Positions 1-64,000 of a DNA stretch of 64,000 nucleotides are shown piece by piece. The notes below the pieces were generated by a model. That model searched no databases. It saw only the letters and a list, made by a program, of their open reading frames with translations, and was not told the origin of the DNA. The stretch comes from Cyanophora paradoxa CCMP329 (taxonomy: Eukaryota; Plantae; Glaucophyta). The stretch covers positions 62,001 through 126,000 of the forward strand of contig QPMI01000044.1 of NCBI GenBank assembly GCA_004431415.1, given 5' to 3'. A program made the translations under genes and the position numbers. How positions within the stretch are numbered: the first letter of the stretch is position 1; every line of letters begins with the position of its first letter.

Positions 1-3000
1 CGCGCCGCCTCCGGCTGCAGCGGCAGCTGCGCCCGCCCCGTCGACGTCCCAGAACGGCGCTCGCCTGCCTCCCATCGCTGCGGGCGGCGCGGGCGCCGGC
101 GCGGGCCCTTCCTCGGGCGCCCCGCGCCACCCATCCAGCGACCCCGGCGGCCTCCGCCCGCTCGCACTCCCCGGCAGAGCAGCTGCAGCCCGCGTAGGAC
201 CGGACCACGCCGCTCCCGAGAAACGTGCGCTCGCGCCGGCGCCGGCGTCGGCATCGCCCCCGCCGCGGGCGTTGGGTATCCGCCTAACTTCTCGCCGCGT
301 ACGGGCTCAGACTCAGACTCAGAGTCTGCCGCGGGGTCAAAGGATCCGCCGGGAGCCGCCGACCCGCCCAAGAAAGGGTGCGTGCGCCTGCGCGCAGCCG
401 GCCCTAGGCCTCCCGCCCGCCGCGGCGCGCCGGTCGCCGTCGCGCCTGCCTCTTGCGAGCCGTGCTCAGACCGAGCGCGCGCGCCCCGCAGGCCAGGGTC
501 GGATCCGCACCACGCGGCGCCCGCGCCCAAGTCGGGCTTCCGCGTCTGGCCCCTCACGGTCAGCTCGGACGCGGCGCCCCCCTCGGGCTCGCCGATGGGG
601 CTGGCCGCCGGAGCCGGGGACGCCGGCGGGGGCGCGTCCGCTTCGTTCGCGAGCGACGCCGAGCGCGATCGGGATCGCGAGGACGGGGGGGATGAAGACG
701 GGGACGGGGACAGCGGCCCGCCCCTCTCTGCCGAAGACGCCCGCGAGCCCGGCGGCCGGGCCGTCCGCCCGGGGCGCGAGGCCCCCGAAACCGATCGGGA
801 CATCGAGGTACCCCCCTTCCTTTCTCTACCCCCCACCCCTTCTTTTTTCTGACGCCGGCACGGGGGTATACGTACGCGCAGTCCGGCAATCTGAAGCTGA
901 AGCTCCCGAAAGCGGATTCGAGGGCGCACCCGGCCGCGGGGGCGAACGGGAAGGGTCCAAGCCGCGGCCGCCGGGACAAGCGGAAGCGGAAGCAGAAGCC
1001 GCGCAACCTCGCCACACGCTGGCGGGACCTCTCCGTAAGATTTTTTTAACTTATGCTGTTTGATTGATAACAATGCAGACAACTAAGGCTTGCAACGCCG
1101 CCCGCCTGCAGATGAAGAAGAAGCTAATGGCGCTCGTCGCCTCGACGCAGCTCCTCACGACCCTCGTCCTCACCGGGTACGACTTTTTCGCCTTTGATTC
1201 ACTGCTCCTGTCCTGCTCTGCTCTGCTCTCCTCTGACTACGAGCCCCGGGCCGGTGCCACGGTACAGCGTGGTGGTCCTGGTTCTCTTCCTGTCCTCCTC
1301 GGCGCAGCTCGTCCGCCAAGCTGGCTCCGAGATCCTCACGAACCAGGTCCATCTTTCTCTTTCTCTCTCCCTTTCTTAATCTAGATCTTAATTTACAGTC
1401 GCTCTCGCGATCTTGATATCGTTGGCATATGTTAACACCACGGCTGGCGTGCGGCCGGCGGCTCGCCAGATCGTGTACGACATCAAGAACAACCAGATGA
1501 ATTACGGCTTCGCGGGCCAAGGCGACAACCCCTCCATCATCAACGCCGCGCGGGTGCGCGCGCGCAGCGATATGCTTCAGAACGTTCGGCCCACTCGGCT
1601 CTAAACTAATTATAAACCTCGCTCAGCTATAGCTATAGCTAACTAAACGGCTACTAAATTAAACTAAACGTCCGGCCCACTCGGCTTCTAAGCCTTGCCT
1701 TAGCTAAGGCGATCACTCGCGATCGGCTACTAAGCCTCGCTCAGCTCGGGCCGACGGCGGCGGGCCCCGAGGCGGACGCGATCGTCCGAGCCGCGAAGGA
1801 GGCGCTCGTCAACGAGATCGTCCGCCGCGACATCGAGTGCGTTTTACTTAGCTTTCTTTGTATATAATCCTAAGCTCTCTTAAGCTAAAGCTTACTATCG
1901 CTAAGCCATCGAGTTCGCTTTCACTTCGTTTGTTTCTGTAGCTAACGAGCGGTGGGAAGGTACTCGAGCCTCCTGAGCGCCGACGCGGACCCGCTGGTCA
2001 TCGTCTCCTCCAACAGGCGCGCGCCCCGCCGCCCTCCCCCGCGCCCCTCCCGCTGCCTCGCTGAGCCGCCCGTTCCGCTCTCGCCGGCGCGCAGGGACCG
2101 GCGCGGGGAGCCGATGCCCGAGCTGCGCTCCTTCACGCGGGCCCTCATCGAGAGCAACAAGCCCGTGCGCCAAATCGCCCTCCGCCCCTCCTCCTTTCGC
2201 CTCACCGCGCGCCCCCCGCCGCCAGACGCGATTCAGCCTGCTCGTGTCGCGCAAGGAGCTCGTGGAGGGCGAGGGCGCCGTCCCGAAGGACCCATCGGCC
2301 GACTACTTCCTCGTCCGGTCCGCTGGGGCGGGAGCCCGAGATCTAGATTTCGCGAAACTTGAATCCCGTGAAATTTCGCAGGTTTATCGGGCGGCCGGTG
2401 TACACGGGCCCAGACCAGCCCCGCCCCGCCGCGATCCTTCTCGCCGGCGACGTGGCGCGTCCTCCGTTCTTCGAATTCAGTGTTCCTTTGGTTTCTTCGG
2501 CGCTGACGGCGCCGGCCCGCGCGCGTGCTTGGGGCGCAGGTCAACGGGAAGAACTGGACGGTCGAGCCGTCCCGCGCCGCCTTCAAGTCGGGCTACGTCG
2601 CCGGTGCCCGCGCGCCGCCTCGCGCTCGCCGCCCCCGCCGCGGCCTTCCCTCACCCCCCGGCGGCCGCCCGCACCGCAGTGTACCAGCGCTCGCGGCCGG
2701 ACTGCGCCTCGAGCGAGCCCGGCTGCTTCCGCGTCTCCACAGCCATGCTCCGTGCGCGGAATTCGAATTCCGCGCCGCTGCGGCCTTGTCGCTCGCCGAG
2801 TCTGACGGCTCGCGGGGCGCGCAGCGGAGGACACGGAGCCGCGGCTGGCGCCGCTGCTTGGGGCCGCCGCGGACGGCCTCCTCGAGGCAGCCTCGTCCGC
2901 CCAGCCGCCCGGCTCCGTCGTCACCAGCGTCCTCAGCCTGGTTCGCGATCGTTTGAACTGCTTAAATTTCGAATTACAATTAATATTGGCTGCGATTGCA

Positions 3001-6000
3001 TTATCGGTGACACTCTGGTTTTAATTTGCTTCGACCAGGCCGGAGGGGAGAAGGTGACGGCGGCGGCGAAGGCCCTTCAGGACCCCTCCGGGCGCTCCGT
3101 CGCGTTCCTGGTGCGCGCGGGGCTCCAAAGCTGCGGATCCTTGTGATTTCAACTACTTATTTTCCTTAACGAACTTGACCACACTGTTAAAGTGTCCAAC
3201 TAACCCACTCTGGATCTCGACTGACTGTTTCGCGTCCTCAGGTCCGTGCCACTTCCCACGCGCCGTCGGACGAGGTGCATGCGAACACTGCGTGCTTCGA
3301 ATGGAGACCGCGCGCGCGGTTTTAATTTCGCGGCCGACGCCGCCGGCGCAGGTGCTTCGTATTGGGGTGCTCGCCTGCGTCGCCTCGGGAGTGTTCGTCT
3401 GCGTCATCTCCTGCTGGCTCTCCTGGCTCCTCCTCGTCCACATCCTCAGCGCCCTCCGGGATCTCAAGGCGCGCGCGCGCGCGCGCGTCCTCATTGCATA
3501 TATATATATATCACCGCAACTACATTACATAATTTTTCTTATTCCATTGACAAGAAGAAATATTAATACAACTTAATCCATTCTTGACGTCGACTCCGTT
3601 TCAGTGTCTGACGTCTTAAGCTTTCTGCGCGCGTATGCACAGGTGGCGGTGGAGGACTTTGATTTCCTCAGCGACAGCACTTCGTGCTCCTCCTCGCGGC
3701 ACTCGATCTCCCTGCCCCCCGGCAAAGCGTGCGCCAGCCGCCCGGGACGGTTGGGGTTGAAATAGAACACCGAGTGCAAGCGAGGCACGCGTGCCAGTCT
3801 AGGGCACAGCCTAGCTTCAACTTAAGCCCCCTTAAGCTTAGGCTCTCTCTCCATGCCGCCCGCGGCCGGCAAAGCGTGCGCGGGCATCGACCGCGGATCG
3901 TGTAATTAGTGTAGCCCGCGATCGATTATTTTATTATATTAGCCCGGCGCGGCTTCGCATTCGGCTCACGCGATCGCGACTTCGGCGTTCAGATTCGACC
4001 TCAAGACGGCTGCGAAAGACGAGATTGGCCGCCTGACGACGGCCTTCAGCCGCATGACCCGCCGCGTCACCGACGTGCGGCGCTTTTCCGTTTCTTTCCG
4101 CTCTGCAGCTGGTCCCTCACAACGGGCGGACCGGACCGCAGTCGTACGTGCGGCTGGAGGAAGCGAAGGAGAAGGCGACGTTCGATGAGGCGCGCCAGAA
4201 GCTCATCTTCGACACCTGCAACGACGGTCCGCTTGTGCTTGGATCTGTCCGCGTCCCCACCGCTCGTTCCGAGTCTGGGGCGTCGCAGCGGTCTTCGTGA
4301 CGGACAGCGCGTGCACCGTGCTGAGCATGAACCCGCGGGCCGCCGCCATGTTCTTGTACGACCCCAGCGAGGTCCGCCCCCTAGGCTTCCGCCTCTGCTT
4401 TGCCTTCCCGATCCGTCTCTGATCTGCTCGCCCTTCAGGTCGTGGGGCGCAACGTGAAGATTCTTCTGCCACCGCAGATTGCCGCTATCCACGATGCAGC
4501 AGTCGCGAGGTCGCTCACATACTTAATATTAGCTGGTTTTAGAACGCCCATCGCGGAATCGCTTTGTGCTCACCTCGTCCAACCGCGAACGGCAGGCATG
4601 TTGCTGCCGGTCTCACTTTGGACAAAGACAGCATCTTCCGGTGCGCATGCACTGCTTTAACACTGGTCATATTTCGTGCAATGATATCGTCGGGGGGTTT
4701 GACTTGTACGTCTACTTGCTTTTCTTAAACAGGGATTCCTACGGGAAGCGAAAGAACGGCGACATCTTTCCCGTCCAGATCGGCCTCAGGCGAGCTCGGC
4801 CCTTTGATGGCTCTCCTTCGCTTCGGGACCGAGCTGATGCGCCGGCGGCAGCGAGATGAAGATCGGCGACGAGCACCTCTTCGTCGGCATGATCCGAGGT
4901 ACCCGCGCCGGCTCGCATATGCAAATGCACCCGGAAAGCGCGGTTGCTCCGTGCGGCACGAGCGGCGCTGACCATGACGTGCGTGTGCGTCGCAGACATC
5001 ACGGAAAGGAAGGAGATGGAGCTTCAGATCGCCCGGGAGCGTATGCGGTGCGTACGCGTCCGTTCGCACTCCCTCCTCGGGCTGCGCTGCTCAAAGTCGG
5101 GCGTTGCAGGACCGAGAAGCTGTTGAAGAACCTGCTTCCGGCAACGGTGCCGGCGCCCGCCACACCTTGCTCCATCGATATCTCCTTCTTTTCCGCCATC
5201 TACAACTCTAGATCTTCGCTCTGACGCGCGCGCGCGGGCACGTGTGCTCAGATCGCCGATCGGCTCAAGGACATGCAGGAGCGCGAGGCGAAGCACGCGG
5301 CCCGCGAGCTCTCGCACGCCCGGAACCGCGCCGTTCTGCGAAGCGCGGTGCACGACCGACGCCCCGGCCCCTTCCTAAAACCAGTGCACGAGTCTCACCG
5401 AGCTTGGATGACCGAGCTTCTACCAAATTCTCCGTCTCTAGATGATACTCCGTCTCTGCCCGCATAACGAATTTCGGAAATGCAGTCGATGATGCACGCG
5501 GCCCTGCCGGCGCCGGCGCCGCCCTCGGACGAGGACGAGAGGGAAGACGAGTTCGGGGCGAGCACGGAGCTCGTCAAGGGCGCCCTCGCCGACCGCGTCG
5601 ACAACGTGTACGCCCCTCAGCTTTTACCTCTGCCTCTTTAACGCTTAGCTCTGTGTCTTCTTCTAACTCGGGGCGCGGCCTGCGCTGCGTTCGCAGACCC
5701 GTCCTCTTCGCCGACATCGTGCGCCGTCGATCCCGACCGGAGGGCGCCGTCCCGAGCCGCGGCCGGCGCCGACCGACTGCGCGCAGGTCAACTTCACGCC
5801 CCTCGCCTCCTCCATGGACCCCGCCCGCCTCGTCTCCCTCCTCAACGGTGCGTCCGTTCGATTTAATTTCCACAGAAGCTGCAAGAGCATTATCTTTTTT
5901 TAATTAAACTCTTGATGCGATGCAGACATCTTTTCGGACTTCGATTCGCTCGCGGAGAGGTTCGGCCTGGAGAAGATCAAAACGATCGGTGCGCACGGCC

Positions 6001-9000
6001 CTTTTCGTAGCTATAGGGGTGTGTATCGTCTGTATCCGGCCCTTACTCGCCGGCAGGGGATGCCTTCATGTGCGCTGGCGGGGTTCCTCCCGACGTCGAC
6101 GCGCCCGAGAATGGCAGGTGCGATCTCATATGCTGAACTAGTACTCGCCGAACTGGCGCCGGGCCTTCTCTTCGAATTCGATGGTGCATTAATATTCTCG
6201 TTTCCCGCGCCGTCAGACCGTCGGCGGCGGCGGCGGCGGCGGGAGACAAGTCGACGATGGTCGGCGCACCGGCAAAGAGATCGGCGTTCGAGTCCGGGTC
6301 CTTCATGGGCGCCGAGGTCGGCGCCAAGATTCGGTCCTTCGGGTTCGATTCTCTGGTTTTTTATCGCGCTTCGGCTACATATGGATAGGATCCGGAATAA
6401 TTCGGGCTTGTATCTCCATTTATTTGACGCCTCACCGCATCTTGCCTCGCAGGGCGTCCCCCCGGGACGCTCAGATGGCAGCGATTCGAGCCGAGTCACC
6501 CGTGGTGCGTTGCATTTTCGTGTGTCGGTGTCGCCTTGCTAACGCTTCGCCGCGTGCGCATGCAGGTCCGCATGGCGGTGCGAAGAAGCCTTCTCGCGCG
6601 CTTGGATTAATTTTTCTAAGCGTGTAGTTCTGAATCTTCCGCGGATGCGCAGCGGCTCGCGCTGGCGATGCACGAGGCGATTTCGCGGTACAAGAGCTTC
6701 GACGGGCGCTCGTTCCGCATCCGCATCGGCATCCACTGCGGCACCGTCATCGCCGGGTGCGGCCCTCCTGTCTTTCTTCTGCCGGGTCAGCCAGGCTCGA
6801 TCTCAACAAGTTTTGATCTTCTCGCGCTCAGGGTGATCGGCAAGAAAAAGCTTCTGTACGACCTGGTGCGGCGGTCGCTTGTGTTGGCTTTGTCCTCTCA
6901 GTCTGCAAACTTGCCTCTTCGCTCGCTCAAAATTGCAATTCTCATTGGCGCACCCTTTTCGCAGTGGGGAGATACCGGTGCGCAGCGCAAAATTTCACAC
7001 CCGAGCATGCGTTGCTGATGCGTGCGCTGACAAACGTTCTCGAACCGCAGTCAACGTCGCGAGTCGCATGGAGTCCTCCGGCGTTCCCGGCCGCACCCAG
7101 GTGCCCCCGAGCCCCCGCCCTTGCGCCTAGCTCTCGCGCCGCCGGCTCACGCGCGCCCCGGCCCGTGCTCAGGTGACGGAGGAGACGTACTACCACCTCC
7201 GCTCCAAGTTCGCCCTGGAGGAGCGCGGCCGCGTCCACATGTGCGCCATTCTTTCTAAGCTTGAACGAATGTATAAGTGGATAGATACCTGTTCAGTCAA
7301 TACAATTGCAAGTAGCTATAGCTCACTGTGAGTGCGCAGCAAGGGCAAGGGCGAGATGAGAACGTACTTCCTGCTGCACCTCAAGCCGGCCGAGCACACA
7401 GCGGGACTGCAGCTGGCAGCGGCGGGCGCAGCCGCGCCCGGGCTCAGGTCGCTCTCTCCGGCCCCGGCCACTTCGCGGACGCACCGCCTGCCGTCCCTCC
7501 AGGCGCGCAAATTTGTTTGGCAGAGTTTGCTCTGCCCGAGTTGTTTGGCAGAGTCTGCTCTGCCCTGCCTTCCGCGTGCGCTCACAATTTCGACTGCGAT
7601 TCTGCAGACCGACACGCGGCTTCTCTCGCCGGACTTCTCGGCCCTCTCGTGGCCCAAGTCCCACCTGGGCGACGTGATGCTCGGCATGATCCGCAACATT
7701 GGGGTGCGATTAAAATAAATGCGCAGCAGCAAATGGCGGGTCCGGATCAAGCTCCAAAGCAAGGCGCTATACTGTTAACGATAACGCGAGGTTTTTTAAT
7801 GCTCGGTTGACCTGGTTTTCGCCGCAGCTCATCGACTCTCTCCACGTGAACGAGCGCGAGCTCGCCTCGTTCATCGAAGTCGCTCTCTCCACCTACCGCG
7901 ACAAAAACCCCTTCCACGTGCGTTAAATTTGCTTTGCACGTGATTATGATGAAACCTTTGGCCTTCAGCGCTAGCTCATTTCATGTCTGCACGGATGCAC
8001 GGATAATATTAACGTTAACGTTTGCGTCGCAGAACGTGCACCACGCCATCGACGTCGCCCAGTGCATGTTCATCTTCCTCCTCGGCCTCAAGCAGTGCGT
8101 TCCTCTAGCTCCTCGTCCCATCTTGAAGTTGGCTGACCGCGGTGTCTGCGTGACTGCACCAGGCGGACGCAGCCAGCCGCGATCGCGGCCGAAGCCGCCT
8201 TGGATCCAGACGTCGACGCCGGCGGAGACGGAGCGGCGGCTGCTCCGGTCGCGTTCGGGGGCGAGCCGGCGGTCCCCTCGAATTCGTGCGCACGAACCGT
8301 CTATGGCATTTCGCAGAGCTGCGAAGCTGTCGGCTTCTCACTCGCGCGCGCGCCTCGCGCAGCGTTGTGTTCGACGACGTGGAGACGTTCGCCCTCCTCG
8401 TCGCCGGCCTCTGCCACGGTGCCCCCGCGCGTCGCGGCGATCCGTGTCTGCCTTCATTGACCGGCCACGGCGTGTGCAGACCTCGACCACCCGGGCGTGA
8501 CGAACGCTTTCCTCGCAAAGAGCCACGCACCGATGGCCATCCTCTACAGCAACAGCAGGTCTGCGCCCCATCTGGCGCTGGCCCAGTTCTGGTCGGTTCT
8601 CACCAGTGTATCCGTCGTGGCTAGCCCCCTGGAGCGGCACCACGCAGCCACGCTCCTTGGCCTCCTACAGAGGAAAGACCTTGGCATCCTCGCTAACATG
8701 TCGCGGGCCGACCAGGAACGCTTCTCCCAGGTGCGAGCGACGCCCAGCCAGTGACGCTCATGATCAGCGCTGTTTCCGCGCCAACCGGCTGATCGCTTGC
8801 GGCAGCTCGCGGTGGATGCGGTGCTGGCGACGGACATGGTCCTCCACAACGACTTCCTCGTCCGTCCCGCGCCCCGCCCCGTCAAACGGTTTCACTGCTT
8901 TAATTTTGGCGCTGTTCTCGCGCGCGTGTGTGGTCAGGTCTCTCTCGCGAGGCGGTTCCCCGCCTGCAAGGGCGTTCCGGGCTTTCCCGCGGCCGCCCCC

Positions 9001-9700
9001 GGGTCGAGCCCGTGCTCCCGTTTCTCCCACTACAGCGAAAAGGTCGCGTGAACCAGCCCGAATCCAGCGGCCTCCGCCGCGGCGCTGACGGCAGCATCGC
9101 GTCTCGATCGGCGCTGCAGGCCTTGCTGGGGGGCCTTCTGCTGAAGTGCGCGGACCTCGCCAACGGTGCCCGCACGTTCGAGCACTCGAAGCTCTCCGCT
9201 GTCCTCGTTCAGCAGGCGCGCCCCGTCAAAAAGAATTAAATTTCATTTCGTTTCTCTTGTCGTGTGTTTCCTTATCGGCGTTCTAATTTCGATCGCATTT
9301 CGAATTCAGGAATTCTTCGATCAGGCGACTCTTGAGACGGAAATGTCGCTGGAACCGACGCCCGGCTTCGCCCCGACAGGTCCGATATCGATCTCGGACA
9401 GTCCAATTCGTTTTTCATGTCGGATGACCGCAAAGTAAACCGCTCAGATGAGCCGGACCTGGGCAACGCGTCGCGGCAGGTTGGCTTCCTGACGGCTGTC
9501 GTCCAGCCGCTCTACGAAACCCTCGCCGCCGTCGCCCCCGAGGTGAGGCGAAGCCCTCAAATAAATTAAAGCGACGACGCTTCGGTCTGTGGCGTCGACG
9601 CTTACTCTTCCGCCAGCTGCCCGTCGCCCGGGCTATGGCGGCTAACGTTCGGAGCAACGCGGAGCAGTGGCGCGCGTTGCGCGCGCAGCACCACATCTAG
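1..9700 (+). CDS. Multi-exon membrane receptor adenylyl cyclase-phosphodiesterase fusion, copy 1 (5' end upstream of window): TM1-extracellular sensor-TM2-HAMP-PAS-class III AC-class I PDE
   Basis: Hand-spliced exons give TM1 (MKKKLMALVASTQLLTTLVLTGVVVLVLFL, ~1112-1300), TM2 (VLRIGVLACVASGVFVCVISCWLSWLLLV, ~3352-3440), HAMP (KDEIGRLTTAFSRMTRR, ~4015-4070), PAS (AVFVTDSACTVLSMNPRAAAMFLYDPSEVVGRNVKILLP...GKRKNGDIFPVQIGLSEMKIGDEHLFVGMIRDITERK), cyclase ([74 protein letters not shown]; ~5590-7380) and PDE (PFHNVHHAIDV, LCHDLDHPG, LERHH, LATDM, CADLAN, EFFDQ, QVGF; ~7610-9680). Stop TAG 9698-9700. Confidence 0.92.
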
Positions 9701-10932
9701 GGCCGGCCAGCGCCCTGGACAACCATATGCGCAAGCGCGAAGCGACGGCCGCGGCCGCGGGGGGCGCAACCATGCCGGGCGCCGGCATGCGCGTCGCCAC
9801 ATATATTCATGAGGCGGGCCCAAGCCGTGGACAGCCGGTGCCCAGAGCACACGCCAGCGAACTCACTCCGGATCCGCCCATGATATTATGAGCGCCAGTG
9901 TCAGCCACTTACGACCAATAATTTTGTAACTATACAACTATAGAGTAGTCCCTGGAACTAATTTACGTAAGTAAACCTCTTTTTGGGTTGTTTAGAAGTT
10001 ATACAGATCGCGTCGTGTGCGAGTCATCGAGTTTCTGATCCTGAGAGTACTTATATAATTAGGTCGCAGCACCTCGTTTAGCGCTTCATCCAGATCTAGA
10101 TCTACGTACATATCTTTCTTACGTATACGTATACGTATACGTATACAGCGTTGCAATTGCTTTGCCAAGTTGTGCACGTGCGTCATCGAATCGTGGTTGA
10201 ACACTAGCTCGGGAATTTCTTTCTGTATCCCATATGCTCGAACTGCACGTTCTTTAATTTCGAGATCTGTATATATCTATCAATATCTACAAGGTCAGAG
10301 CACCGTGTCAGGCTTACTCCGTTTACGTATACTTGCGGTGTGAGCGCGCATGTGGCGCCGGCGCCGGCGCGGGGCGCGTACGCGTGTTCATGGGGCGGGT
10401 ATATATAGCATACGTACCGGTTGTGCATGCGGGGGGCCCGCGGCCGGGGGCGTCTTAGACGGGATCGGATACGGATACGCACTGTATATACGTATACGTA
10501 CATGTGATCATGAGGACAATAGTAATCAGCCCCCCGGGGGGATATGGGCGGTCTAGATCTTAGCGGCCGGGCCCCGGGCTCGAGCTCGATATATATACTA
10601 GTGGCCCGGCCGCGATTCTCGCGCCGGGGGTGCAAGGGGGGAACCGGGATCTAATGAAAGAGTCGTAGTGGCACGCACATGCACGGGGCAGATCTAGATC
10701 GACCCCGGCCCAGCGCGCGCGGCAGGTTGAAGTGTAAAGATAGACACAGAGTATATATGATTGAAAAAAATAGAAAAGGCCCATTAAGCAGACGCTGCGA
10801 TCAAACCGAATAAAGAAAAGCCTCAATGAAAGGCCAGATTCAGCGCACTGTATATGAAAGATTGTTCTGGAGCGAAAAAACGCTGCGCATCAACTGTGTT
10901 CGCACGGCCTACCGCTAACCCTGAACAGCTGG

Positions 10933-11632
10933 CTAAAAGATGATGGTGCTGTCTGCAGAGGGCTCGCCGTAAACATAGCCGATCCAGGCCTTCTGGAGGG
11001 GGTCGGGGCGGAAGTCGACCATGGGGGTGAGCGGCAGCCAGCGGCGCCGGTCCTGAAGAGAGCCGTCCTGCGAGAGCATGGTGAGGCGGCCCGCCGCCTC
11101 GAGCGCCCGCAGAGCCACGCGGCTGGCGCGCTGCAGCTGCTCGCCGGACATGACGAAACAAGCTCTCGCGCCAGCAGAAGTGTACACGGGCTCCGTCCGG
11201 ACAATGTAAACAAATGCCGCCCATGCACGAGGATGAGAGCGTGCAGTCCGACGGCAGGAAATCTCGCCCGACGACAAGGTCCAATGCAGCTGTCCGTCCC
11301 ATCTTGTCTGAAATTCGCCAAGGGCAGGTCTTTCGCTGAGCTACTGCTGAATAAGGGATCCGGAACTGCCGGCTGTACATGTTGCAAACACTGCTGAAGC
11401 TTAAGCTGCAATGCAGCCAGCGGCCGTAGCGGCCTCTGGCCCGGCAAGGCTCGGAGCGACGATAGCTAACAGAAGCTGGATCCGTAACGACCGGAAAGCG
11501 GCGTGCAGCGGCGCGTCCGGAGGCAGTGCCCAGGCCGGGTGGCAGGCGGCGGGGGCGCACGCACGCGGCGCAACACAGGGCGCACGCGGGGTGCCGAATG
11601 AGCGGACAAGCGCCACGTCGTGCGCAGCACAC
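10933..11632 (-). CDS. Possible small hypothetical gene or exon in the spacer between the paralogs
   Basis: Segment ~11150-10933 (LQRASRVALRALEAAGRLTMLSQDGSLQDRRRWLPLTPMVDFRPDPLQKAWIGYVYGEPSADSTIIF*) has strong GC3 codon bias; upstream exons unresolved; no recognisable domain. Confidence 0.3.
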
Positions 11633-12068
11633 GAACTATAGCTAGTCTGCTGTCCGGGTGCCGATCGCAACAAGAGCGCCGAGCGCCCGGCCCGGCCGGC
11701 GCGCTCGGCCGGCACACGCGGTTCTACAATATAAGCTCGATATAAGCTCGATATAAGCGCAGCAAGAGAGTACGGTCTAGATCTGGCCGGCCGGGCGTGC
11801 TCGGCTGCGATCAGCTGCAGCGGCGCAGGCAGCAACGCAAGCAGTTTTAATTTGCGGTGCTGCGGTGCAAACGAGGACATGTACACGAGACATGCGGTGC
11901 GTAGTCCAGGCGACATGTACACGAAAACCGTGCGCGCGGCGTACGCGGCGCAGTGCGAGGAAGAGGAAATTTAGCTATGGAGAAGACAGCGAGGGAGAAC
12001 TGGTTGCCATATGGAAAACCGCCGCGTGACGCAGCGCACCGCCGCGCGAGGGAGAGCCCAGATCTAGA

Positions 12069-12154
12069 GGAGTGAGAGAGAATTTAAGTTGGTTTTCCCC
12101 TCGAAAACCAGTAGTGGAGTGAGAGAGAAGTTGGTTTTCCCCTCGAAAACCAGT
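12069..12154. repeat. Two direct repeats (~40 bp), each containing the hairpin TGGTTTTC-CCCTC-GAAAACCA
   Basis: GGAGTGAGAGAGAA...GTTGGTTTTCCCCTCGAAAACCAGT at 12069-12112 and 12116-12154; partial CCCTCGAAAAC at 12271-12281. Confidence 0.85.
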
Positions 12155-12322
12155 TTTCGCGAGTGCGAAACACCTCTCGCGAGCTCGAATTCGACGCTCG
12201 AAAGTCGAGAGCTGACCGGTCGACCGAGCCAATCGGAACGCGAATAACCGACATTTTCGTTGCATACTGGCCCTCGAAAACGGCCTCATAGAAAAATTTT
12301 GGCTGAAGCGAGGGAACGGGAA

Positions 12323-12402
12323 GCAAGGGGGGAAGACCTTCGGTCTTCTTTCCCCCCTTGCAATTTATACAAGCAGGGGGGCAAGCCCCCCCGCACCCCC
12401 CC
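12323..12402. other. Double GC-rich hairpin, possible mobile-element terminus or origin
   Basis: GCAAGGGGGGA-AGACC-TTC-GGTCT-TCTT-TCCCCCCTTGC (12323-12361) followed by GGGGGG-CAAG-CCCCCC (~12376-12391). Confidence 0.6.
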
Positions 12403-12980
12403 ATTTAATAATTCCAGCTGCAGTCTCTGTCTGTGCGTGAAACATGCATGAATTTGAAACGCGATACATACCCGTACGTGTACGGCCGCGGGGGTTTCGC
12501 CCCATCGCAGTACGGTATCTCAGAAAAAATGCCAGATCTAGACTTCGAATTCAGAGCACTGCGGTCTTTCTTTGTCTTCAAATTTAAATAGCCTCACTAC
12601 TTCGAATTCATCATATGCATTAATAGGCGGGCGCCTCGAGCCTTAAGCTTCGAAATATTCGCTGCTTCCGCTAGCCGAGCGCTGCGTTGGCTTCGCCTGC
12701 TGATGTGCTCCTTCAAGACAAGCGCCTATGCTAGCGCTAGCTACGTACGTGTGTACAGACGCTATCTATGCAGCAGGAGCAGTGCGTACACGGTTGCTGA
12801 GCGCAACGTTCATGACAGCTGCAGCTGCGCTGCTGCAGCCTGCCAGGCTGCGCATGTCGTATACGTAGTGCGGGCTGTAGCTGCGTTAACTTAAGCTTTT
12901 TAAGCCTGCTTATAAAGCTCACATCAGCAGTATACGTACTAGTCCAGCGCTAGCTGCATGCAGACTGCAGTCACGGTGTG

Positions 12981-13233
12981 TTTCCGTTACTTTCCGTTAC
13001 TAGTATCCGCCATTTTCCGTCACTTTCAAAAAAGTTCCGTTATGCGCGGATAAGCCATGGCCACCACGTAGTTTCCGTTTGCAAACGATGTCAAACTTGA
13101 AAATCTAGCGTTTTGGGGAACGACGTCATTTTGGGTAACTACGTTCGTCGATCGATATCCACGTACGCCGCGGCCCGCGGGACGAGTCGACGTCGACGTC
13201 GACATTAACTTAGTAAATCTAGCGTTTTGGGGA
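12981..13233. repeat. Clustered TTCCGT motifs and a duplicated 19-mer, resembling a transposon subterminal region
   Basis: TTTCCGTTAC x2 (12981-13000), further TTCCGT at ~13015, 13035 and 13073; AAATCTAGCGTTTTGGGGA at 13101-13119 and 13215-13233. Confidence 0.55.
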
Positions 13234-14455
13234 GATTCGAATTCGCGAGTCGCGAGTCGCGACGTCGACTCGCCTTGGTCTGTGGTCCGCGGCCGATTCG
13301 AACTTATATGCCACCTAGGCCTATAGCTATATAGATACACTCGGGGCCTCGGGCTCGAGCTCGCGCGAATCCAACGCGTATACGTATAAATATAATATAC
13401 GTTCGATCTCGATTATGCGTCGCGTTCGCCTGCAGGCTGCAGCTGGCAGCCTGCAGGCTGCAGCTGGCAATGCCGCATGCAGCTGCAGCAGCTAGTGGCT
13501 GCGGCAGCTGTCGGGGTGAGTCGGGTCTACGCCGATTTCGATGTCGACACTCGACGTGTTCGCACATGAGGGTTCATATTGGGTGCGACAAAACGGGGAA
13601 CTGAATCGAAACTGCAAGCTCAGCCGGCCGTGTTAACCCGATTTTTTTCGCAAGTGTCCGCTTGCGTCTTAAGTAATAAGTTATAACTTAGTATATCTAG
13701 AGTTGTACATGTCTCGAGTCAAAATATAAAATTGAGATCTAGACGTCGACGTCGACTTGCAATTGGCTATTTCGAATTCTCTAGATATCGATATCGATCA
13801 TATCGATCTAGAATTAGAGATCGACATGGCATGCGCATGCGCATGGGATAAAGAATCCATGTGCGTCACTTCAATTAAATATTGCAGCAAAGGCTTCCAG
13901 CATGAAAAAGCTTCACATATATACGCTGAACTTGATCGCGTGCACTCGCGCGATTACATATACTCGCTAACTGGCTTAAATTAAATTGAATAGGGGCATG
14001 GGCCTGAATATCTATTTTGCTATATATATGTACTAACTCTTGAACTGCGCGTCCTATTCTAGCTGTAATGCTTCGTAACTTTTTAGTATATCTGGGCTTT
14101 CTTGTGTAGCTACAGCTGCATGCGCGCAGTATACTATCGACCTCAACGACGAATCACTCACGCGTATACGTACGAGTCGGGCATACTTAAGCTTGATGAT
14201 TATGATCATGATCATGAATTCAATGATTTGGCAAACGTTCAATTCACGGTTAACGAGTCGGGCCAGCGAAGCAGAAAATACTAAAGCAGAAGCACTTGCA
14301 AGCAAAGACGAGAAATCTATAGCTACTATAGCTAGGCTATACTTAATTATATTCGAACGACGAGGAGATGAAATGTCCACTAATATAATGCGCATGCATG
14401 TTGAGCCAAAGCTGGTATTCGGACTAGATGAAGCTTGCGTAACGCAAGCGCATAA

Positions 14456-17400
14456 TTACGCTTGCTGCATCGTCATGCTGCTGCCACCATGCACGCTGTG
14501 CTGCGCGCGCAATAGACCCCACTGCTCCGCGTTGCTCCGAACGTTAGCCGCCATAGCCCGGGCGACGGGCAGCTGGCGGAAGAGTAAGCGTCGACGCCAC
14601 AGACCGAAGCGTCGTCGCTTTAATTTATTTGAGGGCTTCGCCTCACCTCGGGGGCGACGGCGGCGAGGGTTTCGTAGAGCGGCTGGACGACAGCCGTCAG
14701 GAAGCCAACCTGCCGCGACGCGTTGCCGCGGTCGGGTTCATCTGAGCGGTTTACATTGCGGTCAGCCAATATGCGAAACGGTTTGCGAAACGCGAACGCG
14801 CGCAATAAGCAACTGAACATGTGACCCGTGCGCAATACGCTTAAACAACAATTTGCAAGGCGGAAACGCACTTGTCGGGGAGAACCCGGGCGTGGGTTCC
14901 AGCGCCATCTCCGCCTCCAACGTTGATTGCTCGAAAAATTCCTGCGGCGAAATGTTCGAGAGGGTACGGCGACGATGATGACGACGATGGATATTCGTAT
15001 ATGCACCTGCTGAATCTGGGTGGCGGAAATCTTCGAGTGCTCGAACGTGCGGGCGCCGTTGGCGAGGTCCGCGCACTTCAGCAGAAGTCCCCCCAGCAAG
15101 GCCTGCATCGCCGATCGAGACGCGATGCTGCCGTCAGCGCCGCGGCGGAGGCCACTGGAATCGGGCTGGTTCACGCGACCTTTTCGCTGTAGTGGGAGAA
15201 CCGGGAGCACGGGCTCGACCCGGGGGCGGCCGCGGGGATGCCCGAAACGCCCTTGCAGGCGGGGAACCGCCTCGCGAGAGAGACCTGACCACACACGCGC
15301 GCGAGAACAGCGCCAAAATTAAAGCAGTGAAACCGTTTGACGGGGCGGGGCGCGGGACGGACGAGGAAGTCGTTGTGGAGGACCATGTCCGTCGCCAGCA
15401 CCGCATCCACCGCAAGCTGCCGCAAGCAATCAGCCGGCGCTGGTTGTCGCCAGCTGCAGCAGAGCGTCGCTCGCACCTGGGAGAAGCGCTCCTGGTCGGC
15501 CCGCGACATGTTGGCGAGGATGTGTACGTCCTTTCTTTGCAAGAGACTGAGCAACGTTGCCGCGTGGTGCCGCTCCAGCGGGCTGACGGCCGCAGATACG
15601 TTGTTGAAATTTGGCGGAAGCGAAACAGTCAGGAGGAGCCTCGGAGGGCGGACCTGCTGTTGCTGTAGAGGATGGCCATCGGCGCGTGGCTCTTCGCGAG
15701 GAAAGCGTTCGTCACGCCCGGGTGGTCCAGGTCTGCACACGCCGCGGCCGTTCAATGAAGGCAGACGCGGATCGACGCGCCGCGCGGGGGCACCGTGGCA
15801 GAGGCCGGCGACGAGGAGGGCGAACGTCTCCACGTCGTCGAACGCAACGCTGCGCGAGGCGCGCGCGTGAGTGAGAGGCGCTATGCAGCTCCGCAAAATG
15901 CCATAGACGGTTCGTGCGCACGAATTCGAGGGGACCGCCGGCTCGCCCCCGAACGCGACCGGAGCAGCAGCCGCTCCGCCTCCGCCGGCGTCGACGTCCG
16001 GATCCAAGGCGGCTTCGGCCGCGATCGCGGCTGGCTGCGTCCGCCTGGTGCAGTCACGCAGACACCGCGGTCAGCCAACTTCAAGATGGGACGAGGATCT
16101 AGAGGAACGCACTGCTTGAGGCCGAGGAGGAAGATGAACATGCACTGGGCGACGTCGATGGCGTGGTGCACGTTCTGTGTGCAGTACCGGCAAGGTCGCC
16201 AGAGGACAATGCCACAAACGCGAGCTCGTGAAGAACACGCACATGGAAAGAATTCTTGTCACGGTAGGTAGACAGGGCGACGTTGACGAATGCAACGAAA
16301 TCCCCTTCGTCGATGCGAAGCGCGTCGATAAGCTGCCGCACGTTACAGAAGTTACGGCGATGATTTCAAAGCTGTAAGATCTAAATCACGACGAACCCCG
16401 AGTAGTCGCGTCATTCCGAGCATAACAGCCGCGAGGTCGGTTTTGGGCCATGCAAGCGACGAAAACTCCGGCGAAATGATCCTCGGATCAAACTGCACGG
16501 CGGTTGTCGCCTACGTTAGCTGTTAAGCTATATATAGCTATCTACAATTTTGATTTACGTTCACGTGAAAATAGCGAAATACGAGCTGGAGCTTGAGGGA
16601 GGGCGCGGCCGTACCCGCAGCTGTGCGGCGAGCTTGCGAAGCGAAGCCTGTCCTTGTGGACGGTGCGACTCGTGATCCGAGCGCGTCGTTATCAACTGGC
16701 CCAGTCCGTGGCTGTGTTCGGGATCGCTCGGTTTTGCGCCTTGCAAGAAGTAGGTCCTCATCTCGCCTATGCCCTTCCTGCGTGCCCGATTAATATTGTA
16801 AAGAAGCATGCATTAGCAGATCTATAGCTAGAACATGGTTTCAGATCCAAAGAAAGCGAACGTACACGTGGATGCGGCCGCGCTCCTCCAGGGCGAACTT
16901 GGAGCGGAGGTGGTAGTATGTTTCCTCCGTCACCTAAGCACGGGCCGGGGCGCGCGTGAGCCGGCGGCGCGAGAGCCAGGGGCGAGGACGACGGGTCGTG
17001 GCACCTGGGTGCGGCCGGGAACGCCGGAAGACTCCATGCGACTCGCGACGTTGACTGCGGTTCGAGGACGTTTTTCAGTACATGCACCAGCAATGCATAT
17101 AATGCATGCTCGGGTTTGAGGTTTTGCGCTGCGCACCGGTATCTCCCCACTGCAAAAAGGGCGCGCCAATGAGAATTGCGATTTTGAGGAGGCAAGTTTG
17201 CAGAGGACAAAGCCAAAACAAGCGAACGCCGCACCAGGTCGTACAGAAGCTTTTTCTTGCCGATCACCCTGATCGCGAGATTAACAGCTGATGTTGACAC
17301 TGGCTAACCCAGCAGAAGAAGCGAAGGCTTAGGAGGGCCGCACCCGGCGATGACGGTGCCGCAGTGGATGCCGATGCGGATGCGGAACGAGCGCCCGTCG

Positions 17401-20400
17401 AAGCTCTTGTACCGCGAGATCGCCTCGTGCATCGCCAGCGCCAGCCTCTGCGCAGCCGCGGAAGCTTAAGATTCAGAACTACTCGCTTAGAAAACTTAAT
17501 GCAAGCGCGCGAGCGAGAAGGCTTCTTCGCACCGCCATGCGGACCTGCAAGATTGAAAGCGTCAAATTAAAACGGCACAACTCGAGAACAATCATTGAAT
17601 AGGGAATCCAAACATCGAGCGCGGACGCACGCACCACTGGCGGCTCGGCTCTCACGGCGGCTAGCTGTGCCTCCGCCGCGCTGTGTTACGGTGTTAGAGT
17701 GCATATCGGTCGAGCAAAAGCAAGCTGCCGCACATGAAGGAGCTCATTTTGGCGCCGTTGATAGAGCGGAGCGAGTTGGTGAAAGTTTCCGACCTCCGTT
17801 GAGTCGTCATCGAGTCTCGCCGTACTTCGCCAGCCCCCGACGACATACTGCAGTGAGCGCTTGAGCAAAACCGCGCGCAGACTCGACTCAAACATTAATT
17901 TGAAACGCTGTGCTGCACCCGTCTAGATCGGCAGCATCGACATCGGGAGGAACCCCGCCAGCGCACATGAAGGCGTCACCTGCCCGGCGAGTAAGAGACG
18001 GATACATAAGATACACGCCCCTACGAAAAGGGCCGTGCGCGCCGATCGTTTTGATCTTCTCCAGGCCGAACTTCTCCGCGAGTGAATCAAAGTCGTAGAA
18101 GATGTCTGCATCGCATCAAAAGTTTAATTACAAAAAGATAATGCTCTTGCAGCTTCTGTGGAAATTAAATCGAACGAAAGCACCGTTGAGGAGAGACACG
18201 AGGCGGGCGGGGTCCATAGAGGAGGCGAGGGGCGTGAAGTTGACCTGCGCGCAGTCGGTCGGCACCGGCCGCGGCCCGGGACGGCGCCCTCCGGTCGGGA
18301 TCGACGGCTTACGATGTCGGCGAAGAGGACGGGTCTGCGAACGCAGTGCAGGCCGCGCCTCGAGTTAGAAGAAGACACGCTCGCGCGGCGCGCGCGCGGC
18401 GCGGGAAGAGGCAGAGTTAAAAGCTGAAGGGCGTACACGTTGTCGACGCGGTCGGCGAGGGCGCCCTTGATTAGATCCGCGTTGGTCCCGAAGAGGTCGT
18501 CCTTCTCCGCGTCCTCCGGCGGCAGAGTCGGCTCGCTCGCCTGCGTGATTGACTGCATTTCCGAAATTCGAATTCGTTATGCGGGCAGAGTATATATATA
18601 TATATATTTATATGTGTTTGGTACGTAAAACGTTGCCGTGCACCATGCGACGTGTGCTGGCGCCGGTGCGCCGACGCGCTTTGAAAGAACGCGCGCGCGC
18701 AGCCTGCTGAGCTTCCTGCATGTCCTTGAGGCGGTCGGCGATCTGCGCGCGCTTGCATCAGAGCAGAATCTCCAGGAAAGAGACGGCGACGGCAACGACA
18801 CGCACCGTTGGCGGAAGCAAGTTCTTCAACAGCTTCTCCGTCCTGGAACCGTTGAACGTTAACGCGCGCGGGCGGCATCATTATAAAGTTACATTAAAAT
18901 ATGAGCAATGTAATACAAGTGCAACGGATGGAGGCGATTGCGGATGGAGGCGATTGCGGATGGAGGCGATTGCGGATGGAGGCGATTGCGGATGGAGGCG
19001 ATTGCGGTTGCGATTGGGCGAGCGCACCGCGTGCGCTCCCGTGTGATCTGCTTCTCCATCTCCTTCCTTTCCGTTATGTCTGGCCATGGAACCCGCGATC
19101 ACGCCACCGGGCCGGGGCCGGCGGGATCTAGGCCGGCGGGCGGAATTCGAAACCTCGGATCATGCCGACGAAGAGGTGCTCGTCGCCGATCTTCATCTCG
19201 CTGCCGCCGGCGCGTCAGCTCGGTCCCAAATCGAAGGAGAGCTACCAAAGGGCCGATCGCGAGCTCGCCTGAGGCCGATCTGGATGGGGAAGAGTTCGCC
19301 ATTCTTTCGCTTCCCGTAGGTGTCCCTGAAACACGAACGGACGAACGTTAACAAACCAACCCCAATCGATATCAATGCGCATGCACGAAATACAATCGAA
19401 AGCATTGCGTGCGCACCGGAAGAGTTGGTGGTTACTCAAAGTGAGACCGGCTGCCACATGCCTGTACGTATACACATCGTTTCGAATGAGTCCGAGACAG
19501 ATAGCTATAGACTTGCAAATTTAAGCGAAATTGAAGCGTGTATACGCGACTAGTAGGATCCGCACAACACACCTTGCAACTACGTCGTCGTGGATAGCGG
19601 CAATGTTCGGCGGCTGCAAAATCTTTACATTGTGCCCCACGACCTAAAGGGAGACCAATTGCAACGTAGAGCGGATCGGAAAGGCGAAGGCAAAGTAGAG
19701 GCGGAAGAGGAGGCCTAGGGGGCGGACCTCGCTCGGGTCGTACAAGAACATGGCGGCGGCCCGCGGGTTCATGCTCAGCACGTTGCACGCGCTGTCCGTC
19801 ACGAAGACCGCTGCGATCGCGACGACCCGGGCTCGGAACGAGCCGTGGGGACGTCGACGCGGGCAGATCCAAGCACAAGCGGACCGTCGTTGCAGGTGTC
19901 GAAGATGAGCTTCTGGCGCGCCTCCTCGAACGTCGCTCGCTCCTTCGCTTCCTCCAGCCGCATGTAAGACTGCGGTCCGCACGAATCAGGGAAAAGGGTA
20001 CATATATACGCAGCGGAATGCAGCGGGATCAACCGCACGTCGGTGACGCGGCGGGTCATGCGGCTGAAGGCCGTCGTCAGGCGGCCGATCTCGTCAGATG
20101 CGGCCGTCGTCAACGTGAATCTGAAAACGTCAACGTCGCATGAGCCGCGCCGATCGCAAGCGATGAGCGTGCAGGCACGCGCGCGCGTGCGCACGCTTTG
20201 CCGGGCGGAAGTGTGAACGAGTGCGTGGAGGAAGAAGAACTGTTGTCATGGTGGAAGTCGAATTCCTCCACCGCTTCCTGCACACGGAGAAAGGCGTCAG
20301 ACACATAAATGAAACGTATTATCAAGTTCTTCTTGTTCTGTTCTCCCATTCGTGCTCAAAGCTCGCCTTCAGGTGGCGTAGGGCGCGGAGAACGTGCACA

Positions 20401-23400
20401 ATGAGGAGCCAGGAGAGCCAGCAGGAGACGGCGCAGGTGACCACGCCCGAGGCGACGCCGGCAACGACCCCGGTCCGCAGCACCTGCGGGGCAGGCAGGC
20501 AGACGGGCGCCCGATTAGAGTTGGGTCGATCATGATCAGAGAACAAACGAAATTCAAAGCGCCGCACCCCGTCAGAATCAACGTGCGAGGTGGCGCGGAC
20601 CTAAGCGTACGCGCGCGCAGAGTTAGCTCGAGAACTGTGCGGAACTGGACAGCTGACTATAATGTATTAAGAGCGCACCAGGAATGCGATGGAGCGCCCA
20701 GTGGGATCCTGCAGCGCTTTCACCGCGACAGTCACCTCCTCCCGGCCGTGGTGGCCAGCCTGCGATCGCGACTTGATAAGAAATTGCAATTTCTGCCGAA
20801 TGTAGATTCTAGATGTAATCGACCGAAAGCAGTCACCAGGATGAGGACGTTGGTGACGACGGAGCCGGGCGGCTGCGCGGACGAGGCGGCGTCGAGGAGG
20901 CTGTCCGCGGCGGCCCCGAGCAGCGGCGCGAGCCGCGGCTCCGTGTCCTCCGCTGCGCGCCCCGCGCGCCGTCAGACTCGGCGAGCGACAAGGCCGCAGC
21001 CGCGCGGAATTCGAATTCCGCGCACGGAGCATGGCTGTGGAGACGCGGAAGCAGCCGGGCTCGCTCGAGGCGCAGTCCGGCCGCGAGCGCTGGTACACTG
21101 CGGTGCGGCCGGCCGCCGGCGGGTGAGGGGCGCCCGCGGCGGGGGCGGCGAGGGCGAGGTGGCGCGCGGGCACCGGCGACGTAGCCCGACTTGAACGCGG
21201 CGCGGGACGGCTCGACCGTCCAGTTCTTCCCGTTGACCTGCGCCGCAAGCAAGGCGCGCGCACGCGCCGTCAGTGGCCGCGCCGAAGAAATCAAAGGAAC
21301 ACTGAATTCGAAGAACGGAGGACGCGCCACGTCGCCGGCGAGAAGGATCGCGGCGGGGCGGGACTGGTCCGGGCCGGTGTAGACGGGGTGCCCAACGAAA
21401 CTGATTTAATTGCTTCAGCCGAATTCGAAGGGCGAAATCTCAGGAAATCTCGGGCCCCAGCGTACCGGACGAGGAAGTAGTCGGCGGTGGGGTCCTTCGG
21501 GACGGCGCCCTCGCCCTCCACGAGCTCCTTGCGCGACACGAGCAGGCTGAAGCGCGTCTGGTGGCGGGAGCGGTGAGGCGAAAGGAGGAGGAGGGGCGGC
21601 AGGCGGCGGGGGCGCACGGGCTTGTTGCTCTCAATGAGGGCCCGCGTGAAGGAGCGCAGCTCGGGCATCGGCTCCCCGCGCCGGTCCCTGCGCTCCGGCG
21701 AGGGCGGGCACAGCTTAGGACCCGGGAGGGCGGAGGGGCACGCGGGAAGGAGGCGGGCGGCGGGGCGCGCGCCTGTTGGAGGAGACGATGACCAGCGGGT
21801 CCGCGTCGGCGCTCAGCAGGCTCGAGTACCTTCCCACCGCTCGTTAGCTGCCGAAGACTACAGAAGCAAATCAAGTAAAGGAGCTCGAGGTAATTATAAA
21901 CTATATGCAAAGAGAGCTAAGTAAACTGGGCGAATTAGAGCGCACTCGATGTCGCGTCGCACGATCTCGTTGACGAGCGCCGCCTTTGCGGACCTCAGAA
22001 TGGCCTCCGCCTCGGGGCCCGTCGCCGTCGGCCCGAGCTGAGCGAGGCTTAGAAGCCGAGTGGGCCGAATGCGCTGCGACCTGGGTCGCGGACCCTTGCC
22101 GCGCTAATGATGGAGGGGTTGTCCCCTTGGCCGGCGAAGCCGTAGCTCATCTGGTTATTCTTGATGTCGTACACGATCTGGCACGCCACCCGTGTTGTCA
22201 GGCTGAATTATAGCAAGCCAAATTACAGAAAGCAAAAGCAATTACCTGGTTGGTGAGGATTTCGGAGACGGCTTGGCGGTTGAGCTGCGAATGCATCGAC
22301 AGGAAGAGAACCAGGACCACCACGCTGTATACGTATCGTGGGACCGGGGTCAGACCCGATTAATATTGCGACAGCGAGTAGCGCGGGTCGGGCTGTGAAG
22401 AGCCGAACACGCGTACGCGAACCCAATTAGGACGAGGGTCGTGAGGAGCTGCGTCGAGGCGACGAGCGCCATTAGCTTCTTCTTCATCTGCGGGCGGGCG
22501 GCGATGCAAGCATAAGTCCCGATCGTCTACATTATTATCAACAGAAGAGCGTAAGCGATGCAAGTATACGTAGGCGATGTAAGCATAAGTCGTCTGCATT
22601 ATTATCAACAGAACAGCGTAGATTAGAGCTTACGGAGAGGTCCCGCCAGCGAGCGGCGAGGCTCCGCGAGGGGGCCTTCCGCTTCCCTTCGTCCTGGATC
22701 CGGGCCCGCCGGGCGTGGCCGGGGGTGTGCGCGTTCGAGTTCGTCCTGTCGGTCCGCTGCGGCCGATCCTTCCCGGAATGCTGCGCACGCGTCCACGTTA
22801 GCGTCGACGAGTCGAATCCATATTAAACGTTTGATGGGATATCAATCGATATCGATCAGCAAAAGCGTGCACGCGCCTCGGCGTCGTCATCGTACGCGTG
22901 CTCCGGGTCGACATCAATATTTTCGCTGGCGAGCGAGCCGCGGCGGCCGCCGGCGCGCTCCGTCAGCGGGCTGCAGGCTGAGGTGGGCGCCGTGGAGCCC
23001 AGCAGGTGGACGAGGGGGGGAGGAGCGCTAGCCCCGGGCGCGCGCGACGCGGGGGTCGAAGGCGACGCCGACTCCGCCCACTTCGAGCTGCGCGGATCCG
23101 GAAGAACTCAGCTAGAGCTGCAGCCCCCTGCGGCCGCCGGGCCACAACTGGCAAGCGCAGCGTGCGCACCCCGCGTCCGTCTTGTACGGGATGGGATCGT
23201 GACAGGGATCGTTCTCGCCCGCGGCTTCTGCGCATGCAGGGCCCGGGGCTTTAGGGATATCTAGCTATAGAGGGTCAAAGCAAAGCCTTGGCAAAGCCAG
23301 CTTGGCAAGCTTAAGCTGTTAGCTATGGGCGGTGGAGCGAGCGCACGGATTTGCGACTCCTTTTGAGAGCCGTGGGGTTCGGGAGAGACGCGGGGAGGCT

Positions 23401-23839
23401 TGAAGGGGGAGAGGGTGAAAAGGGGGCGGGCCCCGAGGCTGCCGGGATCGCTGGAGGAGTGACCGTGCAGGGGGCGGGCGGCTGCAGCCGCGTCTGCGGT
23501 CGGCGCGCTTGCTTCGTGAATCTCGTACGCGTCGCGATCTCTTAAGCTGTGCACTTGGGAGACACCAGACGAGCCGGATGGCATGATCACGATGTCAGCT
23601 GCGCATGCGACCGCGGCCGGTTCCGCGGGCTCGAGGGTCGCCGTGCCGCTCGCTGCTACTGGGGCCGACAGCTGCGCATGGGCGCGCGCATCCGGCCGCG
23701 GCCCCGGTACCGGGGGCGTTTCGTCCGCTCCTACAAACGCATTCACGAGCCGCGACCGCGGGGGGCCCGACTGCGCATGCTCCGGCGCCGAATGCAGGGC
23801 GATCGCGAGGGGATTCTCCTCGCTCGGCGTCGACAGCAT
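14456..23839 (-). CDS. Multi-exon membrane receptor adenylyl cyclase-phosphodiesterase fusion, copy 2 (inverted paralog of copy 1)
   Basis: Same domain order and, where checked, the same intron positions as copy 1 (MKKKLMALVASTQ ~22487, IVYDIKNNQMSYGFAGQGDN ~22177, HAMP ~20100, PAS ~19920-19160, AC ~18460-16740, PDE ~16500-14520). Ends ...AEQWGLLRAQHSVHGGSSMTMQQA* (TAA 14456-14458). Candidate ATG 23839 (MLSTPSEENPL) is uncertain; the N-terminal HSSSDPGSLGARPL matches HPSSDPGGLRPL of copy 1. Confidence 0.9.
18925..19004. repeat. Intronic minisatellite, 5 x CGGATGGAGGCGATTG (16 bp)
   Basis: Five perfect tandem copies; absent from the equivalent intron of copy 1. Confidence 0.95.
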
Positions 23840-24389
23840 TGAACCCCTTAAGCTTGCAATTGCGGCGCGCCGCACCGAGGTCCGTGATCGCGGGCTCGCG
23901 CGCGCGCCGGCGCCCGCGGCCGGGCCAGCCTGGCAGTGCTCGCTGCTCACTGGCACCTAGGCCTCCACGCTTTGCTACTATAGCTACGCCAATTAGCTTC
24001 GGGGCGATGTACTGGCGCAGGTGGCACGCGTCGAACAATTGCAACTGCCACGCGATAGCTACCGCAATACGTACTGCAGCTGGTCCCGCGCGGTAGCTAG
24101 CTAAAGCCGCTGATCATGAGCTCTAACAAGCATAAGCTAAACGCTGCAGCTGCAGCTGCAGCTGCGCTGCTACTGTGGCAGCTGCCTACAATCTAGATCT
24201 AGAGCGTCTACAGGCACTGCAGCTGTGAGGCACACTGTGACACGCACCCGTCGAGCTCCGCAATAGCTTCTCGCAGCGTTACTGCGGTCTTGTACCCCGG
24301 CTCCTCAATCGGTGCACATGAAAGAAGGCTATACCCCCGCCCTGTCAGCCGTGACGTCCAAGCCGGAGACCACGCGGACCCAACGAGCC

Positions 24390-24779
24390 TCGGCTGGGGC
24401 CCCGGGGCCCGGGCCCCGGCCCCCGGCCCCCGCGGCCCCGGCCGCGGCCGCGGGCCGCGGGCCGCGGCCCGCGGGCCGGGCCCGCATCATCCGATGATGA
24501 TCGCGGCATGCGCGCGCAGCTGCAGGCCGCGCTGCAGCCCGCTGCGCGCTGCGAGCTAGGCTCCGCTAGCGCTCCGCGGCCGGCCGCGGATGTCGATCGC
24601 CGCGGCGCGAACGCGCGCGCGCGCGCGCGGGGAGACTCTGAGAGCTCGCGCCCGGGCCCCCTAGGCCTGCTGCGCCTGGGGGGACTCCGGCCGGCGCCGC
24701 GGGACTCCCCGGGTCCGGAATAGCAAGCTATAGCCTGCTGCGGGCTTGCGGGCCTGCGGCGGCGGGGGGAGGGGGCCGA

Positions 24780-24811
<32 letters not shown>

Positions 24812-24900
24812 CCGGGGGGCCGGGGGGGCCCGCGGCGGGGGCGTCGACGTCGACGTCGGCCGCGGCGCGAGGCTCCCCGGGCCCCGCTCGCGGGCCAAAT
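24390..24900. repeat. Very GC-rich low-complexity tract with a 26-nt poly-G (24780-24805)
   Basis: Runs of GGGCCC/GGCCGC units and a G homopolymer; G-quadruplex potential. Confidence 0.8.
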
Positions 24901-25235
24901 GCAACTATATATAGGCTATAGCTAGCTCTAGGATAAAAGCTGCAGGCGGACCCCGCGCGCCGCGGCCGCTACTAGGCTAACATGTACAAGCGCTGCTGCA
25001 GCGCTACGTATTAATTACACTAGGCTATATAGGCTGATAATATAGCTAGCGCCCGGCGGCCCCCCGCCCGTCGATCGAGCCAACACGACTGAACTACGTA
25101 TACGGTAAATCTGAATGTCGCAATAATTCGATGATATGACTTGACTCGCTGAGTCACTGGTACGACTGCGACGAAGCCTTCCAGGCTGGCGATTGCAATT
25201 GCACGGCTCGCGATCGCCCACAGCCATGATCGATA

Positions 25236-28200
25236 TCAGCGCCTGTACACCTGTGGAGAGGCGTTGGCTTCGGCTCAGATCGAAGGAAATGAAAGGGGCG
25301 CTGGTAGCTATAATAGCTTATATTCATTCCAGAAACTGATCGAAAATTAAATTCTAATGAAAACGAAGAAAGTGGCGACCTCCAGCTTGGCGGTGAGGCG
25401 CGCGGAGATCTGCCCGCAGAGCTCGTGCCACCTCCGCCCGTACCCCTCCGCCCCGTTCTTGTCTGCGATCGCGAGAAATTAAAGTCACGCAGTTGTCACT
25501 GGCTCGGTGAGTCTCGCAGGCGGAAAAGCCCGATATCGATGGAGCTCAAGGGGCCGCGGGGCGGGACGACGTTATTTTTAGAGTCGGATCGGATTTGCGT
25601 GCGCTTATAATAATTACGTACCCGGGTGGTACTGCTGAAGAGCGGATAGCAGGGCCCGGCGGACCGCCTCGGGGCCCATCCGGGGCTCGAGCTGGCCCGG
25701 CGCCGGCGCCGCCTGCCCCGCGAATCTATCAGTCTCTTGTAGAATCTACTGTGGAATTCGTTTGTTCACCTGCCCCGCGGCCCGCGGCGGATGCGCCGCG
25801 TACACGTGCTGCAGGAGCTCCTGCGGGAATAATGAAAAATGATTGTAGAGGACCAAACTCTAGAACCGAATGAAGTTCAAGTATGTGAAACAAACAGCTG
25901 CAGCCCCCCCCCCCCCCCCCCCCTCCCCCCCCCCCTTCTTTTCTCCTGCGCCTCGAGCTCTCCCCCAGACTACAGGGACGGATCTATTCTTCTCTGTTCT
26001 GATAAGAATGTGAGATCTATATATAGCTAGAACCCGGGCGCCCCTGCCTGCGGCGGCCTCTAAACACATTCTCTTATAACGTTCTATAAAACCTCCTATA
26101 TAAACATCCGTTTATTACTCACCTGGGCGCCCCCGGCGGCGGCGGCGTCCAGCGCGGCCGCCTCTCGCGCGAGGCAGCGGCGGACGGCCTCCGCCTCCAC
26201 CGCCCGCCCCAGCGCCGCGTCCTCCTGCGGAAGAATTCGAAGCTCAAATTTAAAGGAAGAACGGGGAGACGCGCGGGGGCGGAGCGGGCCGGTCAGCGCG
26301 CGGGCGCCGCCGCGCGCACCTCGAGGGCGCGACGCCGCGCGAGCTCGGCGTCCGCCGCAGCCGCTGCCGCCGCGCCGTTGCCGTTTCCAGTGCCGTTGTA
26401 CGCTCCGCCTCCGGCGCCCTTGCGGAGCGCCGCCTGGGACCGATCGTTAGAGAAGAAGGGGGCGGCGGGGGCCAGGGGCGCGCCAGCTCGTTCCACAGCC
26501 GCTCGCACTGCCGCTCGGCCTCGCGCCTCCCCTGCGGCCCGAAGCCCCGTGAGCGGCCCCGTAAGCGGTCGTCCGAGGGGCAAGGGTCCCACAAGGCCGT
26601 CCGAGGTCTAGATCAGACGCCGATCGCGATCGCGGGAGGCGGCGGCTCGCATCCGAGTCGAGGGTTCTAGGGGCTGGGAAGGGCTCCACCAAAGCCCCGT
26701 GAGCGGCCCCGGGTGTGGAGCCAGGGTCCCACATGGCGGTCCTAGGCGATCGCGACCGCGGGGGGCGGCGCGGCATCGCGCGTCAGCGATCGATCGACAC
26801 TGAGGTCTAGATCTAGATCAGACGTCGATCTCGGGATGCGGCAGCAGATTTGAGAGTCAAGGGTTCTAGGGCAGATAATGAGGTCGATCGCGGAGGCGGC
26901 AGCTCAGATTGGAGCCAAGGGTTCTAGGGGCCGGGGAAGGGGCCGGGCGCGCGCTGGCCGGCTCGCCTGCGCCTCGCGCGCCGCTTCGGCCTCGGCGGCC
27001 TCCGCCCGCGCCGCCGCCGCCGCCGCCTCCGCCCGCGCCCGCTCCAGCGCCCCGCGCGCCCGCTCCAGCTGCCGCTCAGATCAGATCAGATCAGATCGGA
27101 TCAGATAGATCAGATCAGAAGCTAGAGCGCCGCGGCCTCCGCCTTGGCCACTCCCAGGCTCGTTCTAGGCGCCCGCCCGCGCACCTCGGCCCTCGTGGCC
27201 TCCAGCTCGGCCAGGGCGCGCCCGGCCGCCCCCTGCGCCTCGTCCCGCTGCTGCTGCCTCGCCGCCAGCTCCTGAGGCGGGGGGTGAGCCAAGGCTAAGC
27301 TCAAGCTAAGCTTAAGCTTGGCTAAGCTTAAGCTTAAGCTTGGCTAAGCTTAAGCTTAAGCTTGGCTGAGCTTAAGCTAAGCTTCAGCTTGAGGTTGGGC
27401 TACTAGGGCGCGCCTGGCCGAGCCGCGCCGCCTGCGCCGCCGCCTCCGCCGCCCGCCGCCGCTCGTCCCGCACGGCCGCCTCCTCGAAGGGCGTCGCGTT
27501 GGGGCCCGCGGGGGCCGGCGGCGCCCCCGAGCGCGCCCCCGCGCGCGCCCCGATTTCGCAGAGGTACACCAGGCTGCCGTCCCCGTCCCCGTCCCCGTCG
27601 CCGTAGGCGCCGGAGGAACGTTCGTCCGCGGGGGAACGGTCGCCTTTCCCCAGCAGCTCGCGCCAGAGGTACGCCCGCAGCGCCGCGGCGCCACCGAAGA
27701 GCAGCGCCGCGGGCCCGCGAGGCGCTTCCCGAGCCCCGTCCGGAGCGATCTCGTCGGCCCGCTGCCTCGGGTCGAGCAGGAGGGCCCCGCCGGGGGGTAC
27801 GGGTCCACCGCGCGCCACGAGCGCGCAGCGGCGGCCGCGGGTAGCCGTGAATAGCCTCAGGGGACCCCACCGCCTCGTCGCGAGAATCGCCCCCGCCGCC
27901 TGGCCGGGAAGTGAGGGGGGGGGTACGGGAGCGGGGGGGGGATACAGGAAGTAGGTCTGGGAGGGGTACACACCGCCGAGGAAAGGAGAAGGGGGCGGGG
28001 CTCGGAGGGGAGGAGGGCCGCGAGGGGGGGTACGTCCCTGACCAGGTCCGCCTCCGTCCCCCGCAGGGCTCCTTGCCCCCCGGCGGCGGCCGCGGCCGCC
28101 TCCGCCTCCTCCAGTGCCTGCCCCGCAGGTCGGCAGGGGTACGAGGTTTCGCCGGGAGAAAACCGCGTACCCTTCCGAGGATCTGGGCCCCGTCGAAGGG

Positions 28201-29045
28201 GCCCAGCTCGGGGCGGTCGGCGCGGTGGAGGGCGAGCGCGGCGAAGAGGCAGGCGAGGAGATGGAAGCCGCCGGGGGGGTACGGGGCGGCCGCCGGGCCG
28301 CCCGCGGAGCGCCGGGGCGCCTCGTGGAAGGCGTCTGACGAGCGGAGCCGATCAGATCAGATCAGATCAGATCAGATCAGATCAGATCGGATCGGAGGCG
28401 GCGCGGGCCGCCCGCACCGTAGAGGGGCAGGCGGGGTATGGACATGTCGCCGAAGACGTCCAGGACGTTGTTGCGAGGCTGCAGCGGGTCCGTCGCGTGC
28501 GCGGCCTGCGGCGCGAGCTCGGGTGAGGGAGGGCGAGGGCGGGCGAGGGGGCGAGCGCGGGGAGCGAGAGACGGGCACCGATGTGCGCCAGACGCATTCG
28601 GGGCCCCCGCTGTACGAGACGCGGAAGCGGAATTCGATCCGGCGGAGGGGCAGGTCGACGAGGAGCTGCCAGCGGCCCTCGCCGGGCCCCGGGAATCGAA
28701 CGGGCTTGAGGTCCAGCTCCCGCAGCCACTGCGCGCGCCTCAGAGAGCGCTGCGAGGCGCATGCACACGCGCGAACGCGCGCACGTGGCGGTCGCCGAAG
28801 GTGCCTGCGACGGACACCGCGACGATCGTCCGATCGGCCGCCGGGTCAGCGTCGCGGTAGGTAAGCTTCGCGGTTTTGAAGCGCAGGCGCGCCTCCGCGA
28901 AGTCGTAGTGCCGCGCCGGCTGCCCCGGCTCCTGCTCCTCGCCGTCGGCGGCCGAGTCGAGGCCGGCCCGCGGCCGCCCGCCGCCGCCGAGGCCATCGAA
29001 CGCCTCGCGCAGGACTTGCCCCACGCGATCGAGCAGGCCTGCCAT
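25236..29045 (-). CDS. Multi-exon protein: N-terminal CBM48/AMPK-beta-type glucan-binding domain, central coiled coil, C-terminal J-domain-like region (HPD)
   Basis: Spliced: VAVSVAGTFGDRH|WLRELDLKPVRFPGPGEGRWQLLVDLPLRRIEFRFRVSYSGGPECVWRTS|AAHATDPLQPRNNVLDV (CBM48 pattern); coiled coil (ELAARQQQRDEAQ...RQLERARGALERARAE); C-terminus AVRRALLSALQQYHP|DKNGAEGYGRRWHELCGQISARLTAKLE|VYRR*. Confidence 0.72.
26541..26940. repeat. Degenerate intronic tandem repeat
   Basis: Three copies of ~GATCGCGGAGGCGGCAGCTCAGATTGGAGCCAAGGGTTCTAGGG; two copies each of AAGCCCCGTGAGCGGCCCC and AGGGTCCCACA. Confidence 0.7.
27076..27390. repeat. Intronic microsatellites (TCAGA)n (27076-27119) and (TAAGCT)n-like (27294-27390)
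   Basis: Direct reading; similar (GATCA)n arrays at ~28349-28392 and ~50977-51012, and (ATCT)n at ~35671-35780. Confidence 0.9.
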
Positions 29046-29694
29046 GTGCAACTGCACGCCTCAGCTCCGAGGTGCCGGCATCGCGCGCCGCGCGGATGGA
29101 TCGAGGCTGGAGCCGCTGGACACTGAGTCGCTCTGCTGGCTCCCCTCGCGTGCGGGGACGCTCAAAGGCCTTAGCTATCGCTCAGGAGGCGACCTGCACG
29201 CCCGCCTGCAGCTGGAAACGGCAAGCTCTTTTTGAACGACCTCCTAGCGCGAAGCTGCAGCTGCGCGCCGCGTCGGCCGAGAAGCGTGCCGACAAGCTCA
29301 TGATCAGCTCAATGGTCTATCCGAGCTGTTCATGCAGCGCGCGGCTGCGCAAGCGCAGGTAAAGCTTAAGTACCAGGCTCGAAGTACCATTCGCTTCGGT
29401 ACCCTGCTACCACCGCCTAGCTATATATAGTTGGCGCCTACCAGTACCACCGTACCGCCACGCGTACGGCGCCACCGCGCAGCGTATGCCGCGACGCAGC
29501 CGCGTATACGCTGGCAATGCCTGGCATGGGCGCTGGGCGCTGGCGCCCGACGCGCGCCTCCCGAGTCCCGAGTCCCGACTCCCGAGGTCTAGGCCTAGGC
29601 TAGGCCCGTGGCCCCGGCGCAGGCGCGGCTCTCCCGCTGGCGGCGCTAACGATCCGGTAGAGAATAATAATGATAATGATAATGAAAGCGGAGG

Positions 29695-31620
29695 TCAAGC
29701 GAGGAGGAGGGTCGCGCCGCTCTGGAGGCCCAGCCCGCCCCCCTCGCCCAGCGCCACGCAGGCCGTCCCCGCCGCGCACGAGGCGGGGCGCGCCGCCGTC
29801 CGCGGCGTCTGCGAAGCCAAGTCAAGAAAAGGGGGGGAGGAAGTGGACAGGGGTGCACGCACCGCCGCCGTGAACGAGACGTCCACGGCCCAGATCTGCT
29901 CCGGCGCGTTCGTGAAAAGGGACAGGTAGGCGAGGGACCTGGCGTAGGGGCGGCCGGTGTCAGAGGGGGGTACAGCGGCTTCTTGGGCCGGGAGGGGGTA
30001 CCGGGGCGGGTCGATGGACATGCCGGCGAGCCATGGGTCGGGAGTTGTCACCGGGCCACACCTGGTAGGGGGGTCAAGGAGAAAGAGGGGGTACAGGGCG
30101 CAATGCGAATGGGTACATTATGGTCGATACGAGCCCTGCGGCGACCGCCAGCCCCGGTCAAGAGGAGGAGGGGTAGAAGGGGGGAGGAGGGGGGGGGGGG
30201 GGGGCGGGAAGGGCCCGCACCGGTACGCAGATTCATCTTTCGGAGGCACTGGGGCTTGAGCTGCACGCGCAGGCGGGCGGAGCGGGATCGGATCGGGGGT
30301 ACAGGCGCGGGTGGGGGGGGTGGGGGGAGGGGCATGAGAGGGGTAAGAGCTCGCCTCCGCGAAGAAGAGCGTGTCCCCGGGCCCGTGTCGGTCGCGAGGA
30401 GTACTCCCGGAGCGATCTGCATACACCCTGAGATCCAAGCGTATCTGGGGCCGCGGGCCGGGCGGGGTACCTCGATGATGGCCGCCAGCGTCTCGGACAG
30501 AAGCGCGTTTGTGCCTGCGGGATATGACGGCTCGGTTTGACGGGCCCTGATCTTGAAGGGAAGGAGGCCTAGGAAAGACAGGAGGCGCACCTGTGCCGTC
30601 GGCATAGCCAGTAATGACCCCCCATTGCCCCGCGATCGCAACGGGGGTACTCCAAGCTGCGCGAGGAGCGAGGTCCGATCGGTCGGGGGCCGGGATTAGG
30701 GGTGGGGGGTACGGGGCCACGCACTGAGTAGGTCCGTTTTAAAGAGCTGCCCGTGGGCGTAGAAGTAGAAAGTCACGTGATCGAGGCCGATACCCTGCAG
30801 AGCAAAGCGATTCGCTCGGCTGGGGGGGGCAAATGCGGGGTACAGGGCGTAACGGACCATGCCGACCGGATGGACCCCGGACGGGGTCAGAAGCGGGGTA
30901 TCGACGTATCTGTCGCTCATGCGGACGCGCCTGATCCGACCGTCCGAGACACCCGTCGATCCCTGGGCTGCGCAGCCGCGGGCGGTCAGAGGCCAGGGGA
31001 GGGGTACAGGTGAAGGAAGAAGGAAATGGGGTTTTTGGCTTACATATGTACATGTATTTACACAAGGAGTCCAGGATGATGGGTTTCCCTGGAAGGCGCC
31101 CAGAACGTCACGTCAGGGCCCCAGGACGCTAGATCAGATCAGATCTGACCTTCAGGTACGATGAGCGCGGATTCCCCGACCTCGTCCGTAGTGCCTGGAG
31201 TGCTGACGACTCCGACAAAGATCGCTGCGGGCCGCGCGGAATGAAGGCTGGAATTTGATCGCGCGCGGCGCGCGGCGCGCGGCTGCGGCTGGGCCCCGGG
31301 GGCGCACGGGAATTCGCAGGATCCGCGTACGTCGCGTTGTCATCGATATCCGTCGTCATGTTGACTCTGACAATGACCGTTGACCCGGGACCGACGACGT
31401 AGAGTTGTTTCGTAGCGGCACAATAAACGCTGCTCCGGGGATTGGTGATGCCCCACGTCATCCGCACCGCGCCTGCGATGTGCGCTAGTGAGCGCGGCCT
31501 TCGCTTTCGCGTTTGCGAAGCATCGGACCCTCATAAGCGAAGCTGTAGGCGGAGCACGGGGCGAGGAGAAGGAACACCGCGGCCGCGGCGAGGGACGCCG
31601 CAAGAGGCCACGGCGAACTC
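29695..31620 (-). CDS. Hypothetical secreted protein (multi-exon, beta-rich); start uncertain
   Basis: Signal-peptide-like WPLAASLAAAAVFLLLAPCSA-YSFAYEG (~31610-31530); exons MTWGITNPRSSVYCAATKQLYVVGPGSTVIVRVNMTT, GIGLDHVTFYFYAHGQLFKTDLLS, RSLAYLSLFTNAPEQIWAVDVSF; no family recognised. Confidence 0.55.
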
Positions 31621-32086
31621 CGCTTGCAGTCTAATGCTACTGCGCTGCAAGCAGTATCTCCGTTCGTGCGGCCAATGCAATGGCGCCGGCGATGCCATGA
31701 CGCTGCTGCTGACGCCGCCTACGCGCCACCGCTGACTTGGAGCCCTATCGATATCGCTCGCCTCGCCCACGGTGTCGTTCTTGAGTTGGCGTACGACCAG
31801 CGTGTGCCCCGCCAGTCCGGGCAATATAAATAGTTCGCGCTGGAGTGCTAGCTGAGGTGCTGCCACGTACCGTGCTGGGCTGCAGGATAGGATACAGCGG
31901 CGGGCTCGGCTAACGCCCTGTACCCAGGGAGGCCCTCCTGCCAGTCTCCTGGCCTGGCTCTCGGAGATCTCTCGCCACTGGCCCGGCACATCAACATGGC
32001 GCACGAGAAGCGTCGGTAGTTCGCGGACGACACAGCGCACCCCAGCGCCAGACCGCGCTCGGAGCCCGTTGGTCAGTTAGCGGGCA

Positions 32087-33891
32087 ATGGAGAAGGCGGA
32101 GGAGCGGCGCGGCCGCAAGCTCTGCGGTTGCTACTGTGCGCCACACGGCGACGTGTACCTCTGGACGAGCTTCGCACTCCTCTTCGTCGCTTTCGTCTTG
32201 CAGCCCATAGGTGCGGCCGCGCCGGCCGCCCACCGCCCGCCTGCTCGGACTTATGTGCGCCTCTTTCGAGCCGACCTCCCTGACCGCCGCGGCCGCCCCG
32301 CAGCGCTCGGAACGCGCGGCTGGTCCACGTCGTCAATGAAGTACTGCGCTGGCAACGTGAGTCCCTTTAAAACACGCCGAGCGTTCGCTGCTATCGAAGA
32401 CCGCCCCGCGGGGCCGCGGGAGGCGGGCCGGATCCCGAGGCTCGCTGCGCCGCTGACCGCCCGTCCGCCCGCCCGCCCGCCCATAGTACTGCGGCGCGCC
32501 CACGTATGTGCGCTTCAAAGTCGGGCTGTTCGCTGTGGCGGTCGAGGACAACCCGAGCAGTGCGCCCTCGGGCCAATGCGTCGCCGCGCCGCACGACCTC
32601 TTCTGACCCCTGCCCGCCTCGCCTCTGCAGTCGCGCCGCTGGCATCCGGAACGTACCAGGTGCCGCAGCGCCTCCGAAAACGATTCGATGCGCTTCGCTT
32701 CGAATCGAATCCTCGCGCGCAGTTCAAGGACTGCAGCGCCTTCTCGGTGGACGAGTACGTGTCCGGCCGCTGGGGCTGCAGCGAGCTGCAGAAGAGCGGC
32801 GCGGCCGCCTTCGCGCTGGGCCTCGTCTCGCTGGTCCTGGACCTGGCACTCCTCTTCCTGGCCTGGCGCGAGCTCGCCAGGCCGGAGGCGAGCCGCGAGC
32901 GCGAGCACGGGGCGGTCCCGGCCCGCGCCGCCCTCTCCGCCGCCGCCGGCTTCAGCGCCGTTCTCCAGTTCATCTCGTTCGTCGTCTGGCGCGCGAACGG
33001 TGCGCGGAGCCGCGTCTGCCATTCCAGTATCTCCGCTCAATCATGACTCGGCCTCCGCAGCGCACGAGAAGCTCGCTCCGTTCCTCTCCTGGGTGCCCCA
33101 CCTTTCCTCGCCCTGCCCGCTCCCGCCCGCGCCGCCGGCCGGCCCGCTCACCCGTGGGGTCGCAGTGGGCGACCCTGACCAAGACCGACGAATGGGTCTA
33201 CTTCCCGGGTACGCCGGGCCGCCCGGGCCCGGGCGTGGGTACACCGCTGAAGCCCTTTGCGTGCGCGCCCGCAGGGTACAGCCACTCCCTCGCCGTTACA
33301 GCTTTCGTTCTACTGGTAGCGGTGCGCGCTGGCGGGGTGGGAGGCGGGGCGTACCGCGTCTCAAGAGGGGGGGTACGGGATCCGACGCGCCTCTTTCTTG
33401 TCCGCAGAGCTCCGCTGGTTTCGGGTTCTCGGCATGCAACGTTCGCGGCACCGCCCGCGAGTCCCGCCGCGGCCGCGCGGTGCGCCCCCTCGTTTTCTTG
33501 TTAACCCTGTACCCCCTGAACCCCTTTTCCCCGGCAGTACCGTAAGGCAAACACGACGCCACCTCCTCCCCCTGCCTCGCTCGACGGGCCACTACCCCCC
33601 CTCAACGGCTCCAGCCCCGGGGTGCGCCTCGCTTCTTCCCTCTCGAAGTCTTCGTTCGATGCGAGCCGTCCCGGGTCCGAGCAGGTACCTCCCCATTTCG
33701 CAAACCTGCCCGTACCCCCCGCGCCCGCGGGCGCCCCGCAGGCCTCCTGGGAGCCCGTCTTCCAGGCCCCGCAGAGGCCCTACGAGGCCTCCCGTGTACC
33801 CCCCAGGACCCCCGAGCCCGTCCCAAGCGAGCCCTGGGTGCCCCCGCCCCGGGTCCCTGGCCCAGTTCCCGAGCCGATTGCTGTCTATTAG
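32087..33891 (+). CDS. Claudin/PMP22/amastin-like tetraspan membrane protein A with Pro-rich tail
   Basis: TM1 YLWTSFALLFVAFVLQPI|ALGTRGW, loop Cys pair (KDCSAF...WGCSELQKSGAAAFALGLVSL), TM3 LQFISFVVW, TM4 GYSHSLAVTAFVLLVA; stop after PEPIAVY. Confidence 0.7.
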
Positions 33892-34450
33892 CTCGGCGAC
33901 TTGCCCTGCTAGCGCTGTTCTAAAGTTTTGCGCTTGAAGCTCATTTATTGTAGCGCTAGCTATATAGCCCCGTGTTGTTCTTTTATTTTCCTCTCCTGAA
34001 ATCAAATTGCAGCGTGACGGGGACGCGATCGCGGGAATTCAATTGCAAATGCGCGCGCGTCGGGCGGCCCGAATCCGCCGGCGCCCGGGCGGACTCGGGC
34101 CTGCGCATGCGGCGCGGCCGCGTTAGCTATAGAAGGCTGCGAGCTTGAGCTGGCAGCTGCAGGCTGCAGTCCTGGCCATGGTGCGCGTGTACGAATTGAA
34201 CCAGCCGCTGATCATGAGCTCGCCGAGTCGGCTTCATGATCAAGGCTTGCCAGGCTTGGCCCAGTGGGCCCGGGGCTTGCCGGCTCGCCCATTGGGGGTA
34301 CAATAGCGCCGTCCTCCTTCTGCGACACGTAGGGGCCGCTGGCGCTGCCGCAGTGCTTCTGTAGCTCAAGCGCAAGCCGCCGGCGCGCTGTGGCGCCGGT
34401 AAGAGCACACGAACCGGGCGCGGCACGCGTGAAGGCGAGCTAAGAGCGAG

Positions 34451-36840
34451 ATGAGCTACTGTGGTGAGTCCCGCGCGGATTTGTGATGCCCTAGGCTGGT
34501 GCCATACTCTTCTTTAACATTTAAACCGCGCTCGCCCTCGGGGACGGCGCTGGCCTCCGATCCACGATTCAACGCCCGCCAGCCGAGCGCCCCCCGCCAG
34601 CTTCCGAGGAGCTTCCGTCCTCTAGCTGAGCTCCAGGCGATTCGTTTCCTGTTAGATTGTACAACCGCCTCCAACGGCGACCGAGCGGGGCCTGCCGATC
34701 CCGCTCGGCTGCCAAGCTGACCCGGCGCAGTGCTGCATACGGCGAATTTCTTCATATTCATCTCCGTGCTATTCACGCCTCTCGCGCTGGGTGCGACACG
34801 TCCAGCCGCCCGCTCGAAGACAAAACGGCCGCGTGGCGCCCGCGTCTCCGCCCCGCGTCCCTGCTGACTCTCCCCAAACGCTCCCAGGCACTCGCTTGTG
34901 GACCCGAGAATACGTGCGCACGCGCGCATCGCCCGACGGAAGCCCCCGCCTGACTTCGGCGCTTCCCTCCGCGCCTCGCTCGCGCAGTTGAACTATGTAG
35001 GAGTGCAGGCGACGGGCTCGGGGACAGTCTTCGCGCAGAAGGACTCCTTCTTAGGCTTCGGCCTCTTCGCGATGGTCGTCGATGGGAACCCCAACACATT
35101 CCCCCTCCGCGACGGGACGTACTCGTACGCCAACTGCAACGGGAACAGGTACCCCCCTCCCCCTGCGTTCCCCCTCACCCCCCTCTCCGCCCGACGCACC
35201 CGCGCAGCATCTACGAATACTCCTCGGCCACCCCCACCTGGGGCTGCCGTGGTCCGTCCCCCACGCCCCGTGGTCGCACCGTCGGGGCGCCCTGACCGTC
35301 GGGCGGGGGGCAGAGGTCTACCAGGCTGGCGCCGCCACCTTCGCCATGTGCCTCATCGGTACGCCGCGCCGCGCCGCGCCGCGCCGCCCCGCGACGCGAT
35401 GCCCGCGCCCCCCCATCAACGCTCCTCGCCGTGCCTGGAGCCCCACTCGGCAACCCTTAGCCCTAGCCTGCCCTCAGCTCCCCCTACCCCCCTCACTCCT
35501 GCCCTCTAGTTTCGAGTCTTGCCCCCCCCCCCCCCCCCCCCCCCCCCCCATCCCCTCCCCCGGACCTGACTTCGCTCGCGGGCAGCGCTCCTGATCTACG
35601 CGGCCCTCTTCCTCGTGATCCTCATCTTCACCGGCTGCTCGGTGCGCCTGCTCGTGGAAATGCAGTTAGAAAGATATCTATCTAATCTATGACTATCTAT
35701 CTATAGATATGCCTTTCTATCTCTCTATCTATCTATCTATCTATGGAAAGCTAGACAGATGGATATCTGAAAGATAGATAGGCCAACCGCGCGCTGTTCC
35801 GCGCACCGCCCGCTGTTCCGCGCACCGCGTGCCGCGCCGCTGACCGACCGAGCGCGCGCCGCGCCGCGCCGCGCCGCCGCGCCGCGCAGGGGGCGAAGGG
35901 CACGCGGTGGTACTCGCACACGGGATCCATGGCCGCCGTCCTCTGGCTCCTCCCGATCGCCATCATCTTCCAGCTCATCGGCGTCCTCGTCTGGCTCGGA
36001 AAGGGTGCGGGAGGGAGGGGGTACGGGGAGGCGAGGCGTGGGGGGGTACGCGTGTGCGGGGTACTAGTCCATTCTTGCCTCGCTAGGGCCGCGCTGGCGC
36101 GGTCTTGCACTCTGCCGGCACCCCTTCCCCTGCACCTTGCTCTTCTCGGCTCGGCGAGGGAGTTGACGCGCCTCCTTTCGGCGCAGGCAACGCGGCCGCG
36201 AAGGACTTCGGGAGCTGGTGGGCCACCACTGCCTTCGGGTACGCGATTCTTGAGGCGGGGTAGTCCCCTTCTGTCCGGGCGAACGTTCAACTTCGTTCGC
36301 AGGCCGCTGGGCGTGCTCCACACGCTCTCCTCGAGCTACGCGCTCGCCTGCGCCTCGCTCGCCTCGGCCGGGCTCGCCTGGATTCTATTTTTAGGCTGCT
36401 ACATCTCGATGCGGAAGGGTACGCGCCAGAATATGGCGCCGGCCTTCGACGGGCTCCCGGCCGCCCCGCCCATCGACCACGTCGTCGCTTCCCACCCGAC
36501 CGCCGGCACGGAGTACGGCATTGGGCCCGAGACGAAGGTCGGGGCGCGCATTCCGGCCGCCCCCGTACCCCCCGCCGTCGCCGGCTACAACCCGGTCCCG
36601 GTCCAGTACCCCCCTCCGTACTCCCCTCCCGCCCCCGGGGCGCCCGCGGCCCCCCAGCCCACGTACCCCTCGCCCTGGTCCCCGTCGGCCCCGCCTGCCA
36701 CCACCGCGAACGTTTTCAACGCCTCCGCCGGCCTGCCGGAGCCGGCGTACCCTCCTCAGCAGTCCTTCGACAACTACGGTGCCCCCCCGCCGCCCGCTGG
36801 GGGGTACGCATACGGGCCTCCCCCTCCCGGCCCCTTCTAG
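34451..36840 (+). CDS. Claudin/PMP22/amastin-like tetraspan membrane protein B (tandem paralog of A) with Pro/Tyr-rich tail
   Basis: ATG AGC TAC TGT G|gtgagt; ANFFIFISVLFTPLALGTRLW, FGLFAM, ANCNG...WGCQVYQAGAATFAMCLI, IFQLIGVLVW, SSSYALACASL; tail with YPPPY. Confidence 0.72.
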
Positions 36841-37007
36841 ACGGGGGAGCCTGGTCGACGGCTCCGCCTCGCGGGGAGCCGCCCCGCCCGGCGCATCCCC
36901 CCTTGCGTATTGCATGTATCATCAAGTATCAGGTTTACGCATTCATATATGAGAAGCGTCTTACTTATTAAGCGGAGGACGGGCCGGGAGCCGCCGCCCG
37001 GGCGGCG

Positions 37008-37085
37008 GGCCGCTTCTGTTCGCTCCCTCGGGGGGCGCCCGGCGGCTCGTGGACCGCCTTTCGGGCGCCCCCGTCATAGACGGCC
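37008..37085 (-). promoter_or_regulatory. SECIS element (form 2) in the 3' UTR of the GPX gene
   Basis: Minus strand reads ATGA-C-GGGGGCGCCC-G-AAA-GGCGG-TCCACGAG-CCGCC-GGGCGCCCCC-C-GA: AUGA/GA core, 10-bp helix II, unpaired AAA and an extra mini-helix; ~67 nt after the stop codon. Confidence 0.92.
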
Positions 37086-37144
37086 GATTCGACCGCCGGG
37101 CGGGCTCGACCGGCGCGCGTCGCTCCGCTCTAAAGCCAGGGGCC

Positions 37145-38275
37145 TCACTCAGCCCCCAGGAGGGGGAGAATGTCGGGCAAGATGTCGTCCGGGGGGAAGC
37201 CCGGGGGGTACCGCGCCACGGGCACGCCGTTGCGGTCGACCAGGAACTGCGGGGCGGCGTCAGGGTACCGAAAGGTTCGAGATGCAGGGGTACGGGAAAG
37301 GACCTTCTCGAAGTTCCAGGCTATATCCCCGGGGAAGCTTGCTCGCAGGAGGTCCTTGTAGAGGGGTACCGCGTTCGCCCTGCGGTGAGCCGGAATCGGG
37401 ACGCGGCGGGGGTACAGGCCTGGGGCCCCAGGGGGTACGTACCCGTTCACGTCGACCTTGTCGAAGAGGGGGAAGCGGGCCTTGTACTTGTCGCGAACGA
37501 AGGATTTGATCTCCTCGTTTGTACCCGGCTCCTGCACGCGTACCCCTCGAATGGGAGGGGGAAGCAGGAGGTCGGAGGGGGAAGAAGAGGGACCTGGCCC
37601 CCGAACTGGTTGGAAGGGAAGGCGAGAATCTCGAATCCCTTCGACGCATACTCGTCGTACATGGCGCCGAGTTGCCTGCGGCGCAGAAATCGATTCCCAG
37701 GCGGACGGCCGTGCGCGTGCGCGCGGGCGGGCGGAATGGGACTGAGCGCACGTGTAGTTCAGGGGCGTCAGGGCTCATTCGGACGCAACGTTTACGACGA
37801 GAACCTGCGCGGCTGCTGTTTGGCGCTGGCGCGATGCTGGCTCCAGCTTAGCCGCCGGCACGCACGACTTTGCCGCGGAACTTGGAAAGGTCCACGCTGC
37901 GCCCGTCGATGTCGCGGACCGTGAAGTCGTACAGCGTGCGATCCACTTTCATCGGCTCGCGGCGCTCCGCAGGCCGCGGAATCGCCGCCGCCGGCATCGC
38001 CGGAACTGCACCCGCGGAGTCGACGTCGCACGTGCGCGCGGCGCGGAGTCGGGGGAGCTCGCACCGGTCTCTCCGAGCACAAAGCCAAAGGCAGCGCTGC
38101 CTGCCGCGGCGAGGAAGCGGCGCCGCGTCCCCGGCGGGCCGGCGAAGGCCGCCGGACGCGGAGCGGCTCTCCGGGCGGCCGGCGAGCCGCCGGCGCCGCA
38201 GACGCGCCCCGCGAGCCTCGTCGGCCTCGCGGACGCCGCGAGCGCCGCAGGACCGGCGAAGACGAAGCCAGGCAT
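37145..38275 (-). CDS. GPX: Selenocysteine glutathione peroxidase (PHGPX-like) with bipartite plastid/thylakoid-lumen presequence
   Basis: LYDFTVRDIDGRSVDLSKFRGKV|VLVVNVASE-TGA(37775-37777)-ALTPLNYT|QL...FEILAFPSNQFGGQ|EPG...FDKVDVNG...IAWNFEK|FLVDRNG; TGA at the catalytic position plus a downstream SECIS. N-terminus MPGFVFA..., TRRRFL + hydrophobic stretch + PAAA. Confidence 0.95.
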
Positions 38276-38672
38276 AGAGCGCTGACCTCCGGATCCAAGG
38301 CTTGCCGATGCCTATAGGGGGGTTCGAGGACGAATCGGACTTGCACGGATCGCGCGCGGGGCTCGCGGATGCAACGCTGCTTCGAGGCTAATTAGCGCTC
38401 GGCGATTGCAAGTTCAGGTGTTTGTCAGGCGTTCTGGGCTAGGCTTCAAGGCTTACTAGGCGAGACCCCATCCCAACAGTGGCGGCGCACCGCCCCTAGG
38501 CCTGGCCCAGCAAGTAGACTGTGAGAGGGTACCTAATCTTAATCTCAATAAGCTGCGTTCTGCCTATCTAGATCTGCGCTACCTTAGCTACGAGGCTATT
38601 CTGCAGCCGTGCTAGCACTAGATAACGGCGGAAAGGCCAGCATGAAAGGAAGGAAGCCTTGAGGGGCGCGGA

Positions 38673-38962
38673 CTAGGACCAGACGTCGAGCGCCGCGTCG
38701 GCCCCCGTTTCCGCGGCCAGGCCGCCCTCTATGTGCAGCTCGTCCAAGTCCTGGGCCGGGGTCAGGAATGGAAAAAGAGAGGGGGGGGGGGCAGTGGGAG
38801 GGGTACGAGGGCGGGCGCACATGGGAGACCTCGGGCTCGACGTAGGCCCCCTCCGAGGGGTACGAGGCCGCCGGCTCGAGCTGGGGGCCGTACGCGCCCC
38901 CGTCCTCCTCGGCGGCGCTGCCCTCCTGCCCGCCGCCGCCGCCGCCGCCGCCCTCCTCCTGT

Positions 38963-38999
<37 letters not shown>

Positions 39000-40184
39000 G
39001 GAGGGAAGGGTCCTCGACGAACGAAGTGAAGCCGGTGGTGTTGGCGGTCGCGAGCGCCGCCATCGGGTTCATTTCGAGCACCGACTCGTCTATGAGGGGC
39101 GGCAGGCCGGCCGCCTCGCGGATCGCGGAGAGGTCCACGTTCTGGTTCTTGAAGGTCCCCGTCGTCTTGTCCCAGTCGAGCAGCTTCATGATGTTCTCGT
39201 CCACAGGGATCTCGGCCCTGCACGCACGCACGCGGCCGCCCGCGCGAGTCAGCGCCGGCCTGCGGGGAGCGCGGTGCGGGGCGCGGGGCGCGGGGCCCGC
39301 GGGGCGCACCCGTCGGCTGTGATGATGGAGCGTGGCAAGTAAACGTCGCGGTACTCCATCTCCCAGTGGCCCCGCAGCGGTATCGGGTCTCCGACCTCGT
39401 ACTCGGGCGCGTTCTCCGAGGAAGGCTCCCAGTCAGGGATCCACGGTCCCACGGACTCCTCCGGGTCGTCGATTGTCTCCACCGAGACGGTGCGCACGTC
39501 GCGGCGCACGACGCGCGACTCGCCCCGCTGCACCCGCGCGCCGTCCTCCGTTGTCCACGAGTCCTCGCCGTCGTGGTCATCGCGTCCGCGCTGCCCTTCA
39601 GAGATCTCGCGCCGCCGCTCCTCGCGCGCCCTCGCCTCGCGCAGCTCTTCCGCGCGCTCTTCCTCCTCAGGATCAGGCTCCGGCTCCGGAACAACGTAGA
39701 CTTTTCCACCGATGATGACGTCGTCCGAGGGAGTGCTCGAGAAGCCCGAAGGCAGGCCCATCGGGCCCCGCTGGAATCACACGCTGCTAGTCGCCAGTAG
39801 ATGTACGCTACAAGACGCTGCGAAGCTGGCCGCCGCCGCCGAAGCTCCTACCGCTGTGGTCCGGACGAAGTTGCTTTGAGCTTGCACGCCTGTTGCTGCC
39901 CGATGTATCTATGACGAAACCTGTGAATCCGAGGCGTCCAGGGCGCTCGCCCGTGCTGTTTTCGGGAGGCTCCTAGCTCCTTGCAGTGTGTACCCGGGCC
40001 TTTGGCGTTCCGCTTGTACCCGGGTTTCCACTTCCCGCGCCACCCATCGGCCGCGTACGGCCGCGAGGGCGCAATCGCCGAGCACGAGAGACGGTGCGTG
40101 GCTCGTTGGTGCCTCGCCTCGCCCCCGAACTCACAGTCGCCTGGCATGGGCAGGCGAACGCAGATCGCTCGCTTCGCCCGACAT
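38673..40184 (-). CDS. Hypothetical acidic protein (multi-exon), start uncertain
   Basis: GC3-biased exons GKVYVVPEPEPDPEEEERAEEL...GHWEMEYRDVYLPRSIITADG|AEIPVDENIMKLLDWDKTTGTF...|DLDELHIEGGLAAETGADAALDVWS*; no family recognised. Confidence 0.65.
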
Positions 40185-40298
40185 CTCAGCGCGGCCTCGG
40201 CTAGCGTTCAAGGGCGAAGAAGGCGGCCGGCGGTTCTCCTCGTCGGCGGTAGCTGTAGGAGCGGCTAGCCGCCCTCGCGCCATCTCGAGCTCGCAGCC

Positions 40299-43200
40299 AT
40301 GGCCGATGTGGATGTGTTGATCGATATCATCGATTTGGAAAGCGGTGCGTGTGCCGGCAGGCGGCAGGCAGCAGGCGGTTTTGACTGGCGCGCGCATGCG
40401 CATGCGCATTCGCCTGCAGATCCTGAGGGCGCCACCCCAGCGACCGGCGAAGCAGTGGGGCCTTTCGAGAGCAGCGGTTCCTTGGAAGGTGTGCACGCAT
40501 CGGCACCGCAGGGCTCAGGCCTAGGCAGTTCTAGATCTCACCCGCGGCCGCGGCCGCGGCCGCGCGCGCTCTAATCATGAACGCTTCTGACAGGAGCCCG
40601 AGGCGGCGCCAGCGACCGACAGGAGACCGCAGGAGGTTCCGAGCAAGGTAAAGACGATGCCGCCGAGCTCGAGTCAAGCCGCTCCTTGGCGGCACGTGTT
40701 TCCGCCCTGGCTAACCGGGGGTACACGCAGCGAGCGATGAGGAGGATGCAGACGAACACGAGAGACGGCGTGCAAGCAACAAGCGCTCTCCAATCGTGGG
40801 CTCCGGCAAACCGGGACCGAACAAGAGGTGCCCATATGCGTACCCCCCGTTTCCCCCTCCCCCCAACTCCCCCTTAATTCGAACCCTTCACGCAGTAAAC
40901 GGCTGGATGAATCAGACGGGGAAGAAGCACAAGCGGAGGACGAGCTCGCTTTCTCGTGAGCTCCTCCACTTCAAGCCGCTAAAACTTGCTCTCATCTAAC
41001 CTAATTCTGCAGCCAGTCGGAGCCCGTTGGTCGATCCTCATCGGGCAGCGGGCCCGTCGCTGGTCCGTCTTCTTCGGGCACCGGGCCCGGGTGCGAGGAA
41101 GAAGCCTGCTTGGGCCTGCCGCTCCTCGCCTTCAACGTGTGCACCGCTGCAGGAACGATCCTGCAGACCGCCCCGAGTTCGCGGACTGCCAGTTCGGCTA
41201 CCTTCGGCTTCTGGAGCCATTTTGCATTGTCAAGAACCACAAGTTCGAGTACAGGGCGGGCACGTACTGGCCCGTCGAGGTACGGCGTTTTCCACGAACT
41301 GCATTGGTCCCACATGCTGGCTGCAATGCTAACAGCTAAGCAGGTCATCGCGCGTTTCTACGGTGAGTTCGGGCTGGCTGGATCGAAAGTGGGGCAACCG
41401 GGGACGTGGCACTACGTCGTCAACTGGTCTGGCCTCGGGATCGGCTGGGGTTCCCACGACTGCGTCTCCGAGTCAGACATGATCGACCGCTTCCGGCCCT
41501 GGAGTGAGAAGGAGGCCAAAAAGCTGGCGAGGGATCGTCTGATCGCGTGGCAAGGGCAGAACTGGCCAAAGCTGCTGACGAACAGCCCGCCGACGCACGT
41601 CAAGCGCGGCGCGCTCGTCTTCGTCAAGCAGAAGAGAGGCTTCCAATGGCAGTTCTACAAGGTCCGAGACATGTAAACGCATACGAATCTGCCTTTGCTG
41701 GACTTGACGCTGTTCTCCACAGACTTGCAGGCTGGTGGCCATGGGAGGGAAATCGATGCTGCAGGTCACCCGAAAGACAAGCAATCAATCGGAATTCTTC
41801 GCAGTCCCACTGGAGCTCGCACGGCCGCCGGAATTCCTCAAGCAGTTCTCGCAGCTGGATACTCCGTTGATGAGCGAGAGCAACGTCCAGTCAACCGGCG
41901 GCGGCAGCACGAGCGACCACCAGCAGCAGCAGCAGCAGCAGCAGCAGGAGCAGGAGAAGACGAAGACGAAGCGCAGTCTCTCCGCCTCTGGAAGTGCGAT
42001 CTTTCCTTCTCTGGAGAGCAGCGCTAGCAGCCGGTCAGACGAGGAGGGGGGGGAAGATTCCGACGGCAGCTCCGGGTCCGAGAGCAGCGTCGGCGGCGAC
42101 AGCGACAGCGCAAGCGGCTCCGGATCCTCTGAGCGATCAGCGCCTTCGCGGCGATCGCGAGTGAGCGGGAAGAAGCCATCGACAGCGACGGACTACGCTG
42201 ATGACGGGGAGTACGGGTCCGGATCGGCGGGAGGGGCGCGCGGTCCCCAGCCCGAGCCCTCTAGCCAAGGGGGATGCGCGCGCGGCAGGGTCTCGGAGCC
42301 CTGGACCGGGTTCGTTTAGTTTTTTTGCCGCGCGGTTTTCAGGCGCAGTTACGGTTGTCGTGATCATGGACGATTTTAACCATTACACAGAAAAATGGAG
42401 CTTCTGCCTGCCGCTGCAAAGCGGTGCATCCGCTGCCTTGCGAAGGACAGCAACGTGACCCCAGTCTTCTCGGTGCGCTCAGAGTCGAATTCTCGCATTG
42501 CAATTGTTTCCGAATCGCCAACGTCTCTGCAGCACATTGTGTACCAGGGCCTTGCCGCCTGCTACAACTGCACGGTGGACATCGCGGATATTGACTGGGT
42601 GAAGGACGTCGACGTGGAGGACGTGGACTCGGGCGACTTCCCATTCGTGGAGGGCACGCAGGCCGAGATTCCGAAGCAGGGCAAAGGGAAGAAAGCTGCA
42701 GTCGAGGCTTCTGGATCCAAGAAAACATTAAAGTGATCTCATTCCATGCCAGTAACCTCTGTCTCTGCAGCTATTGACCGGCAGCAGATTCTGCGCTCTT
42801 GGCGGCTGGCGCTGCAAGGACGACTGTTCTCTCGTCTGCTCGAACTCCAAGTGCAAGAACATATTCTGCCGGCTGTGCATCGAAGCCTGCTTCGGCAAGG
42901 GCGTCCTACAGGATGAGGAGCTGACGGACACAGACCCGACTCGAGAGTGGTCCGTTGCTTATAATTACTGCTCTGCATGATAACTGTTCTTCTTCTTAAC
43001 TTCCAGCGGACTTGACCGGGGGCCGCGCAGGATCTGCTTCGAATGCAGAGAGTCGCGCATTCTGAAGCGGCAGGAGCGACAGACTGTTTGTATGCTTTGA
43101 AATCCTCCCTCTCTCCGTACAAGGTTTTCCTTTCGATCTGACCACTTGAATTCCGCGCCAGACGACATCTGGATGAAGCTCATCGAAGTGGACCGGGAGA

Positions 43201-46188
43201 TTTACCACCCGCAGCTGGTGTCGAAAGTGAAAGCCACGAACAGAGCAATCGAGAAGCACAACGCTTTCGTAGAGAAGGAGGGCTGCCGCATGAAACTGCG
43301 CATGCCGTCGCGCGCGGCTGTCCAGGCTGAGGGCCTCATCGTCGTGTCCTTGTTCGATGGTGCGCGCTCGGCACCTTGATCTGGCCTGTTGTATACGTAG
43401 TTGTTATCTTGGACCTAATCTCGGGCATCACCAGGGATTGCCGGGGCGTACCACTCGCTGGTGAAGGCTGACATCAAGGTGCACTCTTAAGCTTGTGATT
43501 GGCGCACACTCCATTGACGCTCCAACTCTGCTCTCGGCTGCGCAGGTGCACAAGTACTACTGCGTCGACATCGACCGGGACGTAGTGAAGCTCGTGAGCG
43601 ACTGGTCGGGCCACGACCCGGAGGGCGCCGGCCGGATCATCAGCGGCGTGGTTGAGGACCTGAGCAAAGTCGACGTGCGTCCGTCCTTGGACCATGTCTC
43701 AATATATATAGACTTTTTCTTCGTCGTCGTCGAGTCGCGTTGATGCCACTGGCACGCAGGCCCGGGCGTTCCTGCAGAAGATCTACAACGAGCACGGGCG
43801 CATCGACTTGCTTGTCGCGGGATTCCCGTGCAACGACCTCGCCAGGAACAACCCGGTGCGCTTCGAATTCGCGTTTCCGCACGATCGTTTAAATATTAGC
43901 CAGCTCGCGCGCTTCTCATCGCCATCGCCAACCGCCCCTCTTATTTCTCATTCGAATTTTCGCTCCAGAACGGAAGGGGACTCGACGGCGACCACAGCAG
44001 CCTCGTGCACAAGGCGCGTGCCGTTGCCGAGTCTAGATCTCTTCTGAAAGAATAGTAATTCCTGACATTGGTTTCGTTTTTGCCGTGCAGGTCGCCGAGT
44101 TCTTGGACGCGGCCCGCAGGATCACCAAGAACCACGGCTTCCCCTTCCTGGTGGAGAACGTGCACACGATGCACAAAACTGGCGGTGCGGTTGCGGGACC
44201 CGCCTCACAGGCCTAGCGTGTGTCATAGCGGCTCTCTCGGCCTCTGACGCTGTGACGCTCTCGCGCAGGCAAAGACTCCGCAAAGATCGTCGATGGCATA
44301 TTCAAGGTCCGCCACGAACGTTCTAGCGCTATGCAGACCTAAGGGCGGCGTGCTGACGTGTCCTGCTCGGATCGGACAGGTCGAGAACGTGGCCATCGAC
44401 GCGATTTACTTCACCGCAGCCAAGCGGAAAAGACGGTGAAGTAGAGAAAGATGCACTGACTCCAGATATGGAACACTGACACGGCCCCAGCTATTGGACG
44501 AACATTCCGATCGAGCGCATCAAGCCAGATCGCAAGCGCTGCCTCCTCCAGGGTCCGTGCCCATATGCATGCAGAAGAAGATTTGCTTAACTTGTCCGCT
44601 TAACTTGACTGCTTATCAACTTATATCCATTCTGCTCCTCTTATCCCTTCGCAGACTTCCTCAGCGGCACGAATCGCCTGGCGCTGGTCGACCACGTCAA
44701 CACGATCACGACGTCAGGTAAGAAGGTGGTGGAGGAGGAGGAGGAGGAGGAGGAGAAGGACCGGCCGCGGGGGAGCACGTGGGGCCGCCCCTCGGCCAAG
44801 TCACCCTGGGCGCGGGTCGTCAAGGACGCGTGCGTCATAGGCATTTGAGCGCTTCATTATATACAACTATAAGCACTATAAGCCCTATAACTATAGCGCT
44901 TTTAAGCGCTTCATTATACACAACTATAGGCCCGCCGCTTGGTTATAGGCTGATAAGCTTATTATAAGCAGCTGCACGGACACGTGCGTCCTTTAGCTTG
45001 CCCGAGCCCGCGCCAGGCTGTAGGCCCCTGCTCGCCTCGCCCCTCTTCTTTCGATGATCATGACCGCCGGACCCCGGCCCTTCCAGGACCGATCTCAGCA
45101 AATGCACACTGTGCGATTCCCTCCCACCGCCTTCGATGTTTTCCATCAAGCCTGATCGTGATCGTGACCGTGGTCCCAGTTTGCAGCGCGAGCTGGAGGT
45201 GCTGATGGGCTTCCCCGCCAACTACACGGCCGACATGGGCACTTTGTGCGGCCCCTGCCCCGCCCCGAATTCGTATCCACAAATGCATAAAGCTCCTAAA
45301 CTACGACATCAATCATTTGAATTACCTCAACTAACTAAACACTTTATGATTTCGACTCATTCGCGCATCCCGATCTGCAGCGCTCGCCGCAAGGTCCTCG
45401 GCAATTCCTTCTGCATCCCGGTCCGCTCCCGCCCTCGTCGTAGGGGTTTAAACAGCCTACTAGGAGTCTAAATCGCTGATCGCTCTGATCGCTGATCGCT
45501 GATCGCCCCGCCCCGCCCCGCTCCGCCTTGCGTTCAGGTCATCGCCCACATCCTCAAGGGCCTCCTCCCCCACACCCTCGGCCCGGCACCCCCCTCCCCC
45601 TCCCCCTCCTCCTCCTCCTCCGATGTCGACGTGGATCCCGCCCCGTCCTCCTCCTCCTCCGATGTCGACCCCGCCCCATCCTCCTCTTCCTCGCCCGGGC
45701 CTGCCCCTGGCCCGTCGTCGTCCTCCTTCTCCGCCGCCGCCGCCACCATGGCCGCCCCGCGGCCGGCATCTTCTTCACGGTCCGTCTCTCTCTACTCGCT
45801 CTAGATCCGTCCGTCTCTCTCTCTCTACGTGCTGCCCGGCCTGACGCGCCGCCACCGCGGCAGGAAGCGGCGCGCCCCCTCGGAGTGGGAGGGGGAGGAG
45901 GGGGAGGAAGGGAACGCCACCAGCGAAGATGAAGGCGACGACGATGGTGGAGAGAACCGCTCGCCCACTCCGCCCAACGCCTCCTCCTCTCCGTCGGCGC
46001 CAGCACAGGCGCCGGCGCCTGCGCCCCGCCCGCCGCCCCCTCGGAATCCGAAGCCCAAGGCCAAGCGGCCTGCCGCGGGGAGCTCAAGGGCGCCGGCCCG
46101 CTCGCTGCCGCCCCGCGCCGCGGCGCGCCGCCTCGCCGGCTCCGCGGCGGCGCCCATCGAGCTCTCCTCATCCGATGAGGACGAGTAG
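40299..46188 (+). CDS. DNMT3: DNMT3-like C5 cytosine DNA methyltransferase with Royal-family-like domains and an ADD zinc-finger domain
   Basis: MTase motifs VVSLFD|GIAG (I), DLLVAGFPCNDL (IV), FLVENV (VI), IDADYFTAAKRKR.YWTNIP (VIII), TITT, ELEVLMGFPANYT (IX), ARRKVLGNSFCIP|VIAHILKGL (X); ADD: KRCIRC...HIVYQGLAACYNC and FCALGG...LVCSNSKCKNIFCRLCIEACFG...EW|ICFEC. Confidence 0.9.
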
Positions 46189-46484
46189 GGCCGCGGTCTG
46201 CCAGCGCTAGCTATATAGCTGCCGGCCGAGCGTCTCAGGCGCTCTAACTGCAGTCGCTTCTTTTTCATAGCTGCAGCCGATGATGAGGCCGGATGATGAG
46301 GAGGACGAGTAGGGCCGAGTAGGGTGTGTATTCAACCGCAGCGCTTCTTTTTTCATTCAGACCTCTTTTTTAGCCGGCGAGCCCTTGAGCTATCCTCCGA
46401 TGATGAGTACGAGTAGGGCCGCGGCCGGCCGGCTGCCGGCCGTGCGTCCCAGGCGTGGTAGCTGCAGCCGCTTCTTTTTCATTC
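46166..46484 (+). repeat. Three degenerate tandem copies of the DNMT3 stop-codon/3' UTR unit
   Basis: GATGAGGACGAGTAGGGCCG-like at ~46175, ~46295 and ~46400, each followed by GCAG(T/C)CGCTTCTTTTTCAT-like sequence. Confidence 0.8.
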
Positions 46485-47122
46485 AAAGATTCTTTTCGTG
46501 CCAGCGAGCAATCTTAGTTCGTTGAAGAGACTTTTCCCCCGCACTACGGTATTTCCCGTATTTCAAGTTTCCCGCCGCAGATCAGAATCTCGCGCGTCAT
46601 ACACGGCGTATCGCTTTTTCACAACCAGAACCGTTTCTCGAGAAGCGCGGCGCTTTGTAATTTCGGTGGCTATCGATATCTTCTGTGCGAGTTCGGTCGC
46701 GGCTAATTTATAGATTCGATCTTTCTGTTGTAAGCTTAAGGACCTCACTCAAGCTCAGTTGCGAGCAGCACTTTCTCGGCGGCTTTCTGTTCTCGGCGTA
46801 CGTGTACGATGCCGAATCTAAATTACGTGCTTACTGTCCTGAGAGATCGACGCATGTTCAACGGTTTCTTGAGCTTCTTGTATAATCAAGCTTCCTGGCC
46901 CCCTGGACCGCACAGTTTTCTCGCACAGTTCGCAACAGTAACCAGCCTGGCAGGCCAAGTGTTGTGGATACCTAGCCTTGTAATTGCAGCTCTAGATCTA
47001 GCCTTGACGTTTGCGTTCACCAGTGACTCAGTATACGTAGTAGATAAAGTGTACTGTACATGCTTGGATAGGTACGATATGACCACGCGCGAGAGCTAGA
47101 GCCTGAGAGCGGGCTACATAAG

Positions 47123-50100
47123 CTAGCCCCTGATGAGGCCCTGCTCGATGGCGGCGGCGCCGACCCGCCGTGCGAGCGTCCCGTCGGCCCCGGGCACGGG
47201 CGCCGCGGCCGCCTCCCGAGAGACGCTGCTGCGGCGGCCCTCGATCCGCTCCCGCTCGTCCCGCGCCCAGTGCGTCGCCTGGGGTACGATGTTGACCGTG
47301 GAGGGCGGCAGGTCCAGCCGCTGCTGAGGGTTCGGCGCAGCCGTCGGCCCGTAGCGGTCGGCCCGCGCCGCCGCCGCCAGCTGCGCGGCCGAGCCGGGGC
47401 GAGACACGGGCCTGGAGCCGGGCAGCTCCGGAGTGCTAACCGAGGACCCGAGCCGCGGCTCCGCCGCCTTTCTACCGGCGGGCCCCGGCCCCCGCCCGGG
47501 GCCGGCCTTGCCATCCGTGAGGGGCGCCCCGACGGCCGGCGGCGCCGCGCCCTCCGCGATGAGCTCCCAGGGCTTGCCGGTCGTCGGCTTGGAGCCGGTT
47601 TTGGGGGGGGCGGGGAGCAGGGGCGGCGGCTGGAGCGGGGAGAGGCCGCCGGGGGGCGGCGAGGGCGGGCGGGGCGCCCCCAGGCCAGAGGCCTCGAGCG
47701 ACCCGTAGGACTCCCGGACGACGCGGTCGCAAGAGAGGCAACGAGGCTGCGGGGCGGGGGGGGGGCGGGGCGGGGCGGTTTAATTTTAGACCACGGGGAA
47801 CGAAGGAAGATGAGGCGTACCCCGGCGCCGCCCTTGGCCCCACCCAGCACGACCGACGAGATCCGCTGCGCACGAAGTGAGTTGGGGGGTACAAGGCGCT
47901 CCGCCACGGGCGGGGTGAAGGAGGGAGGGGTACGCGCCTTCTCGAGGGCAGCCAAGTCGGACCGGTCGGCCTTGAATTCCACGGCGTACCGGATCGATGA
48001 TATGTTCTCCTGCTCCACCTGGGGGGTACGTGTCAGCAGGCGGGGTACAGGATAGCGGGCGGGGGTGCGGCTCGCGCCTTCGACGCGAATTGGATGTGCG
48101 ATTGCCGCAGGTTCTCGAGCTCCCGCGCCACGCGGTCCTGTACCCCGGTTAAGTTGGGGGGGGGGGGGAAGTAAGGCGGGGTACGCGAGCGGACCATCGC
48201 GGCGACGTCGATCTTCGTGGCGAGGGCGCGGTCCAGCTCCTCCGAGTCCGCCTTCTGCACCTGGGGGTACGAAATTCATTCGTAAGTAGGTGAGGGGTAC
48301 GGGAACTTCGCGGGGGGTACGGCGCGCCTGGAGGCGGTGGAAGCGGCGGTTGAGCTCCTCGAGCGCCATCGCGATCTGATTGGGGGGGGGGTACGGCGTC
48401 AGGTTCGGGCCTATTTTTAGACCTCGGGGGATCGTTCGCTTGCCTGGGCGTCCGTGAGGATGGCCTCCCGCGGCTGCAGCGCGGGGAGCGACTCCAGGCG
48501 CTGCCACGGAGATCCGGGGTCAGCGGGGCGGTGCGGCGGGGCGCGGCGGTGCGGCGGGGCGCGGCGGGGCGGGCGATCACGTCCCGTCTACCTAGCGCGT
48601 CCTTCTTTGATAGGTTGCTTTAACGGGTTGCTGTGGTAACCTAGTCCCCTAGATGCATAGCCGAAGCCCCATAGATGCATAGCCGAACCCCCATATCATA
48701 GCCGAAGCTTGAATGAAAGCTCACCGCGAGGCGGTCGCCGGCCTCGGAGACGTGGGCGCCGATCTGGTCCGCCCGCGCCGCCAGCGCCTCGTGCGCGAGG
48801 CGGTCCGCCTGCGGGGAAGGAGTGGAAAAGCATGCGAGAAGAGGTTGGGGGGGAGGGGGGCAGGTGAAAGTGATGCGAGAAGAGGGGAAGGGGGAGGGGG
48901 AGGGGGTGACCTTCGTCTCGAGCTTGCGGTCCACCGCGCGGCACATCTTCTCCGCCCGCTCCATCTCCATACCCACTGGAAGGGGGGTACGGTGTTATCC
49001 AGGGGGTACGGGGGTGGAAATGAGAGGAAGGGGCGTACGGAAGCGGCGGAGCTCCTCGACGGAGCGCCGCGCCGTGACGTCGACCACCGTGTCCCGCTCC
49101 TGTACCCCCACTGTCCGTTAGGTGCTCGTCTCGGGGTGGGGGTGGGGAGGCAGGGAGGGGGGTACGTGCCTCGTCCGTGACTGCGCCGCGCCCGCCGACG
49201 GCGCCACCGGCCGCCACGCCCGCTGCTGCCGCGGCCGAGGTTCTCCTCGGAGCCTGGCGTACCCCCCAGGTCAGCGTTCCATCTACCCACACTTTCGGCT
49301 CCTCTTTCCTGTCTGGGTGGGGGAACAGTACCAGGGCAGGGAACGCGGCGAGGGGGCTCGAGTCGAATCGTTCGGTCAGCGCCTTCAGACCCGACTCCAT
49401 GTCCTTGGCCGAGGCCTGGGAGGGGGGGTACGGGGTTAGACGGACGGGCAGGGGGAGGGGGGGGGGCAGGACGCGCCTTGTCCCTCCTTAGCATGTCAAT
49501 GGAGCGCCGCGATTCCTGCACAGATCCCGCCGTTAGGGGTACGGGATCGGACGTGCGCGCGCGAGGGGGTACGCGCCTTCAGCTCGTCGTCGTGGAGGCT
49601 CACGATCTCCCGGAGGCTCTGCGGGAGTACCCCATGTTTGGACACGGCCGTACCCACCTCCGGGGGGTACGCACCCTGAATTCGTCCACGGGGGGGGTGG
49701 CGTTCGCGCGGCGGCTCGCGGCTTCGGCGGTCACCGTCGCCCTGGGGGGGGGGGGGAGAGGGAAGGGGGGGAATCTGTCAGCGCGCGTACCCCCGCCCAT
49801 TCCCGTACCCTTTCCACGCACTTGTCGAGCGCATCCTCCGCCTGATCCAATCGGCTCTTGATCTGCGGGGAGGGGTACGAGGTCGGTGACGAAGGAGGGG
49901 GGAGGAGCCGGGGGGTACGGAATTCCAACCTTCTTCAGCTCCCGCTGCATGGCGCTGATCTCCTCCTCGGTCTAGGAAAAAGAACTGTCAGCGACCCGAC
50001 CAAGGATCCCAAGGGAGGGGGGTACGGACCTTGTGCTGGATCTGCCGCAGCCGCTCCTCCTCCGCCGCCCGCCGCTCTGCAGGGGGGTACCGGCTCGGGA

Positions 50101-52102
50101 CGAGGAGGGGGGTACGGCTCCCTCCAGACAACGAACCGGCGGCTGCCTTGGCGAACGCGGTCATCTGCTTCTTCCCCCCCTTCTTCTCCCCGGGGGTACC
50201 GCCCTCTCCCGCGTCCGTCTCGGCCCCGCTGAGGGCCCCCGACGAGGAGGGCGGGGCGAGGGTCTTCGAGGCGTCGCCCGGCGCCTCCCCTGCGCTCGGG
50301 TGAGGCGGGGGAGGAAAGCACAGGGGGTACGTGCGCACCCTCCTTGGGGGCCTCGGGGGCGGCGGGCTCGTCCCCGCCCATGCGGCCCCTCGCGGCCTTG
50401 GCCTTCAGCAGAGACAGCTGTACCCCCCGCATCGTCGGTTGAGGATCCGGCGGGTACGCGAACGGGCGCGCGGACCTCGGAGGCCAGTTCGTCTACCCGG
50501 GCGACGAGCGCCTCTCGCTCCCGCACCTGAGATCGAATTCAACTGAGAAAGGGCCCCGACGGGATTCGAGCCCGCAGCCCGTGAACGAAACGAACGAACC
50601 TCCTCACCGCGCCGCATGATCAGCGCCCGCGAGACGGCGCGCTCGACCGCGTCCTGCGGGTACATCGTCGACTTCAGGGTACGCCGTTCTCGAAAATCGG
50701 ACCCGGCGCGCCTGGAACCCGCGCCCCTCGACGTCGACGGGGCCCCCCATGTTGCTGATGGACGACGGGGAGCGCCGCATCGTGGCCCGGAGCCCAGCGG
50801 GCCCCAGCCCCTGCGTCTGGCTGCTTGCGCTCCCGGGGCGCTGGCTGGCCCCGCTTCCGGGCCGCGCCCCGGCGCCCGCCGGCCCGGACGAGCCGGCCTC
50901 GGAGGGGGCGGACTCCAGGGGGGGTCCCGGCCGGGTCGTCACGCCGCCCTCGTCGATCTGAGATACGATCCTATCCGATCAGTTCAGATCAGATCTGATC
51001 TGATCTGATCTGAGCGCGCCTGCATCTGGAGGCGGGAGACGATGTCCTGCAGGGCCGCGATGTCCGGGCCGTGCTCCTGCGCCTCAGGTGAGCCTTCTCC
51101 CACCCCCCGGGGGGAGGAGTAAGGCCGGGGTACCTGCGCGACGGCAAGCCCCTCCTCCATGAGCGCCATGCGCCTCTCGTACACGCCGTACCTGCGGTAG
51201 GAAGGGAGGGGGACGATTCTCAGTGGGGTACGCGGTCGCTGCGCGGGGCGGGGAGGGGTACGCGCTTCAGCTGGAACTCCTCGCCCTGCGTCCGTATGCT
51301 CTTCCTGCGGCGGCGCGTCTCGGTCGGGGGCGCGGAAGGAAGGAAGGACGGGGCGCCGTGGATCAAATTCGAATTCGATCCGGGGCGAGGCCGGGGCTGA
51401 CCTGAGGTCGCTCAGCGCCGCGCTCGTGAACTTGTCGTTGTCCACGACCTGTTCCTTAACGTTAGATATCCGAATCCAAATCTATAAGATTCTTCTTATG
51501 AAGTTTATGTTATGTTATATTAGCGGACCTGCTTCTGGACGGAGAGGAGCTCCTTGCTCATGCGCTCGCTCATGGAGACGAGGTTCCTGCAGTCCTCCGA
51601 GACGCGCTCCACGTCGTCCGCGTTCCTCTTCGCGACCTGTCGGGCGGGCGGGAGGGCCGGCGGGCGAGCGGGCGGGCGTGCTCAGCTGTGCTCAGCTGTG
51701 CTGCGGCGGCGGTCGCGGCCGCGCTGGGTGAGGCGGCGCACCTCCTGCTGCGAGCGCAGGTTGGACGCCAGGGCGATCATGAGCTGCTGGAAGCTGCTCG
51801 AGACTGCGCGGGGCGGCGGACGAGGCTTAGCTACAAGGCGCTCGGGGCGAGCGCGCGCATTTCAGCAGCGGGGCGCACGGGCGACATGGATCGCCTTCTC
51901 GAAGCCGAAGTTATCTACTCCTAGGCTCCGCCACAGGTCGGCCGCGACTGCGCAAGCGGGGATTGTGAGCTGCGCGTTGCGGACGTTGCCGGCTCGCTGG
52001 ACCCGCCCCGAGCGTCCCAGGCTTAGCTATGAACGCAAAGCCTGCAGTATAGCGCCCGGCCAGTCTCCACAGCGCAGCACGGGCCGGCTCACCGACATCC
52101 AT
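47123..52102 (-). CDS. Large coiled-coil protein with C-terminal CLSCDR motif (QRICH2/DUF4795-like)
   Basis: Many short exons: MDV|VAADLWRSLGVDNFGFEKAIHVA..., repeated KAD-type coiled-coil units (RKLETK|ADR, QKADSEELDRALATKID, VEFKADRSDLAALEK), then PRCLSCDRVV (~47740); stop after EQGLIRG. Confidence 0.65.
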
Positions 52103-53351
52103 GGCTGGGGAGGCTTTCGAATGTTCAATGCTCTCTGTTTGCGGTCCAGTTGCGTATTTGCGCCCTGAGTTGAGGTGGAGGTAGCCCGGTGAAAAGTTCA
52201 GCGGCTAGAATTGGGTACAACAAATTTGAACAAAAAGCCAGCCAACACAACCGCACGTATCTACAGCCCAGCGCCTTGCCGCTGATGGCGCTCTACATCT
52301 GTGTCCCAGCAGTAGCATCTGCAGCGCTCCACGGAAGCGCACCAGCGATTCGACCGCGAGCCGCGCACAGCTGCCCGCCGGAGCCGATCCTCGCGCGCAA
52401 TGCACGTACGTGGCGAGTCATGCAGGTGCCGCAACGAAATCGCCTCGCGCGCTGCCGGCGCCTCGAGTTCGCGCCGCTGATCATTTCGTCGCAGCACGCG
52501 CCCGCGCCGCAGCCCGCGCCCAGCGCGTTCCTTGGCACCCGCTTTTTGAGGAGATCCTTCCACGTCTCAGGAAGGCAGCCCCACGCCGCCCGGCACCTTC
52601 GAACGCCGGCGCTGTTTCCGGTTGCGGCCGCGGCGGTCCCTCGGTGCGCCGCCGCCGCCTTCGCCGCTTCCCAACCCGGTCGGCATATCATTGCTTTCGT
52701 CTTAGGGGCAGCTGCCCTGCTGGGCGCTGCTCTCGTCGTCCTCTTGGCTTCCAGCGTCGTCCTCCTTTGCATCAGCCTCGGCCTGGGGCTCGCGGACGCG
52801 CGGCTCCGCTCGCGGCACGCCCACCCTCCGCACCACCCGAAGTTCAAATCGCACGTGGAAGCCATCCGATGGCTCGCCTGCGCCATCCTGCAGCGCGCGA
52901 AGGAGCGGCGCCAGCGCCGGCTGCCCGACGAACGTTAACCCGTCTCCGCCGTCGCCTCTGCCGTCACCGCGGCGGCGGACGATTATGAGGAATGAGCTCG
53001 ATCTCGATTTCGTTTCGAGTGGCGACATGCCATTTCATTTTCATTTGGGGGCCGTAATTCACTTTCAACTAGTCTGCTCATATCGTAGAACTGTACAGTA
53101 CTTTCATCTGGACCTGTGCTCGATTCTATAGCTAGTGTATCGTTGTCTGCTAATCTATTTTCTGCTACGTAAGGCTGCTGAAGCGGCTAGGCTAGTGCCC
53201 GCGGTCGCTGTAGGACCGCGTGATCATCGCTGCGCGTCCTTGTGCTACAGACGCTTGTCGTGTGCTTTGAATCGCCGAGCCGGGTCGATCCGGCGAACTC
53301 CGGGAATTCCAAGTTCGGAAGCCGAAAACGGGGGCCGCCGGCCGCCCCCTG

Positions 53352-54728
53352 TCATCGCTTGGGGACGGACTGAACGCTGATGCTTCCCGACGCGCCCGAG
53401 GGCCCCGCAGGGACGTAGTCCTTCGACAGGTCGATGCCGATCTGCCCGGCGGCGGCGGCGGCGCGGCGGCGGGTGAGACGGGGCGCGTGCGTGCGCGCGC
53501 GCGCGCCCGGGTGGGGCGGAAGGCGCGCTCGCTCGCCTCGGACAAGTGCGTGTTGGTTAGCTTGATCTTGCGCTCGCGCTTCTTCCGCTGCTTCTTCTTC
53601 TTTCCGTCGACCACCGCTTCGTCCTGCGCGGGACGCGTCAGCGGGGCGCAGCGCTTCCGCCGCAGCGCGGCGGCGGCGGCGGAGGCGCGGCGGAGGCGGT
53701 GGGGGGATGCGGGCTCGCCTGCTTCATGAGAGACAGCTTCGCCAGCTTCATTTCCTTGTCCAGGTCAATGGCCGGCGGCATCTGCGCGGCGGCGGGCAAG
53801 CGGCATCGGCGGCGGGCGGCGGGCGGCGAGCCCAAGCGCGCACCTTGTACTTCACGTCATTCCATAGACTCCTAATGTCTATGTCAATCTCCATAACGTT
53901 CTTGTACTCGAGGTAGTTCGAGAAGTAGAGAGTCTGCGCGGGGCAGCATCAGCGCGGCCGGCAGCGTCCGGCAGGGTGCGCGGGGGCCGAACCTTCTTCT
54001 TTGTCTCTGCGTTGAGGATGCCGAATATCTCGCGAATCTGCAACAGCTCCTGCGCCGCGGCTGTGGGCAGAGGCGGCGCGGCGAGCGCCGTAAGGGAACG
54101 CTCACGTCGATGTCCTTCTCCACGTTCGGGTAGGCGTCTTCGAGCTCCTCGATGGGAATCCCGTCCGGATTCCGCGCCAGCAGCCGCACGATGTCATCCT
54201 TGTTCAGCACGGTGTGCCGCGACTGCGCATCCACGCAGTTAGCGAGGCGGCCCGCGAGCGCCGCGGGGCGCTGCTGGCTGCAGCGGCGCATAGCTAACAC
54301 GTGCGCGGCTCATGCGGGAATCCGATGTCGGGGATGCACACCTTGTACGAAAAGCGCCCATCCTCGTACTTGATCTTGATGTTGTTCTTGAGCAGCTCGA
54401 GCAGCTCCTTGTTGGCATCGATATCCACCTCGTTGTTCGTCGCTGCCTTGATCTCGGCGGCGGTCTCCGCGTTGCGCGTCTTCTTCAGGTGTTCGAGCAC
54501 CTGAAGAAGGTACGCCTTCACCGGCTTCTGCCGGGCGGTCGCTGCCACCACCTTTTCGGACTCTGATTTCATCCAGGTGCTCTGCGCGCGCGCCGCGTTC
54601 GCCGCCGACGACTTCAAGCCGCCGCCGGGCTCCAGCTTGATCTGCGGCGTCGCCGGCGGCTCCATCTTCACCGCCACCGCGGCCGGCTCCTTCTCCTTCT
54701 TGATCTTCTTCTTCACCGGCTCGCTCAT
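53352..54728 (-). CDS. GTF2E2: Transcription initiation factor IIE subunit beta
   Basis: LLQVLEHLKK...LLELLKNNIKIKYEDGRFSYK|SRHTVLNKDDIVRLL...GIPIEELEDAYPNVEKDID|EL...IDIDIRSLWNDV...KKRERKIKLTNTHL: characteristic TFIIE-beta/TFA2 pattern. Confidence 0.92.
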
Positions 54729-54811
54729 CTTCGCCTTTGCAAGAGCGAGTCGCCGAGTCGGCGAGTCGGCGAGTCCGGCGACCGGGGTACGCGTGGAATC
54801 GAGGCACCGAA
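54729..54811. promoter_or_regulatory. Putative compact bidirectional promoter (83 bp between start codons)
   Basis: Lies between the TFIIE-beta ATG (54728, -) and the inferred WDR60 ATG (54812, +); four CGAGTC hexamers at 8-bp spacing (54746, 54754, 54762, 54770). Confidence 0.6.
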
Positions 54812-57800
54812 ATGTCGAAGGTCAGGCGCCTGGGCCGCGTGTGCTTGCGTGATTGAGCGGCGGCTGCCGCTATCTGCGGCGCCTCGCCGGGCCACGGGGC
54901 TTCCGCTGAACTCGCGCTCCGTTCGCAGCCGCGGAAGCCGGCGAAAGATGACTGGCTCGAAGCGGAGCTTGTGAGAGCCCTCTGCAGCGAGTGTACCGTC
55001 CCTAGCTAACGCCCGGACGATGCGCAGGCCACGCTCATGGGCGGCGCTCCCAAAGGCGAGTCTGGACCCCGCACAGCCTGCCTGCGTACGGCTATTCTGA
55101 CCGCCGCCCCTTGCGCTATGCAGAGAAGCCCAAGCCCAAGCCGAAGCGTGAGCCCCGCAGCTACCCGCCACCGCACACGAACCTGCTGAGCCGCTGTGCA
55201 GCCAAATCGGAGGCGGACGAGCAGCTTGAAGCTCAGCTCGCGAGCCTTGGAGTGGGAGGTGCTCCATTCCGAGCGCTCCCGCCGTGGCCCCGCGCTGAAC
55301 TCGCGGCGCAGGCCCCCCAGCCGCCCGCTCCGGCGGCGCCGAGGCGGCAGGGAAGCAAAAGTGCGCGAGGGCACCCGGTCGGGGCCATCGCGCCGGCTCA
55401 CGCGCGCGCTCCGCGCCGCCGCAGGCGCGCGTCGTCAAAGACGAGGGAAGACGACATGTTCGAAATGGTGCTGACGGACAAGCAGCGCAAGGAGCAGCAG
55501 GTGGGCGCAGCCTAGAGGAGAGGAGAGGCGGGCGCGCCTTCCTTCCTCTCGCGGCGCTTAGCGCGGGCGCAGGCTCAGTCCGCTGCCGAGGTCGAGTTCC
55601 GGCGGGCGCGGGAGGAGGAGGAGCGGATGAAGGCGGCCGCCGCGGCGGAGAAGGAGCGGAACCGGCAGCTTGCGCTGCAGGAGCTGGAGCGGAGGAAGCA
55701 GGCCGAGGAGAGGGAGAAGCAGAGGCAGACCGAAGAGGCGCAGCGGTACTTCGCTGAGCCGCCGAAGAAGGAGCCTCCACCTCCGCCTCCCGCCGCCGCC
55801 GCCCCCGCCGCGAAGCACGTTCCCTACCCTTCCTTCCATTCCTTTTTCTTTCCCTTCCTTTCCTTCTCACGTTGGACGCAGGCACGGGCACCATGCGAAG
55901 AAGGCGGCTCCCCCCGAGGAGGAGGAGGGCGGGGGGGACGACTACGACGAGGACTTCGAGGTGCGGGGGTGCCGCGATCCTTTCCGCCCCCGCGCCGCTG
56001 ATTCGCGTACCCCTCCGAAGGACTACGACGACGATTTCGAGGATGCGGACGGGGCGGAGGAGGAGGAGGAGCCACCCAAAGCGGCACCCCCCGCCGCAAA
56101 ACCTCTACCCCCGCCCCCGGTCCCGCCCCGCGCGCCGGAGCCCTCGCCGTCGCCCGTCGCCGGGGGCGCCGGAGTGGCGCCGAAGCCGCCGCACCCGCCG
56201 GGTACAGAGGCCCGCCGCATGTCCGACCTCCAGAAGGTCCTATTTGCGTAACCCCTCCCGCTCCATCCCCCGTCCCCTGAGAACGCCCCCGCAGAGCCTG
56301 GAGGCCGAGAACCAGGCCGCGCGGGCCTACGCCACCAAGTCCCCGGACGTGCGTACCCCCCCTCCCCCCGTTCCCCTACCTCGGAAAGAAATTTGATCTT
56401 TCGCCGCAGCCGTACGGGAGCCGGCCGGGCACGGCGAGCTCGGGGGGCGCGGGCATCGCGGAGCGGCAGCGCTCGCCGCTCATCCCGTCGGCGTCGCTCG
56501 CCGGCGGCTTCGTGAGCGTCTCGAGCAGCAACCAGCCCTCCACCGCCAACGTCCCAGACCGGAAGGTCGGCCGCCCCTGGCGCCGCCTAGCAGCCGCGCC
56601 TCTTTTGTTTCCTATCAATGAACGGGCGGCGGGCGGGCGGGCGCGCGCAGTTCAACGACGTGGCGGCGGCGAAGCAGCGGGCGCAGGCGGGCGCGGCGGC
56701 GGCGAAGCACCGGAAGCGGTGGGAGGAGCTCAAGGCGCAGGGCGTCGTGTTCGCCGAGCAGGCCTTCGAGATCCTCTCCCTCGCGGTGCGCCCATCCTTG
56801 CTTTTTGTAGCTTTCTTAGAGCTTTCTTAGTAGCTTTCTTAGTAGCTTTTTAGCTTAAGAGGTCATCCGCCCCTTCCATCATCCGCCCCCTCTCGCCCAT
56901 CCCTGACTGAACCTCGGCGGGGCGCGCAGCCGCTGACCCCGTACGAGTTCTACGCGCGGGGGTACGGCCGCGTCAACTCCTCGCCCATGTACGCCCAGAC
57001 GGGCGACGACAACTGCGCGGCCGAGGCCCAGACCGAGGAGCCGGACGTGCGCTAGGCTTTCCCTGTACCCCCCTTCGGCTTGCTTTTCGGCGTCGTCGTT
57101 CTCACGGGAGGGCGCAGCGGGACTCGGTGGCGTGCCAGTGGCCGGAGGACGCGGGCCTGGTTGAACGTTCCTCCGAGGCGGATGCCTTGGCGGACGGCCC
57201 GCCGGCGGGCCCCGCCGCCAGCCCGACGCCGGGCGCCGACGGCAAGCCGGCGGCGGCGCCCACGGCGGCGCAGTCGCGCCAGGCAGCGGCGACGGCGGAA
57301 CGCCTCCGGATCGTCAAGTCGGACCCCTCGCGGCTCGCGCGGTTCCTCCAGCGCGCCTCGCTCGTGATGGAGTCGTTGCTGGAGGAGAACTTGGCGCACC
57401 GGCCGGCCCCGCCCCCGCCCCCGGCGCCTTCCGGGTCCGCCCTCTCTGCCGCGCGGCACGCCTTCGCCTGCCCGAGGCTCCTCGCCGGCCGGGCCCTCCG
57501 CGGCGTTGCCTTCGCCCCGCGGGGCGGCGGCTGGGTCCTGGCCGCCTACGGCCGCTCCGAGGGCGGCGCGGCCGCCCTGTGCCCGGGCCAGGGCGTCCTC
57601 TGCCTCTGGAGCCTACAGAGCCCCGCCCTCCCCAACAAGCGAGCCCCTCCCCCTCTCCTACTCCCCTTTCCTCACTATCTATCGCAGGGTTCTGGTCTGC
57701 GAGGGCGAGCCGACCTGCTGCGCCCTCGACGGCCCCGCCGGAATCGCTTCGTTCGCGTTCGCGGGTACCGAGGAGGGCTCCGTCGCCTTGTGGGACCTTC

Positions 57801-59966
57801 GGGAGCCCGCCTCGGCCCACCGAGTCGCCGGTTCGAATCCCGGCGGGGCCCTTTAATTTGAATCTCGCTTGCTTGACCGCCCCCCCGCAGACCTGGACGG
57901 CAAGGGCGCCTCCGCCGCGCTGCGTACCCCCAGCTACTGCACGGACTGCATGAAGGAGGAGAACCACGCGGACGCCGTCGTGCGTGTACCCCTCCCCCCA
58001 CCCGACGTCGTGTACCCCTCCCGCCCGCCCGCCCGCTCAGACTCGCCGCGCCGCGTAGTGCCGTGTGGTGCCCCTGGCTCGCTCGGAGGCGGGCCCCTCC
58101 TCCTCCTCCTCCCCCTCCCCCGGCCCCTCTGCCGCCCCCTCCTCCTCCTCGGCCCCCCTCGACGCCGCCGCATCCGTCGCCGGTCCGCCCTGCACCTCCA
58201 ACGCCTCATCTCTCACCGCTTGCCTCACCCCTACCTATCCCTTAGGGACGGCGGCGATGCAGCTGGCGAGCGTGGACCGCGCCGGCTCCGTCGCCGTCTG
58301 GCTCGTCGTCGAGATGCGCGCCCCGGACCCGTGCGCCCCGGCCCCCGGCCCCGCCCCTTGCCCCGCATCCGCGCCCACCGCCTCCGCTTCAGGTCGGCGT
58401 ACGAGGCGGACTACGCGCTGGGCTTCGGGGCGCGCGTCAAGCTCCTCCGCTCCTCCCGCGCCGACCTCGACCCCCGCCGCCTCGTCCGCCCCCCGCCCCC
58501 GGCCCCGCCCCCGCCCCGCCCCGTCTTTAGGGAGAGAGCGGCGCGGCCGCCTCCCGTCCGCAAGAGCGTGGTCGGGGAAGGCCTCTCCGCTGATGCTTAT
58601 GCTTTGCTCTCCCCGCCCCGCCCCGCCCCTTCTTAAGGGCTCTAGATAGAGAGCGGGGCGGGCGGCCGCTCCCCCCTCCGCTGATGCCTCCCCCGCGTGC
58701 GCAGGCGCGGCGGCTGCCGGGGGCGGTGGCACCGGGCGTGGGCCTCTCCGCCAGCGACGCCGCGTTTCGCCCCGACGACCCCAGCCTGTCCGCCCCCGAG
58801 CCCCGCCCCAATCCGCCCCGCCCTCGAATGCAGAGGATCCTAGATCTAAATCTAGGCGGCCCCAGCCTGTCCGCCCTTGAGCTTCCCCGCCCAAACCCGC
58901 CCTGGAAGGCAGAGGACCGCCCGCCCCTCTTCCTAGACCACGCCCCTCACTAGACACGGACAAGCAATCGCGAGTCGGCTAACTAGCTAGCGCCTGGGCG
59001 CCCTTAGTCCTCGTGCCTCGCGCTAGACGTCTAGTCCTCACCCGCCCTCTGACCTGACCCGGGGCACGAACGCCCGCTCGCGATCGCAGGTACGTGCTGG
59101 CGTCGAACCTGCCGACGCCGCTGCACTGCGCCCGCTTCGGGGACCCGCCCCCGCCCCGCGTCTACGACGCCCCGCCCGGCATCGGCCCCGCCGCCTCCGC
59201 CACCTCCCTCGCCTTCTCTCCCTTCTTCGCCACCTACTTCCTCGCCGGATTCTCCACCGGCATCGTCTCGTGCGCCGCTGTACCCCCCTTGATCTCTTTC
59301 CCCCCCCTTTCCTAAATCTCCCTTGGCAGGCTGTACAGGGCAGGCCAGGCCGCGCCCGTCCGCTCGTGGACGGCATCCGAGGGGCCCATCACCGCCCTCG
59401 CGTGGTCCCCCACGCGGTGCGCACGAAGATCGGCGTACCCCATCGCCCCCGTTATTTCTGTTCCGAGACGCTGTACCCCCAGGCCCGCCGTCTTTTTCGC
59501 GCTGGACGGCGCCTCTACCCTCGCCGCGTTCGACCTCCTCAAGTCCGAGCGGGTGCGCGCTGGGTCCCTGCAACAAGAAACGGGGGCCGTCGGGATTTGA
59601 ACCCGTCCGGATCGCAGAAACCGATCTTCTGGGAGCCGCTCGCGCGGGACGGGTCGCCCGTCGCCGCCATCGCCGCGTCGTGCGCGTACCCCCTCTCGAT
59701 TCCCCCCCCCCCCTTGAACTCAGACCGGGTCAGGCGGGACAGGGCGCCGGGGTCGCAGCCGGCGCTCGCGGTCGCCTTCCGCTCGGGGGCCCTCGACGTC
59801 CACGTGCTCAGGTGAGCGCGCTCGCCCCCCGGTACCCCCCGATCCGGCCCGCCGGCTGCAGCTGACGCCGACGCCGCCTCGCGCGCGCGCGGGCAGCCCG
59901 GCGCTGGCGCAGGCGACGGAGAAGGAGGAGGAGCGCGCGCGGCACCTGCTCGACAGCGTGCTCTAG
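54812..59966 (+). CDS. WDR60: Cytoplasmic dynein-2 intermediate chain WDR60/FAP163 (retrograde IFT)
   Basis: DYDEDFE|DYDDDFED, LEAEN, PLTPYEFYARGYG...AQTGDDN...QTEE, RLARFLQRASLVMESLLEEN, LCLWSLQSPALPNK|VLVCEGEPTCC, FAGTEEGSVALWDLRE, LASVDRAGSVAVWLVVE, FSPFFATYFLAG, WSPTR|PAVFF; stop TAG 59964-59966. Confidence 0.9.
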
Positions 59967-60350
59967 TGTTTTGTAGACTAGCTGTGGCCTGGCTAGCTCT
60001 TTCGTAGAGAATGCGGGAATCGAGAGAATCGAGATAGGCGGCTGACCATGGCTGCGCATGCATGCAGCTGCGCCCTCTTGCAATTGCTTCCAAATTGCTA
60101 CGTATACGCGTTTGCGCGGCGGGGGCCTCCAGATTGCAGTTGGCGCGCGGGTCCCGCCCGGGCCCCGGGCCGCGCCGGTCGACGTCGTGATCATGACCTG
60201 CGGGACAAAGGCACTGGCACCCCGCAAAATCGGGGGGAAATTCGAAAATTTTCCATATACGTACCCCGCTGTCATTTCGAAATTCGGATCAGCTGTCGAT
60301 CTCTAGATCGCAAGCTCGCAGCTTTGCGCGATCGTGGACCCGCGCTATAC

Positions 60351-63265
60351 ATGGAGGAGCGCAGCGGGGCGACGCCCGCAGGTCCGTGAAGTGTTTTGAA
60401 ATATGAAGCCGATTGGGAGAGAAATTCGCGAGGCCTCTGATCATGAAGTGATTATAAACGCGCACGCAGACGTGCCCGAGCGGCTCATGGAGTGCGCGAA
60501 GACGAGCGGGCGCGTACGCACGGTGTTGCGAGAAAGTGAGGAAACATCTTCCGCGGCGTTGTCCTCGAGCTCGGACGTCGACGGCAGCAGCATTCGCAAG
60601 CGCATGCGCAGCACGTCGCTGGTGCTGAGCGCCAGTGTGCATCCGGAAGAGGACACTAGTAGTTATACTGCGTCGGCGGAAGATTCGAATTCCGAAGCAT
60701 ATGCATCAGCTGCAGCCGAAGGTGTCGATCCCGAATTTGAATTCGAAGCGGCGGCGGCACCGATCGCGATCGCGATATCCATCGAGCAGCTTCCGGACGT
60801 GATTCTCTCGAAAATTCTCGAGTGTCTGGGCCTGAAGGCGTCGGCCGCGACGCGTTTCGTATGCCGCCGCTGGCGCGACGCGGCCGATGCGGTCTTCTGG
60901 CACCAGCTCGACCTCAAGCTGTACGCGGAGAGCGCGGACGAGCTCGCGGGCCTCTTGATCGGCGCTCAAGACCTGGACTGGAGCCAGCTGGACGACGCTG
61001 CGCGAGCGGAAATTATCTGGCAGCGTGCGGGCCGCGGGCACCGGATTCGAGTCGCCGCGGGCGCTTCCCTGCGCCTGGAGGTCACCCCCGTCGATATTGA
61101 GGACATCGAAGTCGATGGCCTCGAAGTATGGCAATCCACCCTCTCCCTCCTCGCGGCGTGCGCGGCCGCGGCCGGCGCGGCGAGTGGCACCAGCACTGGC
61201 CATGGCGGCCTGGGCGCGGTCGACGTGGACTGCTCGTGCTCCCCGGACTCCAGCTGCATCGCAGACATGCTCAACGCCGTCGTGCCGCCGAGCGCCCCCG
61301 TCTGCCGCTCGCTCCGCAACCTCTCCCTGCGGGCTGTCTACTCTAGATTTAAATCTGAAGATTCTTTCTCACTTGGAGTCGGCCCCAACTTCCGGCGCTT
61401 GATCTTCCCGAACCTCGAGAGCCTCCTCGCGATCGGCAACGAGCCCTGCTTTTACGCCTGCCGCGCCGACGCGGAGGCCCTCGCCCGGTGCCTGCCAAAC
61501 CTTAAACGGGTGTGCAGCCGCTGAGCCGCTCCCTTCTCGCGATCGCGATCGCGATTCCATGTTGACATATCATGATCATGTACCATGTTGACGTGCAATT
61601 GGATCCGCAGCTGGATGTGCGGTTCGATCACGAAGATCTAGAGCTGGGGGCCACCGGCAAGCTCGAGGGGTTCATCAGTGAAGCCGCAGCAGTGTTCCCA
61701 GCTCTCGAGTACTTCAAAACAACATTGTACTCCGCGGCGGCCGAGGATATGTATGTCAGAGAAGACGCCGCGCCCTTGCTCGAGGGCCTCGCCTCCGGCC
61801 CCGCCGCCCTCTCCCTCAAGGAGTGCGTACCCGTCCAGGATTCTTGCCGTCCAGCACAATTTTGAGCTGAGCCGCGTGCTCATGCATATGATCAGGATTG
61901 TGCTGGATTGGAGGAATGCAATTGCCGTGCAGTGGGAGCTCTCTCCGCTGGCCCTGCGCGCTCTCGAACGCTTCCCCGCCCTTCAGCGCCTCCGTGGAAT
62001 TCCGTCTGTCTCGGTCCGTGCCACCCCTCGCCCCGCCCATCCCAACCCTTCTCCGCCGCTCGACTCTGCCTGCCCTGATCGAAGGCCTCTGATGACCTTG
62101 CAATTGCATTATTCGCGAAGGTGCCCTCTGAGACTGCCGAAGATGACCTGGCCGTGCTGGGGTCCCTTCCGGCGCTCACAAGCGTGGGGCCACTTGAGAT
62201 CCGCACGCGTGACAAAGATCCAGAGAGCCTCGTCGCCCGCTTGAACGGCCTCGCCGCCGTCCTCGAGCGCTCTTCCTCGTTGACCGATCTCCGGCTCGAA
62301 ATTTGTGCATCCGGATCCCCAATTAATTTCCTGCTAGCGCTTGTCCCGCTCTGACGGGGGTCCCTGCAATTTTCCTTGTTGTCAAGAGCTCACGACGCAA
62401 CAGACTCTCTGCCTCTGGAGGCGTCCCCGGCGCTCGCTCGGCTCATCACGACTGGTGCCCTTCGACGGCGGCTCGCCATAGATCTTCGAATTCATGCAAG
62501 GGAACCGCGGCCGGAGGTCGAGGAGGCCCTGGCTGCGCTGGGCTCCTGCCCGGGACTCACGAGCTTGGGGAGGCTAAGTTCTTGCGGTGAGGCTGTTCCA
62601 ACGGTCTTGAACGGCCTCGCGGCGGCCTTCGAGCGCTCCTCCTCGCTTACCGACCTCGAGCTATTCATCGAGCTCTGTGCGGCCCTTTTTTCCCCTCTTA
62701 GCTCACATGTACATGCCTCGTTAGAGCTAACGAGGCATGTACATGTGCAACAGACGATTTGCTACCGGAGGCACTGGCGGCGCTCGCGCGGCTGGCCAGC
62801 GCGGCCCGCGGGCGCTTTTCCCTCGCGGTCCGGCTCGTGGTGGGGCGATTGCAAGACCGCGCGCGGGCCAAATTCATTTGAGGGGGTAGCCGCGGCGCTG
62901 GCGGCCTCCCCGCCCCGCAGCCTTGCCCTCGGCCTCTGCGTATACGGAGACGAAGCAGACGTCGTGATCAGCCGCCTGAAGGGCCTCGCCGCCTTCGCCT
63001 TCGCCGGCTGTTTGAATTCCACGGGGGACATCGAGGTCTGCGAGCTCTGCAGCTGGCCTCTGGGCGGGGCCGCCTTGATTAGCTTCCTGGCGGCTTGCAA
63101 TTAATATTGCGGTTATATATAATTATTAATTGAAGACGCCCGCAGGTACGCTTGAAGAGTACCGCGGCCGAGAGCGCGCGCGTGCGGTGCGCCGCACGTG
63201 AATCTGCGGCCAAAGCCCTCCCCACTGCCCGTATCCTGATGCGCGACGACGATGATGAATGGTAG
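60351..63265 (+). CDS. F-box protein with C-terminal LRR-like repeats
   Basis: F-box SIEQLPDVILSKILECLGLKASAATRFVCRRWRDAA (~60780-60885); LRR-like units (SLRNLSL, FPNLESL, LPNLKR, FPALEYF, FPALQRL, SSLTDLRL); start ATG GAG GAG...G|gt; last exon ends DDDDEW*. Confidence 0.85.
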
Positions 63266-63299
63266 CCCTAGTAGCCGTAGCTTTCAAGTTTATTTGAAC

Positions 63300-64000
63300 G
63301 TTTAACCACAAATTAAACCAACTTTTGCCGGCAAATTCGCACTCGCGCTAATTACTAACACGAAACGCGAAAATTTTGACTCGGAGAGCTCTAAATTTGA
63401 TATTCGAGATGACGTTGAGCCCCTAGGCCTGGGCAAGCAACGATCACGATCATAACTTGGGACGATACTTCATATATTACGAATACTAGGATCATGAGAC
63501 AAGACAATATTACGAACTCTAGTACAGGCTAATTACCAAGACTCTCGATCGCGAGGGGCGCGGGATCAGGAACGATCGAGCGAGAGCGTGCGCACAGTAA
63601 ACGGGCCTCTCTCAACGGATTCGAGCACCAGATGACTCGCTGCCAAGGCGAAGAAAAATCATTACCAACAATAAATCCCGTGAGGAGGAGGGTTCAGAGG
63701 CTCAGAAACATGAGTCACAATAATCCAAGAATGCAGTCAAAGCATATATCGGAAGAATTTCGCGCCGAGGCGGAGCATAAGTAAGACAGACTATCGGAAA
63801 GAGAAACGCGGTGCTCCAGACCGGAAAGAAGAGCAAGCATGAACGGCGTGGGTGACGATCGGTAGACTATCTGTAATAAAGCATTGGCGAAAGAGACCGA
63901 AAACGTAAAAAAGAGATCGAAATCTACGTGAAAGCCCGCAGCCGTAAGCGTCCCGGGGACGGGTGCTATCAGAAAGTATTGGGCTTCTATCAGAAAGAGA
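63300..64000. other. Lower-GC, purine-skewed non-genic segment, possibly the edge of a repeat or transposable element
   Basis: Abrupt compositional change after the F-box gene; no ORF in the track; no diagnostic termini confirmed. Confidence 0.25.

What the first reader, a model, noticed from the sequence alone, without database searches (positions are those of the whole stretch)
1..23839. Self-contained cAMP on/off receptor: sensor-HAMP-PAS-adenylyl cyclase-phosphodiesterase in one polypeptide, in two copies
Seen: both paralogs encode a two-TM receptor followed by HAMP, PAS, a class III cyclase and a class I PDE in one spliced frame. Established: the cyclase keeps both metal-binding Asp (FADIV, IGDA), the ATP-specifying Lys (KIKTIG) and Asp (LYDLWG) and the N/R pair (VNVASR), so it should be an active homodimeric adenylyl cyclase. 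The PDE keeps HNxxH, HD, ERHH, ATDM, ADLAN and the invariant Gln (QVGF). The known streptophyte CAPE fusion has the opposite order (PDE then AC). Inference: a membrane receptor that both makes and destroys cAMP, giving local pulses or adaptation from an extracellular input plus a PAS input, analogous to bacterial GGDEF-EAL switches.
Basis: partly seen in the sequence, partly recalled or inferred. Interest (0 to 1): 0.92.

Follow-up and report, generated by a model that had tools for sequence, protein, structure and literature searches.

The report
Receptor adenylyl cyclase–phosphodiesterase fusion genes
Two neighbouring, expressed genes of the glaucophyte alga Cyanophora paradoxa each encode one membrane receptor carrying a FixL-like (probably haem, gas-sensing) PAS domain, an enzyme that makes cAMP and an enzyme that destroys it; the fusion is real, but cyclase-phosphodiesterase fusions are already known from diatoms and, in reverse order, from plants with motile sperm.

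Summary
The window is from Cyanophora paradoxa (contig tig00000178). It holds two convergent paralogues, about 81% identical in protein. Copy 1 lies at 882-9700 (+) and copy 2 at 23839-14456 (-), with 53-54 tiny exons each.

Both encode, in order: TM1, a ~300-aa orphan ectodomain, TM2, a HAMP-like segment, PAS, a cyclase-transducer helix, a class IIIa cyclase, a linker and a class I PDE. The public gene models (P0001, P0047) map exactly onto the window.

Spliced RNA contigs from three studies confirm the junctions. One 707-nt contig runs from the cyclase exons through the linker into the PDE exons.

New here: the PAS domain is FixL-type, with the haem-ligating His and the distal Arg conserved. 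The cyclase domain groups with cyanobacterial sensor-HAMP-PAS cyclases. At least five such genes exist in this genome, and all keep both catalytic sites.

A two-TM guanylyl cyclase/PDE fusion was described in diatoms in 2016, and CAPE is the reverse-order fusion. I call this a new variant of a known kind: ATP-specific, with HAMP plus haem-type PAS, in a glaucophyte.

First-stage readers of this scan noted the same architecture, and the FixL-like PAS, at other loci of this genome. No enzyme activity has been tested.

The parts
882..9700 (+). Copy 1 gene, exon 2 to stop codon TAG: 53 exons, 1337 codons without any stop. Exon 1 and the ATG are unresolved (candidate ATG at 595).
   Evidence: P0001 maps exactly to 3853-9697. 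Upstream exons were projected from copy 2 with conserved AG/GT(GC) sites and an open frame.
1130..1298 (+). Copy 1 TM1 (spliced span)
   Evidence: Hydropathy on P0047, mapped to copy 1.
1299..3363 (+). Copy 1 extracytoplasmic sensor domain, about 295 aa, with no recognisable family
   Evidence: no Pfam hit, no homologue, no profile match. Language-model features resemble Cache/CHASE domains, which is a lead only.
3364..3645 (+). Copy 1 TM2 (spliced span)
3646..4174 (+). Copy 1 HAMP-like segment (AS2 motif DEIGRLTTAFSRM)
   Evidence: Pfam HAMP reaches 21.1 bits in paralogue P0005, below the cutoff of 25. The segment aligns to the HAMP of cyanobacterial P0088. A probable AS1 extension runs to 3468.
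4193..5015 (+). Copy 1 FixL-type PAS domain (spliced span)
   Evidence: Pfam PAS_9/PAS_4/PAS. Best PDB matches of copy 2 and P0005 are FixL haem domains, with His and Arg conserved.
5016..5272 (+). Copy 1 signalling helix / cyclase-transducer element (LLKNLLPATIADRLK)
   Evidence: Partial HNOBA hit on the equivalent part of P0047.
5579..7379 (+). Copy 1 class IIIa cyclase catalytic domain, with two low-complexity inserts and micro-exons 6566-6577 and 6965-6977
   Evidence: Pfam, PDB alignments of copy 2, RNA joints, exon map.
6683..8219 (+). Genomic span covered by one spliced 707-nt RNA contig (X1 record 2) that joins the cyclase exons, both linker exons and the first three PDE exons
   Evidence: tables 5 and 8. 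The exon lengths add up to the contig's 707 nt.
7380..7697 (+). Copy 1 cyclase-PDE linker (exons 7340-7502 and 7608-7703)
   Evidence: dN/dS 0.41.
7698..9622 (+). Copy 1 class I PDE catalytic domain (spliced span)
   Evidence: Pfam 1.8e-58, PDB PDE4B/4D for copy 2, RNA joints.
14456..23839 (-). Copy 2 gene (P0047, g12721): ATG at 23839, 54 exons, stop TAA at 14458-14456
   Evidence: Exact splice map.
20472..22293 (-). Copy 2 ectodomain, flanked by TM1 (22294-22469) and TM2 (20275-20471)
19937..20274 (-). Copy 2 HAMP-like segment. The public model probably omits 11 aa that would be gained by reading on to a GC donor after 20367.
   Evidence: inference, not checked with RNA.
19060..19918 (-). 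Copy 2 FixL-type PAS
16738..18465 (-). Copy 2 class IIIa cyclase domain
14567..16402 (-). Copy 2 class I PDE domain

Best explanation
These are two tail-to-tail paralogues of a Cyanophora paradoxa gene family with at least five members. Each encodes a type of receptor enzyme that is probably a dimer.

Domain order: a cytoplasmic low-complexity N-terminus, TM1, a ~300-aa outside domain of unknown fold, TM2, a HAMP-like linker, a FixL-type PAS domain, a coiled-coil cyclase-transducer helix, a class IIIa nucleotide cyclase, a ~70-100-aa linker and a class I (PDE4-like) phosphodiesterase.

Shown: gene structure, expression as one spliced RNA across the cyclase-PDE junction, domain order, conservation of every canonical catalytic residue in both enzymes in all five paralogues, and purifying selection.

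Inferred from established knowledge of the families: the cyclase works as a head-to-tail homodimer and uses ATP (Lys/Asp specificity pair). The PDE hydrolyses cAMP. The PAS domain binds haem through the conserved proximal His and reports O2, NO, CO or redox state.

Proposed mechanism: an outside ligand (via TM2 and HAMP) and a gas or redox signal (via PAS) are passed down the dimeric helix to the cyclase. The covalently attached PDE is held as a dimer by the cyclase. It either runs constitutively, giving short, local, self-terminating cAMP pulses, or is regulated reciprocally, giving a synthase/hydrolase switch as in GGDEF-EAL or Rel enzymes.

The cyclase part is most similar to cyanobacterial sensor-HAMP-PAS cyclases. 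The gene may therefore be a cyanobacterium-derived sensor cyclase that acquired a eukaryotic PDE before the family expanded.
For: Gene models and expression:
- Exact codon-level maps of P0001 and P0047 onto the window.
- Spliced RNA joints in runs from 3 studies, and one contig bridging cyclase to PDE.

Domains:
- Pfam: PAS_9 39 bits, Guanylate_cyc 193-197 bits, PDEase_I 198 bits.
- Two TM segments.

Cyclase:
- Best solved relatives are tmAC C2 domains and homodimeric mycobacterial Cya/Rv1625c.
- Metal Asp x2 (FADIV, IGDA), Lys (KTIGD), Asp (YDLWG), Asn/Arg (VNVASR) and Lys (VKG) are present in all five paralogues.

PDE:
- Best solved relatives are cAMP-specific PDE4B/4D, E about 5e-32.
- H-N-x-x-H, HD, E-x-H-H, T-D-M, A-D-L-x-N and Q are conserved in the two window copies. 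Across the five AC-PDE paralogues only N to D in HNxxH of P0005 departs.

PAS:
- Best PDB hits are FixL haem domains, E 1.5e-16 for copy 2 and 2e-23 for P0005, far ahead of LOV and DosP.
- The proximal His (RmFixL H194), R200 and the distal R214 align in the window copies.

Selection and origin:
- dN/dS between the copies is 0.33 (HAMP-PAS), 0.37 (AC), 0.41 (linker) and 0.21 (PDE).
- The cyclase domain is 44-47% identical to Roseofilum and other bacterial dCache-HAMP-PAS cyclases, against at most 40% to any eukaryote retrieved.
- The five Cyanophora cyclase domains form one clade (SH-aLRT 99), sister to those bacterial cyclases (85).
Against: - No biochemical data exist for either domain or for haem binding.
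- A 55-85-aa low-complexity insert lies between the transducer helix and cyclase strand beta1 in all paralogues, and is RNA-supported in copy 1. It could loosen the coupling of PAS to cyclase.
- A second ~55-aa insert lies inside the cyclase domain.
- The FG-loop residues of FixL (Ile209/Ile210) are not conserved, and paralogue P0005 lacks the aligned distal Arg. Ligand specificity, or haem binding itself, may therefore differ.
- HAMP is below Pfam's threshold.
- The PDE4 Tyr that orients the invariant Gln is not conserved, so cAMP against cGMP or dual specificity is open.
- The sister relation to cyanobacterial cyclases has only moderate support and rests on a hit-biased sample of 31 sequences.
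- Contigs cannot exclude additional shorter transcripts that end between the cyclase and the PDE.
Confidence: 0.6

Rival explanations
1. Only one of the two enzymatic domains is catalytically relevant. The other serves as a dimerisation or allosteric (product- or substrate-binding) module, as in many GGDEF-EAL proteins. The protein would then be a sensor-regulated PDE or a plain receptor cyclase.
For: Sequence cannot prove activity. The inserts within and before the cyclase domain might impair it. A first-stage note of this scan (s1-515408, unchecked) reports a paralogue with a dead cyclase and an intact PDE. P0166 has a PDE only, with degraded motifs (ERAS instead of ERHH).
Against: All seven cyclase residues and all PDE metal/substrate residues are kept in all five AC-PDE paralogues. 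dN/dS is below 0.4 in both domains.
Confidence: 0.2
2. The PAS domain is not a haem sensor. It binds another ligand, or none, and merely transmits the ectodomain/HAMP signal.
For: FG-loop Ile residues of FixL are replaced, and the distal Arg is missing in P0005. PAS domains change cofactor easily.
Against: FixL haem domains are the best PDB matches by 8-10 orders of magnitude in E-value. The proximal His is invariant in the four paralogues whose PAS region is in the model, and the Arg pair is kept in both window copies.
Confidence: 0.35
3. The fusion is an annotation or assembly artefact: two adjacent genes (a cyclase and a PDE) joined by read-through.
For: Contigs across two genes do not by themselves prove a single transcript (tool caveat).
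Against: Canonical GT..AG introns and one open frame run through two linker exons on a single RNA contig, and parts are seen in two further runs. The same order occurs at at least five separate loci. The linker is under purifying selection. The PDE part has no start codon or upstream non-coding gap of its own.
Confidence: 0.03
4. The enzyme pair handles cGMP or both nucleotides, as proposed for the diatom GC/PDE.
For: PDE specificity cannot be read safely from sequence, and the Gln-orienting Tyr of PDE4 is not conserved.
Against: The cyclase has the Lys/Asp pair of adenylyl cyclases, not the Glu/Cys of guanylyl cyclases. The nearest solved PDEs are cAMP-specific PDE4, and the adenine-binding Asn (ADLAN) is kept.
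Confidence: 0.1

Closest known systems
[quoted passage not shown] 2016 PMC4726125; Bilcke et al. 2020 PMC8027222)
   Same: It is a membrane protein with two TM helices and an extracellular stretch N-terminal of a class III cyclase and a class I PDE on one polypeptide. It forms a multigene family and is proposed to give tight control of a cyclic nucleotide. The ESM Atlas neighbour of P0004 is a mostly diatom cluster with both Pfam families (score 0.94).
   Different: The diatom cyclase is predicted to be guanylyl (guanine-type residues) and its PDE cGMP-type. No HAMP or PAS is reported. The Cyanophora cyclase is Lys/Asp (ATP) and sits nearest cyanobacterial cyclases. No diatom protein appeared among the listed sequence hits of either domain, so common origin of the two fusions is unproven and may be convergent. 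The domain order in diatoms was not verified here.
CAPE (COMBINED AC with PDE) of streptophytes with motile sperm (PMC5159850, PMC8115329, PMC11032487)
   Same: Class III AC plus class I PDE in one membrane-anchored protein (two TM). Both activities were shown in vitro for MpCAPE, and a role in flagellate-cell motility is reported. Cyanophora is also a flagellate.
   Different: The order is reversed: PDE N-terminal and AC C-terminal in CAPE. CAPE has no HAMP and no PAS. It is restricted to streptophytes. The CAPE surveys list streptophytes and chlorophytes only; glaucophytes are not mentioned in PMC8115329.
Cyanobacterial dCache-HAMP-PAS-PAS adenylyl cyclases (e.g. Roseofilum proteins P0088, P0107, P0155)
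   Same: Two-TM sensor, HAMP, PAS, transducer helix and class IIIa cyclase in the same order. The cyclase is 44-47% identical and the DEIGxL HAMP motif and the RDITERK-LL-N-LP-IA-LK helix align.
   Different: They have no PDE. Their ectodomain is a recognisable dCache, whereas the Cyanophora ectodomain shows no profile similarity to it. Their PAS domains match the Cyanophora PAS only weakly (about 29% identity, ~50 bits); whether they are FixL-type was not tested. They lack the two low-complexity inserts.
Haem-PAS oxygen sensors FixL (1D06, 1DP6) and DosP
   Same: The PAS domains share sequence, with the proximal His and Arg residues aligned. DosP likewise couples a haem-PAS domain to nucleotide second-messenger turnover.
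   Different: The outputs are a histidine kinase (FixL) or GGDEF-EAL c-di-GMP domains (DosP), not a class III cyclase plus a class I PDE. Both are bacterial.
Bacterial GGDEF-EAL and Rel/SpoT bifunctional enzymes; Bacteroidota cyclase-HD fusions (Atlas ranks 2-3)
   Same: The logic is the same: synthase and hydrolase of one messenger on one chain, often behind PAS or HAMP sensors.
   Different: The catalytic folds and messengers are unrelated, so this is an analogy only.

Membership tests
Class III nucleotide cyclase (Pfam PF00211), adenylyl-specific, homodimeric type IIIa | Significant match to the catalytic-domain profile | tested here: met
   P0047 193 bits and P0001 197 bits, against a cutoff of 21.9. 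Exon pieces by reference also hit.
Class III nucleotide cyclase (Pfam PF00211), adenylyl-specific, homodimeric type IIIa | Two metal-binding Asp, transition-state Asn/Arg and phosphate-binding Lys, all in one chain | tested here: met
   FADIV, IGDA, VNVASR and VKG align to tmAC C1/C2 residues and are invariant in 5 paralogues.
Class III nucleotide cyclase (Pfam PF00211), adenylyl-specific, homodimeric type IIIa | Lys/Asp substrate pair (ATP) rather than Glu/Cys (GTP) | tested here: met
   KTIGD and YDLWG align to EKIKTIG and YDIWG of tmAC C2.
Class III nucleotide cyclase (Pfam PF00211), adenylyl-specific, homodimeric type IIIa | cAMP synthesis and dimer formation | not testable with these tools
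   Needs an enzyme assay. No complex job was run.
Class I cyclic-nucleotide phosphodiesterase (PF00233) | Significant match to the catalytic-domain profile | tested here: met
   198-199 bits against a cutoff of 24.8. PDE4B/4D are the best PDB hits, E about 5e-32.
Class I cyclic-nucleotide phosphodiesterase (PF00233) | Metal-site His/Asp/Glu motifs (HNxxH, HDxxHxG, ExHH, TDM, ADLxN) and the invariant purine-scanning Gln | tested here: met
   FHNVHH, CHDLDHPG, LERHH, LATDM, CADLAN and RQVGF are present in both copies.
FixL-type haem-binding PAS | Closest sequence relatives are haem-PAS domains | tested here: met
   1D06/1DP6 FixL at E 1.5e-16 (copy 2) and 2e-23 (P0005). The next classes (LOV, DosP) are at 1e-5 to 1e-11.
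FixL-type haem-binding PAS | Proximal His (Rm H194 / Bj H200) and the Arg residues that contact propionate and ligand (Rm R200, R214) | tested here: met
   All three align in both window copies. His is invariant in 4 paralogues. R214 is not aligned in P0005, and FG-loop Ile209/210 are not conserved.
FixL-type haem-binding PAS | Haem actually bound, with a gas-dependent output | not testable with these tools
   Needs spectroscopy of recombinant protein.
HAMP domain (PF00672) | Profile match above threshold, directly after TM2 | tested here: inconclusive
   P0005 scores 21.1 bits against a cutoff of 25. P0047 gives no hit, probably because its model skips AS1. The AS2 motif DEIGRLTxAFxRM aligns to the HAMP of P0088. 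No PDB match.
CAPE (streptophyte PDE-AC) | PDE N-terminal and AC C-terminal | tested here: not met
   The order here is AC then PDE. The CAPE order comes from PMC5159850.
Diatom GC/PDE | Two TM helices N-terminal of a cyclase and a PDE domain on one chain | tested here: met
   The feature is as described in PMC4726125 and PMC8027222.
Diatom GC/PDE | Guanylyl-type cyclase residues / orthology to the diatom genes | tested here: not met
   The cyclase is Lys/Asp type. No diatom fusion appeared among the listed hits. No diatom sequence could be fetched for a tree, so orthology itself is untested.
Cache / PDC-fold extracellular sensor | Profile or fold similarity of the ectodomain | tested here: inconclusive
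   No Pfam hit at E up to 0.1. No homologues outside Cyanophora. hhalign against cyanobacterial dCache ectodomains gives probability 0.1%. The AF2 model has pLDDT 45 and is unusable. Only language-model features point to Cache/CHASE.

The most novel reading that the evidence does not exclude
This is a eukaryotic haem-based gas (O2/NO/CO) receptor that directly and reciprocally controls both synthesis and hydrolysis of cAMP on one dimeric polypeptide. It was built by joining a cyanobacterium-derived sensor-HAMP-haem-PAS adenylyl cyclase to a eukaryotic PDE in the glaucophyte lineage, independently of the diatom GC/PDE and streptophyte CAPE fusions. It would then be a third, convergent invention of the cyclase-PDE principle, and the first with a defined physical input.
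Probability: 0.3. Interest if true: 0.75.

Novelty: new variant of a known kind. Interest (0 to 1): 0.55.

Why it matters
Cyclase-PDE fusions are rare. They matter for how cells confine and time cyclic-nucleotide signals. For CAPE both activities and a role in sperm motility are shown. For the diatom GC/PDE only expression data exist.

The Cyanophora family adds a version with a plausible, experimentally tractable input: a FixL-like PAS domain, so the input would be O2, NO, CO or redox state. It has an ATP-specific cyclase and sits in a third major lineage of Archaeplastida and algae.

It could show whether synthase and hydrolase are switched reciprocally by one sensor helix. It could also show how a bacterial-type two-TM/HAMP/PAS transmitter drives eukaryotic enzymes, and whether oxygen sensing is linked to flagellar behaviour in a photosynthetic flagellate. 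The compact PAS-AC-PDE core might also be a useful scaffold for engineered cAMP pulse generators.

Tried and rejected
- Paralogue-against-paralogue tblastn to find coding frames: the copies are too similar at DNA level to separate frames.
- A first splice-mapping script timed out. The rewritten one worked.
- The look-up of encoding contigs for P0005 returned nothing on record.
- Ectodomain: Pfam, a homologue search restricted to 125-545 and a profile-profile comparison with cyanobacterial dCache ectodomains were all negative. The AF2 model from a 2-sequence alignment had pLDDT 45. I therefore ran no fold search on it.
- AC-PDE core model from a 5-sequence alignment: mean pLDDT 50 with the cyclase part below 50. 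It was too poor to test colinearity with the diatom Atlas cluster, so no fold search was run.
- HAMP against PDB: no significant match.
Homology of the two fusions is therefore untested.
- Long ORFs of the 9.7-14.4 kb inter-copy spacer and of 24-64 kb gave no Pfam hit except an F-box. There are no tRNAs.
- The extended copy 1 model (exons 882-3728 joined to the P0001 exons) was built only inside the sandbox for translation, identity and dN/dS. It was never sent to a search tool.


Full report
**What is in the window**

The region is GC-rich (58-66%) and broken into very short open frames, as expected for an intron-dense eukaryote. blastn shows two colinear, inverted copies, 971-9691 against 22697-14498, at 68-95% identity and arranged tail to tail. 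Exon pieces given by reference hit Pfam Guanylate_cyc (5916-7127) and PDEase_I (8461-9566).

**Identity of the genes**

An exhaustive HMMER search with the exon piece 8461-8751 returned P0001 at 91% identity. Cluster look-up names it Cyanophora paradoxa tig00000178_g12720.t1, and names three further Cyanophora proteins. A later search added P0047, which is tig00000178_g12721.t1.

A codon-exact splice mapper places P0001 (914 aa) on 38 exons, 3853-9697 (+). It places P0047 (1417 aa) on 54 exons, 23839-14459 (-). So both public models are encoded here without a single mismatch.

P0001 is N-terminally truncated. Sixteen upstream exons (882-3728) are colinear with copy 2, keep AG/GT or GC splice sites and read through without a stop. 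This gives 1337 codons that are 81% identical to copy 2. Copy 1's first exon is not resolved: there is a candidate ATG at 595, and 1-880 is otherwise unassigned.

Median exon and intron lengths are both 76 nt. The smallest exons are 12 and 13 nt.

**Expression and the critical junction**

Runs that hold 10-25% of the locus's words were laid on 4000-9900. Their contigs skip GT..AG intervals that coincide, within the stated cut offsets, with the model's introns:
- 5346>5485, 6341>6452, 6755>6831, 7097>7170
- 7499>7605, 7702>7827, 7917>8033, 8094>8163
- 9040>9118, 9212>9307, 9376>9445, 9540>9615

The two micro-exons appear as 9 and 12 'letters between'. The 12-letter one encodes WGDT of the YDLWGDT motif.

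One X1 contig of 707 nt (record 2, depth 4.8) lies on 7340-7499 and 7605-7702. Its remaining 239 and 210 nt equal the summed lengths of the flanking exons. Upstream these are part of 6653-6756, 6832-6865, 6965-6977, 7051-7100 and 7173-7240. Downstream they are 7828-7917, 8033-8094 and 8163-8219. It therefore carries, in one open frame, the cyclase C-terminal half (GTVIAGVIG...VNVASRMESSG), the whole linker and the PDE start, including FHNVHH.

Runs of two other studies cover parts of the same path. These are contigs, not reads, so additional shorter isoforms cannot be excluded.

**Domain by domain (copy 2 numbering)**

- **TM1 132-157 and TM2 about 456-480** by hydropathy.
- **The ~300 aa between them.** This stretch has no Pfam hit. 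It has no homologue outside Cyanophora in the size class that the search covers (proteins of roughly 780-2480 aa). It has no profile similarity to the dCache ectodomains of the nearest bacterial cyclases. Protein-language features resemble Cache/CHASE sensors, which is a lead only. The AF2 model was unusable.
- **HAMP.** The AS2 motif DEIGRLTTAFSRM aligns with the HAMP of Roseofilum P0088. Pfam HAMP reaches only 21.1 bits in paralogue P0005. In both window copies, reading the TM2 exon on to a GC donor adds VH(V/I)L(R/S)ALR(H/D)LK. This aligns without a gap to ILEPLRAL of P0005, so the public P0047 model probably drops half of AS1. That is inference.
- **PAS 552-670.** Pfam PAS_9 scores 39.6 bits. 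The best solved relatives are the haem domains of FixL: 1D06 at E 1.5e-16 and 1DP6 at 1.4e-13. The next class (YtvA LOV, DosP) is at 1e-5 or weaker. For P0005 the figures are 2e-23 against 1e-11. The haem-ligating His (Rm H194), Arg200 and the ligand-contacting Arg214 align in both window copies. The His is invariant in the four paralogues whose model includes the PAS region. The residue roles are established FixL knowledge. The FG-loop isoleucines are not kept.
- **Signalling helix.** RDITERKEME...LLKNLLPPTIADRLK aligns to the equivalent helix of the cyanobacterial cyclases. It gives the usual partial HNOBA hit.
- **First insert.** A 55-85-aa low-complexity insert follows the helix in all paralogues. 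It is present in RNA (5251-5346 joined to 5485-5585).
- **Cyclase 756-994.** Best PDB matches are tmAC C2 domains and the homodimeric mycobacterial Cya/Rv1625c. Both metal Asp, the Lys/Asp ATP pair, Asn/Arg and the phosphate Lys (the first K of VKGxG, by spacing to IIC2 K1065) are present in all five paralogues. A second ~55-aa insert follows GDAFMCAGGVPP.
- **PDE 1066-1381.** Pfam gives 1.3e-58. The best PDB matches are PDE4B/4D, then trypanosomatid PDEs, PDE3 and PDE7. All metal and substrate motifs are present.
- **Selection.** dN/dS between the copies is 0.21-0.41 in every segment, with dS about 0.26-0.34 in the domains. Both copies are maintained genes, not assembly duplicates.

**Family and distribution**

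Cyclase followed by PDE also occurs in P0005 (g16603, 1499 aa, the complete architecture), P0004 (g13247) and P0165 (g14659, with a PAS remnant). P0002 and P0166 are PDE-only models.

I ran a word-seeded search of 5.8 billion proteins with the AC-PDE region and with the PDE region. The only listed proteins carrying both PF00211 and PF00233 were from Cyanophora. The PDE domain's best outside matches are only 26-31% identical. These lists are truncated and length-limited, so absence elsewhere is not shown.

The cyclase domain is most similar to bacterial dCache-HAMP-PAS cyclases, mainly the cyanobacterium Roseofilum (44-47% identity). The best eukaryotic match is at most 40%. In a 31-sequence quick tree the five Cyanophora domains form a clade (SH-aLRT 99) sister to those bacterial cyclases (85). 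This is suggestive of a cyanobacterial origin, not proof.

**Comparison with what is known**

Both of its activities and a role in sperm motility are published (PMC11032487).

Moeys et al. 2016 (PMC4726125) reported a 'bifunctional guanylyl cyclase/phosphodiesterase' in Seminavis robusta with two TM helices N-terminal of both catalytic domains. They proposed ligand binding outside and tight control of cGMP, and stated that the combination was then known only from diatoms. Bilcke et al. 2020 (PMC8027222) list eight such genes. The ESM Atlas neighbour of P0004 is a 130-member, mainly diatom cluster with both families.

I found no paper that mentions such a protein in Cyanophora or glaucophytes. 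The Cyanophora proteins differ from the diatom ones by ATP-type residues, the HAMP-like segment, the FixL-type PAS and the cyanobacterial affinity of the cyclase. Whether the two fusions share an origin could not be tested.

**Earlier notes of this scan**

After I had reached the FixL reading, a word search showed that first-stage readers had noted the same sensor-HAMP-PAS-AC-PDE architecture at three other loci of this genome. They had also noted a FixL-like haem PAS at three loci, one with a 'dead cyclase'. These are unchecked notes. They agree with the paralogues found here but are not independent evidence.

**Mechanism proposed**

The shown and inferred steps are separated under Best explanation. 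In short: a dimeric two-input receptor in which an outside ligand and a haem-PAS gas or redox signal set cyclase output through the transducer helix. The tethered PDE dimer either terminates the signal locally or is switched in the opposite sense.

My confidence that the architecture and its expression are real is about 0.95. That both enzymes are active, about 0.6. That the PAS binds haem, about 0.5. That regulation is reciprocal, about 0.3.

**Verdict**

This is a real, expressed and well-conserved gene pair of an undescribed glaucophyte family. It is a new variant of the known cyclase-PDE fusion principle rather than a new kind. The most interesting and testable new element is the FixL-type PAS domain.

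Noticed in passing
window 6566-6577 and 6965-6977 (copy 2: 17544-17533 and 17149-17137): Micro-exons of 12 and 13 nt inside the cyclase domain. The second encodes WGDT of the catalytic YDLWGDT motif. Both are confirmed as inserted letters in RNA contigs. Each gene has 53-54 exons, with median exon and intron lengths of 76 nt.
   Followed up: yes
window 2016/2017, 2454/2455, 3468/3469 (hypothetical) and others; copy 2 equivalents: GC-AG introns are frequent: 4-5 of about 53 donors per gene in the models. That is far above the ~1% usual in eukaryotes.
   Followed up: partly
window 20400-20367 (copy 2) and 3436-3468 (copy 1): The public model P0047 seems to use a GT donor 33 nt too early. Reading on to a GC donor restores 11 aa of the HAMP AS1 helix, which then aligns gap-free with paralogue P0005. 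This was not checked with RNA.
   Followed up: partly
window 882-3728: The public model P0001 (g12720) starts at an artificial ATG at 3853 and misses the whole TM1-ectodomain-TM2 part. Those exons are intact in the genome.
   Followed up: yes
window 5273-5578 and about 6060-6560 (copy 1): Two low-complexity inserts lie in all paralogues: 55-85 aa between the transducer helix and the cyclase core, and about 55 aa after GDAFMCAGGVPP. They are transcribed. GC-rich repeats here (5505-5524, 6221-6243) attract many unrelated RNA contigs, which produces the depth spikes and loose ends.
   Followed up: partly
window 5607 (loose end in run X3): A contig continues past the exon end with letters that encode SVMFADIVNF. 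This is the sequence of paralogue g14659 (P0165), not of this locus, so that paralogue is probably expressed too, or the contig is chimeric.
   Followed up: no
window 60403-61524 (+): A long ORF with an F-box domain (Pfam F-box-like, E 1.4e-8). The other long ORFs of 24-64 kb and of the 9.7-14.4 kb spacer have no Pfam hit.
   Followed up: partly
window 9701-14455: A 4.7-kb spacer lies between the two stop codons, with lower GC (50-58%) and small tandem repeats (TACGTA x4.5 at 10120; a 21-nt unit x2 at 13428). RNA contigs run at least 200 nt past copy 1's stop codon (3' UTR).
   Followed up: partly
protein P0166 (tig00001264_g7877, another contig): A PDE-only relative with degraded motifs (ERAS for ERHH, HDAGHPG, LATDI). 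It may be the 'dead cyclase' type noted by another first-stage reader.
   Followed up: no

Follow-up and report, generated by a model that had tools for sequence, protein, structure and literature searches.

No extracellular sensor is commoner in bacteria than the double Cache domain, which is rare in eukaryotic receptors. The family dCache_3 (PF14827) and the sensors of DctB, Tlp3, KinD, TlpA, PscC and LuxQ consist of tandem PDC modules with a long N-terminal helix. In the HAMP-GAF-MCP receptors of cyanobacteria (methyl-accepting chemotaxis protein/PilJ; PixJ/TaxD-like), the sensor lies between two transmembrane helices and is followed by HAMP, and the output consists of GAF and the MCP signalling domain. 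In streptophytes with motile sperm, combined adenylyl cyclase and phosphodiesterase (CAPE), as outlined in two reports (PMC5159850, PMC8115329), unites an N-terminal class I phosphodiesterase (PDE) with a C-terminal class III cyclase in one polypeptide.

In the window (the whole stretch of 64,000 nucleotides that was analysed), HAMP, PAS, cyclase and PDE signatures all lie downstream of a sensor on the + strand, in the domain order sensor-HAMP-PAS-cyclase-PDE. The sensor is placed, as in the cyanobacterial receptors, between two transmembrane helices and ahead of HAMP, but PAS-cyclase-PDE stands where they have GAF and the MCP signalling domain; the enzyme pair of CAPE is likewise present, but in reverse order and behind an extracellular sensor, HAMP and PAS. 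Analysis of the locus indicates that the input module (TM1, a double Cache domain some 290 residues long, TM2 and HAMP) was probably derived from the sensor module of a cyanobacterial taxis receptor and joined to PAS-cyclase-PDE. The exon model of the sensor can be compared with P0001, a public gene model of 689 amino acids that was found by a search whose query was the stop-free frame at 1977-3143, which spans three exons, and that served as the query protein in all searches with the spliced sensor; from residue 288 on, its spliced sequence is identical to the window exon model, and it terminates at residue 689 through read-in to an intron. The features of the locus are as follows.

1017-1034, + strand: upstream exon end (P0001 residues 282-287, joined in frame to the ATG exon; GT at 1035, AG before 1112)
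1112-1346, + strand: possible start ATG, lysine-rich cytoplasmic stub and TM1, in exons 1112-1176 and 1268-1346 (frame, splice sites, hydrophobic window at P0001 301-319)
1470-3274, + strand: extracellular double-Cache sensor in eleven exons (frame, gapless paralog exons, RNA-like contigs, cyanobacterial homology, fold)
3352-3468, + strand: TM2 and HAMP entry exon with a GC donor at its end (hydrophobic window at P0001 611-629; flanked by RNA joints)
3643-4074, + strand: HAMP, its connector bearing a serine-rich insert, in exons 3643-3728 and 3993-4074 (RNA joints; Pfam HAMP at 17.5 bits on frame 3943-4185)
4142-5152, + strand: exons of PAS and a coiled-coil linker, approximate model (weak Pfam PAS_8 match; splice model)
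5540-7430, + strand: exons of the class III nucleotide cyclase catalytic domain (Pfam Guanylate_cyc at 28.1 bits, above cut-off)
7828-9700, + strand: exons of the class I cyclic-nucleotide phosphodiesterase, stop at 9698-9700 (Pfam PDEase_I; splice model)
14498-22487, - strand: second, inverted copy (paralog) of the whole receptor, its tail facing that of the first (collinear blastn blocks; shared exon/intron positions; tblastn of a Cyanophora protein)
Exons 1-8, + strand: 1112-1176, 1268-1346, 1470-1553, 1745-1836, 1960-2016, 2095-2164, 2226-2317, 2382-2454
Exons 9-15, + strand: 2540-2603, 2680-2751, 2825-2940, 3039-3110, 3242-3274, 3352-3468, 3643-3728

Analysis of splice sites and frame places the 15 exons within 1112-3728, with a single frame held throughout, and their product runs from TM1 through a 290-residue ectodomain, which corresponds to P0001 320-610, and TM2 to the start of HAMP. 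Each exon is preceded by AG and followed by GT, except for GC at three introns. The sensor region is transcribed and spliced: RNA-like contigs from three runs are spliced at the joints 3110|3242, 3274|3352, 3468|3643, 3728|3993 and 4074|4142, and another such contig contains exon 2226-2316. The piece at 1017-1034, which may be coding or 5' UTR, finds no support among the RNA-like contigs, and upstream of 971 nothing is conserved in the paralog. The spliced reading quoted in the initial annotation is indeed present at this place, the exon model, the paralog, the RNA-like contigs and P0001 being in agreement; its proposal that the module had acquired many introns is likewise borne out, for 13 introns interrupt the stretch that codes for TM1 to TM2, whereas all bacterial copies of the sensor are uninterrupted.

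The sensor part of the paralog runs from 22487 down to 20193, and every one of its exons aligns without a gap to the first copy, whereas all but two of its introns contain indels; the splice sites, the three GC donors among them, are conserved. Over the N-terminal part, 331 of 391 amino acids are identical between the two copies (20 of 21 in the exon at 1112-1176 and 22 of 27 in that at 1268-1346), and the PDE region is 90-95% identical in nucleotide sequence. These features bear on the reading that the locus represents bacterial contamination or a gene-prediction artefact. The DNA here is GC-rich, with long chance open frames in all three frames, which speaks for an artefact; but spliceosomal introns at conserved positions in two paralogs, set against intronless bacterial copies, the dN/dS of 0.22 over the sensor between the two window copies, and the spliced RNA-like contigs make this explanation extremely improbable.

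The initial annotation had likened the sensor to the Cache-like periplasmic part of methyl-accepting taxis proteins from cyanobacteria, and the motifs that it gave are the actual consensus of a cyanobacterial family, as seen in the family alignment. Over nearly its full length, the ectodomain is about 32% identical to the periplasmic domain of HAMP-GAF-MCP taxis receptors from cyanobacteria: BLASTP of the P0001 sensor against cyanobacterial MCPs gives E values of 6e-26 and 1e-29 over about 280-297 columns, and profile-profile comparison (hhalign) with cyanobacterial MCP sensors gives a probability of 99.9% and an E value of 4e-35 over 275 columns. Twelve columns are invariant across 43 aligned sequences that include both known eukaryotic sensors and are all but two cyanobacterial or of cyanobacterial type. 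One cyanobacterial MCP that carries the sensor adjoins a gene for a CheA-like kinase. A genome scan with patterns specific to the cyanobacterial family, which do not fairly cover other phyla by sequence, returned 319 loci, and the best 80 of the 319 are all from cyanobacteria except one bacterium and one misbinned contig. The sequence comparisons thus support homology between the window sensor and the periplasmic part of these methyl-accepting taxis proteins. Aside from one Cyanophora protein, every relative that could be detected by sequence is the periplasmic domain of a taxis receptor from cyanobacteria, so that a bacterial sensing module appears to have been taken over by eukaryotic signalling; its cyanobacterial source is well supported. 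The algal gene differs from the cyanobacterial receptors in being nuclear and intron-bearing and in the insert in its eukaryotic HAMP connector.

The Cache-like fold that the initial annotation had proposed is recovered in the AlphaFold model of the ectodomain (pLDDT 92, pTM 0.89), in which a long N-terminal stalk helix leads into a tandem-PDC (double Cache) fold. Structural Z scores of 14-16.5 over 200-239 residues are obtained with DctB, Tlp3, KinD, TlpA, PscC and LuxQ, the highest with DctB and Tlp3, although the solved double-Cache structures share just 7-17% sequence identity with the window sensor, and Foldseek assigns the double-Cache match a probability of 1.0. By sequence, dCache_3 is matched by 30 of the 43 aligned sensors (best E value 1.2e-9). 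The window sensor itself matches no Pfam model, dCache_3 included, at E values up to 10, nor do ten of its exons when searched against Pfam one by one at the same threshold, these exons being only 21-39 residues long; compared with NCBIfam and with PDB sequences, the sensor gave no useful match. One exon searched against PDB sequences matched only designed helical repeats, which were rejected. As there is no direct sequence match, assignment to the Cache superfamily is transitive and structural, and on the predicted model the sensor is a tandem-PDC (double Cache) domain.

Since this fold is common to the sensors of many phyla, the window sensor could in principle be a divergent member of a universal double-Cache superfamily with no specific cyanobacterial affinity, its cyanobacterial matches reflecting database bias; its neighbours by protein language model are Cache clusters of Campylobacterota and Bacillota, and the patterns used in the genome scan biased its outcome. 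Against this, the sequence-level matches that can be named are cyanobacterial (including Mastigocoleus accessions), and 62 uninterrupted metagenome loci that match the sensor by tblastn (best E value 5e-31) are 41-70% identical to a cyanobacterial member. The invariant columns, shared by both eukaryotic sensors, likewise argue against it, as does the predicted shape: the four best clusters are cyanobacterial MCPs and histidine kinases at a TM of 0.83-0.84 (0.84 with the HAMP-GAF-MCP receptors), versus 0.70-0.74 for Cache clusters of other phyla. A lack of cyanobacterial affinity is accordingly considered very unlikely.

Downstream of TM2, the TM2-HAMP segment of the Cyanophora relative aligns to cyanobacterial TM2-HAMP (E value 2e-7), and the PAS region of the same protein matches window positions 4139-4519 by tblastn. 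PDEase_I scores 57.2 bits against a cut-off of 24.8, with two weaker pieces in profile order, and on the cyclase side RNA-like contigs cover 5251-5346, 5485-5607, 5925-5987, 6214-6341 and 6652-6755. A splice model scored by codon frequencies from the exon DNA of both copies finds an open path from 3643 to the stop at 9700; the model is good where it can be checked and unreliable at about 5150-5540 and 6100-6650, the two stretches in which it disagrees with the RNA-like contigs. No single RNA-like contig or gene model spans the sensor together with the cyclase or PDE; we infer that all of the receptor domains are carried on one transcript.

The initial annotation further held that a cyanobacterial module, probably from the plastid endosymbiont, had been rewired to cAMP output. 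Homology of the sensor and the downstream HAMP, PAS, cyclase and PDE signatures agree with the rewiring; the plastid endosymbiont is no more than a possible donor, because the eukaryotic pair falls outside the sampled cyanobacteria in a tree with an unresolved backbone and no outgroup, and only two eukaryotic lineages are known to carry the domain. Among 5.8 billion proteins, searched within certain length ranges, the sole other eukaryotic relative is Cyanophora paradoxa tig00020710_g13248.t1 (EukProt EP00741), and no red or green algal carrier was found; the aligned pair of eukaryotic sensors, used as a query against proteins of 161-513 residues, retrieved none. The Cyanophora protein shares 37% identity over the sensor and the order TM-sensor-TM-HAMP-PAS, but its model stops at residue 599 inside PAS, short of any part that might encode a cyclase or PDE. 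In the sensor tree, the two eukaryotic rows, both long-branched and of unusual composition, form one clade (100/99) whose long stem attaches outside all of the 84 cyanobacterial sequences sampled, as a sister group rather than nested within the diversity of the cyanobacterial family.

Two routes of entry can be weighed against this distribution. The module may have come from the cyanobacterium that became the primary plastid, been fused to HAMP-PAS early in Archaeplastida, persisted in Cyanophora, a glaucophyte, and entered this alga together with its secondary plastid. The single eukaryotic clade with its common order sensor-TM-HAMP-PAS, the low identity between its two members, which fits great age, its attachment to no crown cyanobacterial order, and the failure of the metagenomes to yield a closer bacterial relative are all consistent with such descent; nevertheless, the carriers are only two and neither is a red or green alga, the tree is subject to the weaknesses noted above, and early-branching cyanobacteria such as Gloeomargarita are absent from the 80 loci kept, so that we regard endosymbiotic descent as no better than possible. 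Alternatively, a eukaryote may have taken the module from a free-living or associated cyanobacterium, the fused receptor then passing between eukaryotes or having been gained once in a lineage that later donated it to both. Later lateral transfer would account for the very patchy eukaryotic distribution and for more than one receptor copy in the genome (two in the window), and is a serious candidate that still falls short of being probable: no cyanobacterial sequence exceeds about 35% identity to either eukaryotic copy, so that any transfer must be old, and 13 introns have had to accumulate between TM1 and TM2.

By either route, the source module would be the periplasmic sensor of cyanobacterial type-IV-pilus taxis receptors, with their sensor-HAMP-GAF-MCP signalling architecture. 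In the receptor as proposed, which would be able both to form and to degrade cAMP, a putative small extracellular ligand would dock in the Cache domain of the dimeric protein; the resulting change in conformation would be relayed by TM2 and HAMP to PAS and the coiled-coil linker, and would alter the activity of the cyclase dimer and possibly that of the PDE, producing a self-limiting cAMP signal in the cell. Ligand binding, signal transfer and the enzyme activities are predicted from the domain content, and the conserved residues of the sensor family point to a ligand that may be shared among its members. More speculatively, and with considerable doubt on our part, the sensor-TM-HAMP portion might be a taxis-receptor relic from the cyanobacterial ancestor of the primary plastid; its retention in two algal lineages that lie very far apart would then be explained by its still sensing the extracellular ligand of the cyanobacterial phototaxis MCPs.

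The full-text literature yielded no paper on this receptor or on an algal-cyanobacterial link, which is weak evidence of novelty. In this nuclear gene of an alga, rich in introns, a bacterial input module is wired to a eukaryotic second-messenger output, which makes the locus a clean example of such rewiring. It also defines a sensor family, comprising cyanobacterial MCPs and histidine kinases and the proteins of two algae, for which Pfam has no dedicated model. If the endosymbiotic route is correct, a signalling gene of the plastid ancestor would have been retained in very few lineages; and if the sensor is such a relic, the ligand of the cyanobacterial phototaxis receptors could be sought with the algal receptor, whose cAMP output is easy to measure.

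With exon boundaries set by hand and frame and splice sites checked by script, the sensor part of the receptor gene resolves into 15 exons (1112-3728, + strand) that keep a single reading frame throughout, in a window of eukaryotic DNA that is rich in GC (~65%) and has short, AT-richer introns. AG precedes all 15 exons and GT follows each, except that 3 of the 14 introns have GC donors (2017, 2455 and 3469). The peptides quoted in the initial annotation occur within the spliced exons in the order it stated, and translation gives the following layout:

1112, + strand: possible start ATG and short lysine-rich stub, first in exon order
After the stub, + strand: first hydrophobic helix
Between the two hydrophobic helices, + strand: non-hydrophobic stretch of ~290 residues
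Exon 3352-3468, + strand: second hydrophobic helix
After the second helix, up to 3728, + strand: start of a HAMP domain

Because all three frames of the window's DNA stay open for long stretches, open frames alone are no proof of coding; the exon model is backed by four independent lines, namely an inverted paralog, dN/dS, RNA-like contigs and the public 689-aa gene model P0001. The paralog is a second full gene copy (22487 to 14498, - strand) to which all 15 exons align gapless; its introns carry indels in all but two cases and most are only 47-62% identical, and splice dinucleotides are maintained between the copies, including the three GC donors. Across the sensor part dN/dS is 0.22, synonymous changes exceeding replacement changes per site. 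Between 2455 and 2824 (paralog 21327-20953), three successive introns are 88-97% identical and the intervening exons 98-100%, a pattern that resembles a recent tract of gene conversion within the sensor. In the cyclase region, 6108-6561 and paralog 17928-17549 have no blastn match to each other; RNA-like contigs place exons there (6214-6341 and about 6452-6506), and the segment may contain alternative exons or be an insert that has diverged.

The RNA-like contigs, from three runs that are probably RNA, contain exons only, with joints at 3110/3242, 3274/3352, 3468/3643, 3728/3993 and 4074/4142; a DNA-like run, by contrast, spans introns as well as exons. Exons were searched singly, and later protein searches used P0001 and parts of it. 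The stop-free frame 1977-3143, which holds three exons, had P0001 as its sole match among 1.84 billion representative proteins, and residues 288-689 of P0001 are exactly the hand-spliced reading. P0001 is incomplete: it passes the donor at 3729, enters the intron and stops (residues 669-689), and therefore lacks the PAS, cyclase and phosphodiesterase (PDE) domains and the full HAMP. Its N-terminal 287 residues are low-complexity, with no RNA support and no conservation in the paralog.

Downstream, stop-free frames on the + strand gave these Pfam matches:

Downstream stop-free frame, + strand: HAMP, 17.5 bits, below cut-off
Downstream stop-free frame, + strand: PAS_8, weak, below cut-off
Downstream stop-free frame, + strand: Guanylate_cyc, 28.1 bits, above cut-off
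Downstream stop-free frame, + strand: PDEase_I, 57.2 bits, with two lower-scoring pieces that follow the profile order

When possible splice paths were scored by the codon usage of the sensor exons and limited to sites kept in the paralog, one stayed open from 3643 as far as a stop at 9700, running through HAMP, PAS, coiled-coil, cyclase and PDE exons in that order; the path conflicts with RNA contigs near 5150-5540 and 6100-6650, and no RNA-like contig joins sensor to cyclase. In class III cyclases certain positions tell ATP from GTP. In translations of the path these positions appear to be lysine and aspartate, so that the domain would be a predicted adenylyl cyclase.

As a lone query, the sensor (P0001 residues 320-612) matched no Pfam or NCBIfam model and no PDB sequence. 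Among 5.8 billion proteins, a word-indexed search returned one relative, P0002 (Cyanophora paradoxa tig00020710_g13248.t1), at 37% identity, E 2e-40 and 99% sensor coverage, which has the same sensor-TM-HAMP-PAS order. The P0002 sensor in turn matched six proteins (E 1e-15 to 3e-23), each 917-1006 residues long and carrying HAMP, GAF and MCP signalling domains; where named by their source, they are methyl-accepting chemotaxis proteins from Mastigocoleus, a cyanobacterium, or go under the name PilJ. The resemblance to cyanobacterial taxis receptors proposed in the initial annotation was borne out by direct comparison: the window's sensor is 32% identical to two of the six MCPs over nearly full length (E 6e-26 and 1e-29), a profile built from both eukaryotic sensors matched a second profile, built from four cyanobacterial sensors, with 99.9% probability (E 4e-35, 275 columns), and the family consensus agrees with the motifs listed in the initial annotation one for one.

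Scanning bacterial genomes, one for each species, yielded 319 loci, the best 80 of which belong to many cyanobacterial orders with two exceptions, an unnamed bacterium and a 5.6-kb contig binned as Tatlockia (Legionellaceae). The sensor on the latter (L015, JACCVJ010000479.1) is near-identical to the Chlorogloea sp. CCALA 695 sensor (L014; tree distance 0.02), and the contig is most likely a misbinned cyanobacterial one rather than a transfer. All bacterial copies are uninterrupted, with open frames, where complete, of about 880-1350 residues; in Calothrix PCC 7716 the sensor gene adjoins a CheA-like hybrid kinase gene. A metagenome scan, its hits checked against the window's own sensor, added 62 uninterrupted loci (E down to 5e-31), all far nearer to a cyanobacterial member (41-70% identity) than to the algal proteins (29-35% in full-length matches); no closer donor came to light among them.

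In a confident AlphaFold model from an alignment of 43 sensors (pLDDT 92.1, pTM 0.89), two alpha/beta modules come after a long N-terminal helix. The model's top PDB matches by Foldseek are tandem-PDC ligand-binding domains, and re-alignment to DctB, Tlp3, KinD, TlpA, PscC and LuxQ gave Z 14-16.5 over 200-239 residues, covering the whole model; the earlier description as Cache-like was thus right. Protein-language-model neighbours are Cache clusters too. Pfam dCache_3 was matched singly by 30 of the 43 aligned sensors (best E 1.2e-9), the window's own not among them. Among ESM Atlas clusters, cyanobacterial MCPs and histidine kinases take the first four places (TM 0.83-0.84), ahead of Cache_3-Cache_2, sCache_3_3 and dCache_3 clusters from other phyla (TM 0.69-0.74). 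One cyanobacterial cluster with the fold at TM 0.84 is of histidine kinases (HAMP-HisKA-HATPase_c), so the family is not limited to MCPs. On the predicted structure, the sensor belongs with the double Cache domains, as a divergent member of a subfamily that is mainly cyanobacterial and for which Pfam has no separate model.

Beyond domain order, we infer the mechanism by analogy with bacterial Cache-HAMP receptors and HAMP-linked class III cyclases. Binding of an outside ligand would shift TM2 and HAMP and alter cyclase dimer activity; the attached PDE would keep the signal short or local. The nearest known counterparts are cyanobacterial taxis MCPs, which have a homologous sensor but a different output; solved double Cache domains, which share only the fold; and streptophyte CAPE, reported to combine cyclase and PDE likewise, though in reverse order, and lacking this sensor (PMC5159850, PMC8115329). 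No description of the window's receptor was found in the literature searched.

A maximum-likelihood tree of 86 sensors (84 cyanobacterial rows, the window's alga and Cyanophora) places the two eukaryotic sensors, both long and compositionally unusual rows, in a clade (support 100/99) that sits on a long stem, outside every cyanobacterial row. The tree has no outgroup and an unresolved backbone, and deep-branching cyanobacteria are absent from the loci kept; the cyanobacterial histidine kinase paralogs could root it. Its cyanobacterial part mostly tracks taxonomy, Nostocales, for example, forming one group. The proposed cyanobacterial source is well supported by homology to cyanobacterial MCPs and by distribution, the wide, taxonomy-tracking cyanobacterial presence against two eukaryotes indicating transfer from cyanobacterium to eukaryote. 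TM2-HAMP of P0002 aligns with cyanobacterial TM2-HAMP (E 2e-7) except for an acidic insert of 44 residues within the connector; this suggests, though weakly given how alike HAMP domains generally are, that TM-sensor-TM-HAMP was transferred as one unit. The connector insert is low-complexity, acidic in P0002 (~440-485) and serine-rich in the window (3680-3728); cyanobacterial receptors are without it. From these sequences, the simplest reading is one old acquisition of the sensor by eukaryotes, perhaps through the plastid endosymbiosis or perhaps by a later transfer, with fusion to PAS following the acquisition and preceding the parting of the two algal lineages or of their gene donors.

What the first reader, a model, noticed from the sequence alone, without database searches (positions are those of the whole stretch)
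40299..46188. Animal-style chromatin-reader DNMT3 (Royal-like + ADD + MTase) in an alga
Seen: a complete ADD (GATA-like CxxC...CxxC at ~42426-42570 and PHD-like finger at ~42790-43047) directly before an unpermuted DNMT3-type catalytic domain with the catalytic Cys intact (GFPC). Upstream are two aromatic beta-barrel-like segments (YWPVEVIARFY...WHYVVNWSG...HDCVSE; VKRGALVFVKQKRGFQWQFYK). Established: PWWP-ADD-MTase is the animal DNMT3 layout, ADD reads unmethylated H3K4, and plant DRMs use UBA domains instead. Inference: H3K4-guided de novo methylation is either far older than animals or arose convergently. The N-terminal IDIIDLE resembles a SUMO-interacting motif.
Basis: partly seen in the sequence, partly recalled or inferred. 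Interest (0 to 1): 0.78.

Follow-up and report, generated by a model that had tools for sequence, protein, structure and literature searches.

The report
Animal-style histone-reader DNMT3 in alga
The alga Cyanophora paradoxa makes a spliced transcript for a DNA methyltransferase that carries a diverged copy of the zinc-finger module animals use to read histone H3, a pairing published as animal-only, so histone-guided DNA methylation may be older than animals, although histone binding here is only predicted.

Summary
The core observation holds. 40299-46188 is one 28-exon gene of the glaucophyte Cyanophora paradoxa (about 1190 aa; EukProt record P0001). The catalytic domain is unpermuted, intact and DNMT3-like (fold Z 29 to DNMT3A/B, 22 to DNMT1/HhaI). 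The fingers are a diverged ADD: 12 cysteine ligands in ADD order, 30.7 bits on an animal-ADD profile, 0 of 1000 cysteine-fixed shuffles as high; the CDCA7 finger pattern is not met. Pfam alone misses it, which may explain why three papers state that non-animal DNMT3s lack such domains. The ADD is not canonical: a 36-residue insertion sits in the H3K4-reading loop, so reading of unmethylated H3K4 is plausible but unshown. The two N-terminal 'Royal-like' barrels did not match PWWP or any Pfam family and stay unclassified. The catalytic domain falls outside the animal clade; ancestry versus convergence is unresolved. No other non-animal DNMT3 among those fetched has an ADD. Verdict: new variant of a known kind, interest 0.62.

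The parts
40012..40298 (+). 5' UTR with one 60-base intron (40094-40153); no upstream ATG
   Evidence: RNA-type contig begins at 40012, joint 40093/40154 in 2 of 4 runs
40299..46188 (+). DNMT3 coding sequence, 28 exons, 1190 aa. Exons: 40299-40344, 40420-40488, 40594-40647, 40731-40827, 40896-40955, 41013-41090, 41153-41279, 41344-41661, 41723-42309, 42391-42472, 42533-42732, 42788-42949, 43031-43089, 43162-43359, 43435-43478, 43546-43674, 43760-43855, 43969-44013, 44091-44184, 44269-44306, 44380-44435, 44491-44552, 44655-44829, 45087-45110, 45180-45245, 45381-45420, 45538-45779, 45864-46188
   Evidence: 23 of 27 coding introns seen as joints; 4 (after 44829, 45110, 45245, 45420) inferred from frame, homology, depth and contig length and agreeing with P0001. 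26 GT-AG, 1 GC-AG, 55-257 bases
40299..41165 (+). Low-complexity acidic/serine-rich N-terminus (aa 1 to about 139), beginning with a SIM-like motif (pattern recalled, untested)
   Evidence: translation
41217..41510 (+). Aromatic segment 1 (aa about 157-232), followed by a predicted helix; by eye reminiscent of a chromo-barrel or PWWP, unclassified
   Evidence: no Pfam, PDB, PWWP-profile or hhalign match; Atlas Chromo cluster 0.76, a lead only
41596..41827 (+). Aromatic segment 2 (aa about 262-318), putative small beta domain, unclassified
   Evidence: in frame across joint 41661/41723; PWWP profile z 0.7; strands predicted only at pLDDT under 50
41880..42309 (+). Disordered Gln/Ser/Gly-rich linker; includes the CAG repeat at which all contigs break and 72 bases that P0001 treats as an intron but RNA-type contigs retain
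42425..42571 (+). ADD GATA-like finger (C491, C494, C516, C519)
   Evidence: alone z 2.8 against full shuffles (0 of 200), z 1.8 with cysteines fixed (8 of 200)
42572..42791 (+). 55-aa GATA-to-PHD linker with a 36-residue insertion; first 22 residues hold 9 acidic, last 22 hold 7 basic residues
   Evidence: pLDDT under 50 in the model
42792..43046 (+). ADD PHD-like finger (C575, C582, C590, C595, C600, C603, C629, C632; fifth ligand Cys, not His; one spare Cys586)
   Evidence: 20.7 bits on animal ADD profile; hhalign probability 95, 0 of 60 shuffles; PF21255 E 0.0045
43047..43331 (+). ADD C-terminal helix and a longer helical linker to the catalytic domain
   Evidence: alignment; predicted helices
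43332..45561 (+). DNMT3-type C5-cytosine methyltransferase domain (aa 704-1010), motifs I to X in unpermuted order; D712, G713, P793, C794, E839, N840, R877, R879, W882 invariant across 38 aligned rows
44972..44983 (+). Possible 12-base micro-exon used in P0001 (adds 4 aa); unresolved
   Evidence: sequence and comparison with P0001; too short to be laid by contigs
45562..46188 (+). Low-complexity Ser/Pro/acidic C-terminal tail ending in a second SIM-like motif with an acidic flank (pattern recalled, untested)
   Evidence: joint 45779/45864

Best explanation
This is the expressed DNMT3-type cytosine methyltransferase gene of the glaucophyte Cyanophora paradoxa, and its catalytic domain is preceded by a diverged ADD zinc-finger module that likely binds the histone H3 tail and would steer de novo CG methylation toward chromatin lacking H3K4 methylation. 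Shown: one gene, spliced, with fingers and catalytic domain on one transcript; intact catalytic residues; ADD homology. From established knowledge: in animal DNMT3A the ADD binds H3 unmethylated at K4 through D529, D531 and Q534, and its acidic loop 526-533 blocks the DNA-binding site until H3 binds (PMC6316889). Inferred: the algal ADD folds around three zincs, binds H3, and gates the enzyme, with the acidic first half of the insertion supplying the K4-binding and autoinhibitory acids; methylation is thereby kept off active 5' ends and falls on repeats and silent genes. The two N-terminal segments are probably further chromatin-contacting domains, but their family is not established. On origin I lean to an old ADD-DNMT3 fusion lost in most lineages (about 0.5) over independent recruitment (0.35) or transfer (0.15).
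For: Gene model and joints. Best PDB sequence hits DNMT3B/3C/3A, E 9e-23; fold Z 29.4, rmsd 2.5 over 274 residues to DNMT3B against Z 22 for DNMT1 and HhaI. ADD profile from 28 animal DNMT3s scores aa 480-660 at 30.7 bits; maximum of 1000 full shuffles 10.7, of 1000 cysteine-fixed shuffles 17.4. Both halves match in order. Atlas first hit for this part is an ADD_ATRX cluster, 0.83, a lead only. Counted from the last GATA cysteine, positions +12 and +14 are D531 and D533, as D529 and D531 in DNMT3A. Motif VIII arginines that the DNMT3A ADD loop contacts have counterparts R877 and R879. The published methylome fits: CG 32%, repeats and silent genes methylated, and in expressed genes methylation rising toward the 3' end (PMC12344493 section 6).
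Against: The ADD is below Pfam cut-offs (17.5 of 27 bits; no PF17980 or PF17981 hit at E up to 10). Counted back from the first PHD cysteine, the invariant acid position is K569, and the glycine seen in 20 of 25 animal ADDs is also lost. The first knuckle is C-x6-C. The GATA half alone is weak once cysteines are fixed (8 of 200 shuffles as high). The ADD part of the model has pLDDT of about 50-75 and was built with animal ADD rows. Exclusion of 5mC from H3K4me3 is also reported in Acanthamoeba, whose DNMT3 is reported without companion domains, so the methylome pattern does not need an ADD; DNMT1 could also account for it. None of the other non-animal DNMT3-like proteins fetched has an ADD.
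Confidence: 0.55

Rival explanations
1. The ADD is homologous but no longer reads H3K4: the insertion and the basic residues before the PHD have destroyed the pocket, and the module serves as a structural, DNA-binding or protein-binding element, while targeting comes from elsewhere.
For: K569 at the PHD-anchored acid position, 36-residue insertion in the reading loop, altered first knuckle; low model confidence across the insertion.
Against: All 12 zinc ligands and the hydrophobic residues before the third PHD ligand are kept; D533 fits the GATA-anchored register exactly.
Confidence: 0.3
2. Origin by convergence: the glaucophyte lineage fused an ADD from an ATRX-like gene to a bare DNMT3, independently of animals. 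It could still read H3, possibly H3K4me0 together with H3K9me3 as ATRX does.
For: ADD exists outside animals in ATRX, e.g. Arabidopsis ATRX (PMC12607251). DNMT3 accessory domains vary by lineage: DUF3444 in 19 plant rows and HIRAN in one unnamed row. Unicellular relatives of animals lack ADD on DNMT3 (PMC11244446). Atlas first hit is ADD_ATRX. Weak PDB hits to ATRX (8.4 bits) and DNMT3L (8.5 bits) tie. A DNMT3-ADD PHD profile scores human ATRX at 25 bits, the same range as this protein on a related profile (20.7).
Against: Same position and order as in animal DNMT3. Ligands 3 and 4 are spaced by four residues as in 25 of 25 parsed animal DNMT3 ADDs; ATRX has two (recalled, not checked), though one animal DNMT3, P0030, also has two. 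The only Pfam hit is the DNMT3-named PF21255.
Confidence: 0.35
3. Ancient eukaryote-to-eukaryote transfer of an ADD-bearing DNMT3 from the animal stem into the glaucophyte lineage (or recent transfer or contamination).
For: The tree that holds Cyanophora with animals is not rejected (AU p 0.39). Patchy distribution.
Against: The 25 animal catalytic domains form a 100/100 clade that excludes it; it sits on a long branch (1.38), weakly beside Balamuthia (80/85). 27 short introns, ordinary base composition, presence in DNA-like and spliced RNA-like runs of one organism rule out contamination and recent transfer.
Confidence: 0.12
4. The fingers are not ADD but a CDCA7-type (zf-4CXXC_R1) or ordinary PHD finger next to an unrelated four-cysteine finger.
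For: Earlier scan notes found such misreadings elsewhere (e1-556825, e1-7188995). Atlas lists zf-4CXXC_R1 (0.77) and PHD (0.79) clusters close behind ADD.
Against: The CDCA7 pattern ends in C-x2-C-x3-C-x-C-x2-C and has seven residues between ligands 4 and 5 (PMC10538959); here nothing follows C632 and the spacing is four. The fifth ligand is Cys, not the His of ordinary PHDs (recalled). Non-cysteine residues are ADD-like.
Confidence: 0.07

Closest known systems
Animal DNMT3A/DNMT3B (PWWP-ADD-MTase; PDB 4U7T, 4U7P, 8EIH, 6U8P)
   Same: ADD directly before an unpermuted DNMT3 catalytic domain; 12 zinc ligands in the same order; catalytic residues; fold Z 29.
   Different: No detectable PWWP; 36-residue insertion in the H3K4-reading loop; C-x6-C first knuckle; longer linker to the catalytic domain; about 180-aa low-complexity C-terminal tail; about 30% identity; outside the animal clade.
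ATRX ADD (PDB 2JM1, 3QL9; also in Arabidopsis ATRX)
   Same: GATA-like plus all-cysteine PHD-like finger; weak sequence similarity.
   Different: ATRX joins it to an SNF2 ATPase and reads H3K4me0 with H3K9me3; ligand spacing here is DNMT3-like (ATRX spacing recalled).
Land-plant DNMT3 (MTase-DUF3444) and DRM (UBA, permuted)
   Same: DNMT3 family, Archaeplastida.
   Different: No ADD in 19 DUF3444-bearing rows; DUF3444 is C-terminal and not detected here; DRM is permuted (recalled), this gene is not.
Protist DNMT3s (Balamuthia P0006; Amoebidium, Acanthamoeba, diatoms, red algae in the literature)
   Same: Balamuthia is the best non-self hit (112 bits, 39%).
   Different: No ADD in P0006; reported as lacking chromatin domains (PMC9998398, PMC11244446, PMC12344493).
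ChloroDNMTs (PWWP-bearing DNMTs of chlorophytes and charophytes; PMC12344493)
   Same: Algal DNMT with a chromatin-reader domain.
   Different: A separate DNMT lineage with PWWP, no ADD reported; no member was compared here.

Membership tests
DNMT3 family | C5-methyltransferase motifs I-X in unpermuted order with catalytic Cys, motif VI Glu, motif VIII Arg pair | tested here: met
   (PF00145 E 7e-12)
DNMT3 family | Catalytic domain closer to DNMT3 than to DNMT1, DNMT2 or HhaI-type enzymes | tested here: met
   PDB sequence hits DNMT3B, 3C, 3A, then DRM; fold Z 29 against 22 (model built with DNMT3 rows)
DNMT3 family | Supported placement within eukaryotic DNMT3 against DNMT3-like prokaryotic and phage enzymes | tested here: inconclusive
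   no starred set holds it; deep nodes unresolved; bacterial-type hits score as high as animal ones
DNMT3 family | De novo methyltransferase activity | not testable with these tools
   organism has 32% mCG but also DNMT1 (PMC12344493)
ADD domain | GATA-like four-cysteine finger with the His-x-x-aromatic-x-Gly stretch before the second pair | tested here: met
   (modest alone)
ADD domain | PHD-like finger with eight cysteines (Cys at ligand 5) and Trp before the last pair | tested here: met
   first knuckle widened to C-x6-C
ADD domain | C-terminal helix after the PHD finger | tested here: met
   alignment and predicted helix
ADD domain | Pfam gathering score for PF17980, PF21255 or PF17981 | tested here: not met
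   PF21255 17.5 of 27 bits; others no hit. Lowers 'canonical member', not homology
ADD domain | 19-residue GATA-to-PHD linker with the invariant acid of the H3K4me0 pocket | tested here: inconclusive
   linker 55 aa; D533 or K569 by register
ADD domain | Binds H3 tail unmethylated at K4 | not testable with these tools
   needs peptide binding
PWWP domain (N-terminal segments) | Match to PWWP profile | tested here: not met
   HMM -0.6 bits, 313 of 1000 shuffles as high; hhalign probability 1.3 or less; glocal z 2.2 off-register and 0.7; profile from 19 animal DNMT3 PWWPs only
Royal family (chromo barrel, Tudor, Agenet) | Barrel fold with aromatic cage | tested here: inconclusive
   no Pfam hit at E up to 10; Atlas Chromo 0.76 lead; single-sequence fold pLDDT 37
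CDCA7 zf-4CXXC_R1 | 11 cysteines ending C-x2-C-x3-C-x-C-x2-C, seven residues between ligands 4 and 5 | tested here: not met
   pattern from PMC10538959 against cysteine positions
SUMO-interacting motif | Binds SUMO | not testable with these tools
   hydrophobic-acidic pattern at both termini; consensus recalled

The most novel reading that the evidence does not exclude
The ADD-DNMT3 fusion, with H3K4me0-gated autoinhibition, predates the split between the ancestors of animals and of plants and algae, and was lost or eroded in most lineages. Cyanophora keeps it, with its two N-terminal barrels acting as a PWWP-like reader of gene-body marks, which would explain the 3'-rising gene-body methylation reported as unique to this alga. 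The full animal-style histone-to-DNA methylation logic would then not be an animal invention.
Probability: 0.22. Interest if true: 0.85.

Novelty: new variant of a known kind. Interest (0 to 1): 0.62.

Why it matters
Recent surveys treat PWWP and ADD on DNMT3 as an animal gain that created the feedback between histone marks and DNA methylation, and state that protist and algal DNMT3s have no companion domains; one of them profiled this very organism with a Pfam threshold (E 0.001) that this ADD does not reach. A cryptic ADD here reopens when H3K4-sensitive de novo methylation arose. It is directly testable: the alga grows axenically, its methylome is published, and the domain can be expressed for peptide binding. 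It also suggests that other 'bare' protist DNMT3s deserve a sensitive re-search.

Tried and rejected
No whole genome held, so paralogs and Cyanophora's own ATRX were not examined. Pfam on single exons or ORFs found only the sub-threshold ADD hit. PWWP assignment of either barrel failed in three profile tests. PDB sequence search with exon 8 gave 2 chance hits, with the PHD exon 0. Single-sequence fold of the whole protein was uninformative (mean pLDDT 36.8) and was not searched. Complex prediction of the ADD region with an H3 tail and zinc returned no answer (the alignment was not used); it is no evidence either way. Fold searches were filled by the catalytic domain, so the ADD fold was not tested alone. 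Searches for close relatives of the ADD found only the protein itself (1 of 2 candidates; 4 of 7988, none from another glaucophyte; 1 hit under 1e-30) and nothing in viral contigs; a metagenome scan with the PHD alignment could not be run. The tree left out three retrotransposon-type rows (P0189, P0190, P0181: long branch or partial) and used 66 of about 200 stored proteins. A planned residue-by-residue table of DNMT3A interface and CpG-recognition positions was not completed, so oligomer interfaces and sequence specificity are left open. No run is on record as RNA; the runs called RNA-type are so called because their contigs are spliced while run X12 is not. Iyer, Abhiman and Aravind 2011 is not held.


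Full report
Observation and gene model. The window is 57-73% GC outside one 51% stretch and no whole genome is held. Runs of one organism hold the region; seven putative RNA runs share 44-47% of its words and three runs of unknown kind 92-97%, as expected for spliced transcripts and genomic DNA. Laying contigs gave 15 displayed joints for 39900-46700, each in 3 of 3 RNA-type runs and absent from run X12; 20 further rows were not shown. A second lay gave 9 joints for the 5' part. All slide to GT-AG, one to GC-AG. With four inferred 3' introns the gene has 28 coding exons and one stop, 1190 aa. The inferred 24-base exon predicts a depth of 1.86 in its bin and 1.86 is observed; the spliced length from 41924 to 45579 is 1998 bases against contigs of 1990, 1992 and 2007, so these contigs probably span fingers and the whole catalytic domain. 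The barrels lie on a separate contig that breaks at the CAG repeat, where the DNA-type contigs break too and the frame is open; that link is inferred. The PHD exon retrieved one protein, P0001, labelled Cyanophora paradoxa in EukProt. It equals my model except for a 24-aa deletion that the RNA-type contigs contradict and 4 extra residues from a possible micro-exon.

Catalytic domain. Pfam PF00145 E 7e-12. PDB hits are DNMT3B, 3C, 3A, then DRM. In a 38-row alignment the motif I Asp-Gly, the motif IV Pro and catalytic Cys, the motif VI Glu and Asn, both motif VIII arginines and motif IX-X residues are invariant. The model (mean pLDDT 70, mostly over 85 in this domain) matches DNMT3A/B at Z 29 and DNMT1 or HhaI at Z 22; the alignment held DNMT3 rows, so this is not independent. 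An HMMER scan of 1.84 billion representatives gave 2383 hits; the best 150 mix animal DNMT3s and short prokaryote-type enzymes, with Balamuthia first.

Zinc fingers. Pfam gives only PF21255, 17.5 bits against a cut-off of 27, and E 0.43 on the whole protein. A profile from 28 animal DNMT3 ADDs hits both halves in order and scores aa 480-660 at 30.7 bits; 0 of 1000 full shuffles and 0 of 1000 cysteine-fixed shuffles reach it. hhalign gives probability 95, 0 of 60 shuffles. Of 201 stored proteins, 48 score over 20 bits on this profile and the next scores 3.2; apart from P0001, every named one is animal, and Balamuthia, 19 plant DUF3444 DNMT3s, a HIRAN-bearing DNMT3 and dinoflagellate-type rows have none. 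The pattern parsed in 25 of 28 animal ADDs; 24 of 25 have a 19-residue linker and 25 of 25 an acid 14 residues after the GATA finger, 6 before the PHD. Here the linker is 55 residues, so the two anchors give D533 or K569. The CDCA7 rival, prompted by earlier scan notes, fails on the published cysteine pattern. Whether this ADD is of DNMT3 or ATRX type could not be settled: no ATRX sequences were in hand; spacing favours DNMT3, scores do not discriminate.

N-terminal segments. By eye the first resembles a chromo-barrel or PWWP and the second the start of a PWWP, but HMM, hhalign and a gap-tolerant profile do not support PWWP, Pfam and PDB give nothing, the Atlas gives a Chromo cluster at 0.76, within the chance range, and the fold is uninformative. 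The 'Royal-like' label is a lead only.

Origin. In the careful tree of 66 catalytic domains, animals (25) and plants (12) are each 100/100; Cyanophora is outside both, on a long branch, beside Balamuthia at 80/85. Holding it with animals is not rejected (AU p 0.39). Recent transfer and contamination are excluded by the introns and the runs; ancestry and convergence both stand.

Mechanism. In DNMT3A the ADD pairs with H3 residues 1-6, reads K4me0 through D529, D531 and Q534, and its loop 526-533 blocks DNA-binding arginines until H3 binds (PMC6316889, passages). I infer the same gating here at about even odds: ligands, the motif VIII arginines and an acidic loop are present, but the loop is much enlarged. 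The published methylome is compatible but does not require it (PMC12344493).

What is known. PMC12344493 (outline, sections 5, 6 and first part of 10, passages; one supplementary text file searched, with no gene id; figures not visible, so I cannot confirm that its DNMT3 is this gene or see its Fig. [quoted passage not shown] PMC11244446 (passages) calls PWWP and ADD an animal acquisition. PMC9998398 (passages) says microalgal DNMT3s all lack chromatin domains. PMC12607251 (passages) gives an ADD in Arabidopsis ATRX. PMC6453930, PMC5890265 and PMC3457860 (term searches) and PMC12695648 (passages) do not mention an algal ADD-DNMT3 in what I saw. Six searches found no report of an ADD on a non-animal DNMT3; the library lacks most subscription papers, including the 2011 Aravind-group review, which may discuss red-algal DNMT3 fingers.

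Verdict. The gene is annotated and its organism studied, but the ADD appears overlooked and contradicts a repeated claim. New variant of a known kind; interest 0.62. It would be higher with H3 binding or a second non-animal case, and lower if the pocket proves dead or the fusion is already described.

Noticed in passing
window 39980-40012: Head-to-head arrangement: contigs of an upstream gene (minus-strand ORFs 39249-39776 and 38596-39432, no Pfam hit for the latter two tested) end at about 39980-39983 and the DNMT3 contig starts at 40012, suggesting a very compact bidirectional promoter.
   Followed up: partly
window 46154-46482: The region around the stop codon recurs: 23-base copies at 46171, 46295 and 46399, and a 51-base pair at 46218 and 46432 (86%), i.e. 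an old tandem duplication of the gene end lying in the 3' UTR.
   Followed up: partly
window 45598-45675: 39-base internal tandem duplication in the low-complexity tail.
   Followed up: partly
window 37792-37900 (minus strand): End of a minus-strand ORF looks by eye like a glutathione peroxidase exon; the long ORF gave no Pfam hit at E 0.001.
   Followed up: no
window 15171-16070 (minus) and 60400-61524 (plus): Cyclic nucleotide phosphodiesterase (PF00233) and F-box (PF12937) exons: ordinary eukaryotic neighbours; 2 of 25 long ORFs tested had a hit.
   Followed up: partly
window 1-64000: CpG observed/expected is 1.09-1.31 in all eight 8-kb blocks, with no depletion despite 32% reported CG methylation genome-wide.
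   Followed up: no
P0160: An unnamed 803-aa DNMT3-like protein with an N-terminal HIRAN domain (PF08797), another non-animal DNMT3 with a companion domain; it branches outside animals and plants.
   Followed up: partly
L001-L017: 17 contigs of the viral collection encode a canonical histone H3 N-terminus; host contamination or captured genes not distinguished.
   Followed up: no
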